Assembly: GCA_963843575.1 (NCBI GenBank)
Contig: CAWJKZ010000018.1
Span: 1-64,000 of the forward strand
DNA: 64,000 nucleotides
Direction: 5' to 3'
Source: an uncultured Acidobacteriota bacterium
Lineage (GTDB): Bacteria > Acidobacteriota > UBA6911
Shown: positions 1-64,000 of the stretch, piece after piece
Numbering within the stretch: position 1 is the first letter of the stretch
Layout: every line of letters starts with the position of its first letter
Program-made: the position numbers and the translations under genes
The notes under the pieces: generated by a model
Databases searched by the model: none
What the model saw: the letters and a program-made list of their open reading frames with translations, nothing else
Told to the model about the DNA's origin: nothing

Positions 1-129
1 AGATCCAAAGTCCGGCCATCCCTCGATCCCCTTCCGTTTCTGGATTCGACCATAGTCAATCGGCTTCCAGCACCGACGATCCGCAATCTTGAACCGGTCA
101 TTATGACACAGGCGGCAGACAGGGAAACG

Positions 130-457
130 GACAGCATCCATGGCCGCCGACCGCTGAAACGCATTGAAAGCAATGGATTGCCCATAGGTGTGCACCCGGG
201 TTCTGATTATTTGGCGTGAGATTTCACGCTCGTCGCCGGGGATCGGCTACTGCTTTATACGGATGGCCTCCTGGAAGCTGAAAATGACGTCGGGGAGTGC
301 CTTCGGCGACAGCAAGCTCGAACAGATCTTGCGCACCTATCACGCGCAGCTGGCGGCTAAGCTCTCGGAGCACGTGCTGACCGAGCCGCGCAATTGGTAG
401 CCGAGAGCCAGCTCACAGCAGGATGACATCACATTAGTGATTATTGACGTGCTCTAA
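130..457 (+). pseudogene. PP2C/SpoIIE (RsbU-like) phosphatase C-terminal remnant
   Basis: Reads DRLLLYTDGLLEAEN, then a frameshift at ~300 to FGDSKLEQIL, an in-frame TAG at 398-400, then QQDDITLVIIDVL*. YTDG and DDIT are the PP2C metal-binding motifs. 5' limit approximate. Confidence 0.8.
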
Positions 458-546
458 GCTGTGCTCCGCAACAAATCCGTCGGTAGCGAGAAGCTCGGCG
501 GCGGACGGTGCTGTTTTGCAGGGCTGGGGGCTCCAATATTACCGGC

Positions 547-567
547 TTGGTGCCAAGTTGGTGCCAA
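547..567. repeat. Tandem TTGGTGCCAA x2, possible integrase arm-type sites
   Basis: Exact 10-bp direct repeat at 547-556 and 558-567. A related TGGTGCCA lies at 816-823, so the motif occurs on both sides of the tRNA fragment. Confidence 0.5.
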
Positions 568-668
568 ACTTAGGCCAGGAAGCGCCTGGAGGAGTTTCCC
601 ACAGCCCCAATCCTCGGTTTTATGTGGGGATACGTGTTCCTGGCTGTTCTCAGTTTGGTCCTGGGCTG

Positions 669-715
669 GACTCTTAATCAGTAGGTTGAAGGTTCGATTC
701 CGTCACGGCTCACCA
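669..715 (+). tRNA. 3' half of tRNA-Lys(CTT), non-functional, att-like fragment
   Basis: GACTCTTAATCAG anticodon arm (CTT), T-arm GAAGG-TTCGATT-CCGTC (one mismatch), ACGGCTC-A-CCA end. No GAGCCGT 5' acceptor strand upstream. Confidence 0.8.
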
Positions 716-1039
716 AAGATTCTAAAGCACTTACGGGCTTTTAAAATTCTGCCACATGGCGATGTTTGTGCCTATTTCGCTCAAACGTAGAAAAGTCTGT
801 ACATGCCAACCCATGTGGTGCCAGTCGGAATTGTTTCTGTCAGTCACAAGCATCCGGCGATAGTACCGCGTGGACTTGCTGTGGGTATCTCGGGCCCGCG
901 GAACCCCGAAGAGGGCCGACCGCCGCGCGAAAGTTCGGATATTCGTTGGCCAGCCCAACTGGAGCTGGCGCGGTCCTGGAGTGCGCCCAAAGAAAGCGGG
1001 GTTTGATGTTCTTATGCGCCGTTCCGTCTCTTTTTCGGT

Positions 1040-1431
1040 GCGCGGCCCGACGACTCGTTCGGGCTCACGGCCGCGCGGATCAACGACCTGAACCTCGTCC
1101 TCGTTGATCGCTTCGCCCTCGCGGATGTCGATTGCTCGCTGACGTTGCCATCGAGGCTCGAGTTGAAAAAGGCCTGGAGGTTCGTTCAGTGATGCACCTT
1201 GGCGAAGGTCAGCTTCACGACGGTCTTGTACGTCTCCCGGTGCAGATCGGTCCGTGGTGTGGATCACACCGGGACCCTTCTCCCTTCCACTCCTCGACCA
1301 CTACGGGGTGGCTTTCCAGTCAGGGCGCGGACCGGGATAGCGTCTCGCCGCGCCAGTCGTCCAGCTCCTCGATTCTCGCATCGATGAGCTGAGCGGGAGG
1401 TCCCATCTTTCTTCGAGCCGATCTTCTTCAT
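1040..1431 (-). pseudogene. DUF1801-family protein, multiply frameshifted
   Basis: Joined frames give QLIDARIEELDDWRGETLSR...VVEEWK...CTGETYKTVVKLTFAK...FNSSLDGNV...RAIDIREGEAINED. Confidence 0.75.
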
Positions 1432-1849
1432 GTCGTTCTTCTTCCTGCACATCCCTTTGGTCGCGCGCCTCGTGGCGTCGGGCCTCGAAGAGCCAGGCTC
1501 AGGCTCCACTTGTCCAACGCCTTGCGGACTTGCAGCCAGCCCCGTTGCCTATCGATGGCGGATTGTTCGGCGGTGACTGCCATCGGGGAGAGAGCCGGCT
1601 GGTCAGCGATGCAGAGCCGTTGATGCACGTGTGCCCGCGGCTCACGTTGCCGGACCATCGGCTCAAGCGCTCATGTCCACTGACGCGCTGTGGCCCAACC
1701 GCACCGGATCATCGCGTCAGTTCCGTGTCACAGCGGCTGTGAAGGGCTGGGACAGGGGCGGGCCATTGGCGCTCTCCGGCAACCTGGTCGCCTCGACTCG
1801 GATGTGGTCACAAAGCGACTCCGATCTACCGCAGCCAGTGCTGCGAGAT

Positions 1850-2200
1850 CAGAGTACTGTGTGACGAGCGCGTCTTGTCCCCCTCGATCTTTCTATCACT
1901 GGCATGCCCAAACTCGATCTTCCGGCCTGTCGGGCGATGGTGCCCGTGGGCAACGCGAGATCTGTGTGGGTTCCACGCCAGGTCGGTTCTTATCGTGGCG
2001 GTGTTCCCGCTTGCTACGATGCGATCGATGGTTGCCTTGGAGTACTCGAAACACCGTCGCCCACCCTTGCCCGAGACTGATGATCCGGTCGATTCCCTGG
2101 ACTTTCTGTCCGCTCGCCAACTTCATCGTAACGGACAAAGCGTCAGGGCTGCTCGGATTGCGTCCAGTCCTTTTACCGTCGGCGAGCGTGACCTGGCATC
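1850..2200 (-). pseudogene. SnoaL-like ester cyclase remnant
   Basis: Joined frames give KATIDRIVASGNTAT...TWRGTH...LPTGTIA/PTGRKIEF...KIEGDK. Many indels; limits approximate. Confidence 0.6.
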
Positions 2201-2684
2201 CTCGATCACCGATCCCCTGTGCTGCGGCTGTCGTTTCCGCATCGGTGACCCCTCTCGATCTGCATTTCTCTCGGGCACACTCGCAACACGCACGGAAACA
2301 CGCGGGGGGAGCCGCGATGGTGGGTGTGTCGTTGTCCGTCGTCGATCTGTCTACCCGAGAGCAGTTACGAATTATGTGAGTGAGCGATCGGGACACAAGG
2401 GCTTTCTCGTCGGTAGTCGGTCTCGGGATAGGCAGCTCCGCCTCGTAGGGTCGCCGGAGCGGGGGAGCAGGGCCTCCGACCCTGTCGGTTTGCCAAGACT
2501 CGGCCGATCGCCATCGGAGGGGTTGTTTCACGCCCACGCAGTCCGAGATCTCTGCTTGCCGTACGTGGCGGGTGTGCCGGCGCAGGTACGTCGACGACGC
2601 CGCTGCAGAGAACCGGCAGCTCAAAAAGACGTGAACGGTGAGCAGGGGACACCGGTGACTGTCCCCGGTGGAAGATTTCGATCA

Positions 2685-4926
2685 CTATCCTTGCCGCTTT
2701 TTCGCGACTTGATGCTCCGATCCACGGGGGCCTTCTGTCCCAGGAAGCTTACCCTCGGCGACCCACCGTCCCCACGACACGGTCGACTGCAGCTCCCCTG
2801 CGCGAGGGCCTTCTGAAGCTCGATGCCCCGGCACGTGGAAGAAGAGGGTGTAGGGCGCGTCAGGAACGGTGTCCGAAGTACCTTGCAGGGTCATGGAAGA
2901 GGAGGTCCAACTCTGTTTCAGGATGCCCACGGCCCCCGTGAGATGGCGGCTGTTGGCGATCAGTTGCGGCCGCTCGAGCCGCGCGTGAACGTGGAACACG
3001 GCGGTCCCGTGAGCAGGCAGTTCCGTCTGGAAACCGCGGTCCGCTGCCTCGACCGGCCGCTCCTTCCAGAAGTCGAAAACCACGAAATGCCGGCCTGCAT
3101 CCAGACCGAGATCGTTCTCGAACGAGACTGAGCGCTGTTCGGGCCCGTCCGACCAGTTGGTCGCGGCCACCACGTCGTACCTCCCGGAGGGCATGTTGAT
3201 CTTCAGGTCCAGAATCCTGGGATAGCTTTCCACCGCACGGCCACGCCCGAAGAGATCGATTGGTAAGATGGGCAGGATTGGAATAGCTTTCCTGATCAGC
3301 TCCACGCGGTCCGTGTCCAGGTTCGGCATGTCGTCGCCGCTCAGCCACTGGAGGCCCGCGATGCTCAACAGGCTGGCGGCGGTGCGTGCCTCTTCCAGGC
3401 TCAGGAATTCGGTATTTCGCTTGCGCTTGAGGTCCGAGCGGGTGGGTTTGCCCCGCAATACGATGCAATCCGGGTCGCTGTACCAGATAATGTGGTTCTG
3501 GTAGGTGTTGTTGCTGATCACCTCGAAGAAGTTGTTCATCTGCCGCCATCCCGGGCCGGGGTCCCGGCCGCAGCCCACTACATCCACGTACCCCATGCGT
3601 CCGCCCCAGTTGTCCGGGTGGTTGGTATGCCAGACCTCCGGGCCCATGATCTCGCGAAAGATCCTCAGCGTCTCCACCGAGAGGTCGAAAGGAGTTTTCG
3701 ATTTGTCGTAAAAGCGCGACCTGTTTTTTCTCCCACTGAGGCACAGTGCTGCCCATATCGAACTTGTGGTACTCCCAGCCCTGCGCCTTCAAGTTCTTCC
3801 ACAGCGGAATCCAATAGTCGCTGATGACGTCGGGACGTGAAAAATCCAGCTCCCCGCCCCCTGGTAATCCATGGCAATCCTGCCCTGCTCGTCCCGCAGG
3901 AACCACTCCGGCTTGCCATGTTCCACGCAATAGGAGTAGGGAACGGTCCAGAGCCCGGGGACGAAGCCTTTCGACTTGATGTAGCGGGCCAGCCATTCGG
4001 GGCCATGAGGGAAGGTTTCGGCATCCCAATCCCTGTCCCAGTGGCGGTGCGCCGTGTGGTCGAAGCCGTCGTCGAGCTGGATGTGAAGCATTCCATATTG
4101 CTTGAGATTGGCCTCTATCCAGTCGGCGGCCTGCACGATGTCCTGCTCGGTCACATCACGAAAGAACGCGAGCCAGTGGTTCCACCCGTGGGTGCCGTCT
4201 TGTGGTAGGTATCGTCGAGCGGAACGTAGCGCGGCATTCCCAGCACCTTGACGTAATAGTCGGGTTCCAGGGAGACGAGTGTCGTGCTGCCAGCGACAGA
4301 CAGGGTCACCTGCATGGTTTGCGGGTCGCGCGGATCACGCGACAGCCGGGCGCCGTCGGCAAACCGGATGGCGATATCGGTTGGCCGGTCAAAGAGGCCA
4401 TGCAGGTTGCGCGAGTCGACCGGGCCGAGCGCAAGGTACATCGCGTGCGGGCTGTCGGGCGGAATGTAGGACCATTCCTCCATGGGCTCGCCCGTGTAGT
4501 CGACCTCTTTGCCAACCTGGTGCACCCGCATCCTGCCGGTTTCCGCCAGGCGCGCAGGAATCCTCTGAGTGCCCGCGGGTGCGGCGGCCGTCACGACCGT
4601 TCCGGAAACGGCGGTTCGCACCTCGATGGAGTTCTCCGCCGTGCGGAACTCCCAGGCGGCCGGCGAAGGCGCTTTTGCCATTACGGCGAGACCTGCGGCA
4701 CCTCGATCGGTGACGATCCAGCCGGTGAAAGGAACAAGGCCGTTTCTCGCCGGCTTTGCAGTCTGACCCCGGTCAACACGGGGCCAAGCCTGGTGTGGCT
4801 GACGGAGAGGATGGCCTTGCCCTCATCCACCCTGAAGGACCAGGGACCTTTTTTGTACTCCCCTGCGTAAGTGGAAGGGACGAGAAGCAGCAAAAGCAAC
4901 AGTACGATTCCCGCAGATTTCCCCAT
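2685..4926 (-). pseudogene. Secreted alpha-galactosidase-like glycoside hydrolase (GH27/GH36 clan), split by several frameshifts
   Basis: Signal peptide MGKSAGIVLLLLLLLVPSTYA. Motifs WNHWLAFF, IQLDDGF, FPHG, GLW, LDFSRP, YHKFD and YSDPDC are spread over consecutive ORFs (4681-5016, 4151-4681, 3789-4154, part of 2860-4029, 2685-3677). Confidence 0.8.
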
Positions 4927-5028
4927 ATCGGCACCCTCACTATTCATCTGTTGTCCGCAAGGCCTGATCCTATCCCAGTGTGGGAACCAAACCGCTCTTG
5001 TGCCGGACTCCCTCACCGCTGGCTGGCT

Positions 5029-5260
5029 TCATTCCGGTTCCACGCCGGGGTCTTCCGCGACTGACTCCGTCACGATAAGCGTGACATCGGGATGCTCGCG
5101 TAGGAAGCTGGCGGGGAACATTGGCGTGACTGGCAAGCGGTATCCCGCGGGTTGGGAGCTTTTTGAATGCCTCGTTCGCTCCCCCGAAACATATGCCAAT
5201 TCCCCCCACAGCCTCGATTGCAGCGGAATACGCCGCCATGCCCCGGGCGTTGTGAATTTG
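5029..5260 (-). pseudogene. Glucosamine-6-phosphate deaminase/isomerase (NagB-like) remnant with internal deletions
   Basis: YSAAIEAVGGIGICFGG and EAFKKLPTR are joined to the C-terminus PVTPMFPASFLREHPDVTLIV; most of the gene is missing. Confidence 0.65.
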
Positions 5261-5290
5261 CATCTGCACGAAGCCGACAACAAAGCGAGT

Positions 5291-5383
5291 CATGGCACCC
5301 GTTTTTATATCACATAGGTCCATCCTGGCGTCCGTCTTAACTGCTGAATTTACGGCCTTACGGAGTACTGGCGACACACAGGG
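5291..5383 (-). mobile_element. Isolated IS-end-like repeat (copy 1)
   Basis: About 92 bp, starting CCTGTGTGTCGCCA on the minus strand, similar to 28339-28430 (shared core CCATCCTGGCGTCCGTCTTAACTGC). Confidence 0.6.
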
Positions 5384-5526
5384 ATTGTCCGCGTCGAGAC
5401 TGTGCCTATGAGCACGATAAGCTTATCTGGCGAAGCGCAACTGATATCGCCACTGCGCCGGGCCGCCTCGAGCCGGCTCGCCACGGGAGTAACACTCGAG
5501 CACCAGGAACATCTTCAGGACTGGCC

Positions 5527-5540
5527 ATGAAATGTTTCAC
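5527..5540. promoter_or_regulatory. Putative LacI-family operator
   Basis: ATGAAATGTTTCAC is the exact reverse complement of GTGAAACATTTCAT at 17097-17110. Confidence 0.6.
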
Positions 5541-6085
5541 TGAATGATGGCGGGCATGTCGGCAGGCTTGCGAGTGTCAATCTGCAGGCTCCGGTTGCTG
5601 AGGATAAATGGATGCCGGGGGTCGCCCTCTACCACCAGTGGGACAAGCCGGTCCTCGCCGCAGTTGCGGCCCTGTGCGGAAGTATGCGTGTCGATCCACC
5701 TCCACCAGCGCGGGCGCACCGTCGTGCTGATCGAAGATCTAATCGAGCCGGGGGGAATGAGTGTGCCCGGTTCTCGCGCCCTCCGCAGGCGAAGTGACCG
5801 ACCAGGCTGGCCCGGGCTTCGACCGCCGGCTTGCGGCGGAGATCCTTGCCGCTGCATGAAACCGGTGTGTTTTCAGGCGGCCACAGCCTCCGATGTGCGG
5901 TGTCGAGATGGGCGTAGCAATCCGAAGCAATCCACGGGTCGCTCTCGTGGAGCGGCCCCTGTTCACGATCGGCCTGAATGCCGAGCCGCCGCTTTCCATC
6001 CCCGGGGTGATCGCCGATGCGCCCCTGGCCACATGCGAAGCGGATTTGCTGGCTGGCACGGGCAAGGCAGGATCATGCCTTGTTG

Positions 6086-6139
6086 ATGAAATTTCATGAA
6101 ACTTATCACTTGACACTCGCAAACGGGTCTTACTATAGT
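6086..6139 (+). promoter_or_regulatory. Sigma70 promoter of the TonB receptor with adjacent operator-like sites
   Basis: TTGACA at 6110-6115 and TATAGT at 6134-6139 (18-bp spacer). Directly preceded by the palindrome ATGAAATTTCAT (6086-6097) and ATGAAACTTATCAC (6096-6109). Confidence 0.65.
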
Positions 6140-6272
6140 GCAGCTTATTGGCCCTCGGAGACCAGTTGGCATTCTACAGATTGGCATTGCGCATTCTTGC
6201 ACTTCCCTGTGTTGTCTTGTGACCTCTCGACGGATCCGAATCCGGGAAAGTCGTTCAAAGAAGGAGGGGATA

Positions 6273-9200
6273 GTGATCACGAAACACGGTTTTTGGATTG
6301 GAATCGTTGTCGGTGGTGTGATTCTCCTGGTGGGGGCAGGACTGTTGCAGGCATCAATCAACCGAGGCGTGATTAAAGGCACGGTCGTAGATGCGCAAAA
6401 AGCAGTGATGCCAGGAGTTACAGTCCTGGTAAAAAACGTGGAAACCGGAATAGAGACGAAGCTCACCTCGAACTCGGTTGGTTTTTTTCTCGCTCCGGAA
6501 TTAGTCCCGGGCAAGTACCTGGTTCGGTTTGAAGCCACTGGTTTCCGTGTCCTGGAGATCACTGATGTCATCGTCAAGGCTGGAACAACCACCAACGCAG
6601 ATGGTGAAATGACGATTGGCGAAACTACTGAACGTATTGAGGTCACTGCTGAACCGCCGTTGCTGGAGAACACCCCGTCCAATTTCAGCACTGGAGTGAG
6701 CACACGCTACATGGAAGACCTGCCCCTCCAGGGCCGTGACATTCAGACGCTTGTGCAGCTCTTCCCCGGCGTGGTGCAGTCGAGCGGACCGTCTGCCTCG
6801 GTGTTTGGCACCAATAGCCAATTTGGCGGATTCCCCGATCCTCTCCACATGGTCGGATCGAGCATCAGCTCCAACGGGAGTCAAGCGGGAGCCAACGCGT
6901 GGTTTCTGGAAGGATCGCTGAACGCCACGGTCGGCGCGGAAGCAACTACCGTCAATCCTTCACCCGATGCCGTGCAGGAATTCAACCTGGTGCAAAACAA
7001 CCTGGCCGCGGAGTATGGTCGTACCAGCGGCATGGTGGTCAATGTCGTGCTCAAATCGGGGACTAATGATCTGCATGGTTCAGTCTACGGGACCAACCGC
7101 AACTCGGTGTTCAGCGCCTCCAATCCTTTTGCGCGACGCGACGCCGACGGCAAGCCCCTCCTCAGCCCTTGGTCGAACTGGAACAACTTTGGGGGTACGT
7201 TTGGGGGGCCGGTTTACATTCCGGGTGTTTACAACGGGAAGAACCGCACGTTCTTCTTTGTTTCTGACGAAGTGTCTTTTCTCCACGCGAAAGCAGAACA
7301 GGGTTTTGACGGTTCCGTTGCCCAACGAGAAGCGGGGGGACTTCAGGGGGGATCCGCGATTTACGGATACCTGCGACGTGGTCAACAATCCGGGCCAGTG
7401 CATTTACGATCCTGCAACGACAGCGGGGAGTGCCGGCTCTTACACCCGGCAGCCCTTCGCCACACCGGTCATCCCGCAGAGCCGGATCGATCCTCTGGCC
7501 AAGTATTATCTTGACTCCATCCCCGACCCCAACTTTGTGGATCCGCTCTCGACCTGCGGCATCTACTGCAACAACTATATAGGCCAGGTGGGAAGCAGCA
7601 TGACCACCCACAATTTGTCGGTGAAGGTGGACCACAAACTCACCGATCAGAACCGGCTTTTTGTGAGCTGGCTATTCAATCCAAGCTACTACACGAACTT
7701 CCGTTTTCCATGGAACGGTCCGACCGCACCCACCAACACGGGCCTTTCGGGGGCCAACCCGTATAACACCCGCAGTCAGCTGGCCATCATTGGACTGACA
7801 TCCACTTTGTCTTCGACTCTGATCAATGACGCACGTTTCTCTTTTGGACGGCAGTCTCTCAGGGCCCGGCCCAATCTGGATTCGGTGACCCATACCAGCG
7901 AGGTCCAGCAAAGAGTCAAGGATCTCAACTTCTGGCTGTTCTCGCCGGGTCAGGAAGTCCCGACGATCTCCTTCTATAACGTCAATGAGAATATTTCCTG
8001 GGGTACGGTCGCCTATCAGAACAACAGCTTGGGTCAACAGGCCTATACCGCGACTGACAACATCACGAAAGTCTGGGGCCGCCATACCATTAAGGGAGGT
8101 TTCAGTTTCCGGCGGAACAATCTCTGGGGCACGATGCCGACAGGCTATAACATCGGTTTCGACGGGATGCTGACGAACAACCCGGAAACCTGGTCGGGAG
8201 GGAGCGGGCTCGCTCAATTCCTGCTAGGCGCAGTCCAGGAGGGCTCGGGCAGTTCCGCCATCCAGTATTCACCGTGGCAGACCAACGACGACTATGCCGC
8301 CTTTGTGCAGGATGACATCAAGGTGTCTCAGAATTTCACGATCAACCTGGGGCTCCGCTGGGATGTCTACGGCTGGATCCGTGAGCGGCACAACATGCTG
8401 GCCAACTTCGACCTCACGCAGAAGAATCCTGACGTGAATGCCATGGGCAGAATGTACTACCCGGGAACTTCGGGCCATCCCGACCGCAACCTTTTCCCCG
8501 CCAACAAAGATAGTTTCGGCCCGCGTTTCGGGTTTGCCTGGTCCCCCTTTGCCGACCACAAAACGGTCATCCGCGGCGGATATGGCCTGGTATACAGCAA
8601 CAGCCTTTCGGCAGCATTTGGCCAGGGGAATGGAGCCTATAACACCCCGGGATCCTATGTCGCAATGTTCACGCCTTGGGGGCCCGACTGGTGGTACTTG
8701 CAGGGTTGGACCCTGAGCCAGGGGGCTCCTTCACTGAACTTCCCCGACCTCGACGCCAACAGGAAATCTCAAAACCAGTTTGTTGGCCAGGCGACCAGCC
8801 TTTACGGTTTCATCAAAGGGGACAAGGACCCCTACGTTCAACAATGGAACATCTCCATCCAACGGGAGCTGCCCGGCTCCATCGTTGTGAGCGCGGCTTA
8901 TGTCGGCAGTCACGGGCTGCACCTTCTGGGAGACGAGATTCGGAACCTCAACCAGATTTCGAAAGCCGACCTGTCCAAGAACAGGTGGGGAATGAACGAT
9001 TACGTCTACGAAGTGGACTCATCACTTGACGGACTCTGGGGCGACTGCGGGCGTTGGTATGATCCCAACAAGGTTGTATGTTCAGGCTGGTATGCCCTGG
9101 CACCGTACCCGCAGTGGTGGTCCGCCCAGGCGACTCTCTCACCCGACGGCTACAACAGGTACCACTCAGGGCAACTCCGCGTTGAAAAGCGCTACTCGGA

Positions 9201-10098
9201 CGGCCTGAATTTCCTCGGCGCCTACACGTATTCAAAAAATATGGTGAGCGCCGGCCTTGGGGCGTTGGTGGCAAACTCTGTTGGCCCGACCGTTCTCGGC
9301 AACCGGGGGGTTGGACGGATTGCCTATGTCCCGGGTGCGGCAGGAGGCGGCGTGGCGGACGGCTCCAGGCACACTGGCCCTGAAGATCTGGCGAACATGC
9401 GTCGTTACGGCGGCTTAGCCCCTGACGACACAACGCATGTGTTCAACATAGCCGGCACCTATGAACTTCCCTTTGGCAAAGGGAGGAAGTGGGCCAACAC
9501 GAACAAATGGGCCAACGTCCTCTTGGGCGGGTGGAAAATAACGCAAAACTGGAATGCCCAGACGGGCGTCCCTATGTTCTTCAGCGGCCCTTGCGGCGGA
9601 GCTTACTCGACCATGACCTGCCGGCCCAATTTAGTGGGAGACCTCTCGGCCGGGCGAAGCAGCAAGACGAGGCAACAACTCCAGCAACAGTGGTACAATC
9701 CCGCTGCACTGTGCGCCGCTTGGGGGTGTGACCAGGCACTGACCACAGCCCTCTACAACGGTGATCGCGATTTCCAGAACAGCGTGGACTCTTTCTGGCA
9801 ACTCGGCAACGCCGGCCTGAGGCCCCCTTCCGGCCGCGCTCCGGGATTCTGGAATGCCGATATGTCTCTGGCAAGGACCTTCACCTTCTCGGAGTCGAGG
9901 AATCTCAATTTTCGCTGGAACGTGTTCAACGCCTTCAACCACCAGAATCTGGGGATTCCCAACTCCAACTGGTGTCTGTCGCCGGGACCAAACGGCGAGA
10001 CTGATTCTGTCCGACAGTTCGGCTGCTCCTTTGGGCAGATTACCAATGTGCAGACGGATCCGCGAAGCATGGAGTTCTCTTTGAGATTGCAGTGGTGA
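6273..10098 (+). CDS. TonB-dependent receptor with carboxypeptidase-regulatory-like N-domain (Acidobacteria type); one frameshift at ~7290
   Basis: RBS AGGAGG before GTG 6273; signal peptide; GTVVDAQKAVMPG, PSPDAVQEF, AEYGRTSG, LNLGLRW-like INLGLRWD, FGPRFGFAW; ends RSMEFSLRLQW. Two overlapping ORFs join at HAK/KQNRVLTVP. Confidence 0.9.
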
Positions 10099-10179
10099 AA
10101 TAACAGTGCCCCGAAGGAGGCTACCGCGTAGATAGCGGTTGCGCTCTGCGAGCGATACCTCGTCACTGGCGGTCGTCCA

Positions 10180-10620
10180 TCAGGAGAAGAAAGGCCTCAC
10201 GTCATCGAACAGGAGGGCCTCGCCCTTCTCGAGGGTCCGGTTTCTCCGGACCGCCACCATCCGATAGCTCTTGCGGCAGCGAGTCGGACGGTAATCGAAC
10301 TGGGCGATCTGTCCGACGCCGCGGCGAGTGTCGGTGAACCTAGTTCCCTGATGGCCCGCTCCTTCACGTCTTCCGGAAGGCGTCGTTCTTGGGCTATGAC
10401 CTGGTAGCGGACAGGCCGCCGCAGCGGTTGCCAGCTGCCTCCGGCACGGCTTATCCCGTGTCGGAGGGTGTTCTTGCCGGCATCGTACGGGACACCGAAA
10501 CCGGCTCCTGGGCGACGGTCCCGTCCGCGTAGAAAATCGCTTCTTCCCGAAAAGAAGCATGCTGTAGGCTCTAGACCTTGTTCCTGAATTCGTTGATGGC
10601 TTCCTGAAGGCCGAAGATCC
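10180..10620 (-). mobile_element. IS1380-like transposase remnant
   Basis: Fragments RYQVIAQERRLPEDVKERAIRE and IAQFDYRPTRCRKSYRMVAVRRNRTLEKGEALLFDDVRPFF resemble IS1380-family transposase; frameshifted. Confidence 0.6.
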
Positions 10621-10686
10621 AATCCTCACCTTGTACCGGTGATTCTAGGCAGTCTCCCCGGTGATGCCGTTAAGGGTGTTGCGGAG

Positions 10687-11634
10687 ATGAGGACAGTGTC
10701 CAGGCATGCAGTGGCGGACATCGGTTTACTGCTGCTGGTCAATGCGCTGTGGGGTGCTCAATTCGCCGCCTACAAGCTCGTGAGCAGCGATCTCGGGCCA
10801 CTCACGGTCAGCGCCTTGATCTTCGTGATCGCGATCCTCGTACTGTCGCCCTTCGCCGCCATGGAATACGCGCGGACGAGTCGGGCGATGGATCTGCAGG
10901 GAAACCCCGGACACACCCGTTCGGTGCGCGACCTCGCGGGATTCTTCGTCATCGGCGCCTTCGGACTGGTGCCGGCCTCGTCCTTCATGGCATGGGGCGT
11001 CGCGCGTTCCACCGCATCGAATTCCGCGTTGATCAATCTAACCATCCCGGTCATCACGGCGCTCATGGCCTGCGCCCTGCTGGGCGAGAAAATGACGCGC
11101 CTTCGTTGGGCAAGCCTTGTCATCTCCGTGGCGGGGGTCCTGATTCTTTCCGACATCGACTGGCGCCACCTCGAACTGGCGAGCAACAAATTCCTTTTCG
11201 GAAATGCCCTCGTCCTCCTTTCGTGCACCAGCAGTTCGCTCTACAACGTGTGCTCCAAGGGGTTGCTGCGCCGATTCTCTCCTTTCCAGGTGCTGATATT
11301 CGGGTATGGCGTGGCGGCTGTAGTCAGCATACCTCTGGTCTTTGCGACCGAACCGATTTCGTTGGCTGGGATTGCCTCCTGCTCACGCAACACATGGATC
11401 GGACTGGCCCTCCTCGGCATATTCGTCTGGGGATTGGCCATGGCACTGTGGCTCTTCCTGCTGACTCGGCTTGATGTCAGCCAGGCCTCGGTTTCCGTTT
11501 ACCTGCTCCCTTTTTTCGGAGTGTTGATTTCTGCAATTTTCCTTAATGAGAAGGTGACCGGAATCATGATGTTAGGCGGTGTCATGACGCTGGCCGGCAC
11601 GGTACTCGTTGTTGTACTGGAGGGTAATGGATAA
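10687..11634 (+). CDS. EamA/DMT-family transporter
   Basis: About 10 TM helices, LWG motif, STASNSALI...P, LGEK and LNEK repeats. Confidence 0.9.
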   Translation: MRTVSRHAVADIGLLLLVNALWGAQFAAYKLVSSDLGPLTVSALIFVIAILVLSPFAAMEYARTSRAMDLQGNPGHTRSVRDLAGFFVIGAFGLVPASSFMAWGVARSTASNSALINLTIPVITALMACALLGEKMTRLRWASLVISVAGVLILSDIDWRHLELASNKFLFGNALVLLSCTSSSLYNVCSKGLLRRFSPFQVLIFGYGVAAVVSIPLVFATEPISLAGIASCSRNTWIGLALLGIFVWGLAMALWLFLLTRLDVSQASVSVYLLPFFGVLISAIFLNEKVTGIMMLGGVMTLAGTVLVVVLEGNG

Positions 11635-11921
11635 CACTTCTGATTCGATCGCCCAGGCGTGCTCAAGGCGCAGGCATTCGGTGCCACCGTGAATGGCGTT
11701 CTGCAGATCCCGCCGGAGTCTATTGCGGCGACCTGAGGCCGCTACCGGACGGGACCGTGGTCGCCGACACGATCTCAACTGGCTTGTATGCCCAGACCAC
11801 CGGGACCGCGCAGCGCGAGACAGACACGCGGTGCGGGCGGGCGCCCCGGAAAACTGTCATGACCGGGATATCGCGTCTGGCAATTACTTCAAAAGCCCCG
11901 AGAGGGAGGAAGAGCCCTGAC

Positions 11922-13140
11922 ATGAGCTCGGAAACACGAATAGCTAGGAAAGAAGTGCGGCATGTCCTGCGGGTTATGCCTATCCGTTGGTGCCGTGTAG
12001 CGGCTCTCCTCGGGACGATACCCGGCCTCCTCTACGCATTCTGGCCCGCGGCGGGGCTGGGCGGGCAATTTCGACATTCGCCGAATTTGCCGGTGATCCT
12101 GAAGGACGCGCCCCCGGTGCAGATGCCGGGTGTTGCGGTTCCCGAGCGGAAACTGCCTCACGAGTCGGACTGCAACAGCCCGGTCCATTGGGATGGCGAC
12201 ACTCTGTTTGTCTTCAATTCCTATTCCCACCCCTGGCGAAGCTCGGGCCCAGACATCTTTCACCTGGCCAATCACCTGTCAACTCGGCTTGGAAGCGTCA
12301 ACGACAACCTGTCGATCTGGATCGAATCGACGTGGAAAGACGAACGCACAGGTACTCTCTATGGAGCGTACCACTATGAGCCGGACGCCGTCTGTTTCTC
12401 CAACAAGCATCTGCCTACCATGCCGCGCATCGGCTGGTTGCGCTCGCGCGACAATGGTGCCGTATGGGAGGATCCTGGGTTCATCATTGAGGCGCCGCGC
12501 TGCGCGGTGCGCTGCGATACCGAGAGCCCGTGGGATGCAGGGGGCACCGGGGACTTCGTGTTCGTCCTCGACGAAACGGGAGAGTACTTCTACTTCTACG
12601 GCACCAGCTACGATTCGCGTCCCGAGGAACAGGGAGTCTGGGCGGCCCGCATGAAGTTCTCGGATCGTGACAATCCCTCGGGTAAAGTAACCAAGTGGCA
12701 CAACGGCAGGTGGGAAGAACCCGGCCTCGGGGGGCACCTGACTCCGGTCTTCCCGGCCGAGGTCGATTACCACCGCAAGGATGGCGCAATGTTCTGGGGC
12801 CCTGCCATCCATTGGAACACCTATCTGCGCAAGTATGTCATGGTGCTCAATCATGCAGTCGACACGCGCCTGAATGCCGATGGCATTTATCATCAGCTAC
12901 AACTCGAGACTCGATGATCCGGAGGGGTGGAGCAAACCGCTGATGATATTGGATCGTGCTGCGATTCAGCGTGCTATGAGAGGCGCTAATCTGTCGCAAA
13001 CGAAGATGGAGAACGGTTGGTATCCCCAGGTTATCGGGACCGCCAGAGGCGAAACGGATAAGCGGGTCGGGAGGAGAGGGCGGTTCTTCATGGCTGGATA
13101 TTCCACGCTGGAAATAGAGTTCTCCCGGCCAGGCGAGTAG
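11922..13140 (+). CDS. Secreted beta-propeller glycoside-hydrolase-like protein; frameshift at ~12890
   Basis: DCNSP, WIES, YHYEP, Asp-box-like RSRDNGAVW, GGTGDF, FWGPAIHWN. The C-terminus continues in ORF 12874-13140. Confidence 0.6.
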
Positions 13141-13195
13141 GCGGAGGTGCGCCCCCCGTGAAGGAGCAAACCCTGTCGATCAGCCAGGAGCGACC

Positions 13196-15781
13196 ATGAA
13201 CCGTCGACCTTCCCTGCAGGACCCTGCAATAGAAAGCCACCCGTCCCGCCGTGAATTTCTGGAACAGGCGCTGAGCATCAGCACCGTCTTGCCCACTGGA
13301 GCGGCGTTTGCGGCTCCTGAGAAACTCGGAGCAAGCCCGGCATTGCAGTCTGAAGACGCTCCCGTGATTCGCGTGGAGGCACCGGCCGGCCCGCCCCCGC
13401 TGGGTGCGCCGGTCGAAACAAGCGTTCCGTTCAAGCGAGGACAACTCCGGCACCCGGAATCTCTGGTAGTTCTTTCTCCGGATCGCAAACCGGTAGTCAC
13501 GCAGACTCGAATTGCAGCAGCCTGGGCGGACGGAAGCGTGCGCTGGTTGTCCGTAGTTTTCGAACCATCATCGGGTCCCGGCGAGTATGTCCTGAAAGAA
13601 GGGAGCCGCCCCAACGAGCCCGACTTGCTGCAGCAAACGGAGGCGACGGTGCGAGCCGATTCCGGCTCGACGGCTCTCACGTTTCGCCGTGCCGAACACG
13701 GGTGGCAACTCGACGGCATAGATGCGAAAGACGGAGACGGACGGCTCCAGCCGGTTCTGCGGCCGGGATGTTGCGATCTCGTGCTCCGAAGGCACGACGG
13801 TTCCTTGTTCCGTGCCGCGTGGGGTAGCAACAACGAATTCAACGTGGACGAGAACGGCCCCATGAAGGCTTCGGTGCGTCTGCAGGGGAGGCTGCGGAAT
13901 GCCACCGGGGACGAGTTCTTTAACTACATCTTACGCTGGAGTATCTACCGTGCCAGGCCGGAAATACATTTCGCCGTCACATGGATTAACACCACCGAGT
14001 CGGCCTCGGAAAGAATTCGTGATATTCGCGTCTCCTTCCCCATTGCTTTTTCGCCGGAAAGGACCGTGTTTGGCTGCGAGCACGGTATCTATGACGGGCC
14101 TTTCCTGAGAGGATGGCCGGTATTTATCCTCCAGGAAGATCGCGATCGTTATTGGGCCAAGACTCTGAATCCGGACGGGCGCGTTCAGCATCTGTCGAGC
14201 GGCGGATGCAATGGGGAGCGGGCCCCTGGATGGATATACGTCCGGAATTCGGACCGATGCCTGGGCGCCTTCGTCCCCGACTTCTACGAGGGATACCCGA
14301 ACGAACTTCACCTCGGTGACGAGGAACTGAGCGTTGGGCTTTGGCCGGAAAGGGCGGGAGAGCGGCTTGCCGCCGGTGCGGTGCTCCCCGCGAATCCCTT
14401 TGGCGGCCGGCCCTATTCCTATTCGAAATACTGGCCCGTGATACCTCATCCCTATGTCGCCTTCCTGGATCCGGAGAAGAAGTGCCTCGATGCGCGGCAG
14501 GGAATGGCCAAGACACAGGACGTCGTACTCAGCGTCTGGGCTGGTGCCGAGGGAGACGCGAATTTCGAGCAGAAATGGTGGCGGAAATCGCTCCAGCCCG
14601 TGCGCGGGCATGTGGACCCGTCGCATGCCGCGTCATCGGGGGCTCTTGGAATACTCTCTCCCAGACTTCCGAAAGTTTTTCCACGGGCGGAAGAGTTGTT
14701 CGACGAAAACTTTCAGTGGCTGGACCATCACATCGACTTGCTCAAATGCTACGGCAAATTCGACTATGGAGACTTCAGGTATATGACCCCCGGCACCGAC
14801 TACATGTGCCACCCCGGAACGAAGTGGGGAAACATGGGAGAGATGCCGCGCGAGGGTTTCTGGCACAACAACGAACGTGATGTGCTGCTCGGACTGTTGC
14901 TTTACTATTACCGGACCGGAAATCCGAGGGCGTGGGACCGCTGCCGCATTGTGGCACGCCACCTTTTTGACATCGACATCTGTCATTATCCAAACTGGGG
15001 GATGTGGACCCACAGTTACGGCCACTGCTACCTGGCGCAGGGCCGTTGCGGGGAACCCGATCACTCCTGGCTGCTCGGCATGCTGATATGGGCGCAGCTG
15101 ACCGGGGATCCGGTCGCCTCCGATTGGATCTTTCGCTGCGGAAACGCGCTGCGGAATTTCACGCGAGACTATTCGACCGCCGATGCGCGTACGGTCTCCG
15201 TGTATCTGCACATGATGTGCCAGTTCCATCATGCCACAAACCGGCCCGAATATCTCGAAGCCAGCCATCTGCCTGCGCAGACCCTTCTCAAGTTCCAGAA
15301 ACCGAACGGAGGCTGGCCCGCCTATCTGGGGAACCCGCAGCACACGATCGAGGGTTTCGTAGAGCACATTACAATGGCGCTGGCAGACTACTATGCGATA
15401 ACGCGCGACGAGGAGATCCTGAGGGCGCTCGACCGCGCATTGGAGTACCTGTTCGGGCGCGATGGTGAGAAGGATCCGGATTCGGGAGAATCCTCGCTCG
15501 CGGTGTACTCCCTCGCAGTGTTGGGCGAAGTGACGGGCAACTCCAGGTATATCCGCCTCGGCACCGTCATACTCGAAAAACTGCGTGCGCAACTCGCTGT
15601 GGGCGCAGGCCCCGTTGGTCGCGGCGACCCCTGGACGCAGTGGGGCATCAATAATCCCGCGGGCGCCCCGGGTGACCGCCCGCGTCAATTGCTGGGGCAA
15701 ACCCGGCCGCTCGCACCCGCGAGCAATCTGGCGTATGCCCAGCCCCTCCTTGGCGCCGCCGCGAAAAAGGACAGGGGATAG
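13196..15781 (+). CDS. Tat-exported exo-rhamnogalacturonan lyase (PL26/YetA)-like protein
   Basis: SRREFL Tat motif; N-terminal SVPFKRG...WADGSVRWL (RIFT-barrel-like); YGKFDYGDF and WHNNE motifs; helical C-domain. Confidence 0.65.
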   Translation: MNRRPSLQDPAIESHPSRREFLEQALSISTVLPTGAAFAAPEKLGASPALQSEDAPVIRVEAPAGPPPLGAPVETSVPFKRGQLRHPESLVVLSPDRKPVVTQTRIAAAWADGSVRWLSVVFEPSSGPGEYVLKEGSRPNEPDLLQQTEATVRADSGSTALTFRRAEHGWQLDGIDAKDGDGRLQPVLRPGCCDLVLRRHDGSLFRAAWGSNNEFNVDENGPMKASVRLQGRLRNATGDEFFNYILRWSIYRARPEIHFAVTWINTTESASERIRDIRVSFPIAFSPERTVFGCEHGIYDGPFLRGWPVFILQEDRDRYWAKTLNPDGRVQHLSSGGCNGERAPGWIYVRNSDRCLGAFVPDFYEGYPNELHLGDEELSVGLWPERAGERLAAGAVLPANPFGGRPYSYSKYWPVIPHPYVAFLDPEKKCLDARQGMAKTQDVVLSVWAGAEGDANFEQKWWRKSLQPVRGHVDPSHAASSGALGILSPRLPKVFPRAEELFDENFQWLDHHIDLLKCYGKFDYGDFRYMTPGTDYMCHPGTKWGNMGEMPREGFWHNNERDVLLGLLLYYYRTGNPRAWDRCRIVARHLFDIDICHYPNWGMWTHSYGHCYLAQGRCGEPDHSWLLGMLIWAQLTGDPVASDWIFRCGNALRNFTRDYSTADARTVSVYLHMMCQFHHATNRPEYLEASHLPAQTLLKFQKPNGGWPAYLGNPQHTIEGFVEHITMALADYYAITRDEEILRALDRALEYLFGRDGEKDPDSGESSLAVYSLAVLGEVTGNSRYIRLGTVILEKLRAQLAVGAGPVGRGDPWTQWGINNPAGAPGDRPRQLLGQTRPLAPASNLAYAQPLLGAAAKKDRG

Positions 15782-15903
15782 CGCTGAGACCTGCCCCGAT
15801 CACGGCGAGCGGTCAGGGAGGCGTTTCCGTGACGCTGGAACTCGAACCCTGCGGCGACCGTCCCGGCGCACTAGCCAGTACGCCGCCATAGTGAAGCGAC
15901 CAC

Positions 15904-16953
15904 TCAACCAGGCAGCACCGGGCGCGTGGTTCCCCTTTTGATCAGGGTCACCGGGATTACTACCTCCGGAATATGCTTGCCCGGCTGTTGCAGCTTCTCG
16001 ATGGCCATGCGGGCCAGTTGCCGGCCGACCTGGGCCTTGTCCACCCTCACTGTGGTCAGCGGAGGCGACTTGTACTGGGCCTCGTCGTTGTCGCCGTAGC
16101 CGATCAGGCTCACGTCTCGCGGCACTTCGAGTCCGCGCTTGCGCAAGGCGTCCCAGACGCCGAAAGCGATCTCGTCGTAGGCAGCGAAGATCGCGGTGAC
16201 GGGGAGCTTCTTCTCGAGAACGACCTCCGTGCAAGCATAGCCGTTCGCATAGTAATTGTCCGAGAGAGCCACCGTCTGGCCCAGCGGTTCCAGTCCCGCC
16301 TCCAGCATCGCCTGCCGATATGCTTCGTAGCGCGTCCGGTACCAGGGCAGGGTAGTGTCTCCGATATACCAGACGTTCCGATGTCCCAGAGAAATCAGGT
16401 ATTTTGTCGCTTCGTACGGTCCGGTCGTGTCGTCCCAGCCAGCCCGGTCCAGCGGTGGCAACGTCTTTTCGGTTACGTGGTGGTTCGAGAGCACTATATG
16501 AGGCATGCCGAGTTTCTCGACCGCCTCTACGAAGTTGTCGTAATTCGTGCCCGCCAGGATCAGGCAGTCCGCGATGCCGTGGCTGCGCAGGACACCGGGC
16601 AGACTTAGATCCGAGGTCCTCGTGTCGCCGGAATAATCGTACCGGGCGAAGAGGACGAAGTATCCGGCGTTCGAGCAGTATTCCTCTACACCCTGCAGTA
16701 TTCCCGAGTGGAATGGATTGAGCAGATCGCGGTTGCTCAAGATAAAGCAGAGCACCGGTGTCGAATTCTGCACGAACACCCTTGCGCGCGCGTTCGGACG
16801 GTAGCGAAGTTCACGGACGGCCTCCTCCACACGCTCGCGGAGGGCTGGGTCAACGTCGGGGAAGTTGTTGATTACGCGCGAGACGGTGCCGAGCGAGACC
16901 TTCGCCCGTCGCGCCACATCCTTGATTGTGGCCGGCCTGGAACCTACCGGCAT
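15904..16953 (-). CDS. LacI-family transcriptional regulator
   Basis: ATIKDVARRAKVSLGTVSRVIN HTH, YRPN hinge, VPRDVSLIGYGD, PPLTTV. Confidence 0.95.
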   Translation of the reverse strand: MPVGSRPATIKDVARRAKVSLGTVSRVINNFPDVDPALRERVEEAVRELRYRPNARARVFVQNSTPVLCFILSNRDLLNPFHSGILQGVEEYCSNAGYFVLFARYDYSGDTRTSDLSLPGVLRSHGIADCLILAGTNYDNFVEAVEKLGMPHIVLSNHHVTEKTLPPLDRAGWDDTTGPYEATKYLISLGHRNVWYIGDTTLPWYRTRYEAYRQAMLEAGLEPLGQTVALSDNYYANGYACTEVVLEKKLPVTAIFAAYDEIAFGVWDALRKRGLEVPRDVSLIGYGDNDEAQYKSPPLTTVRVDKAQVGRQLARMAIEKLQQPGKHIPEVVIPVTLIKRGTTRPVLPG

Positions 16954-16970
16954 GGCTGAGCCCTATTGTG

Positions 16971-17110
16971 GTGAAACATTACATGGAGAATCTAGGCCTA
17001 TTTAGGTTCGGATGTCAACAGCGCCGCAAGCATATGCCCTGTCTTTGACCTATTGACTCCGTTGCGGCCCGCCTGTTATTCTGCGCCTCACGATCGGTGA
17101 AACATTTCAT
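16971..17110. promoter_or_regulatory. Divergent promoter region with two LacI operators
   Basis: GTGAAACATTACAT at 16971-16984 and GTGAAACATTTCAT at 17097-17110. TTGACT 17053-17058 and TATTCT 17077-17082 on +; TTGACA on - at 17013-17018. Confidence 0.7.
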
Positions 17111-18038
17111 GAGCCAAGCCGCCCAGTCTCCGCACGTCGATGTCGTTGCTGACATGTCCGACCTTTGTGGCGAATGCCCCGTCTGGGACCCCGTCCGCAG
17201 CTCCCTCTACTGGACCGATTGTGTTGGCCTGAGATTCCAGCGCTTCGACTGGACCACCGGGTGCCACGAGATCGTCAGATCCGGCATCGAAATCTATGGA
17301 TTCCGGCGTAACCGTGCCGGCGGGTTTGTACTCACCAATCTGCAAGGCGTCTGGCTCTGGGACGGTGTAGGTGATCCCGTGGCCGTGGCGCATGAGGTTG
17401 AAGGTTCCCGATTGCAGGTGAACGATTGCACAGCGGATACTGCGGGCCGGCTCCTTACCGCTTCCTTCTTCTACGACCCGGGTGCGAAGTACGACCTTGG
17501 AAGGCTTATCCGCATCGATCCGAGTGGTTCCCTAGCTGTCCTGGACGAGGGATTTCACCTCGCAAACGGGCTGGGATTCGCCCCGGACGAACGGACGCTT
17601 TACGCGACGGATACCGTTGCGCGCCGGATTTATGCCTACGACTACGAACCCCGGACTGGCACAGTCCGCAACAGGAGGGTGTTTGTTCAGGTCACGGATC
17701 GGGAAGGTATCCCGGATGGCCTCACCGTGGACGCTGAAGGGTTTGTCTGGTCCGCCCAGTGGTACGGCAGCTGCATAGTCCGCTATGATCCGGAAGGCAG
17801 GGAGGAGCGCCGAATCTGCATTCCAGCCAAACAGACCTCCTCTCTGGCCTTCGGTGGCCCGGATCGTAACGAGATATTCGTTACCTCCGCTGCAAAATCG
17901 GAGGTCCTGCCGGTCATGCCCGCAGGTTACGACCCGAACTCAGGTACATTCGGCGGCCCGCTATTCCGCATCCACACGGATATCCAGGGACAGGAGCAGT
18001 CGGTCGCGGATATTCGACTTCCTATGAGCTTGCGATGA
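17109..18038 (+). CDS. SMP-30/gluconolactonase-family sugar lactonase
   Basis: GECPVWD, VND, ANGLGFAPD, PDGLTVDAEG, LAFGG motifs. Confidence 0.92.
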   Translation: MSQAAQSPHVDVVADMSDLCGECPVWDPVRSSLYWTDCVGLRFQRFDWTTGCHEIVRSGIEIYGFRRNRAGGFVLTNLQGVWLWDGVGDPVAVAHEVEGSRLQVNDCTADTAGRLLTASFFYDPGAKYDLGRLIRIDPSGSLAVLDEGFHLANGLGFAPDERTLYATDTVARRIYAYDYEPRTGTVRNRRVFVQVTDREGIPDGLTVDAEGFVWSAQWYGSCIVRYDPEGREERRICIPAKQTSSLAFGGPDRNEIFVTSAAKSEVLPVMPAGYDPNSGTFGGPLFRIHTDIQGQEQSVADIRLPMSLR

Positions 18039-19171
18039 TCACAGGCGCATTCCTTCGCGAAGTGGCGTCCAGAGCGGCAGACCGGCTCCTCCCTCATCCT
18101 TGGAAGATGTGGTTCTGGGGCGACTCCATCGGGCTTGAGGGTCTGCTCGATGTGTCCGAGCTGACCGGCGACCCGAAGTATTTCGCCTATGTCTATGCCC
18201 TGATGAAGGGATGGATTGCGCGCGAGCACTGCCGCAGCGAGTTCGACTACACCGCTCCCGGAGTCGCGCTGCTGCGCGTTTTCCGGCGCACGGCTGACCC
18301 GGCGCTTCTCGATGCTGCACTGAGGCACGCCGGCTACCTTGCCGGCTTCCGCAAAACAAAGTGCGGCGCGTACGTCCGCTATGAAAACGCCGATATTGAG
18401 CGTCCCCCTGAGATCCCCGGAGCACCTCGCGATTCAGCACCAGTATCCGCCTCCGAAACTACCGATGGGGGACCCTGTGTCTTCGTTGATTCCGTGCACT
18501 TCGACGGCCCCTTCTTCGCTGCCCTGCACTCGCTGACACGGGATCGAAGCTACCGCGACCTCGCGGTGGCCAACATCCTGCCTCAGCTGGAGCTTCTCTA
18601 CGAACCGTCGGAACGACTTTTCCATCATTTCTGGATCGAGAGGACGGGCAGACCGAACGGGATTCTATGGGCGCGCGGCAACGGATGGGCGTTGCTGGGC
18701 ATCGCGCTGGTGCTCGAGGAATTAGGCTGCGTCGAGTCCGAAAATCAGAGGCTGTGCCAGGTACTCCGGGACGGCATCGTCCGTCTGGCCGGGTTGCAGG
18801 ATCCTTGCGGCGCATGGCACACGATTCTCACTGATGCCAGCTCCTACGTAGAATCGTCGACTGCGGCGTTCTACGTAGATATCATATGTCGTGCGATCCG
18901 GCTTGGATTGGCGACGGCCGAGGAATACGCAGGTGTCATCGAGCTGGCGATGCAATATCTTCTTCGGCGCGTGGCCGCGGATGGCGCACTCGAGGGTGTC
19001 TCGTATGAGACATTTCCCAGCACGCGCGCCGAGCACTACCGCTCGATGCCTTGTGGCGCCGTCGTTCCGTGGGGGCAGGGCCCGCTGCTCGCGGCACTTC
19101 GCTCTTACGCCGGCCTGTACCTTCCCACAGAATTCGGATCAAGATTGGGTGAACCCATAAATGCGGCTTGA
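18035..19171 (+). CDS. GH88/GH105 unsaturated glycuronyl hydrolase-like
   Basis: FVDSVHF, LFHH, WARGNGW, LQDPCGAWH, ESSTAA, WGQG motifs. Confidence 0.85.
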   Translation: MITGAFLREVASRAADRLLPHPWKMWFWGDSIGLEGLLDVSELTGDPKYFAYVYALMKGWIAREHCRSEFDYTAPGVALLRVFRRTADPALLDAALRHAGYLAGFRKTKCGAYVRYENADIERPPEIPGAPRDSAPVSASETTDGGPCVFVDSVHFDGPFFAALHSLTRDRSYRDLAVANILPQLELLYEPSERLFHHFWIERTGRPNGILWARGNGWALLGIALVLEELGCVESENQRLCQVLRDGIVRLAGLQDPCGAWHTILTDASSYVESSTAAFYVDIICRAIRLGLATAEEYAGVIELAMQYLLRRVAADGALEGVSYETFPSTRAEHYRSMPCGAVVPWGQGPLLAALRSYAGLYLPTEFGSRLGEPINAA

Positions 19172-19922
19172 GAAGAGAGTTGCCGTGGTGACCGGCGCAG
19201 CCAAGGGTATCGGCGCCGGAATCGTAGAGCGGTTCGTGGATGCCGGCGCGGCAGTCGCTGCCTTTGATATCGATGGCCCCGCGCTGAGCACTCTGGTCGA
19301 CGGTATGTGTTCAAGGGGACGGCTCGTCGCGCTGGTAGGGGACGTCACGATCGAGCAGGACGTCATATCCGCGGTTGCCAAGACGGTCGAGACCTACGGG
19401 CGGTTGGATATCGTAGTCAACAATGCGGGAATCGAGCTTGCAGGCGCGATCCCGGACTATACCTCGGACCAGTGGGACCGCCAGCTCGGGGTAAATCTCA
19501 AAGGAGCCTTTCTCTTTGCCAAGCACACGATTCCCCACCTGCGCCTTCGCCGTGGGGTAATCCTGAACGTTTCTTCCGTGCACGCATTCGTGTCTTATCC
19601 GGGGAACGCGGCATACGACGCATCCAAGGCGGGGCTCATCGCACTGACCCGCACACTCGCGCTCGAGCACGGTCGGGATGGCATCCGGGTGAACGCCATC
19701 TGCCCCGGGTACATCGACACGCCGATGACTGAGGCATGGCTGGCGACGGTTCCGGACCGCGACGCGGCCATGCGCCAGGTGTTGGCCGTCCACCCGCTTG
19801 GACGCATCGGCACGCCCGGTGACATCGCCGAAGCCGCTCTGTTCCTTGCTTCGGACGCGGCATCGTTCATATCCGGTACTTACCTCGTGGTCGATGGAGC
19901 TCTGACGGCAGGGGGACAGTAG
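19161..19922 (+). CDS. SDR oxidoreductase
   Basis: TGAAKGIG, NNAG, YDASK, NAICPG. Confidence 0.95.
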   Translation: MRLEKRVAVVTGAAKGIGAGIVERFVDAGAAVAAFDIDGPALSTLVDGMCSRGRLVALVGDVTIEQDVISAVAKTVETYGRLDIVVNNAGIELAGAIPDYTSDQWDRQLGVNLKGAFLFAKHTIPHLRLRRGVILNVSSVHAFVSYPGNAAYDASKAGLIALTRTLALEHGRDGIRVNAICPGYIDTPMTEAWLATVPDRDAAMRQVLAVHPLGRIGTPGDIAEAALFLASDAASFISGTYLVVDGALTAGGQ

Positions 19923-20040
19923 ATCCCTCCGCAGCTCAGCACGCGTTAGGGCCGGCAGGACCATGGCCCCGGGATTGGCGCTGTGATCTCAACCGAGTGA
20001 ACCTGCAGCACTCTCCGCTGCAGGTTGTGCACCTTCTTCG

Positions 20041-21228
20041 ATGGAGCAGCTCATGAAGATCGCCAAGATTGAGTGTCTCGAGCTCCGCGCTCCTCAGGCC
20101 AGCCCCGGCGACTGCGATGGTGCCGTGGATACGGCCGTCATCCGCATTACCGCCGACAACGGAGTTTCCGGACTCGGTGAGACGGATGCCCCACCTAACG
20201 CCATCGCCGCCTTACTGGATGCCCCAACGGCCCACATCTGGAGTCAGAGCATCCGCGACCTGCTCCTGGGCGAGAATCCCCTCGACGTCGAACGGCTCTG
20301 GGACAAGGTGTATGAGGGGACGATCTATCACGGACGGCGTGGGCTGGGTGTCATGCTGATGTCGGCGATCGATACCGCTATGCACGACCTGAGGGGGAAA
20401 CTGTCAGTCCAGCCGGTGTACCGGCTCCTCGGAGGCGCGGCGCGTCCGGACATCATTCCTTACGTGACCCTCTTCCCGAGCATGCCCCTGGGACGCTCGT
20501 GGCCGGAAATGAGACGATGCTCCATCGCCTTGATGGAACGGGCCGTCGAGGCGGGTTTCAGGGCAATGAAGATGGAGATGCTTTTCTATGACCTGGTCGA
20601 TGACCGCGAACTGATCGGTTTCATCCACGAGTGCCGAAAGACAGCGGGCGACGGGCGGGACCTCATGATCGATGTGGGATACCGATGGAAGAACTTCAAC
20701 GATGCGCTCTGGGTCATGAAGCGCATCGAAGACGACAAGCTGTTTTTCGTCGAGACGCCGCTCCACACGGACGACCTCGACGGGCTCGCCAGGCTTGCCG
20801 ACGCCACCACCACCCCCGTAGCCGCGGGCGAGTTCCTGCAGACTCGGCACGAGTTCCGTGAACTGATGGACCGGGGGAGGGCGGACGTGATCCAACCCGA
20901 CCTGGGGAGAGTGGGCGGTTTGACCGAGGCCATGAGGTGTGCCCGGATGGCACACGAACGAGGCGTTTATTGCGTACCTCACGCGTGGAAGACCGGGCTC
21001 ACCGTGGCTGCTACCCGCCATTTCGGGGCTGCAGCGCCAAATTGTCCTTACACCGAGTTCTTCGCGCGGGAGTTTTTCCCGTCGTACCTGCGATCGAATC
21101 TCGCCGGGCCTGAGCCGGAACTCAACGACGGCCGCTGGGAACTGCCCGACGAGCCGGGGCTGGGCGTTCATATGGACGAAGAGGTGGTCGCACGCTGCCT
21201 GGCTCGCCCGATTACGGTTATACAGTGA
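20041..21228 (+). CDS. Mandelate racemase/muconate-lactonising (enolase) family, probable sugar-acid dehydratase
   Basis: GLGE, KME, LMIDVG, VETP, AAGE, IQPD, PH, PGLG. Start could be 20053. Confidence 0.9.
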   Translation: MEQLMKIAKIECLELRAPQASPGDCDGAVDTAVIRITADNGVSGLGETDAPPNAIAALLDAPTAHIWSQSIRDLLLGENPLDVERLWDKVYEGTIYHGRRGLGVMLMSAIDTAMHDLRGKLSVQPVYRLLGGAARPDIIPYVTLFPSMPLGRSWPEMRRCSIALMERAVEAGFRAMKMEMLFYDLVDDRELIGFIHECRKTAGDGRDLMIDVGYRWKNFNDALWVMKRIEDDKLFFVETPLHTDDLDGLARLADATTTPVAAGEFLQTRHEFRELMDRGRADVIQPDLGRVGGLTEAMRCARMAHERGVYCVPHAWKTGLTVAATRHFGAAAPNCPYTEFFAREFFPSYLRSNLAGPEPELNDGRWELPDEPGLGVHMDEEVVARCLARPITVIQ

Positions 21229-21235
21229 GACCAGT

Positions 21236-22315
21236 ATGAGTCACGATGGCTGCTTCTGCCGCGAGCACCTTATTGCCGGCATGCGTGCGGTCACGATCTC
21301 CAATCGTTTTCTCTCCGCCACTATTCTTCCCGAGAAGGGTTGCGACCTCTACTCTCTCGAGTACAGGCCGCGCGGCATCGATCTCCTCTGGAAGTCGCCG
21401 TGGCCAACGCGCAAGCCGGGAAGCTCGATCGGGACCGCAGCCTCGTCGGAGGCGGCATGGCTGGAACATTACGAAGGCGGCTGGCAGATCCTGTTCCCCA
21501 ATGGCGGGGATGCCTGCAGCTACAAAGGTGCGGAACTGAATTTTCACGGCGAAGCGTCGGTTTCCCCCTGGGATTACACCATAGCGCGACGAAGCAGCAC
21601 CGGCGTCGTAGTCGAGTTCTCGACCGAACTGGTGCGTAGCCCTTTCCGTCTGCGTCGCACCGTGACGGTCGAAAGGTCGCTCCCAGCTCTGGTCATCGAG
21701 GAGCAGATCGAGAACCGCGCTGAAGAGGACATGCAGTTCATGTGGGGACACCACCCGGCGTTCGGCGCTCCCTTCATTGACACGGGATGCCGGCTGCAGG
21801 TCCCTGCCCGTTCATTTCTGGCTCACGACGCGGAGGTATCTCCTTCCTGCCGCGTTCCAGCGGGTGCCCGCGGGGAGTGGCCGGTACTGGAAGGCAAGGG
21901 TGGGCGCCGGATCGATCTGAGCGTTGTCCCGCCTGCCGGCGAAAGGGTGACCGAGTTCGGCTATTTATGCGACCTCGACGGCGGCTGGTACGCGCTTTCG
22001 AACGCCTCGGCCGGTGTAGGTTTCGGGCTTGCCTGGCCCCGCGATGTCTTCCCATACCTCTGGTTCTGGCAGGAATTGCGCGGCAGCTTCGGGTACCCCT
22101 GGTATGGTCGATGCTACGTCATGGCTGTCGAACCCTTCACTAGCATCCCAGGAGCTGGTCTCGCCCGCGCGATCGGCAGCGGAACCGCCCCCGTGCTGAA
22201 AGCCGGTGCCCGCGTGCAGGCTCGACTTGCGGCGGTGCTCTTCGAGCCCGCAGAAGTGGAGTCCATCGAACTCGACGGCAGTGTGCGGCTGCGGTCGAGC
22301 TCTATGCGCACCTGA
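21236..22315 (+). CDS. Aldose-1-epimerase-like (DUF4432) protein
   Basis: GGW, FHGEA, MWGHHPAFG, LWFWQE, AVEP motifs. Confidence 0.8.
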   Translation: MSHDGCFCREHLIAGMRAVTISNRFLSATILPEKGCDLYSLEYRPRGIDLLWKSPWPTRKPGSSIGTAASSEAAWLEHYEGGWQILFPNGGDACSYKGAELNFHGEASVSPWDYTIARRSSTGVVVEFSTELVRSPFRLRRTVTVERSLPALVIEEQIENRAEEDMQFMWGHHPAFGAPFIDTGCRLQVPARSFLAHDAEVSPSCRVPAGARGEWPVLEGKGGRRIDLSVVPPAGERVTEFGYLCDLDGGWYALSNASAGVGFGLAWPRDVFPYLWFWQELRGSFGYPWYGRCYVMAVEPFTSIPGAGLARAIGSGTAPVLKAGARVQARLAAVLFEPAEVESIELDGSVRLRSSSMRT

Positions 22316-22357
22316 CTCTCGGCTCCGTAGACTCTTAGACTTGCCAGGGAAACAGAT

Positions 22358-24529
22358 ATGGAACCGGATGCGCCAAAGGCAACGCTCAGCAGACGTGATC
22401 TCGGTCGGCTCGTCCTTGCCACGACGATGATCCGCGCCACTCGTGTAACCGCCGAGCCGCAAGAATGGACTGTGGGGGCCGCGGGCATCAAGCAGAAGCT
22501 CGTGCTCGAAGAAGGCCGCTTTACCTGCAGGTCGCTGCAGAACAGCGGTCCCGGACGCGAGTGGATTCACCCTGCCGAACCGTCAGACGAGTTCCTGCTG
22601 GAAATCTCGGACGCCGATAATCAGGAGTATACCCTGACCGGAACAAGCGGCTGGCGCCTCTCCGGTCATGACGAGAAGCAGGGTGAAAGGGGGGCCAGGG
22701 TCAAGGTAATCACTCTGGATTCCGCGTCGCACCCCATCCGCGTTTCGCGCCATTACGTCATGCAGGAGCGGTTGCCCATTGTCCGCCAGTGGACCGTGGT
22801 GACCAACACCGGGGACCGGCAGCTGAGGATCCGACGGCTGGACACGTTCCGTCTGCGCGTCAGCCCGATACCTGCTGCGCTCGATTTGCGCTGGATCAAC
22901 AATTTCGGCCGCGCCATGATTCCCAGCCCGGGCAACCCGATTCAGCTGCGCGCCATCGATGAGAATACCGAACAATCCGTCCGCACAGGGCCCTACTCAC
23001 CGGACTGCGCCTGGTTCAGTCTCGGCATCCCCGGCGTCTTCGAGAGCCTGACAGGCGGTTGGGAGTGGTCGAGCCCCATGGTGATAACGTTCCGCGGCGG
23101 CGTCGATCCGTGCCTCATTTCCGGCGGGCTTGATCCGGACGGGATGACGGAGGCTCTGGCACCCGGCGCGTCCATCTCTTCACCGGTGGGCTGGTACGGG
23201 TTTGTGAATGGGGATCTGGACGACGGAGCGGCTCTGTCCCACGCTCTGGTTCGCACCCAGCTGGGTCCCGCGCTCCCGGAGGCGCAATTTCCCTGGGTGG
23301 GTTACTGCACCTGGGCGACTGCGCTTGACGCGGAGCGCAACCCTGCGAATGAGGCGGGTACGCACCCCTGGTTCTCTACCGAAAAGAACCTGCTTGGACA
23401 GGTCGATGCCGCTGCTGCGATCGGGTGCGAGCTGTTTCTCTGGGACTACGGATGGTTTCCACGCCTCGGTGACTGGTGGTTCGATCAGGCGCGCTTCCCA
23501 CAGGGGCCGAAAAGGGTCAGCGCGGCAGTCCACGAGAGGGGGATGAAACTCGGCCTGTGGTTCGGGTTCGGGAATCCGGCAGAAGACTCCCGGGTAGCCC
23601 GGGAACACCCAGGCTGGCTCGCCGAGTACCATGGGAAGCCGATCCCGGACGATTTCTTCATCCGCACGGGGGCCTCCACGTGGAAGACGCGGATCCTGTG
23701 CCTGGCGCACCGTCCGGCACGCGAGTGGGTGAAGCAGCAACTCACGCGAGTCATCGAAGAAGCGGAGATCGACTGGCTTAAACACGACTTCGACCTCCTT
23801 ACCGTGTGTCAGTCCCGACACCACACCCACACGCCCGGCGATGGGAGAATAGCCGCCTGCGAAGCCTTTTACGAAATCATGGATTTTGTTCGCGAACGCT
23901 ACCCGGGCGTGCTGTGCGAGCACTGGATGAACGACAGCGCCACTCCAGACTACGGTGTCGTCCGGCGTCATCACGTGCAGCTGATCGGAGATGCCTACGA
24001 CTCCTTCAGGCTGCGGCAAATGGTTTTCGGGCACCTGCAGATGTTTCCGCTCGATCGTCAGCACCGGTACCTTCGGCTCGAGGATTCTCGGGGTGATATG
24101 ACAACCGTCCTGCAAAGCTCGATGATCGGGGGACCCTGGACACTGCTGAGTGACCCCCGGCTGCTGGCGCCAGAGCAAAAGGTCGCGCTCGTCAGGGAGA
24201 TCGCACTCTACAAGCAGCTTCGGGAATTCTTTGCCGGGGCAAGGGTCCACCGGCTGATAGGCCGCCCCCATCCCCGAGCCTGGGATGCGGTAGAGCTTTG
24301 GGACGAGGTGCGGGGCGAGGGAGTGGTATATGTGTTCCGCAACCAGCACCCGGCGTCCGCATGGACCATCCCGCTCAAAGGCATCCGGCGGGACGCCGCG
24401 TACGTTGCGGAATTCCGCCGAAGGCCAGGATCTGCCCGCTTCAGCGGGGCGCAGCTTCTCAACGACGGCATTCGCGTTGAATTGCCCCGACAGAATATGT
24501 GTGAACTGATTACGTTACGTCGGGCTTAG
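22358..24529 (+). CDS. GH36 alpha-galactosidase-like, Tat signal
   Basis: SRRDL; YCTW; WDYGWF; RFPQG; KLGLW; DWLKHDF; C-terminal GH36-like beta domain. Confidence 0.85.
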   Translation: MEPDAPKATLSRRDLGRLVLATTMIRATRVTAEPQEWTVGAAGIKQKLVLEEGRFTCRSLQNSGPGREWIHPAEPSDEFLLEISDADNQEYTLTGTSGWRLSGHDEKQGERGARVKVITLDSASHPIRVSRHYVMQERLPIVRQWTVVTNTGDRQLRIRRLDTFRLRVSPIPAALDLRWINNFGRAMIPSPGNPIQLRAIDENTEQSVRTGPYSPDCAWFSLGIPGVFESLTGGWEWSSPMVITFRGGVDPCLISGGLDPDGMTEALAPGASISSPVGWYGFVNGDLDDGAALSHALVRTQLGPALPEAQFPWVGYCTWATALDAERNPANEAGTHPWFSTEKNLLGQVDAAAAIGCELFLWDYGWFPRLGDWWFDQARFPQGPKRVSAAVHERGMKLGLWFGFGNPAEDSRVAREHPGWLAEYHGKPIPDDFFIRTGASTWKTRILCLAHRPAREWVKQQLTRVIEEAEIDWLKHDFDLLTVCQSRHHTHTPGDGRIAACEAFYEIMDFVRERYPGVLCEHWMNDSATPDYGVVRRHHVQLIGDAYDSFRLRQMVFGHLQMFPLDRQHRYLRLEDSRGDMTTVLQSSMIGGPWTLLSDPRLLAPEQKVALVREIALYKQLREFFAGARVHRLIGRPHPRAWDAVELWDEVRGEGVVYVFRNQHPASAWTIPLKGIRRDAAYVAEFRRRPGSARFSGAQLLNDGIRVELPRQNMCELITLRRA

Positions 24530-24598
24530 ATCTCACCCATGGAACGGCGGTCCCCAGCGGGACACCGATCATGAGGTGGTCATCTATGGGGCATTTGT

Positions 24599-25630
24599 AT
24601 GGAGCACGAAATCAAGACAACGGTTGTCGGCAGCTACCCGGTTCCTTCGTGGCTGGTTGGTAACACTGCGCGCGGTGTGCTGCGAGACGCTGTCATGACG
24701 GTCCTGAAGACACAGGAGCTCGCGGGGTTGGACCTCATCAGCGATGGCGAGTTGCAGCGATTCGATCCCAGCCACCCCGAAACCAATGGGATGATCGATT
24801 ATTTCGTAGCGCACATGAATGGCATCCAGACCCGGTTTTCGATGACCGATATCGCACGTTTCCGCTCCGATCCCGGGGTCGGTTACCGGGCTGTTCCTGC
24901 GGGCGTCGTAACTGGCCCGATCACGGAGGGGACCCTCAATCTGCCTGATGATTTCGCCTTTGTCCGCAGCCTGACACACTCTCCCCTGAAATTCACGTGC
25001 ACGGGCCCCCATATGCTGGCCAAGGTCCTTACCAACCGCCATTATCGAGACCTGAGCGAATTGTGCATGGACATTGCCCGGGTCCTGCGCAAGCAACTCG
25101 AGCCGATCGATGCGGCCGTCGTGCAGCTCGACGAGGCAAACATCAGCGGGCATCCAGAAGACTCTCCGTGGGCTGCCGAGGCGATCAACCATGTGCTTGA
25201 AGGCATACGGATCGAGAAGGCCGTACACATATGTTTCGGCAATTACGGGGGGCAGACGATCCAGAAAGGGCTCTGGCGCGACCTGATACCGTTTTTGAAC
25301 ATGCTGCGAACCGATCATCTCGTCCTCGAGTTTGCCAGGCGCGGTTATGACGAGATCTCGGCTTTCCTCGAACTCGATCCGGCAATTGCTCTCGGTGCCG
25401 GCGTCGTGGACATCAAGGACAATGAGGTCGAATCGCCCGACCTGATCGCGCGGCGTATCGAGAAGATCACCACGGTGCTGGGAGCCCAAAGGCTCCGATA
25501 CGTTCACCCCGACTGCGGTCTCTGGATGCTTCATCGCAGCATCGCGGATCGCAAACTGAGGTCCCTTGTTCAGGGGAGGGATCTCTTTGAAGGAAGAAGT
25601 CCCCAACGAGAAGCGAAGATTCCGAACTGA
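24599..25630 (+). CDS. Cobalamin-independent methionine synthase II family (MetE C-domain-like) Zn enzyme
   Basis: TTVVGSYP, GLDLISDGE, VQLDEA, VHICFGNY, LE, HPDCG (Zn ligands His/Cys/Glu/Cys). Confidence 0.88.
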   Translation: MEHEIKTTVVGSYPVPSWLVGNTARGVLRDAVMTVLKTQELAGLDLISDGELQRFDPSHPETNGMIDYFVAHMNGIQTRFSMTDIARFRSDPGVGYRAVPAGVVTGPITEGTLNLPDDFAFVRSLTHSPLKFTCTGPHMLAKVLTNRHYRDLSELCMDIARVLRKQLEPIDAAVVQLDEANISGHPEDSPWAAEAINHVLEGIRIEKAVHICFGNYGGQTIQKGLWRDLIPFLNMLRTDHLVLEFARRGYDEISAFLELDPAIALGAGVVDIKDNEVESPDLIARRIEKITTVLGAQRLRYVHPDCGLWMLHRSIADRKLRSLVQGRDLFEGRSPQREAKIPN

Positions 25631-25642
25631 GGGCAGGCACGC

Positions 25643-26695
25643 ATGAGATACCTGGTTGCAGTCGTTTTGTTCCTCTCCACGGCCCTTTGCGGTGCAGAGC
25701 CTGAGAGCATCGTCCTCCTGGTCACGATGGACGGCATGCGCTGGCAGGAGGTTTTCGAAGGAGCCGACGAGGGCCTCATGCCGGCAAAGGATGAAGGCCT
25801 GCGCCGCGAGTTCCTGCGGGATACCCCACAGGCCCGTCGCGAGATTCTCCTTCCGTTTCTGTGGAGCGTGGTTGTCAGGAAAGGCCAGGTTTTCGGAAAC
25901 CAGTCGATAGGGAGCGTCGCCCGTCTGACGAACGGCAGGAAGTTCTCCTACCCGGGGTATCAGGAACTGCTGACCGGATTTCCGGACGCGCGGATAGACA
26001 GTAACCACAAAGTGCCGAACCCAAATGTCTCGGTATTGGAGTGGCTGAACCGCAGGCGTGGGCTTGTGGGGAGAGTGGCTGCATTCGGTACGTGGGACGT
26101 CCTGCCGTATATCCTGAATCGCGAAAGAAGCGGGTTGCACATCCTTGCAGGGAGCGAACCGATCCTGGACAATCCGCTTTCGGAGCGGCAGGCGACGATC
26201 AACGACCTGCTTCGCGACACCATCGCCCCGTGGGGAGAAGGCAATCCGTTCGACAGCTTTGCGTTCCACGCCGCACTGGATTATCTGCGGCGCCACCAAC
26301 CGAGAGTACTTTATCTGCAGTTCGGTGAGACGGACGAGTGGGCACATCAGGGTAACTACAAGCTCTACCTGCGGGCCGCCCAACTCGAGGACCGAATGAC
26401 TCGGATGCTGTGGGAGTGCGCCCAGTCGATCGCTCCGGGGAGGGTTTCCCTCGTGTTGACGACCGACCATGGGCGCGGCACCGGGGAGAAGTGGATAAAC
26501 CACGGGGATGTGGAGGGGGCGGAGAACATCTGGATCGCCGTTGCCGGGCCGGACGTTGCCCCCCTGGGTGAACGCAGGGCGACCTCGCCCGTGACCCAGG
26601 GACAGGTCGCCGCGACTGTTGCCCGTCTTGCCGGAGAAGATTATACGGCGTCCGTCCCGCAGGCAGCCGCGCCATTGCCTCTGGACCGCGAGTAG
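25643..26695 (+). CDS. Secreted alkaline-phosphatase-superfamily protein
   Basis: Signal peptide; [30 protein letters not shown]. Confidence 0.85.
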
Positions 26696-26720
26696 AACTC
26701 GAACATTCCAGGAGATCGAT

Positions 26721-27467
26721 ATGGGTAACGACCGAGTGGCAGTTGTCACGGGTGCCGCGCGTGGCATCGGCAGGGCCATAGCCTCACGCCTGATTGAGGA
26801 CGGGCTCTCGGTTTGGGTGGCTGATGTGGACGAAGAGGGAGCGATCGACGCCGCGCGGGCGCTCGCGGGGGTCGACGGCGCGCATTCGTTTGCCGTTCGG
26901 GTCGACGTTTCCGACGCGGAAAGCACGCGGGAGATGTCCCGCAAGGTGATGGAGCGTTCGGGCAGGATCGATGTTCTCGTGAACAATGCCGGTATCGCAG
27001 GAATGGCGGCTCCTTTGAGCGAATATCCCGAGTCGGAATGGTCAAGGGTGCTCGCCACCAATCTGACCGGGGTGTTCAATTGCTGCAGAGCGGTGCTTCC
27101 GGTCATGACCGGGCAGGGTTCGGGAAGGATCGTCAACGTGGCTTCAATCGCCGGCAAGGAGGGTAACCCGAACATGTGTGCCTATTCTGCTTCGAAGGCC
27201 GGCGTGATCGGGCTGACGAAGTCCCTTGCCAAGGAAGTTGCTACCCGGGGAATTCTGGTCAATTGCGTTACGCCGGCCGTGATCGAAACCGAGATCCTGT
27301 CACAGCTCACCGAGGAAGCCGTCAGGTACATGGTCTCAAAAATTCCGATGTCCCGCGTGGGCCAGCCGGCAGAAGTGGCCGAGTTGGTAGCATGGCTTGC
27401 ATCCGATCACTGCACCTTCTCCACAGGAGCAGTGTTCGACATCAGCGGCGGTCGCGCGACCTATTAG
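26721..27467 (+). CDS. SDR oxidoreductase (2-keto-3-deoxy-sugar-acid dehydrogenase-like)
   Basis: [41 protein letters not shown]-terminus. Confidence 0.9.
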
Positions 27468-27522
27468 CTATAGCTAAGTACTCATGTTCATAAATACGCC
27501 AACGTTTCCAGGACGCGGTTGA

Positions 27523-28430
27523 CCGCGTAAGGTAAAGGTATTCAGCCGAGCCGCGAGTTCGACCTAGGTGACCAGTTGGAGTCGGCACATGGCTGCTATC
27601 CCGGCCGACAACAACCGCGGGGAAAGCAGGGAGCGCCCCTCAGCAGGGCATGATGTCCCCTGCTTCGCTCGGTAGTGAAAGCGGGGGCCGTCACCTGGAC
27701 ACACCTCATGCTGCAGCGCGGCGCGCGAGATAGTATGGCCGCTTGCCGGTACTAGTAACGCAGTATGCCGCCCAGTCGCTCCCGGCACGCTACGTCACCG
27801 GCTGTGCGGCCCATTTCTTCTCCCGGCTCAATCAATCGGTTACCAAGCCCTTGGTAGTTTCGCTCGGCGTGAAAATGGATTCACGAACTCGGTTACGGCG
27901 ACCTGCAGCGATCTCATCCTCGTCGAGGAGCGCTGCGACTTCACCAAGTCCGAGGGTACAGAGGAAGCAGGCGTCTGGGATGGAAGGTGGGTGCACAATG
28001 TCGCTCAGGCACGCTTTTACTATGCCGCGGGCGAGGGTTGGAAGCCTTACGAGAGCAAGTACGAAGGAGCCGATCCGGGACGTCCGGATCCCGGCGCGCA
28101 TGATGTCCGGGACGGCATGAAGCTCGGCTGGAAACGGCCCATCGCCGAAGCCGCGGCGTTCCAGTCCTTCTTTGCTATCGCCGAGGCGGGCAGAAAACTG
28201 CTGCAAGGCTGGATCCAGAAAGACAACGACCTCGCCATGACCGCCTGGGGGGATATTTGCCGGTACAACACGTTTCTTGCGGATAATGAGGACCTCTACA
28301 CCGATGTGCGGACCCTGAGCAACATCGGGTTGGTGGCGCATGACCCCGGTTTCGTATCATATGGATCCATCCTGGCGTCCGTCTTAACTGCTTGAATTTA
28401 CAGCCTTAAGAGGTATTGGCGACACACAGG
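27523..28430 (-). mobile_element. Internally deleted integrase-core (rve) IS remnant carrying a captured gene fragment
   Basis: Minus strand 27915-27737 encodes RSLQVAVTEFV/HFHAERNYQGLGNRLIEP...CRERLGGILRY*YRQAA (rve transposase C-terminus). End-like sequences lie at 28339-28430 and ~27523 (TTTACCTTACGCGG). Confidence 0.65.
27915..28339 (+). repeat. 425-bp direct repeat, copy of 55031-55455
   Basis: Sequence from CATCCTCGTCGAGGAG to TTGGTGGCGC matches the interior of CDS 53964-56087; I saw no mismatch. Confidence 0.95.
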
Positions 28431-28556
28431 CCTCTGGGGTCCCGCTCTTGCTGAAGGCGTACAGGAAAGTCCTTGAAAACGAGCTCGGCCGCAGCTATAA
28501 ACGAGCGGAGGCGCACGCCGGTCGTGGGCCAAACGTACTCTGGGAGATCCCGCACC

Positions 28557-31500
28557 ATGTCGGTCTACGCCCAAACCCGCGTTAGTCCGCGTCAGCTTCC
28601 CGACCACCTGATCCGCGTGCTGCGCCGCCACGCCGACGAACGCCCGCGGCAACCGGCCTGCATCCATCTGCTCAACGGTCAGGCCGATCAAGCCAGTCTG
28701 ACTTACGCCCAGCTCGATCGGCGAGCCCGAGCCATCGCGGCTCGCTTGCAGGACATGGGCGTTGCCAGCCAGTGCGTGCTGCTGGTCTATCCGCCCGGCC
28801 TCGACTTCATTACGGCTTTCTTCGGCTGCCTGTACGCCGGTTGCGTAGCGGTGCCGACCTACCCGCCGCATCGCCACCGCATGCTCGATCGCTTCCAGGC
28901 CGTCGCCGCCGATGCCGGGGCCCGCATCGCCCTGAGCAATGCCTCGAGCGCGGTTCAGTTCCAGGCCATGATGGAAGCGGGGAAAAGCGGTCAAGCGGCC
29001 ACTTCCTCCCAGCTCTCGTGGCTCGCCACCGACGAGATTCCCGACGCCTTGGCCGAGCGTTGGCAAGAACCGGCCATCGCCCGCGACACGCTGGCCATGC
29101 TCCAGTACACTTCCGGCTCGACCAGCCGGCCCAAGGGCGTCATGCTCAGTCACGCGAACCTCATGGCCAACATCCGCGCCATCGATAAGGCTTTCGGCCT
29201 ACAGTACGAGGACAGCAGCGTGTTCTGGCTGCCCATGTACCATGACATGGGGCTGGTGGGCGGCGTTCTGGTCCCGGTGTTCAGCGGGGTGACAAACGTC
29301 TCCATCTCGCCGTCCACGTTCCTCCAGAGCCCCATCACTTGGCTGGCCGCCATCAGCAAGTGCCGGGCCACCATCTCCGGCGGGCCCAACTTCGCCTACG
29401 ATCTTTGTATTCGCAAGATCACCGACGAGCAGCGTGCCACCCTCGATCTTTCCTCCTGGGCCCTGGCCTTCGTCGGCGCCGAGCCCATTGAGCCCGGAAC
29501 GCTCGAACGCTTTGCCGCCGCGTTCGCCCCCTGCGGCTTCAAACCCGGCGCCTTTTATCCCTGCTACGGTTTGGCGGAGGCGACGCTCATGGTCAGCGGC
29601 CCGAGGCGCGACAGCGGCGCGACCGTCGGGACCTTCCGCGACACGGCGCTGACCGAAAACCGCGTTGAGCCCGTGCCCAACGATGCGCCGCAGGCTCGTC
29701 GCCTGGTGGCCTGCGGATCGCCCGTCGGCGGTCTACGCGTGGTGATCGTCGACCCGCACAGCCGCGCGGAGGCCGCCCCTGGCCGCGTGGGCGAAATCTG
29801 GCTTGCCGGCGCGTCGGTCGGTCAGGGCTACTGGAACAAGCCCGGCCAGACCCGGCGTTCCTTCGACGCCCGCCTGAGCGACACGGGCGAAGGCCCGTTC
29901 CTGCGGACCGGCGACCTGGGCTTCATGCGCGAAGGCCAACTCTACGTCACCGGCCGGCTGGACGACCTGATCATCGTCCGCGGCCTGAACCGCTATCCGC
30001 AGGATATCGAAGCCACCGCCCGCGGTAGCCACCCACTGCTGGAAACCGGCTACGGAGCTGCTTTCGTTGCGGACGATCACGGCAGCCAGCGCCTCGTTCT
30101 GGTGCAGGAGGTCGCGCGCAAAGGGAAGGTTAATTTCGCGCCCGTGCTGGATGCGGTTCGAGGGGCGGTGCTCGATGAACATGGCTTGGCCCTGGACGCG
30201 GTCGTGCTGGTGCGCAACGGTACGATTCCCAGGACCTCGAGCGGCAAGATCCAGCGCCATGCTTGTCGTGCTGCCTTCCTGGCCGGGAAGCTCAAGGCCC
30301 TCGCCGAACACCGCGGCTTGCCGGTCGACAATGCCGGCCCGAGAGCCGACACCCGCCCTGGTACCGAAGACGCGGGGTCTTCCACTGCGCGTCCCACCCC
30401 GCACTCTTGGCAAGCCGCTCTGGCCGCCGTCCGCCAGCACGCCTGCGCCTTGGCCGGCGCAGCCTTGCCCGACCTGACACCGAACATGCCCCTTGCCGCC
30501 TTGGGCCTGGATTCGCTGCAGCGCCTGGACCTAGTGGCCAGGCTGGAGAAGACCTTCGCCGGCCGCCTGCCCGACACGGTGTTCAGCCAGGCCCGGACGC
30601 TGGAGGATCTGGTCGAAGCCGTGCAGAAGCACCTGATCGATGTCCCCAGGCCCGATGTTCCCGCCGGCCAGATCCCGCCCGAACACTATGATTTGGCCCG
30701 CTTCCCCGAGTACGGCGAGTCGAAGCGTCAGGAACGCCAGCTGCTGGCGGTCGGCGACAACCCGTATTTCCGCGTCGACCAGGGCGGAGCTGGAAGCGCA
30801 CTCTGCATCGAGGGGCGCCGGCTCGTCGACTTCAGCATCTATGACTACGTCGGTCTGGCCCACGATCCGGAGGTCGCCGCCGCCGCCAAGGCCGCGATCG
30901 ACCGCTATGGCACCAGCGCCGGCGCCAGTCGCCTGGTCTCCGGCGAGAAAGAGGTGCATCGTGATCTGGAGCAGGCACTGGCCGCCTTCCTGGCCACCCC
31001 GGCCGCGATCGCCTTCGTCTCCGGCCATGCCACCAACGTCACAACCATCGGCCACCTGCTCGGGCCGGACGATCTGATCCTCCACGACATTCTGGCCCAC
31101 AACTCGATCGTCCAGGGCGCCATGCTTGCCGGCGCTACGCGCCGCGCCTTTGCCCATAACGATTGGCAGGCCCTCGACACCCTGTTGTCCGAGGTGCGCC
31201 ACCGCTATCGCCGCGTGCTGATCGCCATCGAGGGCGTGTACAGCATGGATGGCGACTTCCCCGAACTGCCACGCTTCCTGGAACTCAGGAAGAAGCACAA
31301 GACGCTGCTGCTGGTCGATGAGGCGCACTCACTCGGCACCATGGGGGCGACCGGCCGGGGCCTCGGCGAGCACTGGGGCGTGGCCCGCTGTGACGTCGAT
31401 CTGTGGATGGGCACGCTTTCCAAGTCGCTGGCCAGTTGCGGCGGGTTCATCGCCGGCTCGACCGAGCTCGTCGAGTACCTCAAGTACACCGCCCCCGGGT

Positions 31501-31919
31501 TTGTCTACAGCGTGGGAATCTCACCGCCCAACGCCGCCGCAGCGCTGGCCGCCCTGACGGTCCTTCAGCGCGAGCCGCAGCGCGTGGCCCGGCTGCGCGA
31601 GTTGGCGACATTGTTCCTGAAACTGACCAGGGAGCGCGGCCTGGACACTGGTTCGGCGGCCGGCACGCCCGTAGTTCCGGTCATCGTCGGAAGCTCGGTC
31701 AAGGCCTTGCGCTTGTCACGCGCCTTGTTCGACCGCGGCTTCAACGTCCAACCGATTCTGCCTCCGGCAGTGCCCGACCGCTCCGCCCGCCTCCGCTTCT
31801 TTATCACCACCAATCACAGCCAGGAACAGATCCGCGCCACGGTCCACGCCACGGCCGACGAACTGGTCAAACTGCAACGAAATGGATATGAGCCGCCGAT
31901 CCATGACGAACCGCGCTGA
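28557..31919 (+). CDS. Fused fatty acyl-AMP ligase - ACP - alpha-oxoamine synthase (serine palmitoyltransferase/AONS-like)
   Basis: FAAL motifs LQYTSGSTSRPKG, WLPMYHDMGL, CYGLAEATL, RTGDLG, PRTSSGKIQR. ACP LGLDSL. AOS motifs DYVGL, SGHATN, HNS, EGVYSMDGD, DEAHS, GTLSKS (PLP Lys). Alternative start 28473. Confidence 0.92.
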   Translation: MSVYAQTRVSPRQLPDHLIRVLRRHADERPRQPACIHLLNGQADQASLTYAQLDRRARAIAARLQDMGVASQCVLLVYPPGLDFITAFFGCLYAGCVAVPTYPPHRHRMLDRFQAVAADAGARIALSNASSAVQFQAMMEAGKSGQAATSSQLSWLATDEIPDALAERWQEPAIARDTLAMLQYTSGSTSRPKGVMLSHANLMANIRAIDKAFGLQYEDSSVFWLPMYHDMGLVGGVLVPVFSGVTNVSISPSTFLQSPITWLAAISKCRATISGGPNFAYDLCIRKITDEQRATLDLSSWALAFVGAEPIEPGTLERFAAAFAPCGFKPGAFYPCYGLAEATLMVSGPRRDSGATVGTFRDTALTENRVEPVPNDAPQARRLVACGSPVGGLRVVIVDPHSRAEAAPGRVGEIWLAGASVGQGYWNKPGQTRRSFDARLSDTGEGPFLRTGDLGFMREGQLYVTGRLDDLIIVRGLNRYPQDIEATARGSHPLLETGYGAAFVADDHGSQRLVLVQEVARKGKVNFAPVLDAVRGAVLDEHGLALDAVVLVRNGTIPRTSSGKIQRHACRAAFLAGKLKALAEHRGLPVDNAGPRADTRPGTEDAGSSTARPTPHSWQAALAAVRQHACALAGAALPDLTPNMPLAALGLDSLQRLDLVARLEKTFAGRLPDTVFSQARTLEDLVEAVQKHLIDVPRPDVPAGQIPPEHYDLARFPEYGESKRQERQLLAVGDNPYFRVDQGGAGSALCIEGRRLVDFSIYDYVGLAHDPEVAAAAKAAIDRYGTSAGASRLVSGEKEVHRDLEQALAAFLATPAAIAFVSGHATNVTTIGHLLGPDDLILHDILAHNSIVQGAMLAGATRRAFAHNDWQALDTLLSEVRHRYRRVLIAIEGVYSMDGDFPELPRFLELRKKHKTLLLVDEAHSLGTMGATGRGLGEHWGVARCDVDLWMGTLSKSLASCGGFIAGSTELVEYLKYTAPGFVYSVGISPPNAAAALAALTVLQREPQRVARLRELATLFLKLTRERGLDTGSAAGTPVVPVIVGSSVKALRLSRALFDRGFNVQPILPPAVPDRSARLRFFITTNHSQEQIRATVHATADELVKLQRNGYEPPIHDEPR

Positions 31920-32856
31920 ACACGTAATCGAAGTCGAGAAACTGACGAAGCGGTACGGGGATTTGCTGGCGGTTAACGACATATCGTTTAGCGTCAGGAA
32001 AGGCGAAGTTTTCGCCTTGCTGGGCCCGAACGGCGCCGGCAAGACCACTACTGTCGAGATAATCGAAACTATCCGCACGCCCACATCGGGGAAAGTGAGC
32101 CTTCTGGGGATGGACGTCACGAAGAAGAAGCACGACATCGTCCCCCGCATCGGCGTCCTCCCGCAGGGTTTCAGCTCGTTCGACAGGATAACGGTCAGGG
32201 AGACCATTCAGTACTACTCGCGGCTTTTCTGCTGCAAAGGCACCGATGTTGACAGGCTGATAGAGCTCGTCAACCTCAAGGACAAGACCAAAGAGCAATA
32301 CAAGAACCTCTCTGGGGGCTTGAAGCAGCGCCTCGGAATCGCGATTGCGCTCGTCAACGACCCCGAGGTCCTGTTCCTCGACGAGCCGTCGACAGGGCTC
32401 GACCCCCGCGCACGGCGCGAGGTGTGGGAAGTCCTGCTGGGCCTGAGACAGAAGGGGACGACGGTTTTTCTCACCACGCACTACATGGAAGAAGCGGAGC
32501 TTATTGCAGACACTGTCGCAATAATCTCGACGGGGAAGATCATTGCGATGGGCACTCCCGGGGAGCTCACCGTAAGCAACGCGAATTACCTGGTCCTCAC
32601 GCTACAGTCCGTCGATGAAAAAGTCTTTGAAATCGTCAAGAAAATGGGCTTCGAGCCCGTCCATGACGACCACAAAGACATCAAGGTCAGGGTGGAGTAC
32701 ACGGACGACATCCAGAAGATACTGAACGCCATCAAGGACGCCGGGGCGTTGTTCCTCAGCTTGGACGTTCGCAAGCCCAACCTCGAAGAGGTCTTCCTCA
32801 AGCTTACTGGCGACGCGCTCTGCGAGGGTCCTGCCGGGGGAAGGGGGGCGGAATGA
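31903..32856 (+). CDS. ABC-2 exporter ATP-binding subunit
   Basis: GPNGAGKTT, LSGG, LDEP, TTHYMEEA; overlaps the upstream stop codon. Confidence 0.93.
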   Translation: MTNRAEHVIEVEKLTKRYGDLLAVNDISFSVRKGEVFALLGPNGAGKTTTVEIIETIRTPTSGKVSLLGMDVTKKKHDIVPRIGVLPQGFSSFDRITVRETIQYYSRLFCCKGTDVDRLIELVNLKDKTKEQYKNLSGGLKQRLGIAIALVNDPEVLFLDEPSTGLDPRARREVWEVLLGLRQKGTTVFLTTHYMEEAELIADTVAIISTGKIIAMGTPGELTVSNANYLVLTLQSVDEKVFEIVKKMGFEPVHDDHKDIKVRVEYTDDIQKILNAIKDAGALFLSLDVRKPNLEEVFLKLTGDALCEGPAGGRGAE

Positions 32857-33968
32857 ACATGCGCGTCGTCGGTGCAAATCTCGTCGTGAGCGTCAAGAGT
32901 TTCTACCGCGAGAAGACCGCAATGTTCTTCACGATTGCGTTCCCGATACTCCTGATACTCGTGTTCGGCACCATTTTCATGGACCAGGAGAACGTGAGCT
33001 TCGACCTTCACGTGCAGGACCTCGATCACACCGAATTCTCGGCGCGGCTCATCGAGACCTTAAAGCTCAACGGGAAGTTCAAGATAATCAGAGTCGAACC
33101 CGCCATCAACGCCACGCAGTACGCCAAGGACAACAAGCTGAACCTTGTCCTCATTATTCCCGAAGGCTATGAAAGGTCCTTTGATCAGCGTATCGAAACC
33201 GACGACCCCAACACAACCGTTACCATAACGTACATATACGACCCCAGCTCTAGTTCGGTGCCCGCAAAGATGCAAATCCTGAACTCGGTCTTCGCCCGGT
33301 TAGACCAGCAGGTGTTCGGGAAGCCTCCGTTCATCAGGACGGTCGAGATATCGATACTCAACAAGAAGTACCGGTTCATCGAGTTCTTCATCCCCGGCGT
33401 CATCGCGATGGCGGTGATGACAGCGAGCCTGTTCGGTACGGTGAACTTGAACACGGAGCTGCGGCAGAAGGGCATCATCAGGAAGCTATCCACCACGCCC
33501 ATCACCCGCACCGAGTGGATACTGTCGAACATCCTGTACCAGTTCATACTCGCGGTCGTATCCACGATTGCGATGCTGCTGGCGGGCTATGCGGTGTTTA
33601 ACGTTAGCTTACAAATTAACGCCTGGCTCCCTTTATTCATTGTGCTTGATGTCATCGCGTTCGTCGGAATCGGGATGATACTCACCCGCTTCGTGAAGGA
33701 GGCACAGAGCGCTGCCGCCGCGGCAAACGCCATCATGTTCCCGATGATGTTCCTCTCGGGGAGCTTCTTTCCCATCGAGATGATGCCGGGCTTCCTGCAG
33801 ACGCTTGCCAGGATACTGCCTCTGTACTACGTGAACGAGGGGCTCCGGGCATCCATGGTATTTGTCGACAACATGACCGCGCTGCGATACTCCGCGATAA
33901 TAGGGATTTTTGCGGCCGTGGTCTTCATCCTGGGCATAATGGCCACCAAATGGGAAGAGGGCAAGTGA
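32853..33968 (+). CDS. ABC-2 exporter permease
   Basis: N-terminal TM, extracytoplasmic loop, FFIPG, FLSGSFFP, LPL; ATGA overlap with the ATPase gene. Confidence 0.92.
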   Translation: MNMRVVGANLVVSVKSFYREKTAMFFTIAFPILLILVFGTIFMDQENVSFDLHVQDLDHTEFSARLIETLKLNGKFKIIRVEPAINATQYAKDNKLNLVLIIPEGYERSFDQRIETDDPNTTVTITYIYDPSSSSVPAKMQILNSVFARLDQQVFGKPPFIRTVEISILNKKYRFIEFFIPGVIAMAVMTASLFGTVNLNTELRQKGIIRKLSTTPITRTEWILSNILYQFILAVVSTIAMLLAGYAVFNVSLQINAWLPLFIVLDVIAFVGIGMILTRFVKEAQSAAAAANAIMFPMMFLSGSFFPIEMMPGFLQTLARILPLYYVNEGLRASMVFVDNMTALRYSAIIGIFAAVVFILGIMATKWEEGK

Positions 33969-34007
33969 TAGCAAAATGAGGAGATTCATGACCCCGAACC
34001 GGAGCAC

Positions 34008-35231
34008 TCAAGAAGCGCCCTGGCTTGGCCAGCTTGGCCCAAGGTTGAAGGCCCGTGCTCCGCGAAAACTCGATTGACGCATGGCAAGCACCCGGCCTCT
34101 GCGCCCCACCCGGTAAGTGATTCCCCGCCACTGGATCTCGCGGCGAAGACCGGCCGCCCCAAGAGCTACACTGAAAACCAGCAAAAACACAGCCCCGGCG
34201 GCCAGCCACCGGACCGGCGGGCACGGCAACGGGTGCAAGAGCCGGATCTGTAGGAAGACCACCATCAGCACCGCAAGATAGAGAGCCGACACGATTGCGG
34301 ACAGTGCTGACGTCAGGCTCATCATAATTGCCACTACCAGCAATGCCGCGGAACAAAGAGCGAGGATCTGCAGGAGAAGACTCCACACGCCTAGCACAGC
34401 CCACATCCCCGGAAAAATAAAACGGACATATTGAAGCTGACGCACCAGCCACTCATACAAGTCGCGCAGATCCAATCCTGTCACCAAAGTCTCGCGGCAC
34501 ACCTGGGGCACCGTGCGCACCCTCACGCCATGCGCCCTGAGGACTCTCGCCAGCGATAAGTCGTCCACCACTGAGGTGCGCCACGTGTCTGCTACCTTCA
34601 GTCGCTCAAATGCCTCTCGCGAGATCGCCATGGCCCCCCCCCACGGCAGGCCGAGACCCGGCACGTTCTGGAAGACATACATAATTTCTACGCAGACAGC
34701 GTAGATCCAGCTCACGAATCCGCCATTTGCAGGCCTGGCAGCATGATAGCCGCTCGTCACCTCCGCTTCGCCGCGGGCAATCGGTGCAACCAAGCGCTCC
34801 AACCATCCGGCAGGAAATCCGTGGCCCGCGTCGGCAAAAACGAGTACAGCGTCACGACCTGAAACTGCAGCGATCCCGGCCAGCAGATTGTGGTTTTTCT
34901 GCCCGCACGCAGTCGCTGGACCTGCACAGACACACCTCGCCGATACTTTCCCCTGGATTGCCGCCTGGACCGTCTCGCTCGCCGGATCTTCGAGGTCCCG
35001 CAGCACAAAGACTGCCTCGAAGGAAGGATAGGTCTGGTTCAGTAGCGAGTGGATCGAGGCTTCAATCGGTCTGTTCACACCGGCGACCGGCATGATCACC
35101 GCCACGCGGCAGCTGGGAGCATCCGTGGACGGCACCGGAATGCCCGTGATGGCGTGTCTGGACATCCATATCAGGCCTGCCATTGATACGGCCCACGCCA
35201 GCATCAATCCGCACATGATCCACTCGATCAT
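34008..35231 (-). CDS. GT2/GT21 ceramide-glucosyltransferase (HpnI-like) glycosyltransferase
   Basis: N-terminal TM; CGQKNHNL, FADAG, WGGAMA, VVDDL, WLVRQ; C-terminal TMs and IQWRGITY. Confidence 0.8.
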   Translation of the reverse strand: MIEWIMCGLMLAWAVSMAGLIWMSRHAITGIPVPSTDAPSCRVAVIMPVAGVNRPIEASIHSLLNQTYPSFEAVFVLRDLEDPASETVQAAIQGKVSARCVCAGPATACGQKNHNLLAGIAAVSGRDAVLVFADAGHGFPAGWLERLVAPIARGEAEVTSGYHAARPANGGFVSWIYAVCVEIMYVFQNVPGLGLPWGGAMAISREAFERLKVADTWRTSVVDDLSLARVLRAHGVRVRTVPQVCRETLVTGLDLRDLYEWLVRQLQYVRFIFPGMWAVLGVWSLLLQILALCSAALLVVAIMMSLTSALSAIVSALYLAVLMVVFLQIRLLHPLPCPPVRWLAAGAVFLLVFSVALGAAGLRREIQWRGITYRVGRRGRVLAMRQSSFRGARAFNLGPSWPSQGAS

Positions 35232-35244
35232 CCCAGCCCCCGGC

Positions 35245-36456
35245 TCAATATCCCATCAGCCCACAACAGCGGGAACAGACCGGCATCAGTCCTTCCGTCG
35301 CGAGACTGCGTCGGAAGGCAACGCAGCGTTCGGAGTTCCACAGTTCCGACAGCGTGGCGGTCTTGACGTTGCCAACAACATAGTCGTGGTAGTCGCGGCA
35401 GGGTGATACATCGCCGTTGCTGTTGATCTCGACAACCTGGAAAATGGAAACACACTGGTCATATCCGAACCGCTCCCGATGGTTGGTGTAGTACGCCGTC
35501 AGTGCCCGCTCCCCGCGCAGGAACGGGATGAAGGTGACCGGAACAGCGCCCGGCTGGCGCGATCTCGCCAGCAAGGCCTCGATCTGGCTGGCGAGGGCGG
35601 CATGATTGTCGGCTTTCCACTGCCCAATCCAGCCGCGGTGGAGTGAGGGCGTGAACCCAAACCGCCGTGAGAAATCCTGATCATGGGCTGCCGCATCCGC
35701 CTCGTCGATCCACCAGGAAAGGTAGAAGACGAAAATATCCACGCGATCCCGAAATCCGTCGTAGATGTCGACGAGATGGGCGCAGTTCTCACGCGAGATC
35801 GTCGTCAGCGAAGCAATCAGCGGCAGGCCGGTTCGGCGCGCCCTCACCCTGTGCACTGCTGCCAGACCTGATTCGATCGCCCGGAAGTTGTCTCCCCGAC
35901 CGGCGGAAGGACGAAGGCGGTTGTGCAGATCGCCGGTGTGCCCATCAATGGAGATTTGCAGAAGGAACAGCGGGGCACGGACCAACAGTTCCGCAGCCGC
36001 CTCGATGCCTGTGCCGTTGGTGGCGATGGCCACCGGGAGATGCAGGCGCGACCCAGCTTCCACGAGGTCCAGGATCCCGCGGTAGAGCATCGGCTCGCCG
36101 CCCCAAAAGTACAGAATCGGCCGATGCCCGTGCTCTACCAGATTCTCAAATAGCTGTTGGTACCGCTCAGGAGACACCTCATCCTGTTTCAAAGCCTTGG
36201 GATCGCACTGGTGAAGGAACCCGCGCTCGCCCCACTGACCGCAGGTGCGGCACCGCAGGTTGCAGAGATCGGTAATGCGGATGCCCACCTGCCGGATGCG
36301 CCTGGCATGGCCCCTTGCGGAGCAGGGATACAGGGTGTCGAAAAACCACTTCTCTCCCTGCAAGACCGACATCTTGGCTAAAATCCGCGGATGTGCGGCC
36401 ACTCGCAGGAGGTTGGCCGTCAATACTCGTGAGCTAATCGCACTGCGCTGCACCAA
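35245..36456 (-). CDS. Radical SAM/SPASM protein
   Basis: CNLRCRTC, WGGEP, TNG, ISIDG; C-terminal C...GDVSPC...GN...CSRCC SPASM motif. Confidence 0.9.
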   Translation of the reverse strand: MVQRSAISSRVLTANLLRVAAHPRILAKMSVLQGEKWFFDTLYPCSARGHARRIRQVGIRITDLCNLRCRTCGQWGERGFLHQCDPKALKQDEVSPERYQQLFENLVEHGHRPILYFWGGEPMLYRGILDLVEAGSRLHLPVAIATNGTGIEAAAELLVRAPLFLLQISIDGHTGDLHNRLRPSAGRGDNFRAIESGLAAVHRVRARRTGLPLIASLTTISRENCAHLVDIYDGFRDRVDIFVFYLSWWIDEADAAAHDQDFSRRFGFTPSLHRGWIGQWKADNHAALASQIEALLARSRQPGAVPVTFIPFLRGERALTAYYTNHRERFGYDQCVSIFQVVEINSNGDVSPCRDYHDYVVGNVKTATLSELWNSERCVAFRRSLATEGLMPVCSRCCGLMGY

Positions 36457-36605
36457 CCCACCTCCGCAGGAATCTGTTCCGTGGCCTACGCTATCCGACC
36501 GAATCAGCCCGATTTTGTGTCCCCCCTCCCCATCTATGCTGCAAAAACCAGCCTATTCCGTACAAGCGACTTCATAACCGATTGCGACTGCGATGCCGAT
36601 TCCGA

Positions 36606-37877
36606 CTACGGCTTCCCCGAAGTCGCAGGCGGATGCTCTTCGGGTTTTGAGGCGTTTGCATCTCCGTTTTTAGGAACGGCCCGCACCCAATCGCCGAAGT
36701 TTATCAGCTCTTCCATCCGGCATGACCAGACGAGTCTGTCCTCCCACACGGTGATGTCCGGGCACCCGTCACACATGCTGAGAGCGCCGCTCTCGGTGAA
36801 GTCCGCCGGTTGGATGATCATGATCGATTGCATGTGGAGTTTCCTGAACAGCAATGCCGGTGAACGGGCGGCATCGTGCAGATAGGCAAGAGCGGTGCGG
36901 CTCAAGCCTTTGTCGAACGGGGCAAGCAACAGCATCGCCTTGCCCCTGCCGTGCACCTTCGGCTTCGTGTAGGCCAGATATGACCCGTTCAGCAGGTGAT
37001 GAAGCGTTTGGGAAAGCTCCATGAATTTCGGGCCCGTGTAGCCGAAGATCTTGTCCTTCGTCCCGATGCGCATGGTCAGCAGCCACTTGAAATGGTCCGG
37101 ACGCTCCGTGCCGTTGAGATACGCCGAAGGCTGGAAGTCCGGATAGCGCGAACGTATGGCCTCGACGACGTCCGTCGACATGGCGTAGATCTGCCGCTCT
37201 TCGTCGACGACGTAGGCGATTGGCGCCATGTCGATTGTTTTGCTTCCGACAAGGTAATCATAGCCTTTGCGCATGGAACCCGAGCGGTAAGCAATAAACA
37301 CGAGGACTTGGACGATATCGATGTGGTTCTGCCCCCAGGCCACGATCTCAGGGACATCCTTGAGTGTGTCCTCGTAGACGGTGGCATTGAAAGCACAGGA
37401 TATGTCGCCAACCTCGGCCAGCATGAGAGCATATTGCAGCCGCAGTTCATTTAACTCGATTTCGGTCTTCCCCTTCATGTGGGGGCGCTGCTGTTTGCTG
37501 TCGATGTGGAATGTAAATCCTGCAACGCCAGCCTTCTTAAGAGCGACGAGTTTCTCTTTTGACAGCCAAAGGCCGTTGGTGTTGATGATCGGTTTTTGGC
37601 CGTCGGCGGCGATCATCTCCACGATCTTCTCGATCTGAGGGTGCATCAGCGGGTCTCCCCCGGCAATAGAGACGCTATCCGCGTTGCGCAGGCGATTGAA
37701 TATGTCGAGTTCTTTCCGAACCTGTTCGAGCGACTTGTGCGCGTCCGGGTTGTTCTTGCGATAGCACCCCTGGCAGTAAAGGTTGCAGGCACTGGTCGGC
37801 TCTAACCAGCTGATGGCATTGTCAGGGAGGTTCCAGGGTAGGCGGTAGAGCCTGCGATGGTTCAATGGCGCTGGCAT
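36606..37877 (-). CDS. Radical SAM protein with C-terminal CxxC...C motif
   Basis: CNLYCQGC, AGGDPL, NTNG; C-terminal MCDGCPD...WSCR. Confidence 0.88.
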   Translation of the reverse strand: MPAPLNHRRLYRLPWNLPDNAISWLEPTSACNLYCQGCYRKNNPDAHKSLEQVRKELDIFNRLRNADSVSIAGGDPLMHPQIEKIVEMIAADGQKPIINTNGLWLSKEKLVALKKAGVAGFTFHIDSKQQRPHMKGKTEIELNELRLQYALMLAEVGDISCAFNATVYEDTLKDVPEIVAWGQNHIDIVQVLVFIAYRSGSMRKGYDYLVGSKTIDMAPIAYVVDEERQIYAMSTDVVEAIRSRYPDFQPSAYLNGTERPDHFKWLLTMRIGTKDKIFGYTGPKFMELSQTLHHLLNGSYLAYTKPKVHGRGKAMLLLAPFDKGLSRTALAYLHDAARSPALLFRKLHMQSIMIIQPADFTESGALSMCDGCPDITVWEDRLVWSCRMEELINFGDWVRAVPKNGDANASKPEEHPPATSGKP

Positions 37878-38375
37878 GAGATCATCCTTTCCGATCGTAC
37901 GAGCCCCAAAACCGGAAAACTTGCCGACGATAATACAACATCACGGACGGACTTCTTGAGTGCTATTGGCTCTTTCACAGAATGGCCGAGTGAAGTCGTT
38001 TTTGCGCTCAGGCCTGCTTCCTCGCAGGACGAGACGCCGCACATAACAGCTACTGCGATTGTGCGACTGGATCTTTGCGCAGGCGGCGGCGTAACAAGGC
38101 TGCAACCTGGGCTGGCGTTGACGCCGGAAAATCGGCCCGTCGGGCTCAACCGGGTTCTTCTCATTTCGCAGCAAGTGCGGGGGCGTGGGTCCGGATATCC
38201 GGGAGCGGCAGGCGGCGGGGGACGGGGTTATCCGGCAGGAAGGAGGGACAAGCATTCACGGCCCGGTTGAATCCGCCATTCCGGCGAAGCCGATCAACAA
38301 CCGCCAGGCCCGAGGGGGGGGCAGGGGACTTCCGGGTTTAAGGGCACCCTGCGCCATCGCATTGTCGCAAAGCCC

Positions 38376-38530
38376 GATCAGCCGGCACACCAGGTGCTGT
38401 CCGATAAAGCCGATGGCCTGGATGACCAGCACGGATTCTGCATCTCTGGTTTTCATCGCTTAGATTGGGATTGCAGTCTCACGCGAACAAGCGATAATCA
38501 AGGATAGTTCCTCCGCCATCATCGTGAGAT
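38376..38530 (-). pseudogene. Diverged partial duplicate of the epimerase N-terminus and its divergent promoter
   Basis: MKTRDAESVLVIQAIGFIGQHLVCRLI versus MKTREAESVLVTGASGFIGQHLVRRLI (43795). 38465-38530 resembles 43960-44027. Confidence 0.8.
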
Positions 38531-38945
38531 GAAAGCCGTGGCGCGAGCGAGAGACTCGCTTTGCCTGCTCAGAACAGAGCGACTGCCCGTGCGACCGGTC
38601 GGACGATGGCGAACGCGGGCCTTCGTCTTTGGGCCCAGGACGCGAGATGCTTTTATGCCCGGACTAAGGGCTCGCGCAAGAATAGTTTGGCATTTTGCTC
38701 CGGCTCCCATGCCCGAATGTAGCACTATCAGAAAACTGCAATTGTCCGCTGGGCCTGGGAGCCATCGCCCTGCGGGGCGCGGCGGCGGGCGGGCATCTGC
38801 GGCCTTGCCGCTCCTCGACGATGTCCCCACACCGCCTGCGTCGCGGCGCCTTGCACCTGCCCGCCCGGCGCTCGCGCCAAAATGCCAACCTATTCCTGCG
38901 CGAACCCTAAGGGTTTCCGCCGGGCCGGAGCCCGGGACAAGGGGC

Positions 38946-39950
38946 ATGCCGCAACCGATCGCAGGGCGTTACCGGGCCGTGTTCATTTCCCCGCATCTCG
39001 ACGATGCGATCTTCTCCTGCGGCGGAACCATCGCGCGGCTGATCAAGGACGGGCCGGTGCTGGTCGTGAATGTCTTCTCTCGATGTACGGAAGACGCCAG
39101 AAGGTACGCATTGGTTCTTGGCGAGGAGCGGCGCCGCGAGGAGAAGGCTGCGGCAAGCTTCCTGGGCTACGACGCAATCTGCCTGGAGGAAACCGACGCC
39201 TTCCTGCGCCAGGGCTCGAATCGCTCGATCGGTAGACTGTTCAGCTCCCCGACTGCGGCAGACCTCGCGGACCTGCCCCGGATCACCGGGAGGTTGGCGG
39301 AGTGCTTGGCGGCCGTTGACAGCGACAACCTGTATATCCCCCTTGGCGTGGGTTGGCACGTGGATCACGTCCTCTGCCACCAGGCGGCGCTGAACCTGGC
39401 ATCCGGGTTCAGCGGCCGGGTCTTCTACTACGAAGATTCGCCGTATTGCTTCATTCCCAACGCGGTGCGTTGTCGGCTCGACGAGATCGGCCATTGGGCG
39501 GAGGCGCCCCTCAGGGGGTCGCTAACCCGCGAGTGGTGGAAGTCCTGCAGCCACTACCTCCGGAGCGCAGTCATGCGCCACGTCCAGCCTCGGCCTGTTC
39601 GCTGGGCGGCCAGCGTGGTCGTAGCCGCCTATCTGCTGGGCCTAATGCGGCGGCATCGTGCGGCTGGAGATGCCCGGAGCCCGGCAAGGTGTCCGCGTCT
39701 TAGCCCGCAATTGGAGGACATCTCCGCGCAGGAAGAGCTTAAGCTCGACGCCATGATGTGTTATGAGTCGCAGTTCCGAGCCCTGTTTCATGGGCGGCCC
39801 GATTGCGAGGAACTCCACAGGAACTATTCGCGAACGATGAACGATCGCGACGCCGTCTTCGAGAGATTCTGGACCTTGAGCTGGGAGCCGGCATCGCCGT
39901 GCAGGCAGCGCGGTCCGAGCAGGCATCAAGGGGTGGAGGCCGTGGTATGA
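38946..39950 (+). CDS. PIG-L/LmbE-family N-deacetylase
   Basis: ISPHLDD, GGT, RRREE, HVDH, YEDSPY, K...YESQ, ERFW. Confidence 0.88.
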   Translation: MPQPIAGRYRAVFISPHLDDAIFSCGGTIARLIKDGPVLVVNVFSRCTEDARRYALVLGEERRREEKAAASFLGYDAICLEETDAFLRQGSNRSIGRLFSSPTAADLADLPRITGRLAECLAAVDSDNLYIPLGVGWHVDHVLCHQAALNLASGFSGRVFYYEDSPYCFIPNAVRCRLDEIGHWAEAPLRGSLTREWWKSCSHYLRSAVMRHVQPRPVRWAASVVVAAYLLGLMRRHRAAGDARSPARCPRLSPQLEDISAQEELKLDAMMCYESQFRALFHGRPDCEELHRNYSRTMNDRDAVFERFWTLSWEPASPCRQRGPSRHQGVEAVV

Positions 39951-41191
39951 GTGGTAATCCGGAGTTGCCGGGCCGCGGCAACGGGACGGCCACGAGGATA
40001 GCGGAACTGGCCCCTCTGCCCGTTCGCAATGGGAGCTTGTCGGAAGACCGCAATCGGGAAACTCCGCAGCGCTGCCTGAACATCTGCATGGTATCGGACG
40101 ATTTCCTGCCGGCCGCGACGGGCTGTGGCGTGGTGGTCCAGTGGGCAGCCAGGGAACTGGTCAAGAGGGGCCACAGCGTCAGCGTGGTCACCAGCCGCCG
40201 AAGGGGCCAACCCGGTCTGGAAACGTGGCACGGGATCCGCGTCCACCGGACCTTCTCGATCAGGTTGTACGGCTACTACCAGGCCCTGCCCAGCCAGTCC
40301 GCCCTCCGGCGGATCCTGAACGAGAACGACTTTGACATCATCCATTACCACTATCTCTTCGTCCTGCTGATGCGCATGCGCGCCGCCGCCGCCTCGATGC
40401 GGGCCAGGCATGTCTACACCTACCACATGACCGTAGATCTGTTGACGCAGCCGTGGCTGATGAAGCCCTTCCGTCGGGTCATCTTCAGGCGGCACGTGGA
40501 ATACTGCAACCGGTTCGATTTGATCCTGGCGCCGTCTGCACACCTGGTGGAACAGATACGGGAGTACGGGATCACGGCCCGGACCGAGTACCTCAGCAAT
40601 CCCATCGTGTTCGACAGCCGGGCGGAACAGCAGCGGTCGCCCGAGGATGGTCCCTTCGTGGTGCTCTTCGTCGGACGTCTTTCGCCGGAGAAGAACCTGC
40701 CTTATCTCATCAGGGCTTTCGCGGGGTTGGTGCGGCAACAGCCTTGCTCGGAGCTGAGGATCGTCGGCGAGGGTAGAGAGAAGCCCAGGCTTATGAGGTT
40801 GGCCTCCAAGCTTGGCCTGGAGAGGCAGGTGAAGTTCCTGGGTTTTGTCGAGAACTCCTTGCTGGTGCCGCACTACGCTGCCGCAGACGCTTTTGTCCTG
40901 CCATCGCTTTCGGAGACGCAGGGTCTGGTTGCGCTGGAAGCCATGTGGTTCGCGAAGCCGGTGATCGTCACCAATCGCATCGTGGCTGCCCGCGAGCTGG
41001 TGGAGGATGGGCGGAACGGGTTCATAGTTGACTCGGACTCCGTGGAGGACCTCACCGGGAAGCTGGCCCTGCTCAGCCGCAATCCCGGACTCGCCCGAGA
41101 GCTGGGTCAGGGGGGCCAGAGGCTTGCGGGGCGCTATTCACCGGAACAGATAATCAGCCGGCTGGAGCGGCACTACCTGGATCTGATGTGA
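39947..41191 (+). CDS. GT4 glycosyltransferase
   Basis: SDDFLP, YTYH, FVGRLSPEKN, VGEG, PSLSETQGLVALEAM (EX7E). Confidence 0.92.
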   Translation: MSGNPELPGRGNGTATRIAELAPLPVRNGSLSEDRNRETPQRCLNICMVSDDFLPAATGCGVVVQWAARELVKRGHSVSVVTSRRRGQPGLETWHGIRVHRTFSIRLYGYYQALPSQSALRRILNENDFDIIHYHYLFVLLMRMRAAAASMRARHVYTYHMTVDLLTQPWLMKPFRRVIFRRHVEYCNRFDLILAPSAHLVEQIREYGITARTEYLSNPIVFDSRAEQQRSPEDGPFVVLFVGRLSPEKNLPYLIRAFAGLVRQQPCSELRIVGEGREKPRLMRLASKLGLERQVKFLGFVENSLLVPHYAAADAFVLPSLSETQGLVALEAMWFAKPVIVTNRIVAARELVEDGRNGFIVDSDSVEDLTGKLALLSRNPGLARELGQGGQRLAGRYSPEQIISRLERHYLDLM

Positions 41192-41434
41192 GATGGGAGT
41201 CTACGCGAAAAACTCCATATCCTTTTAGATCCAGGGAATTAGCAAGGTTGTGAAGCTGGCCCTCTGCCTGTTATCTTTGAGCATGAAAACGATCCGGATT
41301 CTCAGCCTACAACTCCTCGAGTTTCTCCAATTCAGACGCTAGAGGTCATTCATTTACTCTGATCTTGCTCTCGGCGTTCTTCCGCAACCGCAGAACATTC
41401 TGCAGCTCATTCGGACTATCCGCCGAGTTTCACG

Positions 41435-42493
41435 TTATTTCGCTGCTCCGGCGCGTTTCCGGTATTCGTCCCGATACTTCAGTGCCTCGTCGAAAGCCCC
41501 GGCCGGCACGATCCGGCCGCGTATCCTCGGATATGCGCTCTCTGCGAGCTTGACCCAGGCGTCACGGGCTCTGGCATCAACCGGCACGACGTTCAAGCCC
41601 CGGTCTTTCATCACCTTCACAGCGGTCTCGCCTTCCTTGCGGATCTCGTCCTGCAGCTTCTTGCCCGCCTCCTGCATGACCTGCATCAACGGGGCGTGCA
41701 GGTCGGTCGGAATCCTGTCCCAGACCCGCTTGTCAATGACGGCGGCTCCCAGCAGGAGCTCCCAGTTCAGATCGGTCATATATTTTGCGTAGTGGAAGTA
41801 CTGGGTAATGATCGCCAGTGGGGGAGAGATCGTCACCGCATTGATGAGTCCCGTCTGCAACGCGGTGACGATCTCCGTCGCCGGCTGCGGCACCAGGTTG
41901 AAGCCCAGGGACTTCATGATATCGATCATATCGGTGTCATTGTCCCATGCGCAGAGCTTGAGCTTTTTGAGGTCGTCGGGTGTGGCGACCGGCCTCTGGC
42001 TGAAGAAGTGAACCCAGCCCCCATCGGCCCAATTCAGCACCACGAAGCCCTGCTTCGCGATGTTGGCCTCCAGCGTAGGGCGCATCTTCTCAAAGACGGC
42101 GTACACCTCTTCATAGGAGCCGTACATCATCGGGACGCCCAGGGCGTAGACCGACTTGTCGATCTCGGCCACGCCTGCGACGGTGAGCACGCCGGCGTGC
42201 AGCGTGCCGAGCCTCATCTTGCGGACAATATCCGGATCGTCACCAACGACTCCGCCTGGGTAAATACTGAGGATCACTTTGCCATTGGAAACTTTCTTCC
42301 ACTTGTCAGCCGCCTCTTTGAAGATCTTGTACCACGAGGATCCTCGAGGGACAAGCGTGGCCATCCTGACCTTGATTTGGGCATGCGCCTGCGCGGCAAA
42401 AAGCATAGTCGCCGCCAGTACAATGGCCGCAGTGACAGCAGTCGCCCCCAGTTTTTCAAGCAGGCCCGAGATAAGCGTATCGTTCGATTTCAT
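41435..42493 (-). CDS. dctP: TRAP substrate-binding protein DctP (TatP-T-like)
   Basis: Signal peptide; IKVRMATLVPRGSSW, YPGGVVGD, KMRLGTL, ALQTGLI. Confidence 0.85.
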   Translation of the reverse strand: MKSNDTLISGLLEKLGATAVTAAIVLAATMLFAAQAHAQIKVRMATLVPRGSSWYKIFKEAADKWKKVSNGKVILSIYPGGVVGDDPDIVRKMRLGTLHAGVLTVAGVAEIDKSVYALGVPMMYGSYEEVYAVFEKMRPTLEANIAKQGFVVLNWADGGWVHFFSQRPVATPDDLKKLKLCAWDNDTDMIDIMKSLGFNLVPQPATEIVTALQTGLINAVTISPPLAIITQYFHYAKYMTDLNWELLLGAAVIDKRVWDRIPTDLHAPLMQVMQEAGKKLQDEIRKEGETAVKVMKDRGLNVVPVDARARDAWVKLAESAYPRIRGRIVPAGAFDEALKYRDEYRKRAGAAK

Positions 42494-42761
42494 GATGTCC
42501 GCCCCCCTTTAATCTTGTGGCGCTCATGTTGCACAAACAGTTCAGCGATACAGCCGAGCAGCCATCGGGCCCGCCGTTGCGCGACGAGATTCTCCACACG
42601 CGTTTCCCGCGCCCTGTTTGCAGCTGCCGGTGCCGTGCTGTGCGCGGCCTGGAAGCGCCGGGCTTTTTCCGCGAGTCTTCCCCTCAGGGGAAGACTCCAA
42701 TCCTGACCGACACGGGCGACCGGGCCGTCGGCCAGGCGCAGGATCCAAATGCTGTGCAGGC

Positions 42762-43795
42762 TCAGAGCCATCCGGCCTGGCGATACCATTGGGCCGTTTC
42801 GCGCAGGCGTTCGGCCAACGTGGCCGCGGGGGACCAACCCAACTGCGTGCGGGCCTTGGCGGATGAGCACGTCCACGACCCGGCCAGGGCTTCGGCCATC
42901 TTGTCGCTGTTCACCCAACCGGGACGTTGCCGCATGCGCGCCCAGCGAGTCGCCGCAAAGCCCGACCAGTCGCATGAGCGGTCCCGGGCATGTGCACCAC
43001 CGTGGCCCGCTTCTTTCCCAATGCCTGTGGCCATGGCCTGTCCCAGTTCGGCATACGTCGGATCGTGCCCCGGCCGCCATGAAGTAGACACCTTGGCCCG
43101 GCGCTCCGTCGGGGTGCAGACGCTCGCCTTTCTCGGCGGCCAGGAGCAGGAGTGCGACCAGGTCGGCCACGTGGATCAGCGAGAACGCGTCGTTCCTCCC
43201 GGCCGGGCACGACATGGAGCCCCGAGCGGGCGATCGGCCGGAACATTTCAAGCACGCCCCGGTCGCCGGGGCCGAAGACGATCGGCGGACGCACGATGGT
43301 GATCTCCATTTCTCCGGCATGCCTGGCCGCGGCCAGTTCGCCCGCCAGCTTGCTGCGACCGTAGGCGGAAACAGGTGCGGGCGAATCGCCTTCCACGCGA
43401 GGTTGGTCGCCGGCGCAAGGCCCCGCCGCGGCCAGCGAGGAAACCACGATCAACACCGGCCGCTCGGCGCGGTCCGCACAGGCAGCCGCGACGGATTCGA
43501 CGCCGCCCGCGTTCACGCGTGCGAAATCGGCCGTCCGCACCGCCTTCACCAGGCCCGCCAGGTGGAACACCACGCCGGCCTGCGACTCCGCCAGCGCCCG
43601 TTCAATGCCGGCGCGATCGGTCGCATCGCCCACGATGAGTTGGGCGCCTGATGATCGTAGTTCGTCGATGCGCGACGTGGCCCGCACCAGGCACGACACC
43701 CGGTCGCCACGCTCGATCAGCCGGCGCACCAGGTGCTGTCCGATAAAGCCGCTGGCCCCAGTGACCAGCACGGATTCTGCTTCCCTGGTTTTCAT
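42762..43795 (-). CDS. NAD-dependent epimerase/dehydratase (extended SDR; CerR/3-ketosphingolipid reductase-like); frameshifts in the 3' third
   Basis: VTGASGFIG, HLAG, VSSLAAAGP, YGRSK, RPPIVFGP, then SLIHVADL and KARTQLGW...WYRQAGWL* in other frames. Confidence 0.8.
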
Positions 43796-44034
43796 CGTCG
43801 TACCCTCCGCCGGGCGGCAACGATCACCAACCATAATTCTTGTCGGGATTATACGCGGTTCTCCAGTAAGAACCAACCCTCGCGGCCGGGCGGCGCCGGC
43901 CCAACGATTGAAAAGGCTTCTGCAAAATGGGTCAGGACTGGCGGTTTTCATCACTCAAATTGGGCTTGCAGTACTACGCGGACGAGAGATAATCAAGGAG
44001 AGATGCTCCACGATGATCGTGAGGTGACAGTCCT

Positions 44035-45202
44035 ATGGAAAATCCCGTCTCAAACGGAACGCTCATGGCCGGCATCGAGATCGTTGTTGTGGAAGGAGGT
44101 TCGGAACTAAAGGACTTCATCGACCTCCCCTGGAATCTCTATGCCGAGTACCCCAGATGGGTTCCTCCCCTCAAGAAGGAGGTTCGCCGGCTGCTGGATC
44201 CCCGCCGGCACCCTTTCTGGTCGTCTGCCGAGCGCCGGCTCTTTCTGGCCCGGCGCGGTTCGCAGGCGGTGGGCAGGATCGCGGGCATCATCGATCGTCG
44301 CTATAATGAGTTCCACGACGAACAGATGGGCATTTGGGGATTCTTCGAATGCGCTGACGATCCGGCGGCGGCAGCGGCCCTCTTTTCCGCCGTGGAGACG
44401 TGGGCTCGCCGGAAGGGCATGGCCTTCGTCAGGGGGCCGCTCAACCCGTCCACCAATTACGAGGTCGGGCTGCTCGTCGAGGGCTTCGATTATCCGCCGG
44501 CGTTGATGATGGCTTACAACCCGCCGTACTACTCCAGATTGGTCGAATCGTGCGGTTTCGCCAAAGAGAAGGACTTGGTCGCCTTCCTGATCGATGGCGA
44601 TTACCGGCTTCCCGAGTGGATGGACAGTCTGGCTGGACGGATAGCCCGAAAAAAAGGCATCCACATCCGGCCCTTTCGTCCCAAGGATGAGGACGCCGAG
44701 TTTGCCCGGATCAAGGAGATCTACAATGACTCCTGGTCCGCTAACTGGGGTTTCGTCCCCCTGAGCGATGAGGAGATGCGGGACATTCAGAAGAGCGTGA
44801 TGACCTTCGCGGATCCCGACCTGGCTTTCTTCATCTATTACGAGGACGAACCGGCGGCGGTCTGCGTAATCTTCCCCGACATCAACCCATTGCTCAAGCG
44901 TCTCAACGGGCGGATCGGCCTGCTGGGTTTGCTGAAGGCGCTCCTCTATCGCCGGGAGATCACCGGATTGCGATGTTTGATGTTCGGGATCAAGGACAAG
45001 TACCGGCAATTGGGAATCCCCATGTTGGCCTTCCACCACATCTTTGAGGTTGTGCAGGCAAAAGGACAAATACCGTTCTCTGGAGTTGGGCTGGACCCTG
45101 GAGGACAATGAGGCCGTCAACACCTTGGCCGTGGAAGCGGGCGCAAGACCATACAAGAGATATCGCATATTCAGAAAATCTTTGTCATTCCGCGTCGCGT
45201 AA
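44035..45202 (+). CDS. GNAT N-acyltransferase of the bacterial ceramide synthase (bCerS)-like family; frameshift at ~45060
   Basis: FIDLPW..Y...WVPPL, GRIAG, GFFE, GPLNPSTNYEVGLL.EGF, MMAYNPPYY, NDSWSANWGFVP. The C-terminus ELGWTLEDN...KRYRIF is in a shifted frame ending TAA 45202. Confidence 0.82.
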
Positions 45203-45231
45203 ACGGCTGGCATTTCAGTGGAGGTCTGGGC

Positions 45232-48200
45232 ATGTTGGCTGAGGAGCAGGTTCCCATCATTGCTTTTGTCTGGAGACCTGGCGAGATAAGCCCGCCTGTG
45301 TCCGAAATGGCACAACGCACGGGCAGCCGGGCCATCTTCGATTTTTCCACGATGGGGGCGGAAGCACTGCATTCGTTCTTACAAACGGCTGACCCTGCTG
45401 GCCATGTCAGCGATATCAAGATTTCCGCCTCCGCCCTGATGAATCCATCCATCGGCCGGATCCTGAAGGAAACAGGTGCCCGGAATCTCTGGGTGGAATG
45501 CCAGTCCCAGTTCTTCCCGGGGGATCCTTCGGCCTTTCTACAGCGACTGCGGACCTTGTCGGAAGACTACCGCTGCTTTCCCATTGTCGGGGACGTGCCT
45601 CTCCTGGCCGCCATGGTCAAGGATGGTTCGGGCATCGGGCGCATCGTCCTCAAGGGCTGCGAGGCCGCTGGATTCGTGAGCGGCGAGACGACCTTGGTCC
45701 TCTATGCGGCGGCCAAGGAAATGTTGCGCGCCTCTGCGAAGTCTCTGGACGTCCTCATCTGGGGCGGCGTCTCCACCCCCGAGGCGGCCGCGGCCTTCCT
45801 GTCCACCGGAGCCGCCGGTATCGTCTTCGAGAGCGTCCACTGGCTGACTGATCTGGTGGTCATGGACGATCGCCAACGCCAGCAACTCGCCAGACTCCGC
45901 ATGGATTCCACTGCTCTGGTGGGCTTGGACCTGCAGGTTCCGTGTCGCCTTTTCAACAAAGGGAACTCGCTGGCCTTCAAGAAGATCCAGGCGTTCGAGG
46001 ACTCGCTGTGCGCCGCCGAGATCACGGACGAAAGCCGTCGTGCCTTCGTCGGCCAGGTGCAGGCCAGCGCCCTCCACCCCCTGGACAGCCATTTCACCCA
46101 GAGCGAGGTCATCCCTCTGGGCGTGGAGGCGGCCTTTGCCGCGTCGTTTGCCGAGCGTTTTGGCACCGGAACCGAGAAGGCCGTGAAAGCCTTCATGGCG
46201 GAGATGCGGAACTTGTGCGGCGCAGCCGAGGCGAAGAAGGATTGCTTCCTGGACAGCCCCGTAGCCCGGGAGATGGGCATCAAATACCCCTTTATCCAGG
46301 GTGCCATGTCCTCGATCACCGATATCCCGGAGTTTGCCTCCGAGATTGCTGATGCCGGCGGACTGCCCACCATCGCCCTCGGCCTGATGGATGCCCAGGC
46401 CCGTGACCGCAGGCTGGGACGCTTGCCGGAGATCATGGGCGGACGCCCGTATGCGGTGAATGTCGTCTCTCTGGCCGAGAACCCGTTCCGGGAAACGCAT
46501 CTGGCCTGGATAAAACAACACCGACCCCGTTTTGTCTGGATCGCCGGAGGAGATCTCTCCCCCATAAGAGAATTGCTGCAATGCGGCATTGGCGTCGTGT
46601 ATATCGCCCCTGATGAGGCCCTGTTGAAGCTCGCCCTGGAAGCGGGCGTCCGCTACGTGGTCTGCGAGGGCTACGAGGCCGGCGGCCACGTGGGGCAACA
46701 TAGCACGCTCACCCTGGCGCAAATGGTGCTGGACCTCAAACGTCGCCAGCCATCCCTGTTCCGGGACTGTCGGGTGATCCTGGCCGGGGGCATCTTCAAT
46801 CGGGAAACCGCCTTCATGGCCGGCCTGCTCGGCGCCGACGCCATCCAGATGGGCACGGCCTATCTGGCCACCCGGGAGATCGTTGAAACGGGCGCCCTGG
46901 CGGCCCTCTATCAGCGGATGATCGTGGAATCGCCGCCGGGGGGAACGGTCGTTTCGGGCCAAAGCACCGGACTTCGCGTGCGCTCCTTGAGGACCCCGAG
47001 AGTGGCCGCCGTCTTAGCTCTGGAACGGGAGTTTGCCGCGGGCCACCAGGACGAGCAGTCTTTCCGCAAGAAAATGGAGGAGATGACCGCCGGCAGCCTC
47101 TTCGTCGCGGCCCGAGGCGTGGACCGCCAAAGCGGGCGGCCGCTGGATGAGCAGGCGTGTCTGGAACGCGGGCAATTCATGAGCGGGTCCTGCGCCGGAC
47201 TGATCGGTAAAGTCCAGAAGCTGGAGTCCTTTCACCGCGAGTTGGCCGAAGGCCCGCTCTTGCTCCATCAGCCCTTTGCGACGTCGACCGCAAAAACCTC
47301 GGCACCTTCACCCGACGCGCCGCTACCCGCGGAAATCCCCACTCCCGTGGTTGGCCGGGGACCGAAGGGCGTCGCCCGCCTGAGAGACGATCGCGACCGG
47401 GTGGCCATCAGCGGGATGAGCGTCCTCAATGCCCTCGGGAAGAGCCCGGAAGAGGTCTGGGCGGCAAGCCTGGCCATGAAGAGCGGCGTTACCTTGGTGC
47501 CGTCTTCCCGGTGGAATCACGACCGCTTTTATGATCCGCGGCCGCGCGTCACGGACAAGACCTACTGCCAGGTGGGCGCCTTTGTGGACTTTCATGTCTC
47601 ACGCAATGAACTGGGGATTCCCCCACAGGATTTCCGGACCATGACCTCGGCCACCAGGATCACCATGTGGCTGGCGCAAAGGGCCATTCGGGCCTCCGGC
47701 ATCCTGGAGTCAGGTATCCCGCGCGAGCGCATCGCGGTCCTCATCTCCCAGAACTCCGGAGAGGCGGCGGGCACCCTCACCGGTATGATCATCAGGGAGT
47801 ACGTGCACGAAATCCTCTCCGCCATCAAGCGGGCCGTTCCCCTCACCCCGGATCAGGAGAGCGCCATCGAACGGGAGGTGAAGTCCGGACGCATGGCCCC
47901 GGACGACACCACGCTTCTGGGCCGACTCAACTGCACCGCCGCCGGCTTCATCTGCAACCGCTATGGCTTCATGGGGCCCAGCTATTCGGTCTCCGCCGCC
48001 TGCGCCACCTCCCTGGTCGCGCTCTACAGCGCCCTGCAGATGATCCGCAACGGCATCATCGACGCCGCCATCGTCGGCGGAGGCGAGGATGATCTCACGC
48101 ATCTGCATTTCCTGGAATTCTCCGCCCTGGGCGCGCTTTACGGGTTGTCGGGACGGCCGCGGCCGCCTCACGAAACCTCTCGCCCCTTCGATGCTGAAAG

Positions 48201-51200
48201 AGACGGGATGGTCCTCGGCGAAGGCGGGGGCATGATCGTCATCGAGCGCGAGAGCCTGGCCCGCGACAGAGGGGCCCCGGTCCATGCGGTCATCACCGGC
48301 ATGGGCGCAAGCAACAACCATCTGGGCATGGTCGAGTCCTCCAGCGTCACCCAGGAAATCGCCATCCGCGCTTCTTTCCGCGGAATGCCCTATGGGCCCG
48401 ACGCCGTGGACCTGGTGGAATGCCATGCCACAAGTACTCGCCAAGGGGACGTGGAGGAGGTCCGTGCCCTGAAGACATTCTTCAATTCCTCCAAGCGCAC
48501 AGTGCTCACGTCATTCAAATCCCAGATCGGACACACACTGGGCGCCTCTGGCATTAACAACCTCATTCGAGGAGTCATGGCCATGAAGGCGGGGGTTTTC
48601 CCCCCCACCCTCAACTACACGCACCCTGATCCGGAAATCGACTCGAACGGATCGGGTCTCCTCATCGCCCCAGAGCCGCTCGATTGGAAGTGCGAGACCG
48701 GCCGGCCAAGAAGGTTTCAGGTCAACGCCTTCGGGTTTGGAGGTTCCAACTACGTGGTTCAGGTGGAGCAGGCCCTGGATGGTGAGGATACGATTCTGGT
48801 CTCCACGGGCAGAGAGGCGCGTCTCGCCGCGGAGACGGCCGATGACCCTGCCGTGCTCCAGGGCGTCTCTTTCTTCCGGACCGAGATGGCCGGCCGCACC
48901 TGCCGGATGGCCGTTGTCGCACCATCTGCCGAAGAGGCCCTCACGGTCATCGAGCGCTCCGCCTCCCTGGCCGAAGCCGCGGTCGCCTCACCCAAGGCGG
49001 CGCGTTCCCTGGCGCAGCAGGGCCTCTTCATCAGCCCCGAGGATCCGCCCGTGCCGCCGCTCGCTCTGGTCTTTCCCGGACAGGGGGCCCACTATGCCGG
49101 CATGGGCCAGGCGCTCTACGAGTCCTTTCCCGTCATCAAGGAGTGGATGGATCGGGCGGCCGCCGCCGCCACGGACTTCGACCTTCTGCAATTGTTATTC
49201 CATGATCGAGAGGAGAACCTGCAGAAGACCCGCTGGCAGCAACCGGCCCTGTTCGCCCTGGAGCACGCCATGGCTCGATACCTCATCACTCTTGGTATCC
49301 ACCCTGTGGCTATGGCCGGCCACAGTTTGGGCGAACTGACCGCCCTATGCCTGGCCGGTGTCTATTCCCTGGAGGACGGGTTTCGAATCGTGAACAAGAG
49401 GGCCCTCTGCATGGACAAGGCCGCTGCTATGCACGTGGACCCCGGCGTCATGGAGGCCACGGACGCCCCTCTGGATCTGCTGAAAGAGATGATCCGGGGA
49501 CGGAAGGATGTCCACATTGGCAATATCAATTCACCGAACCAGGTCGTCCTGAGTGGCGACACCGAGGCGGTCAAAAATCTTGGTAACAGACTGAAGGAGA
49601 AGGGATACCGGTCCACCCTCCTGCGGGTCAGCATGGCCTTCCACTCTCCTATCATGAGGCTTATCCATGATGAGCTCGAGGCGTACGTTGCCTCCATCCC
49701 ATTTCATTCCCCGCAGATCCCCGTCATCTCCAACACAACCATGGCACCGTACCCATCAGATCCCGGTGAGATCAGGCGCATCCTGATGGCCCACCTGGAA
49801 TCTACCGTCCATTGGATGAATAATGTCCAGACTCTCTGGAATGACTACGGCATCCGGCTCTTCGTGGAGGTGGGTCCCGGCGACATATTGAGCAATCTCA
49901 TCGCCGACACGCTCCCTGAACCGCTGTGCCTCCAGACCTGCCTGCCCACCGCGGAGAGCCACACGTACCGGACCGCCCTGGCGCAGCTCTTCGTTCACGG
50001 ACATCTACAGGTTCGGGAAGAACCGCGGTTCGTCTCCCTCCCGGCATCCCGGAAGGCTCCCGCGTCTCACCGCCACGCCCCAGCCGGAGAACAGTCCTCC
50101 CCGCCCCCTTGATCGCCCCCCGACCACCCCGGACGGACAGGCCGCCCCGGCCCTTGCCGAAGCGCCTGAGCGTCAGGACCACCTGGAGGCGATTATTCGC
50201 ATCATCATGGATGCCACCGGATTCGACCGGGACGAAATCCAACCCGATATGGATCTCAGAAGAAACCTCTCCATCCGCTCCAGCCGTCTGCCGATCATCA
50301 TGGATGCCGCGGAACGCCAGTTCGGGATCACTATCGAATTGGAGGACTTTATCCATGTCCGCACCGTAAGAGACATCGCCCAGCGGATCTCCGCGATCGT
50401 CGCCCGGCAGGAAGGCGCCGGCGAGCGGCCCGCCGCCAAGGCGGCTGACCCCGGCGCGGCGCCGGCCGGAATCCCTGAGCCGTCAGCGGATGAGGCGCTT
50501 CTGAAGCGGCTCGTTTTCAACCTCGCCCCTGTGGAGCCGGCAGCTTCCATGCCCGTGGAATTGAGCCCCGGCGAGGCCGTCCTCCTCCTCTCGCCGGACC
50601 AGGATGACGCACTGGCCAAGAGTGCGGGAGACCTGCTCCGCCAGGATTACGGTGTTGACACTTTTCCCCTGCCATTCATGCCAGAGCACTTGGGGCCGGG
50701 CGAAGAGGGCCACGACATTCTGAATGCCGCGGGAGTCGCCAGGACCTCAGAGAAAATCTCGGGCCTCGCCTCCCTCGCGGGGCTGGTCATCACCTTGCCT
50801 CAAGACGGGTCGGAACGGTTGGCCGGCATGGCGGATGTTTCGCGGCTGCTCACCGGGCTCTTTCAACTCCTGAAGGCTTTTCTCCAATCACCATCCAGGA
50901 AATTCGTCGTCCTGATTCATGCCCGCGAGGATACCGACACTCTCGGTCGGCTGCTGACGGAGGGGCTGCTCGGACTGTTTCTGAGCGCCGCCCAGGAACA
51001 CCCCGCGGTCCAGTTTCGCACGCTGGAAATCGACCGGGACACCGACCTGCCCCTGGCCCTGCGCGCCGCTCTGGACAAGGGCTGCGCCGCGGTGGAACTC
51101 ATTCATCGCGAAGGCAAGGTCTTCACCTCGCAGGGACACCTGGCCCCCGCGGTCTTCGGCGATCCGCCAAGTCTGAAGTTGAACCCCGGAGACGTTGTAG

Positions 51201-52936
51201 TCATGTCTGGAGGCGCCACGGGGATCAGCGCCCACCTGGCCCGCAGTTTGGTGCCCTTCGCGCCTCGCCTGGTCTTTCTTGGCAGGACCCAGCTGGAACC
51301 GCACCCCGAGCCTTCGTCTTCTGCATCTGCCCCTGACAAATCCCGAGCCCGCGAGATCGCCCAGACCCTGGCGGATTTGCACGCCTCAGGAATCGAGGCC
51401 ACGTACCTGACCTGCGATGTAACCGACCCCGAGGCGGTTCGTGTTGCCCTGGGCGAGGTGGCCGGCCGCTATGGCCGGATCGACGGCATCATTCACGGCG
51501 CCGGCGTCCTCCGGGACGGTTTCCTCGACCAAATGACCCCTGAGGATTTTTCCCTCGTCGCGGACGTCAAATTCCTGGGAGCCTGGAATCTATTCTCGGC
51601 GGCAGAGGGGGCGGGCTTGAGGTTCTTCGTGGGCCTTTCCTCGGTGGCGGCCATCCAGGGAAATCCCGGCCAGACCAACTACGCTGCCGCCAACCGCATG
51701 ATGTCGGCGCTACTCCGATACCTCCGCCGCAGGAACGGCGCCATCCGCTTCAAGGCGTTGATGCTGCCCCCGGTCGAGGGGACGGGCATGGCCGAGAACC
51801 CGGAGGTCCGGGACTTGCTCAGACGCCGAGGCGTGGCCTACGTCCACGTCCATGAGCTTGCCGGCCTGTTCTGCCGGGAACTCTTCGTCGCCCCGGCCGA
51901 CGACGATTGGGTCATGTTCATCAGGACCCTGCCCTCCGTGAAGACGGCACCGCTCGGTGATATCAGCCACCCCGCGCTCAGTGGACAACTGGATGGCGGC
52001 CCCGTGGCCTTCAGCCCTCGCGACTTCCCCATGATCGATGGCATCTCTTGCCTGGACCTCCGCCGGGAACACTTGGAGGCCTCCAGGTCCTTCTCCAGGC
52101 AGAACGATCTGTGGATCGCGGATCACCGGCCACTCAAGTCCCTCGCCCATCCTCTGGTTTCCGCCGCCATGATGCTCGAGACCTTCATGGAATCCGCCCG
52201 CATCCTCTATCCCCACCTCCAGGTGCGGGGCGTGCGCCAGGTGCGTTTCATGGACATGATCTCCTGTCCTCCTGAGGTTCCCCGGTCTTCCAGAATCTCC
52301 TGCCGCCGAGCCGGCGTCGACCCTCGTGAGGTAGTATGCGAGGCCTCTCTATCCGTACAAGAGATCTCCCCCACGGGCCGGCTGGCCGACCGCTTCATCC
52401 CACACTGCACGGGCCAGGTGCTCCTCGGCGGCGGGCGTGGAGAACTCGCCGAGTGGTTCCAGGATTTTCCTGTCCGTCCGGATGAGCTGCGGACTCCGCC
52501 CGTGAATCATGAAAAAGTGCTCAAATGGTACGAAGAACGAACCGGACTCAACGGCAGATATCGCGTGCTGGAGGTCATTGACGGTGCCGGTCCGGGGCTG
52601 ATACGGGGCCGAACCATTTACCGGGAGACCGGTGATTTCGCGCATCTGCACGCCGCGCGCTACCAATACTCTCCCTACCTGTTCGAGGCCCTGATGCAGT
52701 TGGCCGCCTTCCACATGCTGGCCATAGACCCACACGATCGCCGCTCGATGCTCCCCACAGAGATCGGCGAGATGCGGTTTCTGCGCCAATGCCGGCCGGG
52801 CGAACAGATAACCCTGGAGGCCCGCCTGCGGGTTCAGGACCACGAATCTCTCGCCTGGGACGCCCGGGGACTTGACGATCAAGGCCTCACTATAATGCAG
52901 ATTCGTACGATGCGCATGCACTGGGTTTCGCCGTGA
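45232..52936 (+). CDS. Iterative type I PKS/FAS (PfaA/PfaD-like): ER-like, ER(FabK), KS, AT, ACP, KR, DH; frameshift at ~50100
   Basis: LKGCEAAG; PFIQGAM, EGYEAGGH, AGGI, QMGTAY; KS ACATS/ECHATS/GHTLG; AT GHSLGE/AFHS; ACP-like DLRRNLSIRSS; KR SGGATGI/HGAG/YAAAN; DH IADHRP/FEALMQ. The frame upstream of Met 50207 is open and ACP-like. Confidence 0.9.
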
Positions 52937-53727
52937 CGCGGCTCGAACAAATGGGGGCAGCCGTGGCACAGGATCGCCAGGAAGTCATCGTTCAGTCCGT
53001 GCGTCTCGTTCCTTGCGGGTGCGTTGTCTTCTATGCCTCCGTGCCAGGGAACTCCGCAAGCTCCAGCGGATCCGCGACCATTCGGACGGAAAACCGTCGT
53101 CGGCTCGTCGCCATCCTCTGGGAGCACCTTCGGGCGAAGGGAAGTCCTCTCTGGAAACGCCCCCATTTCTCCAACAGAGTCGCAGTCCCGATTCAGATAG
53201 TCCACGATACGCTGGGTCGGCCTCGTCTCCTGTTGGGAGAACAGCGGGGCCCGGCCATCTCCTTCAGCACGGCGGGCGAAGAAGTCTGGGCCGCCCTCTG
53301 TGACGACGACTCGACTATCGGCATCGATGTGGCCGGAAGCGCCGAATTCCAGGATGGTTACCCCGTGCACCGGGTCTTCCACGTTCAGGAGCTTCACCAG
53401 GCATTGGAGATGGCGGGCGGAGACTTGGCCAAGGCCGCGGCGCTGCTCTGGTCTATCAAGGAAGCCGTCGCCAAGGCCCTTGGGTGCGGCTTTCATCTTG
53501 TGGATCCGCGGGACATCCATGTCTATCCATCGGCAGCAGAGGATAGCGGGCCTGCCTTTTCCGCACGCTTATCAGGGAAAGCTTTGGTGCGTTTCCCCAT
53601 GGCCGACCGCCGGCCTATCACGGTGTGTTCGCTGCCCCACGCCGAGACGTGGCTTTCCGTCGCCGCCTTGAATTGGCCGCGGCCGTCTGTCGCCAATAGT
53701 CCATCGCTCCGGTCTTCGTGCCCTTGA
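52933..53727 (+). CDS. 4'-phosphopantetheinyl transferase (Sfp-like)
   Basis: GRP, ISFS, IGIDV, LWSIKEAVAKALG; GTGA overlap with the PKS stop. Confidence 0.88.
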   Translation: MTRLEQMGAAVAQDRQEVIVQSVRLVPCGCVVFYASVPGNSASSSGSATIRTENRRRLVAILWEHLRAKGSPLWKRPHFSNRVAVPIQIVHDTLGRPRLLLGEQRGPAISFSTAGEEVWAALCDDDSTIGIDVAGSAEFQDGYPVHRVFHVQELHQALEMAGGDLAKAAALLWSIKEAVAKALGCGFHLVDPRDIHVYPSAAEDSGPAFSARLSGKALVRFPMADRRPITVCSLPHAETWLSVAALNWPRPSVANSPSLRSSCP

Positions 53728-53741
53728 GACCCAAAGATTAC

Positions 53742-53882
53742 CTGGGGGCAGACCTGGCGTACGTCTCGGCGCAGCCGGGGCATGCGAATCCGTCGATCAC
53801 GCTGAGGATATACTCGCACTGGGTGCCGCGCCCGGACCCAGGAGCCGGGCAAGGATGGCGAGGACTTGGACGAAAAGGATGA
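53742..53882 (+). mobile_element. Tyrosine recombinase (phage integrase) C-terminal remnant
   Basis: LGADLAYVSAQPGHANPSITLRIYSHWVP matches box II (L)GH...T..Y.H. Followed by TGTGCCACGAATTTGCCA at 53932-53949. Confidence 0.8.
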
Positions 53883-53963
53883 CGAGATCGCGCGTCGCCG
53901 CATCATAACAAATCGGGAAATCGCCTGAGGATGTGCCACGAATTTGCCATTCGCGAGGAAACC

Positions 53964-56087
53964 ATGACCAGAAGATGCTGCTTCTTCGTAATGCTTGTTC
54001 CGGTGGTCGCGTGCCTGGCGACGCCGGTCTATTCTCTCCAGAACAGCGCCGGCAAAGTTTATCCCGCGATAACCCTGCCGGGCGAAGCAGGGGGGCCGAA
54101 GAATTACGTAATCCGGATCGGCGATGTCCAGGCCGTCGAGAATCCCGGGTTGGTGATTCTCGCGGACGGCTTGGACTCCGCCGGGAAGGGGAGCGTCGAT
54201 GTAAACGGCAACATCTACGCGATTCCAACGGCGCCCGCCGGCCTTTTGGCCAAGATAGTCATTCCTCTGAGGTCGGACCACCTGCGGTCCGGCCTGAACC
54301 GAATCTCGTATCCGAAAAGCGGGGCTACCTCCTGCGACGTGCTGGACTGCCGGCTCGAGGAGGTCAAGGAATCCTCCGCCCGCGTCGTTGGCCTGAGCTA
54401 TCTTCCGAAAGCTGCGGTGCCTTCGATCGCCGATTTCGACCTTGTCGCCGCCAGCACCGGCGCCGGCAAAAGGCGGGAGAGCGAACTGGTGCCATGGGCG
54501 CGGCGGGGACTGGTCAGATACTACCGCGCGGGAATCGACTTCAACCATCTCGACCGGTTGTTTGAGATGTTCAAGGAGGCGCGCATCAATCTGGCGATGC
54601 TGCAAACGGTGACGCCGGAAGACCTGCAAAGCGCAGAATACAAGAGATACAAGAACTTCATCGACCGCTGTCATGCGGCAGGCATCAAGGTGATGTTCGA
54701 CGGCGGCACGGGCAACGTGCGGCTGAACGCCATCTCCCTGGATAGCGTACTCCTCCATCCGGAGTGGAGAGACTGGATCGCCAAGGACGACCTGGGATTC
54801 CCCCGCTGGCGCACACCCGGCCGGTCTTTCTGGACGGACGTCAAGAACAGCGACTACCGGAAAGAGGTTCTGAAAGCCGCCGAGATTGCTGTGGACTCCG
54901 GGGCGGACGCCTTCTACTACGACTGGGCCATTGGCGGAACCAGCGACCTGATGCGTTTTTTCAACGACGTGCGCGAGATGACCGACCGCAAAGGCAAGAA
55001 CATCCCTATCTACGGCAACTGCAAGGGGAACATCCTCGTCGAGGAGCGCTGCGACTTCACCAAGTCCGAGGGTACAGAGGAAGCAGGCGTCTGGGATGGA
55101 AGGTGGGTGCACAATGTCGCTCAGGCACGCTTTTACTATGCCGCGGGCGAGGGTTGGAAGCCTTACGAGAGCAAGTACGAAGGAGCCGATCCGGGACGTC
55201 CGGATCCCGGCGCGCATGATGTCCGGGACGGCATGAAGCTCGGCTGGAAACGGCCCATCGCCGAAGCCGCGGCGTTCCAGTCCTTCTTTGCTATCGCCGA
55301 GGCGGGCAGAAAACTGCTGCAAGGCTGGATCCAGAAAGACAACGACCTCGCCATGACCGCCTGGGGGGATATTTGCCGGTACAACACGTTTCTTGCGGAT
55401 AATGAGGACCTCTACACCGATGTGCGGACCCTGAGCAACATCGGGTTGGTGGCGCCTCCGGTCATTCCCAGCTTCGAGATGTCGCTGCAGAGAGCGCCGC
55501 TCTACAATGCCCTGGCCGAGCTGAATTTCATGTACGATGTCGTGCTCCTCTCCAGGCTGAACGACAACAGCCTGGCGGGCTACAAAGCGATCGTGATCCC
55601 GGATGTCCCGTGGACGGACGAGAACCAATTGCGTGTGATCGAGAGATACAGACAGGCAGGCGGCCAGGTCCTGACGATCGGAAGCTCTGAGGAACTCCGG
55701 AAGATCGCTTCCGCAACATTGCCCGATTCTCTTTGTCAGGATATTCAGAAACAGCCTGTAAGGGACGATTTCAGACGGGAATTGCTCAAGCTCTCGGGAG
55801 ATCCGCTTGTCACGGTCCAGGGCGCCGGCTTCGTTATAGCGAACCTGGTCAGAAAGCAGGGAACCCAGCGGGTCATTGCGCACTTCGTGAATTATGGCCA
55901 GGCAGCCGACAATGTGAATGTCCGGCTAAACCTGGCGGGAGTCGTTAAGCAGGTTGACCCCAAGAGCATCCGGCTGCTCTCCCCGGACAACGTTCCCCGG
56001 CAGCTCCAAGACGTCTCCGTCCATGAGGCAACGGTGACATTTACCATGCCGAGGATCGATGTATACGACGTCGTGGTCGTTAATTAG
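53964..56087 (+). CDS. Secreted glycoside-hydrolase-like protein (TIM barrel plus beta-galactosidase-trimerisation-like domain)
   Basis: Signal peptide; FIDRCHAAGIKV, HPEW, GADAFYYDW; C-terminal YDVV...LAGYKAIVIP...GGQVL, HFVNY. Confidence 0.6.
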   Translation: MTRRCCFFVMLVPVVACLATPVYSLQNSAGKVYPAITLPGEAGGPKNYVIRIGDVQAVENPGLVILADGLDSAGKGSVDVNGNIYAIPTAPAGLLAKIVIPLRSDHLRSGLNRISYPKSGATSCDVLDCRLEEVKESSARVVGLSYLPKAAVPSIADFDLVAASTGAGKRRESELVPWARRGLVRYYRAGIDFNHLDRLFEMFKEARINLAMLQTVTPEDLQSAEYKRYKNFIDRCHAAGIKVMFDGGTGNVRLNAISLDSVLLHPEWRDWIAKDDLGFPRWRTPGRSFWTDVKNSDYRKEVLKAAEIAVDSGADAFYYDWAIGGTSDLMRFFNDVREMTDRKGKNIPIYGNCKGNILVEERCDFTKSEGTEEAGVWDGRWVHNVAQARFYYAAGEGWKPYESKYEGADPGRPDPGAHDVRDGMKLGWKRPIAEAAAFQSFFAIAEAGRKLLQGWIQKDNDLAMTAWGDICRYNTFLADNEDLYTDVRTLSNIGLVAPPVIPSFEMSLQRAPLYNALAELNFMYDVVLLSRLNDNSLAGYKAIVIPDVPWTDENQLRVIERYRQAGGQVLTIGSSEELRKIASATLPDSLCQDIQKQPVRDDFRRELLKLSGDPLVTVQGAGFVIANLVRKQGTQRVIAHFVNYGQAADNVNVRLNLAGVVKQVDPKSIRLLSPDNVPRQLQDVSVHEATVTFTMPRIDVYDVVVVN

Positions 56088-57177
56088 CAGGTGGCACTGT
56101 CAAGTTAATGACCACGGAGTGGTTTTCCCGATCTGCATTGCCGACCACTCGGCAGTAGGATCGGTCACGTTGAAATGGGTGACACGCCTGGTTCATCCGC
56201 CAGGATGACGCCTATAACTGAACAAATGAGGCGCTCCTTAACGACCGGTCAGCTCCCCCATAGAACCCAGAAACATTCCGGCACGGCTCACCAATAAAAT
56301 CAACAATTCAGGGGTTCCAGCCGGCACGCAGTCGGTGCCAGCCCCTACTGCCCACCATCACGACATTTCCGATTTCAGACGTCAACCGCCTGCAGCCGAC
56401 GCCTGTCACTTCTGACGTTCCAGGTTTCGGAAATATTCCGGCATGCCACGAAGCCCATCCAGCATCAGATTGTCTCCGGAACCGCTGACGGTAAATCCGA
56501 GCAGTTTCCTGTCAGACGAACCTGGCGCGGCTGATATCCGAGCGAAAGAGCTGATTCACCATGCCCACGAATTTCTGCCCCGGCTCCACCCGTTTGGCGG
56601 GGCGCGTCTTTCGAGAGTCGAACGAACGGACAAGCCCTGCTGCGAGGGCGGTATTTTAGCTCGAGATGGAGGACCGACGGCTCGACAGGGCGAGGTACGC
56701 TCTCCGGATCGGCATTGAGCTGCGCCCGGAGCGCGCAACGTGGTCCGTCCTGCCGCCGCATGAAAAGAGCACCCACGATATGCACGATTGCCTGGGCTAT
56801 GGCACCAGCCACCAAGGACACGAATCCGACCGGTTTTTGTTCTTGCTTCGGGAAGATCCTGCGCAGGTAGGCGAGGTCATAGGCCAGCTCTCCTCGACGG
56901 CGGACGCGCGCGCGGACGGCGGCCGCGCTGGAAATCGCGGCTCTCGTCGGGTTCCTCGCGGCTTTCTTCCTCGCACCGGGTCGGACCGGGTGAAGCGAGG
57001 GACGCGGCAGTCCGGGATGTGGATGCGGGGATCCGGGTTCCATTGCCGCCCCGAAGATCCCGGTGGCAGCGCCTCGGCTCACATCCCGGGAGGGTTACCG
57101 GTGTCCCTGAGCGCATCGCGCGCCGCAGCCAGTGCCAGTGTTCCGAAGCCCCCGACGAGGGCAATCTTCTGCGAGGT

Positions 57178-57474
57178 TCAGCCTATGCCCGAACAAGGGA
57201 CGGCGCCCGACAGCAATCCCGCAGCCATCGTCACGCTGAAGAGAGCGGCTGCCGCCGCAGCGAGCCAGGAGACCGCGCGCGGCCTAGAACGGCTCGAGCC
57301 GCGCCACGCTCCCGAGGCCAGGAGAAGGACGCCCGACGCGAGCACCAGCGCGTCCGCAGTGCGGGCACCCGTGACCAGGTAGGTCCAGCGCTGCCAGATG
57401 TCGGCGGCGCTCATCAGCGCTGCGACGGCGCCCAGCGCCACCATCCAGAATGTCAGGCTGTCGTTCCTGTTCAT
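57178..57474 (-). CDS. Small membrane protein, about 3 TM
   Basis: Hydrophobic 98-aa ORF just downstream of 57500-59443 on the same strand. Confidence 0.55.
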   Translation of the reverse strand: MNRNDSLTFWMVALGAVAALMSAADIWQRWTYLVTGARTADALVLASGVLLLASGAWRGSSRSRPRAVSWLAAAAAALFSVTMAAGLLSGAVPCSGIG

Positions 57475-57499
57475 ATCGTGATTCCAGTCCGAAGCCCCG

Positions 57500-59443
57500 T
57501 CATTCGTGCTTCGTGCCGGGATACCAGCCGCGCTCCCAGGGAAAAGCGAAGGTGGGGCGGAGCGCATAGCGGGTCATCCTGAACTGGAGCCGGGCACCGG
57601 CGCCCGGCTCCAGGCGCACGGCAAGCACGGGGCCGCTCAATGGCGTTGTGTTGCCGTCTACGGTTACTCCGTCGAACCGGTGTTCGCCGTAACCGCCGGC
57701 CTGAACGACCACCTCGCGAGGCTCGATCGCATTCAGGTTCACCAGCACGACGACAGCCGAATCGGCGCCGAGTTTTTCCACCAGCGCGCCGACATCCTCG
57801 GGAAGTCCGGCACGCCGCCTCACGGGATCGAAGTAGCGGAACCTGCTGTGCAGAACCCAGATGCGGCCGCGTGAGAAATACCCGCCGAGGGCCAGGTTCG
57901 TCAGCCCGTCGGTGGTCGCCGGATTCAGGTCCAGGAGATAGTCGGCCAGCCGAGAATCCGCCGTGGTCTCATCGGTCCGGATCATCTCCATCTTGTGCCG
58001 CACCCGCCCGAGATCGGCCCGGAGCGCCTTTTCCGGAAAATCGGGCAGCATGCCTTCCAGGAAGCCGAGCCACGCGGCGGTGCGGTCGGCTTCGGCATAG
58101 CCCTCATCGGAGGGCGGCGGCGCGTCGAAGCGGTCCACCACGGGCACCCGTTCGAGGTCCCGGCGGTCCATGGACCAGAGATAGATCTCCGCCAGGCGAT
58201 CCGTGTGCAGCTGGTCGGTGTAGTGATACCAGGCCGGAGCGCCGTTGTGCCCGTAGCCTCGCGGATCGCCGTACATCTGGGGGAGCAGCGTCTTGCCGTT
58301 ATCCACTTTCCTGTGCGCGTAAATGTTGTCCATCTGGCGGCGCAGGACTTGGACGTACGACTGGTCGCCGCTCAACAGCAGGGCGTTGCTGAACCCCGGC
58401 CAGGGCCCGGCGGTGAAATAGTTGCGGTGCGCGATCTGGCCGAGTTCTCCGTCAAATATGGTGAAGTTCCACCCGTAGGTGCCTTTCCACCACTGCCCGT
58501 GGTGTTCGCCTCCGGGGTTCCCGTCGAGTCCCACATCGCTCGGTATGTTGCCCGCCGTCTGCTCCGTGCGCTCCTTCCATGCACCCACGTAGTCGAGCAC
58601 CCAGCTGCGATATTTCATGTCTCCGGTGAGCATGAACGCGTTCAGCCCGAGTATGGTTGCCGCCAGATTGAGCGAATTGTCGCCGACGCTGTCGAGATAC
58701 TCGGCGCAGTGCGCCAGCATCTTTTCGTAATGCGCCTGGAGGTCGAGCATGCGGCCGCGGCCGGCGGGATTGTGCAGGAGATGGAAGGTGCCGGGAACCG
58801 GGTCGCCCACCCAATCGTACGTGGTTGCCCTGCGCAGCATCGGCCCCTTGCTGCCGTTCCAGAGGCTCTTGATGACCTTGCGTTCTGGGTCGTAGTTGGG
58901 TGCCTCCGGGTCCTCGCCCATGTACATGGCGGCGAAGCGCACGATGCGCGCGCGGTAGAGTTCGTCGTCGGGATCCGACAGGCCGAGCAGCAGGAAGGCG
59001 CGCATGCCTTCGCCCGTGTGAAACCAGTCGGACTGGGTGATGAACTCGCGGAGGTATGCGCCGTTGGCTGCCAACTCGGTCAGTTTCGTGCGGAGCTCGC
59101 CGTACTGTTTCCAGTGCCCTTCCTGCGCTTTCTTGTATAGCTGGAGAACCGCGTCGGATCCGCCTAGGGCGTGGAGCAGGGTCCAGTTCCAGAAGGTCTC
59201 GATGGCGTCGTCGGGGCCGTCAAGCGTGCCCCAACGCGGGGTATGAAGCAGGTATCCCCGCTCGTCGACGTACTTCGCGGCGAAGCGCTCGACTGCCGCG
59301 GAGTTGTAGCGCAGCAGTTCGCGCTCCAGCAGCGCCCACGCGGGAGCCTCCATCGGCGTTGCGATCCGGACCGTTGCTTCCGGCCCCTGCGGCCGCGCCA
59401 GGCCCAGCGCGAACATGAGACTGAGGGCAGGTAGGGCTTTCAT
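57500..59443 (-). CDS. Secreted conserved hypothetical protein (likely alpha/alpha-barrel enzyme)
   Basis: 647-aa ORF with signal peptide; WGTLDGPDDAIE, DWFHTGE, RFRYFDP..RRAGLPEDV. Confidence 0.75.
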   Translation of the reverse strand: MKALPALSLMFALGLARPQGPEATVRIATPMEAPAWALLERELLRYNSAAVERFAAKYVDERGYLLHTPRWGTLDGPDDAIETFWNWTLLHALGGSDAVLQLYKKAQEGHWKQYGELRTKLTELAANGAYLREFITQSDWFHTGEGMRAFLLLGLSDPDDELYRARIVRFAAMYMGEDPEAPNYDPERKVIKSLWNGSKGPMLRRATTYDWVGDPVPGTFHLLHNPAGRGRMLDLQAHYEKMLAHCAEYLDSVGDNSLNLAATILGLNAFMLTGDMKYRSWVLDYVGAWKERTEQTAGNIPSDVGLDGNPGGEHHGQWWKGTYGWNFTIFDGELGQIAHRNYFTAGPWPGFSNALLLSGDQSYVQVLRRQMDNIYAHRKVDNGKTLLPQMYGDPRGYGHNGAPAWYHYTDQLHTDRLAEIYLWSMDRRDLERVPVVDRFDAPPPSDEGYAEADRTAAWLGFLEGMLPDFPEKALRADLGRVRHKMEMIRTDETTADSRLADYLLDLNPATTDGLTNLALGGYFSRGRIWVLHSRFRYFDPVRRRAGLPEDVGALVEKLGADSAVVVLVNLNAIEPREVVVQAGGYGEHRFDGVTVDGNTTPLSGPVLAVRLEPGAGARLQFRMTRYALRPTFAFPWERGWYPGTKHE

Positions 59444-59799
59444 GGCCTCAGCCTACGCCGCGACGGCCACAAACGCCACGGATTTCCAGGGAGTGCGGCA
59501 GCTTATAAGCACTTCCTCGAAGGTGAGGCGGGCTTTGCCGGCGCCGGCAACCCAAGGCTGCCCCGGCTGTTGCGCCGCCGCGTCTGAGATGCCTCCACGG
59601 CCCGCCAGCGCCGAAATCCTCAACAGATCCCTGCGGCCGATCCCCGTCCAGATTCGATCCTTCATCGTTTGTGCCCCTGCATTCGCCCTCGATCCGACCC
59701 GCACCCTGACTCAGGACAGTCGCCGGCCCTGGCAGGTCGAAGACGGACTGCCACCATTGCGGACGCGAAGAGCCGTGGCTATGCGCTGGGGGCCTCGGA

Positions 59800-61077
59800 C
59801 TACCTGACCAGCGCGGCACCCAGGATTTCGCGCAGCCGCTTTGCGACGATCATATCTTCTCCCGGCTGGAGGGTCACCGATATGATCTGCAGTCGGTTCT
59901 TCTCTTCCGGGGACTTGGGCCCGGGCTTGCCCTCGTGGACGGCCGGGACGAGGCTCGGGTTGCTGTTGGTCAACACTTCGATCCGCGGCTCGCCTTCACG
60001 GAGCTTTCTGTCGCAATCCGCAACCGTCAGGCCGAACGCCTTCTCGTCCCAGTTCACGGTCAGGGTCGGATAGCGGTTGCCGCTTTCCGGGATCTTGATC
60101 TCCGTGGTTACGCCGGGGACGGTGGCAACGACCTTCGCGATCCGCTCCACACGCCGGTTCCACTCGCGGTTGAGCGCCCCCAGGTCCATGTGCATCCAGG
60201 CTTCGACGGCGGCGAGGCAACCCATGATCTCCTCTTTGCCGACCTTCATCGGCCGGCACACGGCGCCCTCGTAAGGGCTGCAGTTGGCCAGGGCCGCCTC
60301 GATCAGATCTTTGCGCCCCAGGAGCAGGCCCGAACACTGCGGCCCCATCAGCCCCTTGCCGCCGCTGAACGTGTAGAGGTCGCAGCCCATCTTCGCGTAC
60401 AACTTCAGGTTTTCGATGGGGGGTATCCCCGCGGCATCGTCGAGGAGGAGCGGCACCCGCGCGGCCTTCGTGATGGCAATCTGTTTTTCCAGGCGCTCCC
60501 CCAGATCCGTGGTGTAGATCATCGCGGTCTTCTCGCCGATGGCGTTCTGCAGCTCCGGTTCGCTATAGACGAGCACGAGCTTGCCGCCCGCAAGACGGAT
60601 GGCGCTGTCGAAAGCGCTGCGCCCTCCGCTCATCACCACTTCATATTTGAGCCCGGTCGTGTCGGGGAGCTGCCAGACGTGGTTCGGGTCGGCGCCGCCA
60701 ATGCATGCAGCGGTCGCCGCCGCCATCGCGCCGGCGGCCCCGGACGTCACCATGCCCGATTCGGCGCCCGACAATTCGGCGAGCCGTTTGCCCACGGCAT
60801 GCTGCAATTCGATGATGTCGACGAAATGCGCCGCGGCAGCCTGTTGCGCGGCACGTACCTCCGGCAGTTCCAGCGAACCGGTGAGGTAGGTCCATGTCCC
60901 GCGCGCGTTGATCAGCGGGCGCACTCCAATGCGGCGGTAGATCTCATCGGGGCGCGCTTTCCCGACCGTTTCCAGGACCTTCGCAAGAGTGTCCTTCGCG
61001 GCGATGGAACCCAGCAGCGGCAGAGCCGCCGCCCACTTCATAAATGCACGCCGGTCAAATCCAGGCTGATGATTCAT
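59800..61077 (-). CDS. SelA-like/DgaE-family PLP enzyme with Tat signal
   Basis: DRRAF; INARGTWT, VTSGAA, LDDAA, FSGGK, RPMKVGKEE. Alternative start 61092. Confidence 0.85.
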   Translation of the reverse strand: MNHQPGFDRRAFMKWAAALPLLGSIAAKDTLAKVLETVGKARPDEIYRRIGVRPLINARGTWTYLTGSLELPEVRAAQQAAAAHFVDIIELQHAVGKRLAELSGAESGMVTSGAAGAMAAATAACIGGADPNHVWQLPDTTGLKYEVVMSGGRSAFDSAIRLAGGKLVLVYSEPELQNAIGEKTAMIYTTDLGERLEKQIAITKAARVPLLLDDAAGIPPIENLKLYAKMGCDLYTFSGGKGLMGPQCSGLLLGRKDLIEAALANCSPYEGAVCRPMKVGKEEIMGCLAAVEAWMHMDLGALNREWNRRVERIAKVVATVPGVTTEIKIPESGNRYPTLTVNWDEKAFGLTVADCDRKLREGEPRIEVLTNSNPSLVPAVHEGKPGPKSPEEKNRLQIISVTLQPGEDMIVAKRLREILGAALVR

Positions 61078-61782
61078 GGTCGCCCTCTCCATTGTCTTGG
61101 TGCTGCTTCACGGCAATTACGGAGGTCTGCTCCCTGGTCCGGTCCGCATGTCGGATTCCTGTTACAGCGTTATTCGGGCCGGGTGACTTCTGCAGATTAT
61201 CGCAAAGACTGAAGGACGCATAGAATCTCCGCGACGTAATCGCTCCCGAGCCCATACCGCGATGTATATCCTTGGCCGGTCATTCGACCCAAAACACGGC
61301 ACCCCAATTCCGGAACGTGCGGCGAATCGCGCTTTCATCGGGCTTCTCCGGTTTGCGGAGCCGCGGCGCCCGGCTCCACGACCGCGAGCCCGCGCACGTC
61401 GACCTGGTCCAACTCGGAAACCGCCGAACCGGGTCCCGAGTTTTCCACCTCCGCGGTGTGCATTTTGCCGAGCGTTCCGCAGCACCGGATGCACTGGACG
61501 CTCCTGCCCCGGAGCAGCGCTACCTGAACCTCGAGATTCCGGGCCGGCGTGATGTCGCCGTGAACCGTCATCTCTGGGTTCACCGCATGAAGGGGCATCG
61601 CCACCGACGAAACAACGAACCGCAGCATGACCTGTATTTGCCGTTCATCCGCCCGAGTGGCGAAAAAAGGGCCCCAAAATGTCAAATAAGGCCCCCATAA
61701 AGGGAGACCAAAATGCGGTTTAGCAGTAAACTACAGGCGATTGAGCCGGGTCCGTCCCCGATTCCCGAGCAAGGAGTGGATC

Positions 61783-62907
61783 ATGAGGTCTCGAAATTTG
61801 ATGAGCCGGCGCGAGTTGCTGAGGGCCGGCCTTGCAGGGTCTGCGCTTCCGCTTCTCCCGTCCGTGCGGACGGTCTCGAAAGCTGCGGGATCCAGGCTGG
61901 GGATTCCGGGACCTTTCCCCGGGCGCGTGATTGCAGTCCGTCACCCCGGCAGCATCATCTCGGGCGCCTTTCAGGCGGCGCCGATCCGCGCGATGATGCA
62001 CAAGGGGATGGCCGCTCTGACGGGAGCCGAGGGGTGGGCCGACGCATGGCGGGTGTTCTTTGAGCCCGGGGATGTCGTGGGCATCAAGGTTAATCCCGTT
62101 GGCGCCCCTCACGTGATGTCCTGCGCCGAAGTCATTCACCAGGTCGTCGACGGGCTGAAGAGCGCCGGGATCCAAGCCGGGGACATCGTCGTCTACGATC
62201 GCTACCGCAGGGAGATCATCGGAGCCGGATTTGTCAAAATGCTGCCTGAAGGTGTGCGGTATTCAGCGGCCGCGGATCATTTCGAGCAGGTCCAGCTCGA
62301 TATCCAAGGTTATGACCCGGAGCACTATCTGGAGATGCCCCTCGTCACCCCGGGGCAGGATCCCTCGAGTCCGCACACCCGGCGCTCGCATGTCGCCAGG
62401 TTTCTCACCCGGGAGGTGAACAAACTCATCAACCTCCCTGTCGTGAAAGATCATCAGTCGGCCGGCGTAACCCTGGCCCTCAAGAACCTCTCGCACGGAC
62501 TGGTGAACAACGTCTTTCGCAGCCACTCCACCCCTACCCTGAACGCGTGCGGCGTCTTCATCCCTGCCGTCGTCAACCTTCCGGTGATTCGGGAGAAGAC
62601 CGTCCTGCACATCCTGGACGGCATAAAAGCCCTGTACCACGGAGGCCCGGGCGCCGATCCCCAATTCGTCTGGGAGCACAAGACTCTTTACTTCGCCACC
62701 GACCCGGTTGCACTCGATCGAATCGGGTGGAAGGTCATCGATGAAAAGCGGGTGCAGATGGGAATGAGCGCGGTCGCCGACGCCGCGCCCGATCGTCACG
62801 CCACGTTCCTGCGGCGTCAGCCTGAACACATCGAGATCGCGGGCGCGCTGGGATTGGGCGTGTGGGATGAAAAGAAGATCGACCTGCGCCGCTTCGAGCT
62901 TTCCTGA
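61783..62907 (+). CDS. DUF362-domain protein, Tat signal
   Basis: SRRELL; GDVVGIKVN, INLPVVKDH, GVTLALKN, DPVALD. Confidence 0.85.
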   Translation: MRSRNLMSRRELLRAGLAGSALPLLPSVRTVSKAAGSRLGIPGPFPGRVIAVRHPGSIISGAFQAAPIRAMMHKGMAALTGAEGWADAWRVFFEPGDVVGIKVNPVGAPHVMSCAEVIHQVVDGLKSAGIQAGDIVVYDRYRREIIGAGFVKMLPEGVRYSAAADHFEQVQLDIQGYDPEHYLEMPLVTPGQDPSSPHTRRSHVARFLTREVNKLINLPVVKDHQSAGVTLALKNLSHGLVNNVFRSHSTPTLNACGVFIPAVVNLPVIREKTVLHILDGIKALYHGGPGADPQFVWEHKTLYFATDPVALDRIGWKVIDEKRVQMGMSAVADAAPDRHATFLRRQPEHIEIAGALGLGVWDEKKIDLRRFELS

Positions 62908-63085
62908 ACCGTCCCCGGCTCGGGCACGGTCCGTTTCTCCGCACGATCGCTGGAGTGCAGCGGCTCGGCCGCCGCCGCAGGCCGCAATTCGGCATGGCGC
63001 CGAGGCGCCGGGTGTATCGGCCGTCGGACGTAAGTGTAAGCGGCGTCGAGCCGTCGAGCCGCCGCACTCCAGATGATCCTCATGA

Positions 63086-63559
63086 TCACCGTTGGTTGTA
63101 GGCCTTCTTCAACGCTGCAACGTCGATCTTCTTCATCTGGAGCATTGCTTCCATGACCCTTTTCGATTTTGCAGGATCAGGGTCGCTCAGCATCTCGCCC
63201 AGGACTCTCGGGTTGATTTGCCATGACAACCCGTACTTGTCCTTCAACCAGCCGCACTGCCCTTGTTCTCCGCCTGCAGACAGCTTCTGCCAAAGCTCGT
63301 CTACTTCCTGCTGCGCCTCGCAGTCGACGGAAAACGAGATGGCCTCGGTGAATTTGAACAGCGATCCACCGTTCAATGCTATGAACTGCTGCCCATCGAG
63401 CTCAAAGGCGACAGTCATGACACTACCCTTAGGCCCGGGCCCTGCATCTCCGTAGCGGGAGATCTTCAGGATCCTCGAATTCTTGAACGTCGAGACGTAG
63501 TAATTTGCCGCCTCCTCCGCCTGGGTGTCGAACCACAAAAACGGGCTGATTTTCTGCAT
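63086..63559 (-). CDS. VOC/PhnB-like (3-demethylubiquinone-9 3-methyltransferase family) protein
   Basis: [36 protein letters not shown]. Confidence 0.93.
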
Positions 63560-63697
63560 CCGGCATTCTCCTTATCGCGGCGCTGGAGCCGATCTCCTGG
63601 CGCCGGTACGTTTGTTATGGAATCAGCTGCGGCCTGTCGCAAGGCAGGTGTGCCGAACTCGCACGAGCGAGTCGGCCGCCGGGAGTCGATTTTCAGG

Positions 63698-64000
63698 TCA
63701 GTGTTCCGGTGAAACGACGATGGTGAAGACGGCTTCGTCCGGCAGGTCGAAACGGACAAGAGCCGCGCGGGTCACGAGGACGGTCCCGACTCTGGCGCAG
63801 TCCAAGTCCCGCGTTGTGAGATACAGTTCGCAGCGGAGGTTCTCGGCTTGAGGGAGAGTGACTTCCACCGGCCCGGCGCTCTCCTTTACACCCACGATGA
63901 TCAGCCTGCCGGTGGAACCGTCGTGGAACCCGGAGACGACGGCGCGGTCCGAGGGGAAGTCGGCCGCGATGCGCTGCGCCCCGGGAGGCACGAAGCGGTA
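63698..64000 (-). CDS. C-terminal part of a GH30-like glycoside hydrolase (cut by the window end)
   Basis: YRFVPPGAQRI followed by a beta-sandwich ending LPDEAVFT. Confidence 0.55.
   Translation of the reverse strand, partial: YRFVPPGAQRIAADFPSDRAVVSGFHDGSTGRLIIVGVKESAGPVEVTLPQAENLRCELYLTTRDLDCARVGTVLVTRAALVRFDLPDEAVFTIVVSPEH

Follow-up and report, generated by a model that had tools for sequence, protein, structure and literature searches.

The 64,000-nucleotide stretch of DNA analysed here (the window) contains a cluster of 25 kb in which, judged by homology, relatives of all the known bacterial ceramide-making enzymes lie together with a megasynthase of the cluster's own, an exporter and a set of sugar-modifying genes. 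The first-pass annotation had placed this cluster at 28557-53727, and these boundaries are roughly upheld, as 28.45-53.73 kb, since both flanks are occupied by carbohydrate and other metabolic genes that are unrelated to it. All the genes that it had listed were found within ~25 kb at the positions assigned to them, as confirmed by Pfam with the exception of the GNAT, which was identified by homology only. Its proposal that every core step of ceramide synthesis has a counterpart here also stands, with homologs of AasR, AcpR, Spt, YghO and Epi/CerR all present.

The first gene of the cluster (28466-31919, forward strand) codes for a tri-domain FAAL-ACP-AOS protein, the forward-strand ORF 28473-31919 showing Pfam matches to AMP-binding (E-value 1e-70), PP-binding (4.7e-13) and Aminotran_1_2 (3.6e-43). 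The gene had been taken to begin at 28557, but its true start lies ~90-100 bases earlier, with the first ~25 residues in a different frame and a frameshift near 28530. The FAAL domain resembles E. coli AasR (34% identity, E-value 9e-74) and the AOS domain resembles the assayed E. coli Spt (35%, 2e-60), while the ACP between them carries a DSL motif; by homology the protein is the one-chain counterpart of AasR-AcpR-Spt. The FAAL subfamily matches and the AOS models of NCBIfam all fall below cut-off. The identities of the E. coli reference genes (AasR, Spt, YghO and Epi) follow the available part of PMC9386255 and the annotated locus.

The GNAT gene (44035-45187, forward strand) has a frameshift near 45056, which leaves its product in the window without the last ~40 residues in frame, and the resulting ORF (44035-45111) matches no Pfam or NCBIfam model. 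BLASTP nevertheless relates it to E. coli YghO (32%, E-value 3e-54) and to a Streptomyces GNAT located between an AOS and an SDR gene (40%, 2e-78), and in the GNAT tree the PKS-linked GNATs, 19 of them sampled, all group in a single clade (SH-aLRT 100) that lies within the YghO/CC_1154 family. On this sequence evidence it is a member of that N-acyltransferase family, the bacterial ceramide synthase (bCerS), as had been suggested. The extended SDR (42762-43797, reverse strand; Pfam Epimerase, 7.6e-31), which is spread over three frames, is 44% identical to the SDR of the Streptomyces cluster (7e-37); its suggested likeness to CerR is borne out by a match of low similarity to the E. coli counterpart Epi (28%, 8e-16). 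YghO-like genes adjoin AOS and SDR genes in records of Streptomyces, Aureispira, Rubrobacter and Roseomonas, and by coordinates such a gene sits beside the AOS in at least 8 of the 13 relatives possessing one.

Downstream of the GNAT lies an iterative type I megasynthase (45232-52936, forward strand), to which Pfam and NCBIfam assign ER-like, ER (NMO/FabK type), KS, AT, ACP, KR and DH domains. In the window it appears in two pieces, PKS1 with ER(NMO)-KS-AT (45232-50112) and PKS2 with ACP-KR-DH (50207-52936). In the orthologous locus L021 it is a single ORF of 2592 residues, and it is continuous in 42 of 49 judgeable loci; PKS1 and PKS2 are thus probably one gene that is split at ~50099 by a frameshift. 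The KS cysteine can be read in an AACATS motif and the AT carries GHSLG and MAFH, while the ACP is matched weakly by Pfam (6.7e-5) and has an atypical serine motif. Pfam and NCBIfam searches found no thioesterase domain in the megasynthase. The cluster closes with a 4′-phosphopantetheinyl transferase or PPTase (52933-53727, forward strand; Pfam ACPS, 1.7e-11).

Elsewhere, the invariant core consists of the GNAT, the megasynthase and the PPTase, with an ABC exporter frequently coming next. PKS1 follows the GNAT in 76 of 80 related loci from many phyla, a pairing that upholds the co-conservation claimed for the core genes, and in the four loci without PKS1 the available sequence extends no more than 1,845 bases past the GNAT. 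Where 9 kb or more is available downstream, both PKS1 and PKS2 are present (43/43), as are the PPTase in 41 of these loci and an ABC ATPase match beyond it in 23. SDR and AOS are also frequent neighbors of GNAT-PKS loci, occurring upstream in 21 and 10, respectively, of the 50 loci with at least 9 kb on that side, and of five genomes examined beyond the flank, two have an AOS homolog on the same contig just past it.

The exporter consists of an ABC transporter ATPase of the DrrA/NodI type (31882-32856, forward strand; Pfam ABC_tran, 1.5e-31), which scores 267.8 bits with the NCBIfam drrA model, under its cut-off, and an ABC-2 permease (32853-33968, forward strand; Pfam ABC2_membrane_3, 7.3e-36, also matched in NCBIfam). 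There is also an orphan TRAP-type solute-binding protein, DctP (41435-42493, reverse strand; Pfam DctP, 2.2e-45; NCBIfam TRAP_S1, 283.7 bits), with a signal-peptide-like N-terminus; its counterpart in the related locus L065 is only 42% identical.

Between the exporter and the SDR lie further genes for sugar and radical SAM enzymes. A GT2 glycosyltransferase (34008-35231, reverse strand), for which 138 homologs were collected, passes the cut-off of Pfam Glyco_transf_21 (PF13506, 42.5 bits against 21.7), and its only PDB sequence matches are to ceramide glucosyltransferase (E-value 0.0023); with the HpnI model it reaches 78.7 bits, below the cut-off of 310. It is followed by two radical SAM enzymes identified by Pfam, one with a SPASM domain (35245-36456, reverse strand), whose NCBIfam matches are all far under cut-off and whose weak PDB matches are BlsE and SkfB, and one, rSAM2, without it (36606-37877, reverse strand). 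The PIG-L family de-N-acetylase (38946-39950, forward strand; Pfam PIG-L, 7.7e-15) scores 29.3 bits with the BshB1 model (cut-off 182.5). A start at 38529 is less likely for this gene, as its L065 ortholog aligns from residue 139 and residue 140 of the ORF is a methionine; the methionine at 38946 is the most likely start. The PIG-L gene adjoins that of a GT4 glycosyltransferase (39944-41191, forward strand; Pfam Glycos_transf_1, 1.9e-40), whose probable start overlaps the PIG-L stop and whose best NCBIfam models are BshA/MshA-like, all sub-cut-off (BshA 101.2 bits against 273.7).

Neither the GT2 nor the SPASM enzyme was found in any of the 80 related loci (threshold for the latter E ≤ 1e-10), a laxer threshold giving one match to the SPASM enzyme in L074 (27%, 9.9e-7). 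The rSAM2, PIG-L and close GT4 genes each occur in one related locus only, L065, where the rSAM2 and GT4 orthologs are 95% and 92% identical. The co-conservation expected of the cluster thus fails for the accessory genes, and the "glyco" part of the first-pass reading is weaker than had been claimed. These genes are a local add-on and, as they are not co-conserved, position is the one thing that ties them to the lipid. Upstream of PIG-L there is a duplicate (38364-38535, unstranded) of the SDR 5′ end and of the divergent intergenic region between SDR and GNAT, recognizable as two direct repeats, D1 (95 nt, 88%) with 43703-43797 and D2 (88 nt, 80%) with 43943-44030, and tblastn recovers part of the SDR N-terminus at 38361-38456. 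The presence of this second SDR/GNAT promoter region ahead of PIG-L and GT4 hints at co-regulation of the add-on.

The closest parallel is the dihydroceramide pathway of Caulobacter crescentus and E. coli B, which, in the parts of the sources available, comprises AasR, AcpR, Spt, CerS/bCerS (CC_1154, YghO) and CerR/Epi (PMC9386255, PMC11087976, PMC11324152). All five functions have homologs here, with a FAAL-type ligase, a dedicated ACP and an AOS in series, a YghO-family N-acyltransferase, an extended SDR and a lipid transporter encoded nearby, although the latter is an ABC-2 pair in place of the LptF/G paralogs of E. coli and Roseomonas. Unlike in that pathway, the AasR, AcpR and Spt counterparts form one chain of 1,140 residues, the AOS belongs to a distinct lineage and the bCerS homolog falls in a highly conserved clade of its own, whose members consistently occur together with a megasynthase and a PPTase. 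The megasynthase itself shares with PfaA-type PUFA and related "secondary lipid" synthases the order KS-AT...KR...DH and a FabK/PfaD-type enoyl reductase, and the NCBIfam PfaA model aligns over its KS-AT and KR, but at 336.6 against a cut-off of 1010.1. PUFA synthases carry tandem ACPs, whereas this enzyme has one weak ACP and an ER fused at the N-terminus; neither a CLF nor a FabA-type DH was detected in it by Pfam or NCBIfam. As for the sugar genes, transfer of GlcNAc followed by its deacetylation is performed by the pairs BshA/BshB, MshA/MshB, PIG-A/PIG-L and HpnI/HpnK, and the adjacent, overlapping GT4 and PIG-L genes are similar in arrangement, pointing to a conversion of GlcNAc to GlcN; however, the GT2, GT4 and PIG-L proteins reach no curated equivalog cut-off (HpnI, BshA, BshB1).

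A pathway can be proposed in which all steps are predicted from homology and gene order. The FAAL domain would adenylate a free fatty acid and load it onto the ACP of the same chain, primed by the cluster PPTase, and the AOS domain would join the acyl-ACP to an amino acid (L-serine is the most probable) in a condensation that yields a 3-keto long-chain base. The megasynthase (~2,590 residues, ER-KS-AT-ACP-KR-DH, predicted to be malonyl-specific and lacking a thioesterase) would assemble the second acyl chain, a straight one, on the ACP that it carries, and the bCerS/YghO-family acyltransferase encoded directly upstream would move this chain onto the nitrogen of the base. The 3-keto group would be reduced by the CerR-like SDR and the lipid flipped or exported by the ABC-2 transporter, while the inserted GT21-family GT2, GT4, PIG-L and two radical SAM enzymes would probably decorate the head group in this genome. 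We favor this division of labor, with the FAAL-ACP-AOS protein making the base, the megasynthase the N-acyl chain and the GNAT joining both, with somewhat more confidence than doubt; it is gene order and the missing thioesterase, these two observations only, that point to the N-acyl chain as the one supplied by the megasynthase.

The same enzymes could act with an AOS that uses alanine, glycine or another amino acid, giving a 1-deoxy-type or other N-acyl amino-ketone or amino-alcohol lipid in place of a serine-derived sphingolipid, which we regard as unlikely. The catalytic PLP lysine, histidine and aspartate of the AOS are all conserved and a PYFR N-terminal motif is common to it and the Spt-like sequences, but a loop that may bear on substrate choice has the sequence PPAVP, intermediate between PPA(A/T)P in Spt-like and (F/P)P(T/V)VP in Kbl and BioF sequences. 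Among PDB sequences it matches Spt best (240 bits), with LCB2 (216) and Kbl/BioF (206) scoring lower, whereas in NCBIfam bioF (349.9 bits) outscores the best Spt model (310). In the tree the fused AOS clade falls outside the Kbl (100/98) and BioF clades. Its placement as sister to the Spt-like clade, on a long branch (1.07), is supported at only 52/0, and forcing it together with Kbl is disfavored at the borderline (AU test, p-AU 0.048). Serine as the probable substrate is favored by the bCerS-family and CerR-like neighbors, which are those of known ceramide loci. The only other AOS homolog in the genome is Kbl-like. A rather more improbable arrangement is that the megasynthase feeds the long-chain base, through release and re-activation by the FAAL or direct hand-over to the AOS, and that the GNAT uses ordinary acyl-CoA or acyl-ACP. 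There is precedent in PfSgaAB(C) of Pseudomonas fluorescens MYb115, where, as far as PMC12134224 is available, an iterative type I PKS feeds an AOS with SPT activity to give long-chain sphinganines, and the Caulobacter bCerS is described in the accessible part of PMC9386255 as an acyl-CoA transferase. Both clusters couple an iterative PKS to sphingolipid-type chemistry. Compared by description, the PKS here is instead tied to an N-acyltransferase, while no bCerS-family gene figures in the available description of PfSgaAB (PMC12134224). The AOS here is also fused to its own FAAL and ACP, matching the AasR-AcpR-Spt hand-over; the PKS lacks the thioesterase that would release an acid for activation by the FAAL, and its constant neighbor is the GNAT and not the AOS.

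That the GT2, radical SAM, PIG-L, GT4 and DctP genes were inserted for some unrelated purpose, such as the synthesis of a glycan or low-molecular-weight glycoside, leaving a plain ceramide-type lipid, is a tenable if less favored view and is compatible with the pathway preferred above. Apart from the scarcity of these genes in related loci, the arrangement in L025 is without the block, a search of five other fused-AOS genomes for rSAM2, run without a positive control, came up empty and the best GT4 and PIG-L models are BshA/BshB-like, all of them below cut-off. Against this, the block sits inside the cluster, part of it recurs at the same position in L065, the duplicated promoter region of the cluster lies ahead of PIG-L and the GT2 points to ceramide glucosyltransferase. 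The five frameshifts in four genes within 25 kb (near 28530 in FAAL, two in 43185-42940 in SDR, near 45056 in GNAT and near 50099 in PKS), judged against the intact locus L021, might also be real, in which case the cluster would be decaying and without product in this strain, but we find this decidedly improbable. Public short-read contigs are without exactly one base at 43183, 43027, 42940, 45056 and 50099, and because of this shortening at four of the five sites (both in SDR and those in GNAT and PKS) the frameshifts are probably assembly errors. At 45056 the base is missing in all four runs; at 50099 the contig of one run lacks the extra frame-breaking base (14.7 of 14.7 depth), whereas a second run is without the deletion (0 of 6.18 depth). 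At least three sites fall in short base runs, and contig C10 of this genome holds a further gene that is likewise split. Apart from the shifts, the sequences show 89-93% identity to intact orthologs and contain no stops.

The view that a cluster of this composition is without characterized precedent still holds in the literature searched, PfSgaAB being the published PKS-dependent sphingolipid route in the available part of PMC12134224. The product of the cluster, as predicted from its genes, is probably an unusual exported sphingolipid.

The cluster opens with a gene for a FAAL-ACP-AOS fusion protein (28473-31919, + strand), AOS being an oxoamine synthase domain. An ORF listing and Pfam scans place alongside it genes for an ABC ATPase, an ABC-2 permease, a glycosyltransferase scoring above the Glyco_transf_21 cut-off (GT2), a radical SAM/SPASM protein (rSAM-SPASM), a second radical SAM protein (rSAM2), a PIG-L protein, the glycosyltransferase GT4, a DctP solute-binding protein, an extended SDR, a 358-residue ORF (GNAT), the ER-KS-AT and ACP-KR-DH parts of a PKS (PKS1 and PKS2) and a PPTase, and the full gene list of the first-pass annotation is hereby borne out. 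The genes flanking the cluster are unrelated carbohydrate and other metabolic genes, for which reason its limits hold. Upstream there is a sugar-acid and glycoside run (17097-24529) with an SMP-30 lactonase, a GH88, an SDR, an enolase-superfamily enzyme, a DUF4432 protein and a melibiase-like GH, and this appears to have no link to the cluster. A scan of the whole window against Rfam gave no family at its gathering score.

The 358-residue GNAT ORF (44035-45111) has no match to any Pfam or NCBIfam model; PF13480 matches two other genes of the same genome, on contig C19, and the cluster GNAT is not among them. By BLASTP, the protein is related to E. coli YghO (32% identity over 323 residues, E-value 3e-54) and to a GNAT from a Streptomyces cluster (40%, E-value 2e-78). 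A tblastn search of plasmid records with its intact ortholog P0018 returned 46 records, including E. coli yghO (33% identity, 94% coverage). Close relatives are numerous, with at least 2,018 at E ≤ 0.001 among 8,000 candidates scored, the best 120 of these having identities of 76-96% and lengths of 373-402 residues. A tree of 39 rows gathers the 19 PKS-linked GNATs in one tight clade (SH-aLRT 100), which falls inside the YghO/bCerS family. With this nesting and full-length homology to YghO/CC_1154, the earlier claim that the GNAT is bCerS-like is upheld, and the protein is a member of the bCerS (CC_1154/YghO) family and a predicted ceramide synthase. Relatives carry two bCerS-like genes with 42-43% identity, L133 (G023:C19:43928-45046) and L134 (G017:C128:94746-95855), and these branch as sister to the PKS-linked clade (SH-aLRT 99).

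The annotated E. coli locus has a FAAL, an epimerase-type SDR, an ACP and a PLP-dependent aminotransferase-fold enzyme (AOS/Spt), with yghO divergent and LptF/LptG paralogues adjoining. In the part of the published account consulted, the genes of this locus are named aasR, epi, acpR, spt and aca, yghO (ECD_02850) is given as the counterpart of Caulobacter CC_1154, and the SPT of E. coli BL21 makes 3-oxo-sphinganine from acyl-AcpR (PMC9386255). Genes resembling yghO also adjoin an AOS and an SDR in records of Streptomyces, Aureispira, Rubrobacter and Roseomonas.

The FAAL-ACP-AOS protein resembles the products of this locus. Its FAAL is related to E. coli AasR (34%, E-value 9e-74, BLASTP) and its AOS to E. 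coli Spt (35%, E-value 2e-60, BLASTP), and on this homology the tri-domain protein is therefore taken as AasR-AcpR-Spt in one chain. The ACP has a Pfam PP-binding match (4.7e-13) and a DSL motif; BLASTP of the fused ACP against AcpR gave no significant match. Such fusions are common in metagenomes, with at least 3,854 clusters at E ≤ 1e-20 among 8,000 candidates scored. In the best 120 of these, only generic names are found and the same four Pfam domains occur in nearly all, three shorter entries lacking the AMP-binding match.

The AOS (Pfam Aminotran_1_2, 3.6e-43) keeps its catalytic residues in alignment with E. coli Spt and others, namely the lysine of GTLSKS, the histidine of AHNS and the aspartate and histidine of VDEAHS. 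Its type was examined with a 30-row maximum-likelihood tree, six duplicate loci having been dropped beforehand. The rows were the window AOS, six fused orthologues, two ACP-AOS proteins of relatives, E. coli Spt (the only assayed Spt), three AOS syntenic with bCerS and SDR, six stand-alone AOS from PKS-linked loci, five Kbl and one BioF certified by cut-offs, and five unlabelled paralogues. The fused lineage (9 rows, support 100/100, on a long branch) lies outside both the Kbl clade (100/98) and the BioF pair, and is sister to a Spt-like clade (13 rows, 99/94), the support of this sister position being only 52/0. A tree constrained to join the fused lineage with Kbl is worse by 6.66 log-likelihood units (p-AU 0.048, a borderline value). 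Against PDB sequences Spt comes first with 240 bits, followed by LCB2 (216) and a Kbl/BioF enzyme (206). With the NCBIfam models the bioF score of 349.9 (cut-off 426.45) exceeds that of the best Spt model, and Kbl scores 280 against a cut-off of 460; the three Spt equivalogs all fall below cut-off (310 versus 640, 274 versus 500 and 205 versus 670). A BioF or Kbl identity is not supported, as the curated cut-offs are unreached and the protein is outside both clades. A grouping with BioF/Kbl, named earlier as an outcome that would refute the proposal, is not seen, while membership of Spt proper is unproven; the enzyme is a candidate Spt-type AOS.

The SDR is related to E. coli Epi (28%, E-value 8e-16) and to a Streptomyces SDR adjoining an AOS and a GNAT (44%, E-value 7e-37, both BLASTP). 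The suggestion that it corresponds to CerR agrees with these results: it is an extended SDR homologous to CC_1164/ECD_02852 and co-located with AOS and GNAT, although the similarity is low, and it is likely but not certain to be orthologous to CerR (Epi). In two genomes of the same family, at L011 (G020:C87:7765-13490) and L015/L016 (G022:C287), an SDR is accompanied by a FAAL encoded on its own, by an ACP-AOS fusion and by a divergent bCerS-like gene; the contig DNA examined gave no PKS match. The AOS of these genomes is sister to the fully fused clade (100/100), and their arrangement looks like an intermediate stage of the FAAL-ACP-AOS fusion.

A scan of species-representative genomes gave 210 relatives of the GNAT, and 80 loci with a GNAT 71-94% identical in amino acid sequence were kept. 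By record title, which may err for MAG labels, these originate from MAGs of Deferrimicrobiaceae, Terriglobia, Bryobacterales, Verrucomicrobiota, Planctomycetes, Nitrospirota, Aminicenantes and many Desulfobacterota. Co-conservation in these loci was counted by tblastn with the window proteins. PKS1 is present in 76 of the 80, the other four having at most 1,845 bases downstream. Where at least 9 kb is available downstream (43 loci), PKS1 and PKS2 are found in all 43, the PPTase in 41 and the ABC ATPase in 23. Where at least 9 kb is available upstream (50 loci), the GNAT is preceded by an SDR in 21 and by an AOS domain in 10. The fused FAAL-ACP-AOS occurs in seven loci (78-92% identity), and two of five additional genomes carry an AOS homologue on that contig, a little past the retrieved flank. 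About one third of the related loci (L028-L034, L036, L039-L041, L052, L056, L059, L072, L075 and others) have some 1-1.6 kb between GNAT and PKS1, room for one further gene, which is absent from the window.

The PKS-linked GNAT clade is found in none of 40 relatives of the window's genome, the best identity being 43%, and a genome of the same genus (G001, 81% complete) has no GNAT match. An ordinary bCerS-like gene is present in 13 of the 40 and adjoins a Spt-like AOS in at least eight of these. These tallies include one unpublished genome (G034), which adds no GNAT match. Close similarity to MAGs from other phyla, and the lack of this clade in near kin, suggest a horizontal acquisition.

The megasynthase formed by PKS1 and PKS2 combines a KS that retains its cysteine with an AT of malonyl type (MAFH motif), a KR, a DH and a FabK-type ER; no thioesterase was detected in domain scans. 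From these predicted functions, a route can be proposed in which the FAAL-loaded ACP would feed the AOS in cis, as suggested by the AasR-AcpR-Spt precedent and by the fusion itself. The megasynthase chain would be released by N-acyl transfer to the long-chain base through the bCerS homologue, which is the simplest release step because this homologue is the constant partner of the megasynthase. The SDR would then reduce the 3-keto group and the ABC-2 pair would export the lipid. The opposite wiring, in which the PKS feeds the AOS, exists in nature in the PKS-dependent sphingolipid cluster PfSgaAB (PMC12134224), with which the window was compared by its published description only, and it is kept as a rival to a megasynthase supplying the N-acyl chain. 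A PfaA-type PUFA synthase was also considered and rejected, with 336.6 bits against the TIGR02813 cut-off of 1010.1 and one PP-binding match only.

The expectation that the genes would be co-conserved elsewhere holds for the GNAT/PKS/PPTase core across the 80 loci and fails for GT2 and rSAM-SPASM, which occur in none of them. The remaining accessory genes rSAM2 (95%), PIG-L (89%) and GT4 (92%) recur in a single one of the 80, L065. A search for rSAM2 in five other fused-AOS genomes, run without a positive control, gave no match. The radical SAM enzymes have weak generic matches only among PDB sequences, and rSAM2 matches only unnamed radical SAM clusters in the protein atlas. GT2 scores 42.5 bits with PF13506 (Glyco_transf_21; gathering score 21.7) and has 138 homologues at E ≤ 1e-5, all 120 of those listed carrying PF13506; its PDB matches are to ceramide glucosyltransferase only (E-value 0.0023). 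It is a member of glycosyltransferase family 21, the ceramide glucosyltransferase family, with ceramide as a candidate acceptor. GT4 and PIG-L share a stop-start overlap, and their best models are BshA/BshB-like, far below cut-off.

Two other readings were weighed and set aside. In a hopanoid-type reading, the glycosyltransferase, deacetylase and radical SAM genes would correspond to HpnI, HpnK and HpnJ, but all Hpn models are far below cut-off (HpnI 78.7 versus 310, HpnH 53.2 versus 225, HpnA 74.4 versus 367.65) and neither radical SAM of the cluster is built like HpnJ. A Nod-factor-like reading would draw on GT2, a deacetylase, an N-acyltransferase, a special ACP and a NodIJ-like exporter; it was dropped because other loci have the GNAT-PKS-exporter core but lack GT2 and PIG-L.

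Just upstream of PIG-L, a direct repeat of 172 bases (38364-38535) copies the 5′ end of the SDR and the divergent SDR/GNAT intergenic region, matching 43703-43797 (95 nt, 88%) and 43943-44030 (88 nt, 80%). The repeat looks like a scar left when the accessory block was inserted, and through it PIG-L-GT4 may share a promoter with the GNAT-PKS operon. A promoter and terminator scan of 37800-39000 gave nothing above shuffles. An inverted repeat (38664-38697 and 38878-38911; 34-nt arms, 88% complementary, 180 nt apart) sits in non-coding DNA that separates the promoter copy from the probable start of PIG-L. Also within the cluster (41435-42493) is a DctP-type solute-binding protein, an orphan whose N-terminus resembles a signal peptide; no DctQ or DctM was found among the cluster ORFs scanned. 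The DctP-like gene of L065 is 42% identical and lies in a different position.

Reading frames were checked by mapping proteins of L021, an intact orthologous locus from a MAG, onto the window. Frame changes are found near 28530 (FAAL), twice within 43185-42940 (SDR), near 45056 (GNAT) and near 50099 (PKS1/PKS2), at least three of them within short base runs. Over 33801-53800, a stretch that excludes the FAAL site, the window was compared with contigs from four public runs, three of DNA and one of an RNA library. Exactly one base is missing in public contigs at 43183 (depth 159.7/159.7 in run X1 and 15.4/15.4 in X3), one at 43027 (9.6/9.6 in X3, 0/11 in X1), one at 42940 (11.5/11.5 in X3, 76/76 in X4), one at 45056 in all four runs and one at 50099 (14.7/14.7 in X3, 0/6.18 in X1). 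The PKS is a single continuous ORF in 42 of the 49 related loci that could be judged. The frameshifts are probable assembly errors, and the megasynthase is read as one predicted protein of approximately 2,590 residues. A Kbl-like gene elsewhere in the genome (G000:C10:7622-8798) is likewise split, a pattern which together with the split cluster genes fits an assembly with indel errors; such errors may also depress the completeness estimate of 88% for this genome.

Wetland and soil metagenomes from several studies contain contigs at least 99% alike to 33801-53800 (in X1, for example, 519 of the 3,005 records compared). The soil RNA-library run X15 has contigs over 25 of 30 bins, most of the core, which is no proof of transcription because DNA carry-over is possible. 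Bins 34468-36468 (GT2, rSAM-SPASM) have almost no cover in the four runs, which carries no weight either way.

A search of the open literature, with subscription papers and supplements outside it, turned up neither a bCerS-megasynthase cluster nor the fused enzyme. It gave the canonical pathway, the E. coli locus and PfSgaAB; the supplements of PMC11334938 and PMC9386255, likewise outside the search, may list members of the clade. What this window newly brings is the context of the fused AOS, an accessory glyco/radical-SAM block, the duplicated promoter region and data bearing on the frameshifts. Tentatively, and with more doubt than confidence, we propose that the PKS-linked bCerS clade represents an undescribed class of bacterial sphingolipid, in which the N-acyl chain would come from a private megasynthase whose ACP would hand it straight to the ceramide synthase. 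Gene transfer would have carried the class through many phyla of bacteria living in wetlands, soils and sediments. In the present genome the lipid would also bear a head group of glucosamine type, modified further by radical SAM enzymes.

Bacterial sphingolipids were long thought to be rare. Metagenomic work now predicts them in dozens of bacterial phyla, according to the portion of that study consulted (PMC11334938). To this the cluster adds a highly conserved ceramide-synthase clade tied to its own megasynthase and exporter, a predicted single-chain AasR-AcpR-Spt enzyme that is abundant in metagenomes and, in this genome, a putative head-group module. It offers a defined, clonable gene set with which to trace who makes sphingolipid-like lipids in anoxic soils and wetlands and what structures these have, and with which to ask whether a ceramide synthase can accept an acyl chain directly from the carrier protein of a PKS. 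If the proposal is true, the cluster would specify a new glycosphingolipid and be a candidate source of unexplained environmental sphingolipids.

Follow-up and report, generated by a model that had tools for sequence, protein, structure and literature searches.

A fatty acyl-AMP ligase, acyl carrier and alpha-oxoamine synthase fused in one protein within a putative ceramide-like lipid cluster

[quoted passage not shown] The gene brings homologues of the whole ceramide pathway along with it. Working as a self-loading synthase alongside its cluster partners, the enzyme would most likely make the long-chain base of an exported ceramide-like lipid, a reading that we regard as probable.

One open reading frame carries three domains

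The tri-domain gene lies in an open frame spanning 28473-31919(+). Its ATG at 28557 follows a GGGAGA (28542-47) 9 nt upstream, and in several related loci the tblastn alignments start at residue 1 of the query. The ORF contains no frameshift; other genes of the same assembly are frameshifted. We also noted that rpoB and kbl are split in this assembly.

Pfam recognised an AMP-binding domain (E 1e-70) with a DIP2-like AMP C-terminal domain, a PP-binding domain (E 4.5e-13) and Aminotran_1_2 (E 3e-43; 148.7 bits against a gathering score of 19.7), the last of these placing the C-terminal part in the AOS family. The adenylation motifs are YTSGSTSRPKG (184-194) and SSGKIQR (561-567), and the AOS motifs SGHATN (822-827), HNS (848-850) and GTLSKS (952-957), with the Schiff-base lysine at Lys956 (nt 31422-31424). 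The carrier motif GLDSL (650-654) holds the phosphopantetheine serine, Ser653 (nt 30513-30515), and the cluster also contains an ACPS-family gene, as a carrier-dependent system requires. The sequence-only reading had placed activation, carrier and PLP-dependent condensation in a single protein, which the Pfam domains bear out. It had also stated that these are separate in Caulobacter, where the counterparts are indeed AasR, AcpR and Spt (PMC9386255).

The same order of domains (PF00501, PF00550 and PF00155) was found in all 120 of the best-listed homologues, at 72-91% identity, and the fusion is thus a conserved architecture. Chance read-through or an assembly join was rejected on the same grounds.

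Table 1. Features of the tri-domain gene and its cluster, with positions counted in the window
Feature	Position	Strand	Evidence
Tri-domain gene	28557..31919	+	ORF, translation, Pfam, NCBIfam, architecture of 120/120 best homologues
FAAL domain (AMP-binding, residues 22-426; C-terminal subdomain, 470-582)	28620..30302	+	PDB, NCBIfam, alphaproteobacterial matches
Acyl carrier domain (residues 624-689)	30426..30623	+	Pfam PP-binding, motif position, PPTase in cluster
AOS domain, PLP-dependent (residues 756-1097)	30822..31847	+	Pfam, SPT alignment, tree placement
ABC transporter ATPase, DrrA/NodI-like	31882..32856	+	Pfam ABC_tran; NCBIfam drrA 268 bits, below cut-off
ABC-2 permease	32853..33968	+	Pfam ABC2_membrane_3 and ABC2_membrane; conserved with ATPase
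PAP2 remnant, 24 aa	34000..34071	+	tblastn of PAP2 from related locus L023, 67% over 24 aa
Window-specific block A	34008..37877	-	Pfam
Block A: GT2/GT21-like glycosyltransferase	34008..35231	-	
Block A: radical SAM/SPASM	35245..36456	-	
Block A: radical SAM	36606..37877	-	
Diverged copy (80-88%) of SDR 5' end and divergent leader region	38364..38535	.	Repeat families D1, D2
Window-specific block B	38529..41191	+	Pfam; NCBIfam BshA-like 101 bits, below cut-off
Block B: PIG-L family deacetylase	38529..39950	+	
Block B: GT4 glycosyltransferase	39803..41191	+	
Extended-SDR reductase, CerR-position homologue	42765..43807	-	Comparison with intact L023:17561-18613
Tandem-GNAT N-acyltransferase, bCerS-position homologue	44035..45127	+	tblastn frames, AF2 model, Foldseek
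PKS subunit 1: N-terminal region, FabK/PfaD-type enoyl reductase, KS, AT	45232..50112	+	Pfam NMO, ketoacyl-synt, Acyl_transf_1
PKS subunit 2: ACP, KR, DH	50207..52936	+	Pfam PP-binding, KR, PS-DH; 9/27 related loci
4'-phosphopantetheinyl transferase (PPTase)	52933..53727	+	Pfam ACPS

The best 15 PDB sequences for the FAAL domain were all of FAAL type rather than acyl-CoA synthetases (7r7e-g, 3kxw, FadD32, FadD23, 3pbk and FadD28), led by 7r7e/f/g at 539 bits, 3kxw at 448 and FadD32 entries at approximately 333. Several FadD32-type PDB entries bear the depositor name 'Acyl-CoA synthase'. The top NCBIfam families were likewise FAALs, none of them above its cut-off (best model 429.7 against 775). 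The closest FAAL relatives are cyanobacterial FAAL-ACP modules at 44-49% identity, with alignments extending to approximately 4.9 kb.

The AOS domain falls outside the classical Spt clade

Residues H848, D921/H924, K956 and R1080 match identical residues of the S. multivorum SPT (3a2b/8guh; alignment, 240 bits). Overall identity to that enzyme is approximately 39%, a level that is not diagnostic, as a Nostoc AOS at that identity made no 3-keto-dihydrosphingosine (PMC8895605). Its scores stayed under the cut-offs of the NCBIfam equivalogs: 350/426 for bioF, 310/640 for Spt CFB, 274/500 for Spt beta and 205/670 for Spt alpha.

The sequence-only reading had proposed a domain phylogeny, and our tree of 49 AOS sequences included six proteobacterial Spt, seven Kbl, seven BioF and two HemA references. 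The tri-domain AOS fell in a 24-row clade, supported at 100/100, that comprises tri-domain, ACP-AOS, stand-alone, PKS-embedded and Burkholderia capsule-locus enzymes. This clade is separate from Spt, Kbl, BioF and HemA and joins Spt weakly (82/89); the six Spt references form a 100/100 clade of their own. On these two measures the domain does not count as a classical Spt: no curated Spt cut-off was reached, and in this tree, whose Spt references are all proteobacterial, it is placed outside their clade.

Within the 24-row clade, the AOS of a Burkholderia sp. Ax-1719 locus (L073) is 58-61% identical to the tri-domain AOS. It lies downstream of a 2540-aa KS-AT-DH-ER-KR-ACP PKS and approximately 1 kb from a KpsS/KpsC-family gene, and the Bremerella member is embedded in a 2586-aa open frame. 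The tri-domain AOS thus shares its clade with an AOS found beside a monomodular PKS, as would be expected of a PKS-associated SPT (SgaB or WcbT-RkpG type). The L073 genes (sulfatase-family, PKS, LpxC-like, AOS and GNAT) are presumably orthologues of wcbQRST. WcbR/WcbT of Burkholderia and RkpA/RkpG of rhizobia, which we take to be capsule-locus pairs of PKS and AOS, differ from the present system in their capsule context, their single-chain PKS and their lack of a FAAL-ACP fusion.

An affinity to RkpG/WcbT-type enzymes rather than to classical Spt had been suggested from the AOS motifs. The affinity stands on the clade and the 58-61% identity, but the motifs themselves do not discriminate, because GTLSKSLASCGGF is almost the motif of S. 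multivorum SPT and the genome's own Kbl-like gene also has GTLSK.

Ceramide-gene homologues, a PKS and an exporter surround the gene

We compared the cluster with five alphaproteobacterial genomes picked for an Spt match. The FAAL domain's top match (33-36% identity, E 1e-67 to 1e-79; runner-up 1e-22) was the Spt operon's own synthetase gene in four of the five, and the top SDR match adjoined Spt in four of five (34-37%). The GNAT had a single strong homologue in each genome (33-36%, E 1e-60 to 1e-72), lying approximately 8 kb or less from Spt in three. Homologues of all three genes are thus found in or near Spt operons, where we presume the names CerR and bCerS from gene position and the Caulobacter gene order. 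The pattern matched is the published ceramide set of AasR-AcpR-Spt, CerR and bCerS (PMC9386255; PMC11087976).

Synteny was counted in 27 related loci, with the window's genes alone as queries. The SDR was kept in 17/27, the ABC ATPase in 15/27 (in each case after the tri-domain gene), the GNAT in 14/27, a PKS subunit in 11/27 and PAP2 in 7/27. There is an overlap of 38 nt between the ATPase ORF and the tri-domain stop in the window. PKS subunit 1, with PfaA-like and FabK matches in NCBIfam, is 81-92% identical in 9/27 loci. The PPTase gene is immediately upstream of the tri-domain gene in loci L014, L015, L020, L023, L026 and L029. The GNAT gave an AF2 model with a pLDDT of 80.7, for which Foldseek returned the tandem GNATs 5kf1, 2wpw and 7q3a (E 1e-13 to 1e-12). 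The SDR scored 112 bits with HpnA and 76 with OleD in NCBIfam, both below cut-off.

Several of these genes are broken in the window. The SDR is spread over three frames with at least two frameshifts, the GNAT frame shifts near 45056-45069, and PAP2, intact at the corresponding place in the seven loci that keep it, was found here as a remnant and nowhere else in this genome. Judged from these frame breaks and the remnant, the cluster may be decaying in this window, although the split rpoB and kbl show that such breaks are not confined to it.

Two blocks are specific to the window. The GT2 and second radical SAM genes of block A were found in 0/27 related loci and its SPASM gene gave one weak 29% match; the block's NCBIfam scores, HpnI (79 bits) and HpnH (53 bits), are far under cut-off. 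Block B genes were also found in 0/27. The diverged copy between the blocks corresponds to 43703-43797 and 43943-44030 and ends at the PIG-L start; within it, tblastn matched a leftover of the N-terminal part of the SDR at 38376-38456.

Comparison with characterised systems

A close published parallel is the SgaAB type, which the tri-domain AOS looks like on its clade placement. These PKS and AOS pairs make C24-C28 sphinganines, purified SgaB is an L-serine-specific SPT, and 3452 of 6101 SgaAB homologue clusters occur in Burkholderia (PMC12134224). In SgaA/SgaB(/SgaC) of Pseudomonas fluorescens MYb115, a PKS-associated AOS makes sphingoid bases together with a reductase and a type I PKS of the iterative kind. 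The likeness to SgaB runs through the Burkholderia stand-in, the tree containing neither PfSgaB nor Bacteroidota Spt. SgaB stands alone and receives its substrate from a PKS carrier, whereas the AOS here has a FAAL and a carrier of its own in the same chain; the Sga PKS is one KS-AT-DH-ER-KR-ACP chain, whereas here there are two proteins with a FabK/PfaD-type ER; and the Sga reductase is a KDSR-like classical SDR, whereas here it is an extended, CerR-like SDR. The present cluster encodes a tandem GNAT and an ABC-2 exporter as well, and its relatives also PAP2. Sga hosts are mainly proteobacterial (PMC12134224), in contrast to the hosts of the tri-domain gene, given below.

The Caulobacter-type pathway follows the same logic, a dedicated synthetase loading a dedicated carrier as the Spt substrate before an acyltransferase and a reductase act (PMC9386255; PMC11087976), and its synthetase, reductase and acyltransferase homologues in Spt-bearing genomes are 33-37% identical to those here. 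AasR, AcpR and Spt are, however, three proteins rather than one polypeptide, the AOS here falls outside the proteobacterial Spt clade, and the cluster has a PKS and an exporter besides.

Proteins with the same order of domains were catalogued in 2013 without a function (A-CP-AOS; Microscilla marina A1ZVW4 and Blastopirellula marina A3ZWL3; PMC3870968, Table 2). The listing was bioinformatic, with product and cluster type given as '?', and used SPT 3A2B, at 42% identity, as the template for its model of the AOS part; Synechococcus PCC 7002 B1XHP8, an 'AMP-binding enzyme', was also modelled on SPT. It made no tie to ceramide genes, a PKS, an exporter or transfer (PMC3870968). No biochemical characterisation of a tri-domain member was found in the literature searched.

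Proposed pathway and alternative readings

From the domain content, conserved residues, clade, synteny, ceramide-gene homology and patchy distribution observed here, we infer a sequence of chemical steps, together with an amino acid, a chain length and an exporter cargo. The cluster PPTase would prime the carrier arm. Going by its family, the FAAL domain would adenylate a free fatty acid and pass the acyl group to the phosphopantetheine arm at Ser653, and the PLP domain would join the carrier-bound acyl group to a small amino acid, likeliest L-serine given the catalytic residues and clade, with loss of CO2 to yield a 3-keto long-chain base. N-acylation by the tandem GNAT and reduction of the 3-keto group by the extended SDR would then produce a ceramide-like lipid, which the co-operonic ABC-2 transporter might take out of the cytoplasmic membrane. 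One of the two positions could receive an acyl chain that is unusual, and probably very long, from the split iterative PKS (ER-KS-AT and ACP-KR-DH).

An alternative with the same product class, and a very long base, is that the protein loads and off-loads the PKS, FAAL-ACP priming it with a starter fatty acid and the AOS releasing the elongated chain by condensation. Here the PKS-linked members of the AOS clade (Burkholderia and Bremerella), the cyanobacterial FAAL-ACP relatives with their long alignments and the SgaB/SgaA precedent (PMC12134224) all fit. Pfam found no thioesterase domain in the PKS subunits, and in L023, L029, L014 and L020 the genes for the PKS, the PPTase and the tri-domain protein follow one another without a break. 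Against this, all four genomes with a PKS-less tri-domain locus lacked a PKS1 homologue genome-wide at E<=1e-60, the positive control being found, and the tri-domain enzyme is therefore independent of the PKS. In addition, the carrier immediately precedes the AOS domain, and the fusion mirrors AasR-AcpR-Spt, in which Spt acts directly on the loaded carrier (PMC9386255). We consider off-loading unlikely.

The enzyme might instead use alanine, glycine or another amino acid in place of serine, giving 1-deoxy or otherwise modified bases. Both the distinct clade and the failure to reach any equivalog cut-off leave room for this, and environmental 1-deoxyceramides and unusual bases have been reported (PMC11334938); the CerR and bCerS homologues in the cluster argue the other way, and we consider this unlikely too. 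The chain length is likelier to be unusual than the amino acid, because PfSgaB, the one PKS-associated AOS to have been characterised, is near-exclusively L-serine specific and its bases are an unusually long C24-C28 (PMC12134224).

It is rather more doubtful that the lipid anchors or carries a capsular polysaccharide or an exopolysaccharide, a role put forward for rkp/wcb loci, instead of being a bulk membrane sphingolipid. The KpsS/KpsC-family gene near the closest cultured AOS, the wcbR/rkpA PKS genes within capsule clusters (PMC3908369), the exporter following the tri-domain gene and the GT2, GT4 and PIG-L genes inserted here behind a copy of the cluster leader are compatible with such a role. 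However, KpsS/KpsC, KpsD/E and polymerase genes were not seen in the 27 related loci (searched with the window's genes alone), and no relative carries the inserted sugar genes.

A CqsA/LqsA-like synthase, whose alpha-hydroxyketone or aminoketone signal would leave through the ABC-2 pump, agrees with the AOS family membership and the downstream exporter but is very improbable, as the autoinducer-synthase model scores 151 against 428 and a long-chain FAAL, PKS, N-acyltransferase and reductase suit a membrane lipid. Least credible is an enzyme of BioF type whose 8-amino-7-oxononanoate would go into biotin: bioF is the top-scoring equivalog, homologues are called '8-amino-7-oxononanoate synthase' by JGI and a Kbl-like gene is the only other AOS gene found in the 88%-complete genome, but the score is below cut-off, the AOS lies outside the 99/95 BioF clade, the fusion is to a long-chain FAAL beside ceramide-gene homologues, and no full-length tri-domain copy was found among 60 relatives, unlike a housekeeping gene.

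Distribution, probable transfer and signs of transcription

The gene's hosts are Acidobacteriota, Planctomycetota, Verrucomicrobiota, Methylomirabilota and others besides. In other phyla its copies share 78-90% identity, compared with 50-70% for an RpoB core fragment. It seems that the gene has passed between distantly related bacteria of soils and wetlands; the patchy distribution and the identity contrast with RpoB make an unusually clear case for cross-phylum sharing of the cassette by horizontal transfer, and so for transfer of a membrane-lipid pathway across phyla in soils and wetlands.

Putting the ceramide-like lipid reading together with this distribution, the cluster could be a compact cassette, mobile by horizontal transfer, in which a fused enzyme of AasR-AcpR-Spt type is joined by homologues of bCerS and CerR, by a very-long-chain PKS that is optional, and by an ABC-2 pair that would be the first exporter dedicated to bacterial sphingolipids. 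It would provide ceramide-like lipids without classical Spt in peat, wetland and soil phyla, Chloroflexota among them, with head-group genes swapped between hosts (PAP2 in relatives; GT21-like, PIG-L, GT4 and radical-SAM genes here). We offer this broader proposal tentatively, as possible rather than probable.

Bacterial sphingolipids are widespread, and their producers are recognised by classical Spt, CerR and bCerS (PMC11334938). The fused enzyme is placed beyond the proteobacterial Spt clade and scores under all NCBIfam Spt cut-offs. Annotation by such curated cut-offs would not call it Spt; if the mobile cassette is real, unrecognised producers of environmental sphingolipids can be named. 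It would also supply a candidate for the missing transporter: PMC11087976 reports that no flippase or transporter has been identified for these lipids, and the ABC-2 pair right after the tri-domain gene is a candidate sphingolipid flippase or exporter. The protein is a natural single-chain form of the three-protein AasR/AcpR/Spt relay and would thus lend itself to studies of carrier-to-PLP channelling; it might also serve as a biocatalyst for amino-ketone lipids.

In soil and wetland RNA, contigs of three libraries span 30 of 30 bins of the gene at a likeness of at least 85%, which lends weak support to transcription of its close relatives.

A single-chain FAAL-ACP-AOS protein

We found that the fatty-acid activation (FAAL), carrier (ACP) and α-oxoamine synthase (AOS) parts, which the sequence-only reading had placed in one protein, are indeed carried by a single open reading frame with a Pfam domain for each, and that all three motifs quoted in that reading can be located in its translation (see the table below). 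The ATG has GGGAGA 9 nt upstream, and residue 1 of the query is also the point at which tblastn matches begin in several related loci. Adenylation motifs are present as well. Because the same three Pfam families occur in all 120 of the best 120 out of 7654 matches (72–91% identity, 940–1180 aa), and several ESM Atlas clusters have the FAAL-ACP-AOS architecture, the fusion is a conserved protein and not an artefact.

Features of the window and of the tri-domain protein
Feature	Position	Content
Outer-membrane protein and utilisation set	6967–10098, 13196–24529	OMP_b-brl_4; sugar-acid/polysaccharide utilisation
Open frame of tri-domain gene	28473–31919 (+)
Tri-domain gene	28557–31919 (+)	1120 aa
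AMP-binding	residues 22–426	Pfam
DIP2-like AMP C-terminal domain	residues 470–582	Pfam
PP-binding	residues 624–689	Pfam
Carrier serine motif	residues 650–654	GLDSL
Aminotran_1_2	residues 756–1097	Pfam
AOS motif	residues 822–827	SGHATN
AOS motif	residues 848–850	HNS
AOS motif	residues 952–957	GTLSKS
ABC-2 exporter	31882–33968
PAP2 remnant	34000–34071	24 aa
Window-specific insertion	34008–42493	GT2/GT21-like (HpnI-like), radical SAM/SPASM, radical SAM, PIG-L deacetylase, GT4, DctP-family gene
SDR/leader copy	38364–38535	80–88% copy of the two segments below
SDR 5′ end	43703–43797	copied
Divergent leader before GNAT	43943–44030	copied
SDR	42765–43807 (−)	reads in three frames
Tandem-GNAT	44035–45127	frame change near end (45056–45127)
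PKS1	45232–50112	FabK/PfaD-type ER, KS, AT
PKS2	50207–52936	ACP, KR, DH
PPTase	52933–53727	downstream of PKS2

The N-terminal part is FAAL-like. Among solved structures it scores highest against 7r7e/f/g (‘Polyketide synthase’, 539 bits), then 3kxw (448 bits), with FadD32 entries following at about 333 bits; FAAL models top its NCBIfam ranking, none at its cut-off. For the AOS part, the best structural match was Sphingobacterium multivorum SPT (3a2b/8guh, 240 bits), followed by plant LCB2a (216), Thermus AOS (206), E. coli KBL (197) and BioF (179). Aligned with S. multivorum SPT, it retains the PLP-binding His, Asp/His, Lys and Arg. The AOS part fell under every NCBIfam equivalog cut-off (score/cut-off: bioF 350/426, Spt CFB 310/640, Kbl 280/460, Spt beta 274/500, Spt alpha 205/670, CqsA-like 151/428). 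A substrate call from the motifs was rejected, since the serine two residues before the catalytic lysine (GTLSKS) is also found in the Kbl-like gene of the same genome, and since a Nostoc AOS that is likewise ∼39% identical to S. multivorum SPT formed no 3-keto base (PMC8895605).

An A-CP-AOS layout was catalogued in 2013 in Microscilla and Blastopirellula with the product entered as ‘?’ (PMC3870968, Table 2), and a passage of the same paper has a Synechococcus PCC 7002 ‘AMP-binding enzyme’ modelled on SPT. Some Spt homologues are described as ‘part of longer protein sequences’ in a passage of Ding et al. 2024 (PMC11334938). No characterised FAAL-ACP-AOS fusion was found in the full-text collection searched, beyond which further papers may exist; PMC9386255 contains none of the terms fusion, fused or FAAL, and a survey of FAAL architectures (PMC8460268) does not mention this one. 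The tri-domain fusion is real, conserved and uncharacterised.

In public sequencing runs the share of the gene's words reached 0.30 at best, short of one half. Contigs from three metatranscriptome libraries (soil, wetland) covered all 30 gene bins at ≥85% likeness, some pieces reaching 97–98%. This RNA evidence consists of contigs, in which DNA carry-over is possible, and weakly supports transcription of close relatives of the gene. A promoter and terminator scan of 28100–34300 gave counts at shuffle level (1 vs 1.1; 6 vs 4.7).

Phylogeny of the AOS domain

The domain phylogeny proposed earlier was run with IQ-TREE (LG+C20; 49 rows, 393 columns) on a set without PfSgaB (KW062_RS19800), the characterised SgaB of P. 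fluorescens, and without Bacteroidota Spt. References were typed by NCBIfam scores (Spt 6, Kbl 7, BioF 7, HemA 2). All Kbl, BioF and HemA references exceeded their cut-offs, as did three of the six Spt references for a curated one; the other three scored 539–555 bits, above the E ≤ 1e-130 level where the Caulobacter control alone registered in that search.

The Spt, Kbl and HemA clades each had support of 100/100 and BioF 99/95. The AOS falls outside all four, in a separate 24-row clade (100/100). All 12 tri-domain AOS domains belong to it, as do six ACP-AOS di-domains and stand-alone AOS proteins, of which one is labelled Nostoc sp.; the AOS of Burkholderia sp. Ax-1719 and a Bremerella AOS within a 2586-aa open frame fall there too. 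This clade joined Spt weakly (82/89). The sequence-only reading had held, from the motifs, that the AOS is akin to RkpG/WcbT and not to classical Spt. Its grouping with the Burkholderia AOS, apart from proteobacterial Spt, bears out the kinship, but the motifs themselves do not.

The cultured planctomycete Bremerella sp. JC770 encodes a tri-domain protein in a 1141-aa frame (L059), 45% identical to that of the window, and also a second AOS of this clade, which forms the end of the 2586-aa, PKS-like frame (G183 sites C29:183167–184279 and C12:732173–733303).

At the Burkholderia locus the gene order is a sulfatase-family gene, a 2540-aa KS-AT-DH-ER-KR-ACP PKS, an LpxC-like gene, the AOS and a GNAT, with a KpsS/KpsC-family gene ∼1 kb upstream on the same contig. 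This arrangement appears to resemble that of wcbQRST.

In P. fluorescens, Peters et al. 2025 (PMC12134224) showed that SgaA, a monomodular iterative PKS, and SgaB, an AOS, produce C24–C28 sphinganines and phosphoglycerol sphingolipids, and that purified SgaB is an SPT with a nearly exclusive preference for L-serine. They count 6101 homologous PKS-AOS clusters, led by Burkholderia (3452), Bordetella and Methylobacterium, with 241 in Sinorhizobium, 225 in Pseudomonas and 142 in Rhizobium. The terms wcb, rkp and capsule are not mentioned in that paper, and neither Acidobacteri*, Planctomyc* nor the accession of the Burkholderia locus occurs in 12 of its 20 supplementary files. The genera of supplementary file 17 (Burkholderia, Sinorhizobium, Rhizobium, Nitrosomonas and others) are those with the wcbR/rkpA PKS, which a passage of PMC3908369 places among capsule-locus genes. 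Because the genus distributions match, we infer that the SgaAB clusters and the wcbR/rkpA capsule-locus PKS are the same system. The long-sought ‘lipid carrier’ role of rkp-1/wcbR-T may be sphingoid-base synthesis.

A ceramide-type gene neighbourhood

Across 27 related loci, many of them cut by contig ends, the SDR was present in 17, the ABC ATPase with its ABC-2 permease in 15, the tandem-GNAT protein in 14, a PKS subunit in 11, PAP2 in seven, the PPTase in six and the B12-radical SAM in three. All of these are contiguous in one locus (L023).

Pfam and NCBIfam gave no family for the GNAT-like protein or the upstream ORFs. An AlphaFold model of the former (pLDDT 80.7) matched the tandem-GNAT amine N-acyltransferases 5kf1, 2wpw and 7q3a (E 1e-13 to 1e-12), as well as mycothiol synthase and Eis; solely from this predicted model, the protein is assigned a GNAT fold.

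Five alphaproteobacterial genomes, selected solely for an Spt hit, were searched with the GNAT, the SDR and the FAAL domain. Each had exactly one strong GNAT homologue (33–36% identity, E 1e-60 to 1e-72), which in three lay 7–8 kb from Spt. The best SDR match (34–37%) was 330–380 bp from Spt in four of the five, and in the same four the best FAAL match (33–36%, E 1e-67 to 1e-79; next 1e-22) adjoined the reductase gene. An operon of synthetase, reductase, carrier and Spt with bCerS nearby is the arrangement described in passages of PMC9386255, PMC10411912 and PMC11087976. Because the best matches lie in or near this Spt operon, we read the cluster as holding homologues of AasR, CerR and bCerS, plus a carrier and an Spt-like AOS; one chain combines three of these five functions. 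The tri-domain protein is best interpreted as a long-chain-base synthase of the AasR-AcpR-Spt type, in one chain and from the SgaB/WcbT clade.

Pfam found no thioesterase in the split PKS. In all four genomes with a PKS-less tri-domain locus, a PKS1 homologue was absent genome-wide at E ≤ 1e-60, and the positive control was found. Because these genomes have the locus without a PKS1 homologue anywhere, the tri-domain enzyme is predicted to be self-sufficient and the PKS an add-on. The PKS would supply a chain either for the base, on the SgaAB pattern, or for the N-acyl position through the GNAT.

Distribution and probable horizontal transfer

An RpoB fragment of the genome matched mostly Acidobacteriota-labelled records, at only 64–70% identity. 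Among 60 relatives (one of the same genus, 35 of the same family and 24 of the same class) there was no full-length tri-domain match; eight had the ACP-AOS or AOS part alone (49–53%) and three the FAAL part alone (41–48%).

Between the same genome pairs the tri-domain protein was far more conserved than the RpoB fragment: 89–90% against 70% for a Terriglobia MAG, 84–85% against 69% for an NC10 MAG, 86–87% against 62% for a Deferrimicrobiaceae MAG, 80% against 50% for a Verrucomicrobia MAG and 78% against 55% for a Planctomycetia MAG. The contigs bearing two of these copies measure 1.08 Mb and 0.87 Mb, which argues against mis-binning. The G+C of the gene (0.65–0.66) is at the top of the window range (0.55–0.66). 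On the best reading, the tri-domain gene is part of a ceramide cassette that can be transferred and includes a predicted exporter of its own.

In a Methylomirabilota MAG (L021) the tri-domain protein is 87% identical to that of the window, whereas the adjacent SDR is 39–44% and the GNAT 36% identical; because of this disparity the cassette appears to be a mosaic whose parts were exchanged independently.

Eight of 16 sister-genus genomes of the same family (G021, G023, G027, G032–G035, G037; loci L081–L084) encode an ACP-AOS di-domain of ∼505–548 aa, 49–53% identical to residues 635–1109 and of the same AOS clade, without FAAL.

Rearrangement of the cluster in the window

Relatives have PAP2, with or without the B12-radical SAM, between permease and SDR. 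In the window the cluster is rearranged and PAP2 is a remnant, with no homologue found elsewhere in the 88%-complete genome. The genes of the insertion were absent from the 27 related loci, save for one weak 29% match to the SPASM gene. They could, by analogy, add a sugar or cyclitol head group to the lipid, and their insertion in place of PAP2 would be a head-group swap. The glycosyltransferase, deacetylase and radical SAM set recalls hopanoid HpnI/HpnK/HpnJ head-group chemistry, at scores far below the cut-offs.

Within the insertion, the PIG-L start codon marks the end of the SDR/leader copy, which is why the inserted sugar genes and the cluster may be under shared regulation. In the original leader a near-palindrome, CACGATGATCGTG, immediately precedes the GNAT start. 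Together with the leader copy, it may mark a shared operator.

The frameshifts in SDR and GNAT, both of which are intact in relatives such as L023 and L017, could reflect decay. Assembly indel errors are a likely cause, because in the same assembly the kbl-like gene (C10:7625–8771) is spread over two frames and rpoB (C24:252860–257103) is broken by five or more frame changes, and locus L029 has the same kind of frame damage. Indel errors seem to be numerous in this assembly, so pseudogene calls in the genome are unsafe. The ORF ‘unk276’ (42490–43320) was rejected as a gene, being an out-of-frame part of the SDR.

The utilisation set upstream of the cluster, which is unrelated to the tri-domain finding, comprises PcRGLX-like, LacI regulator, SMP-30 lactonase, GH88, SDR, MR/MLE enolase, DUF4432 and melibiase-like genes.
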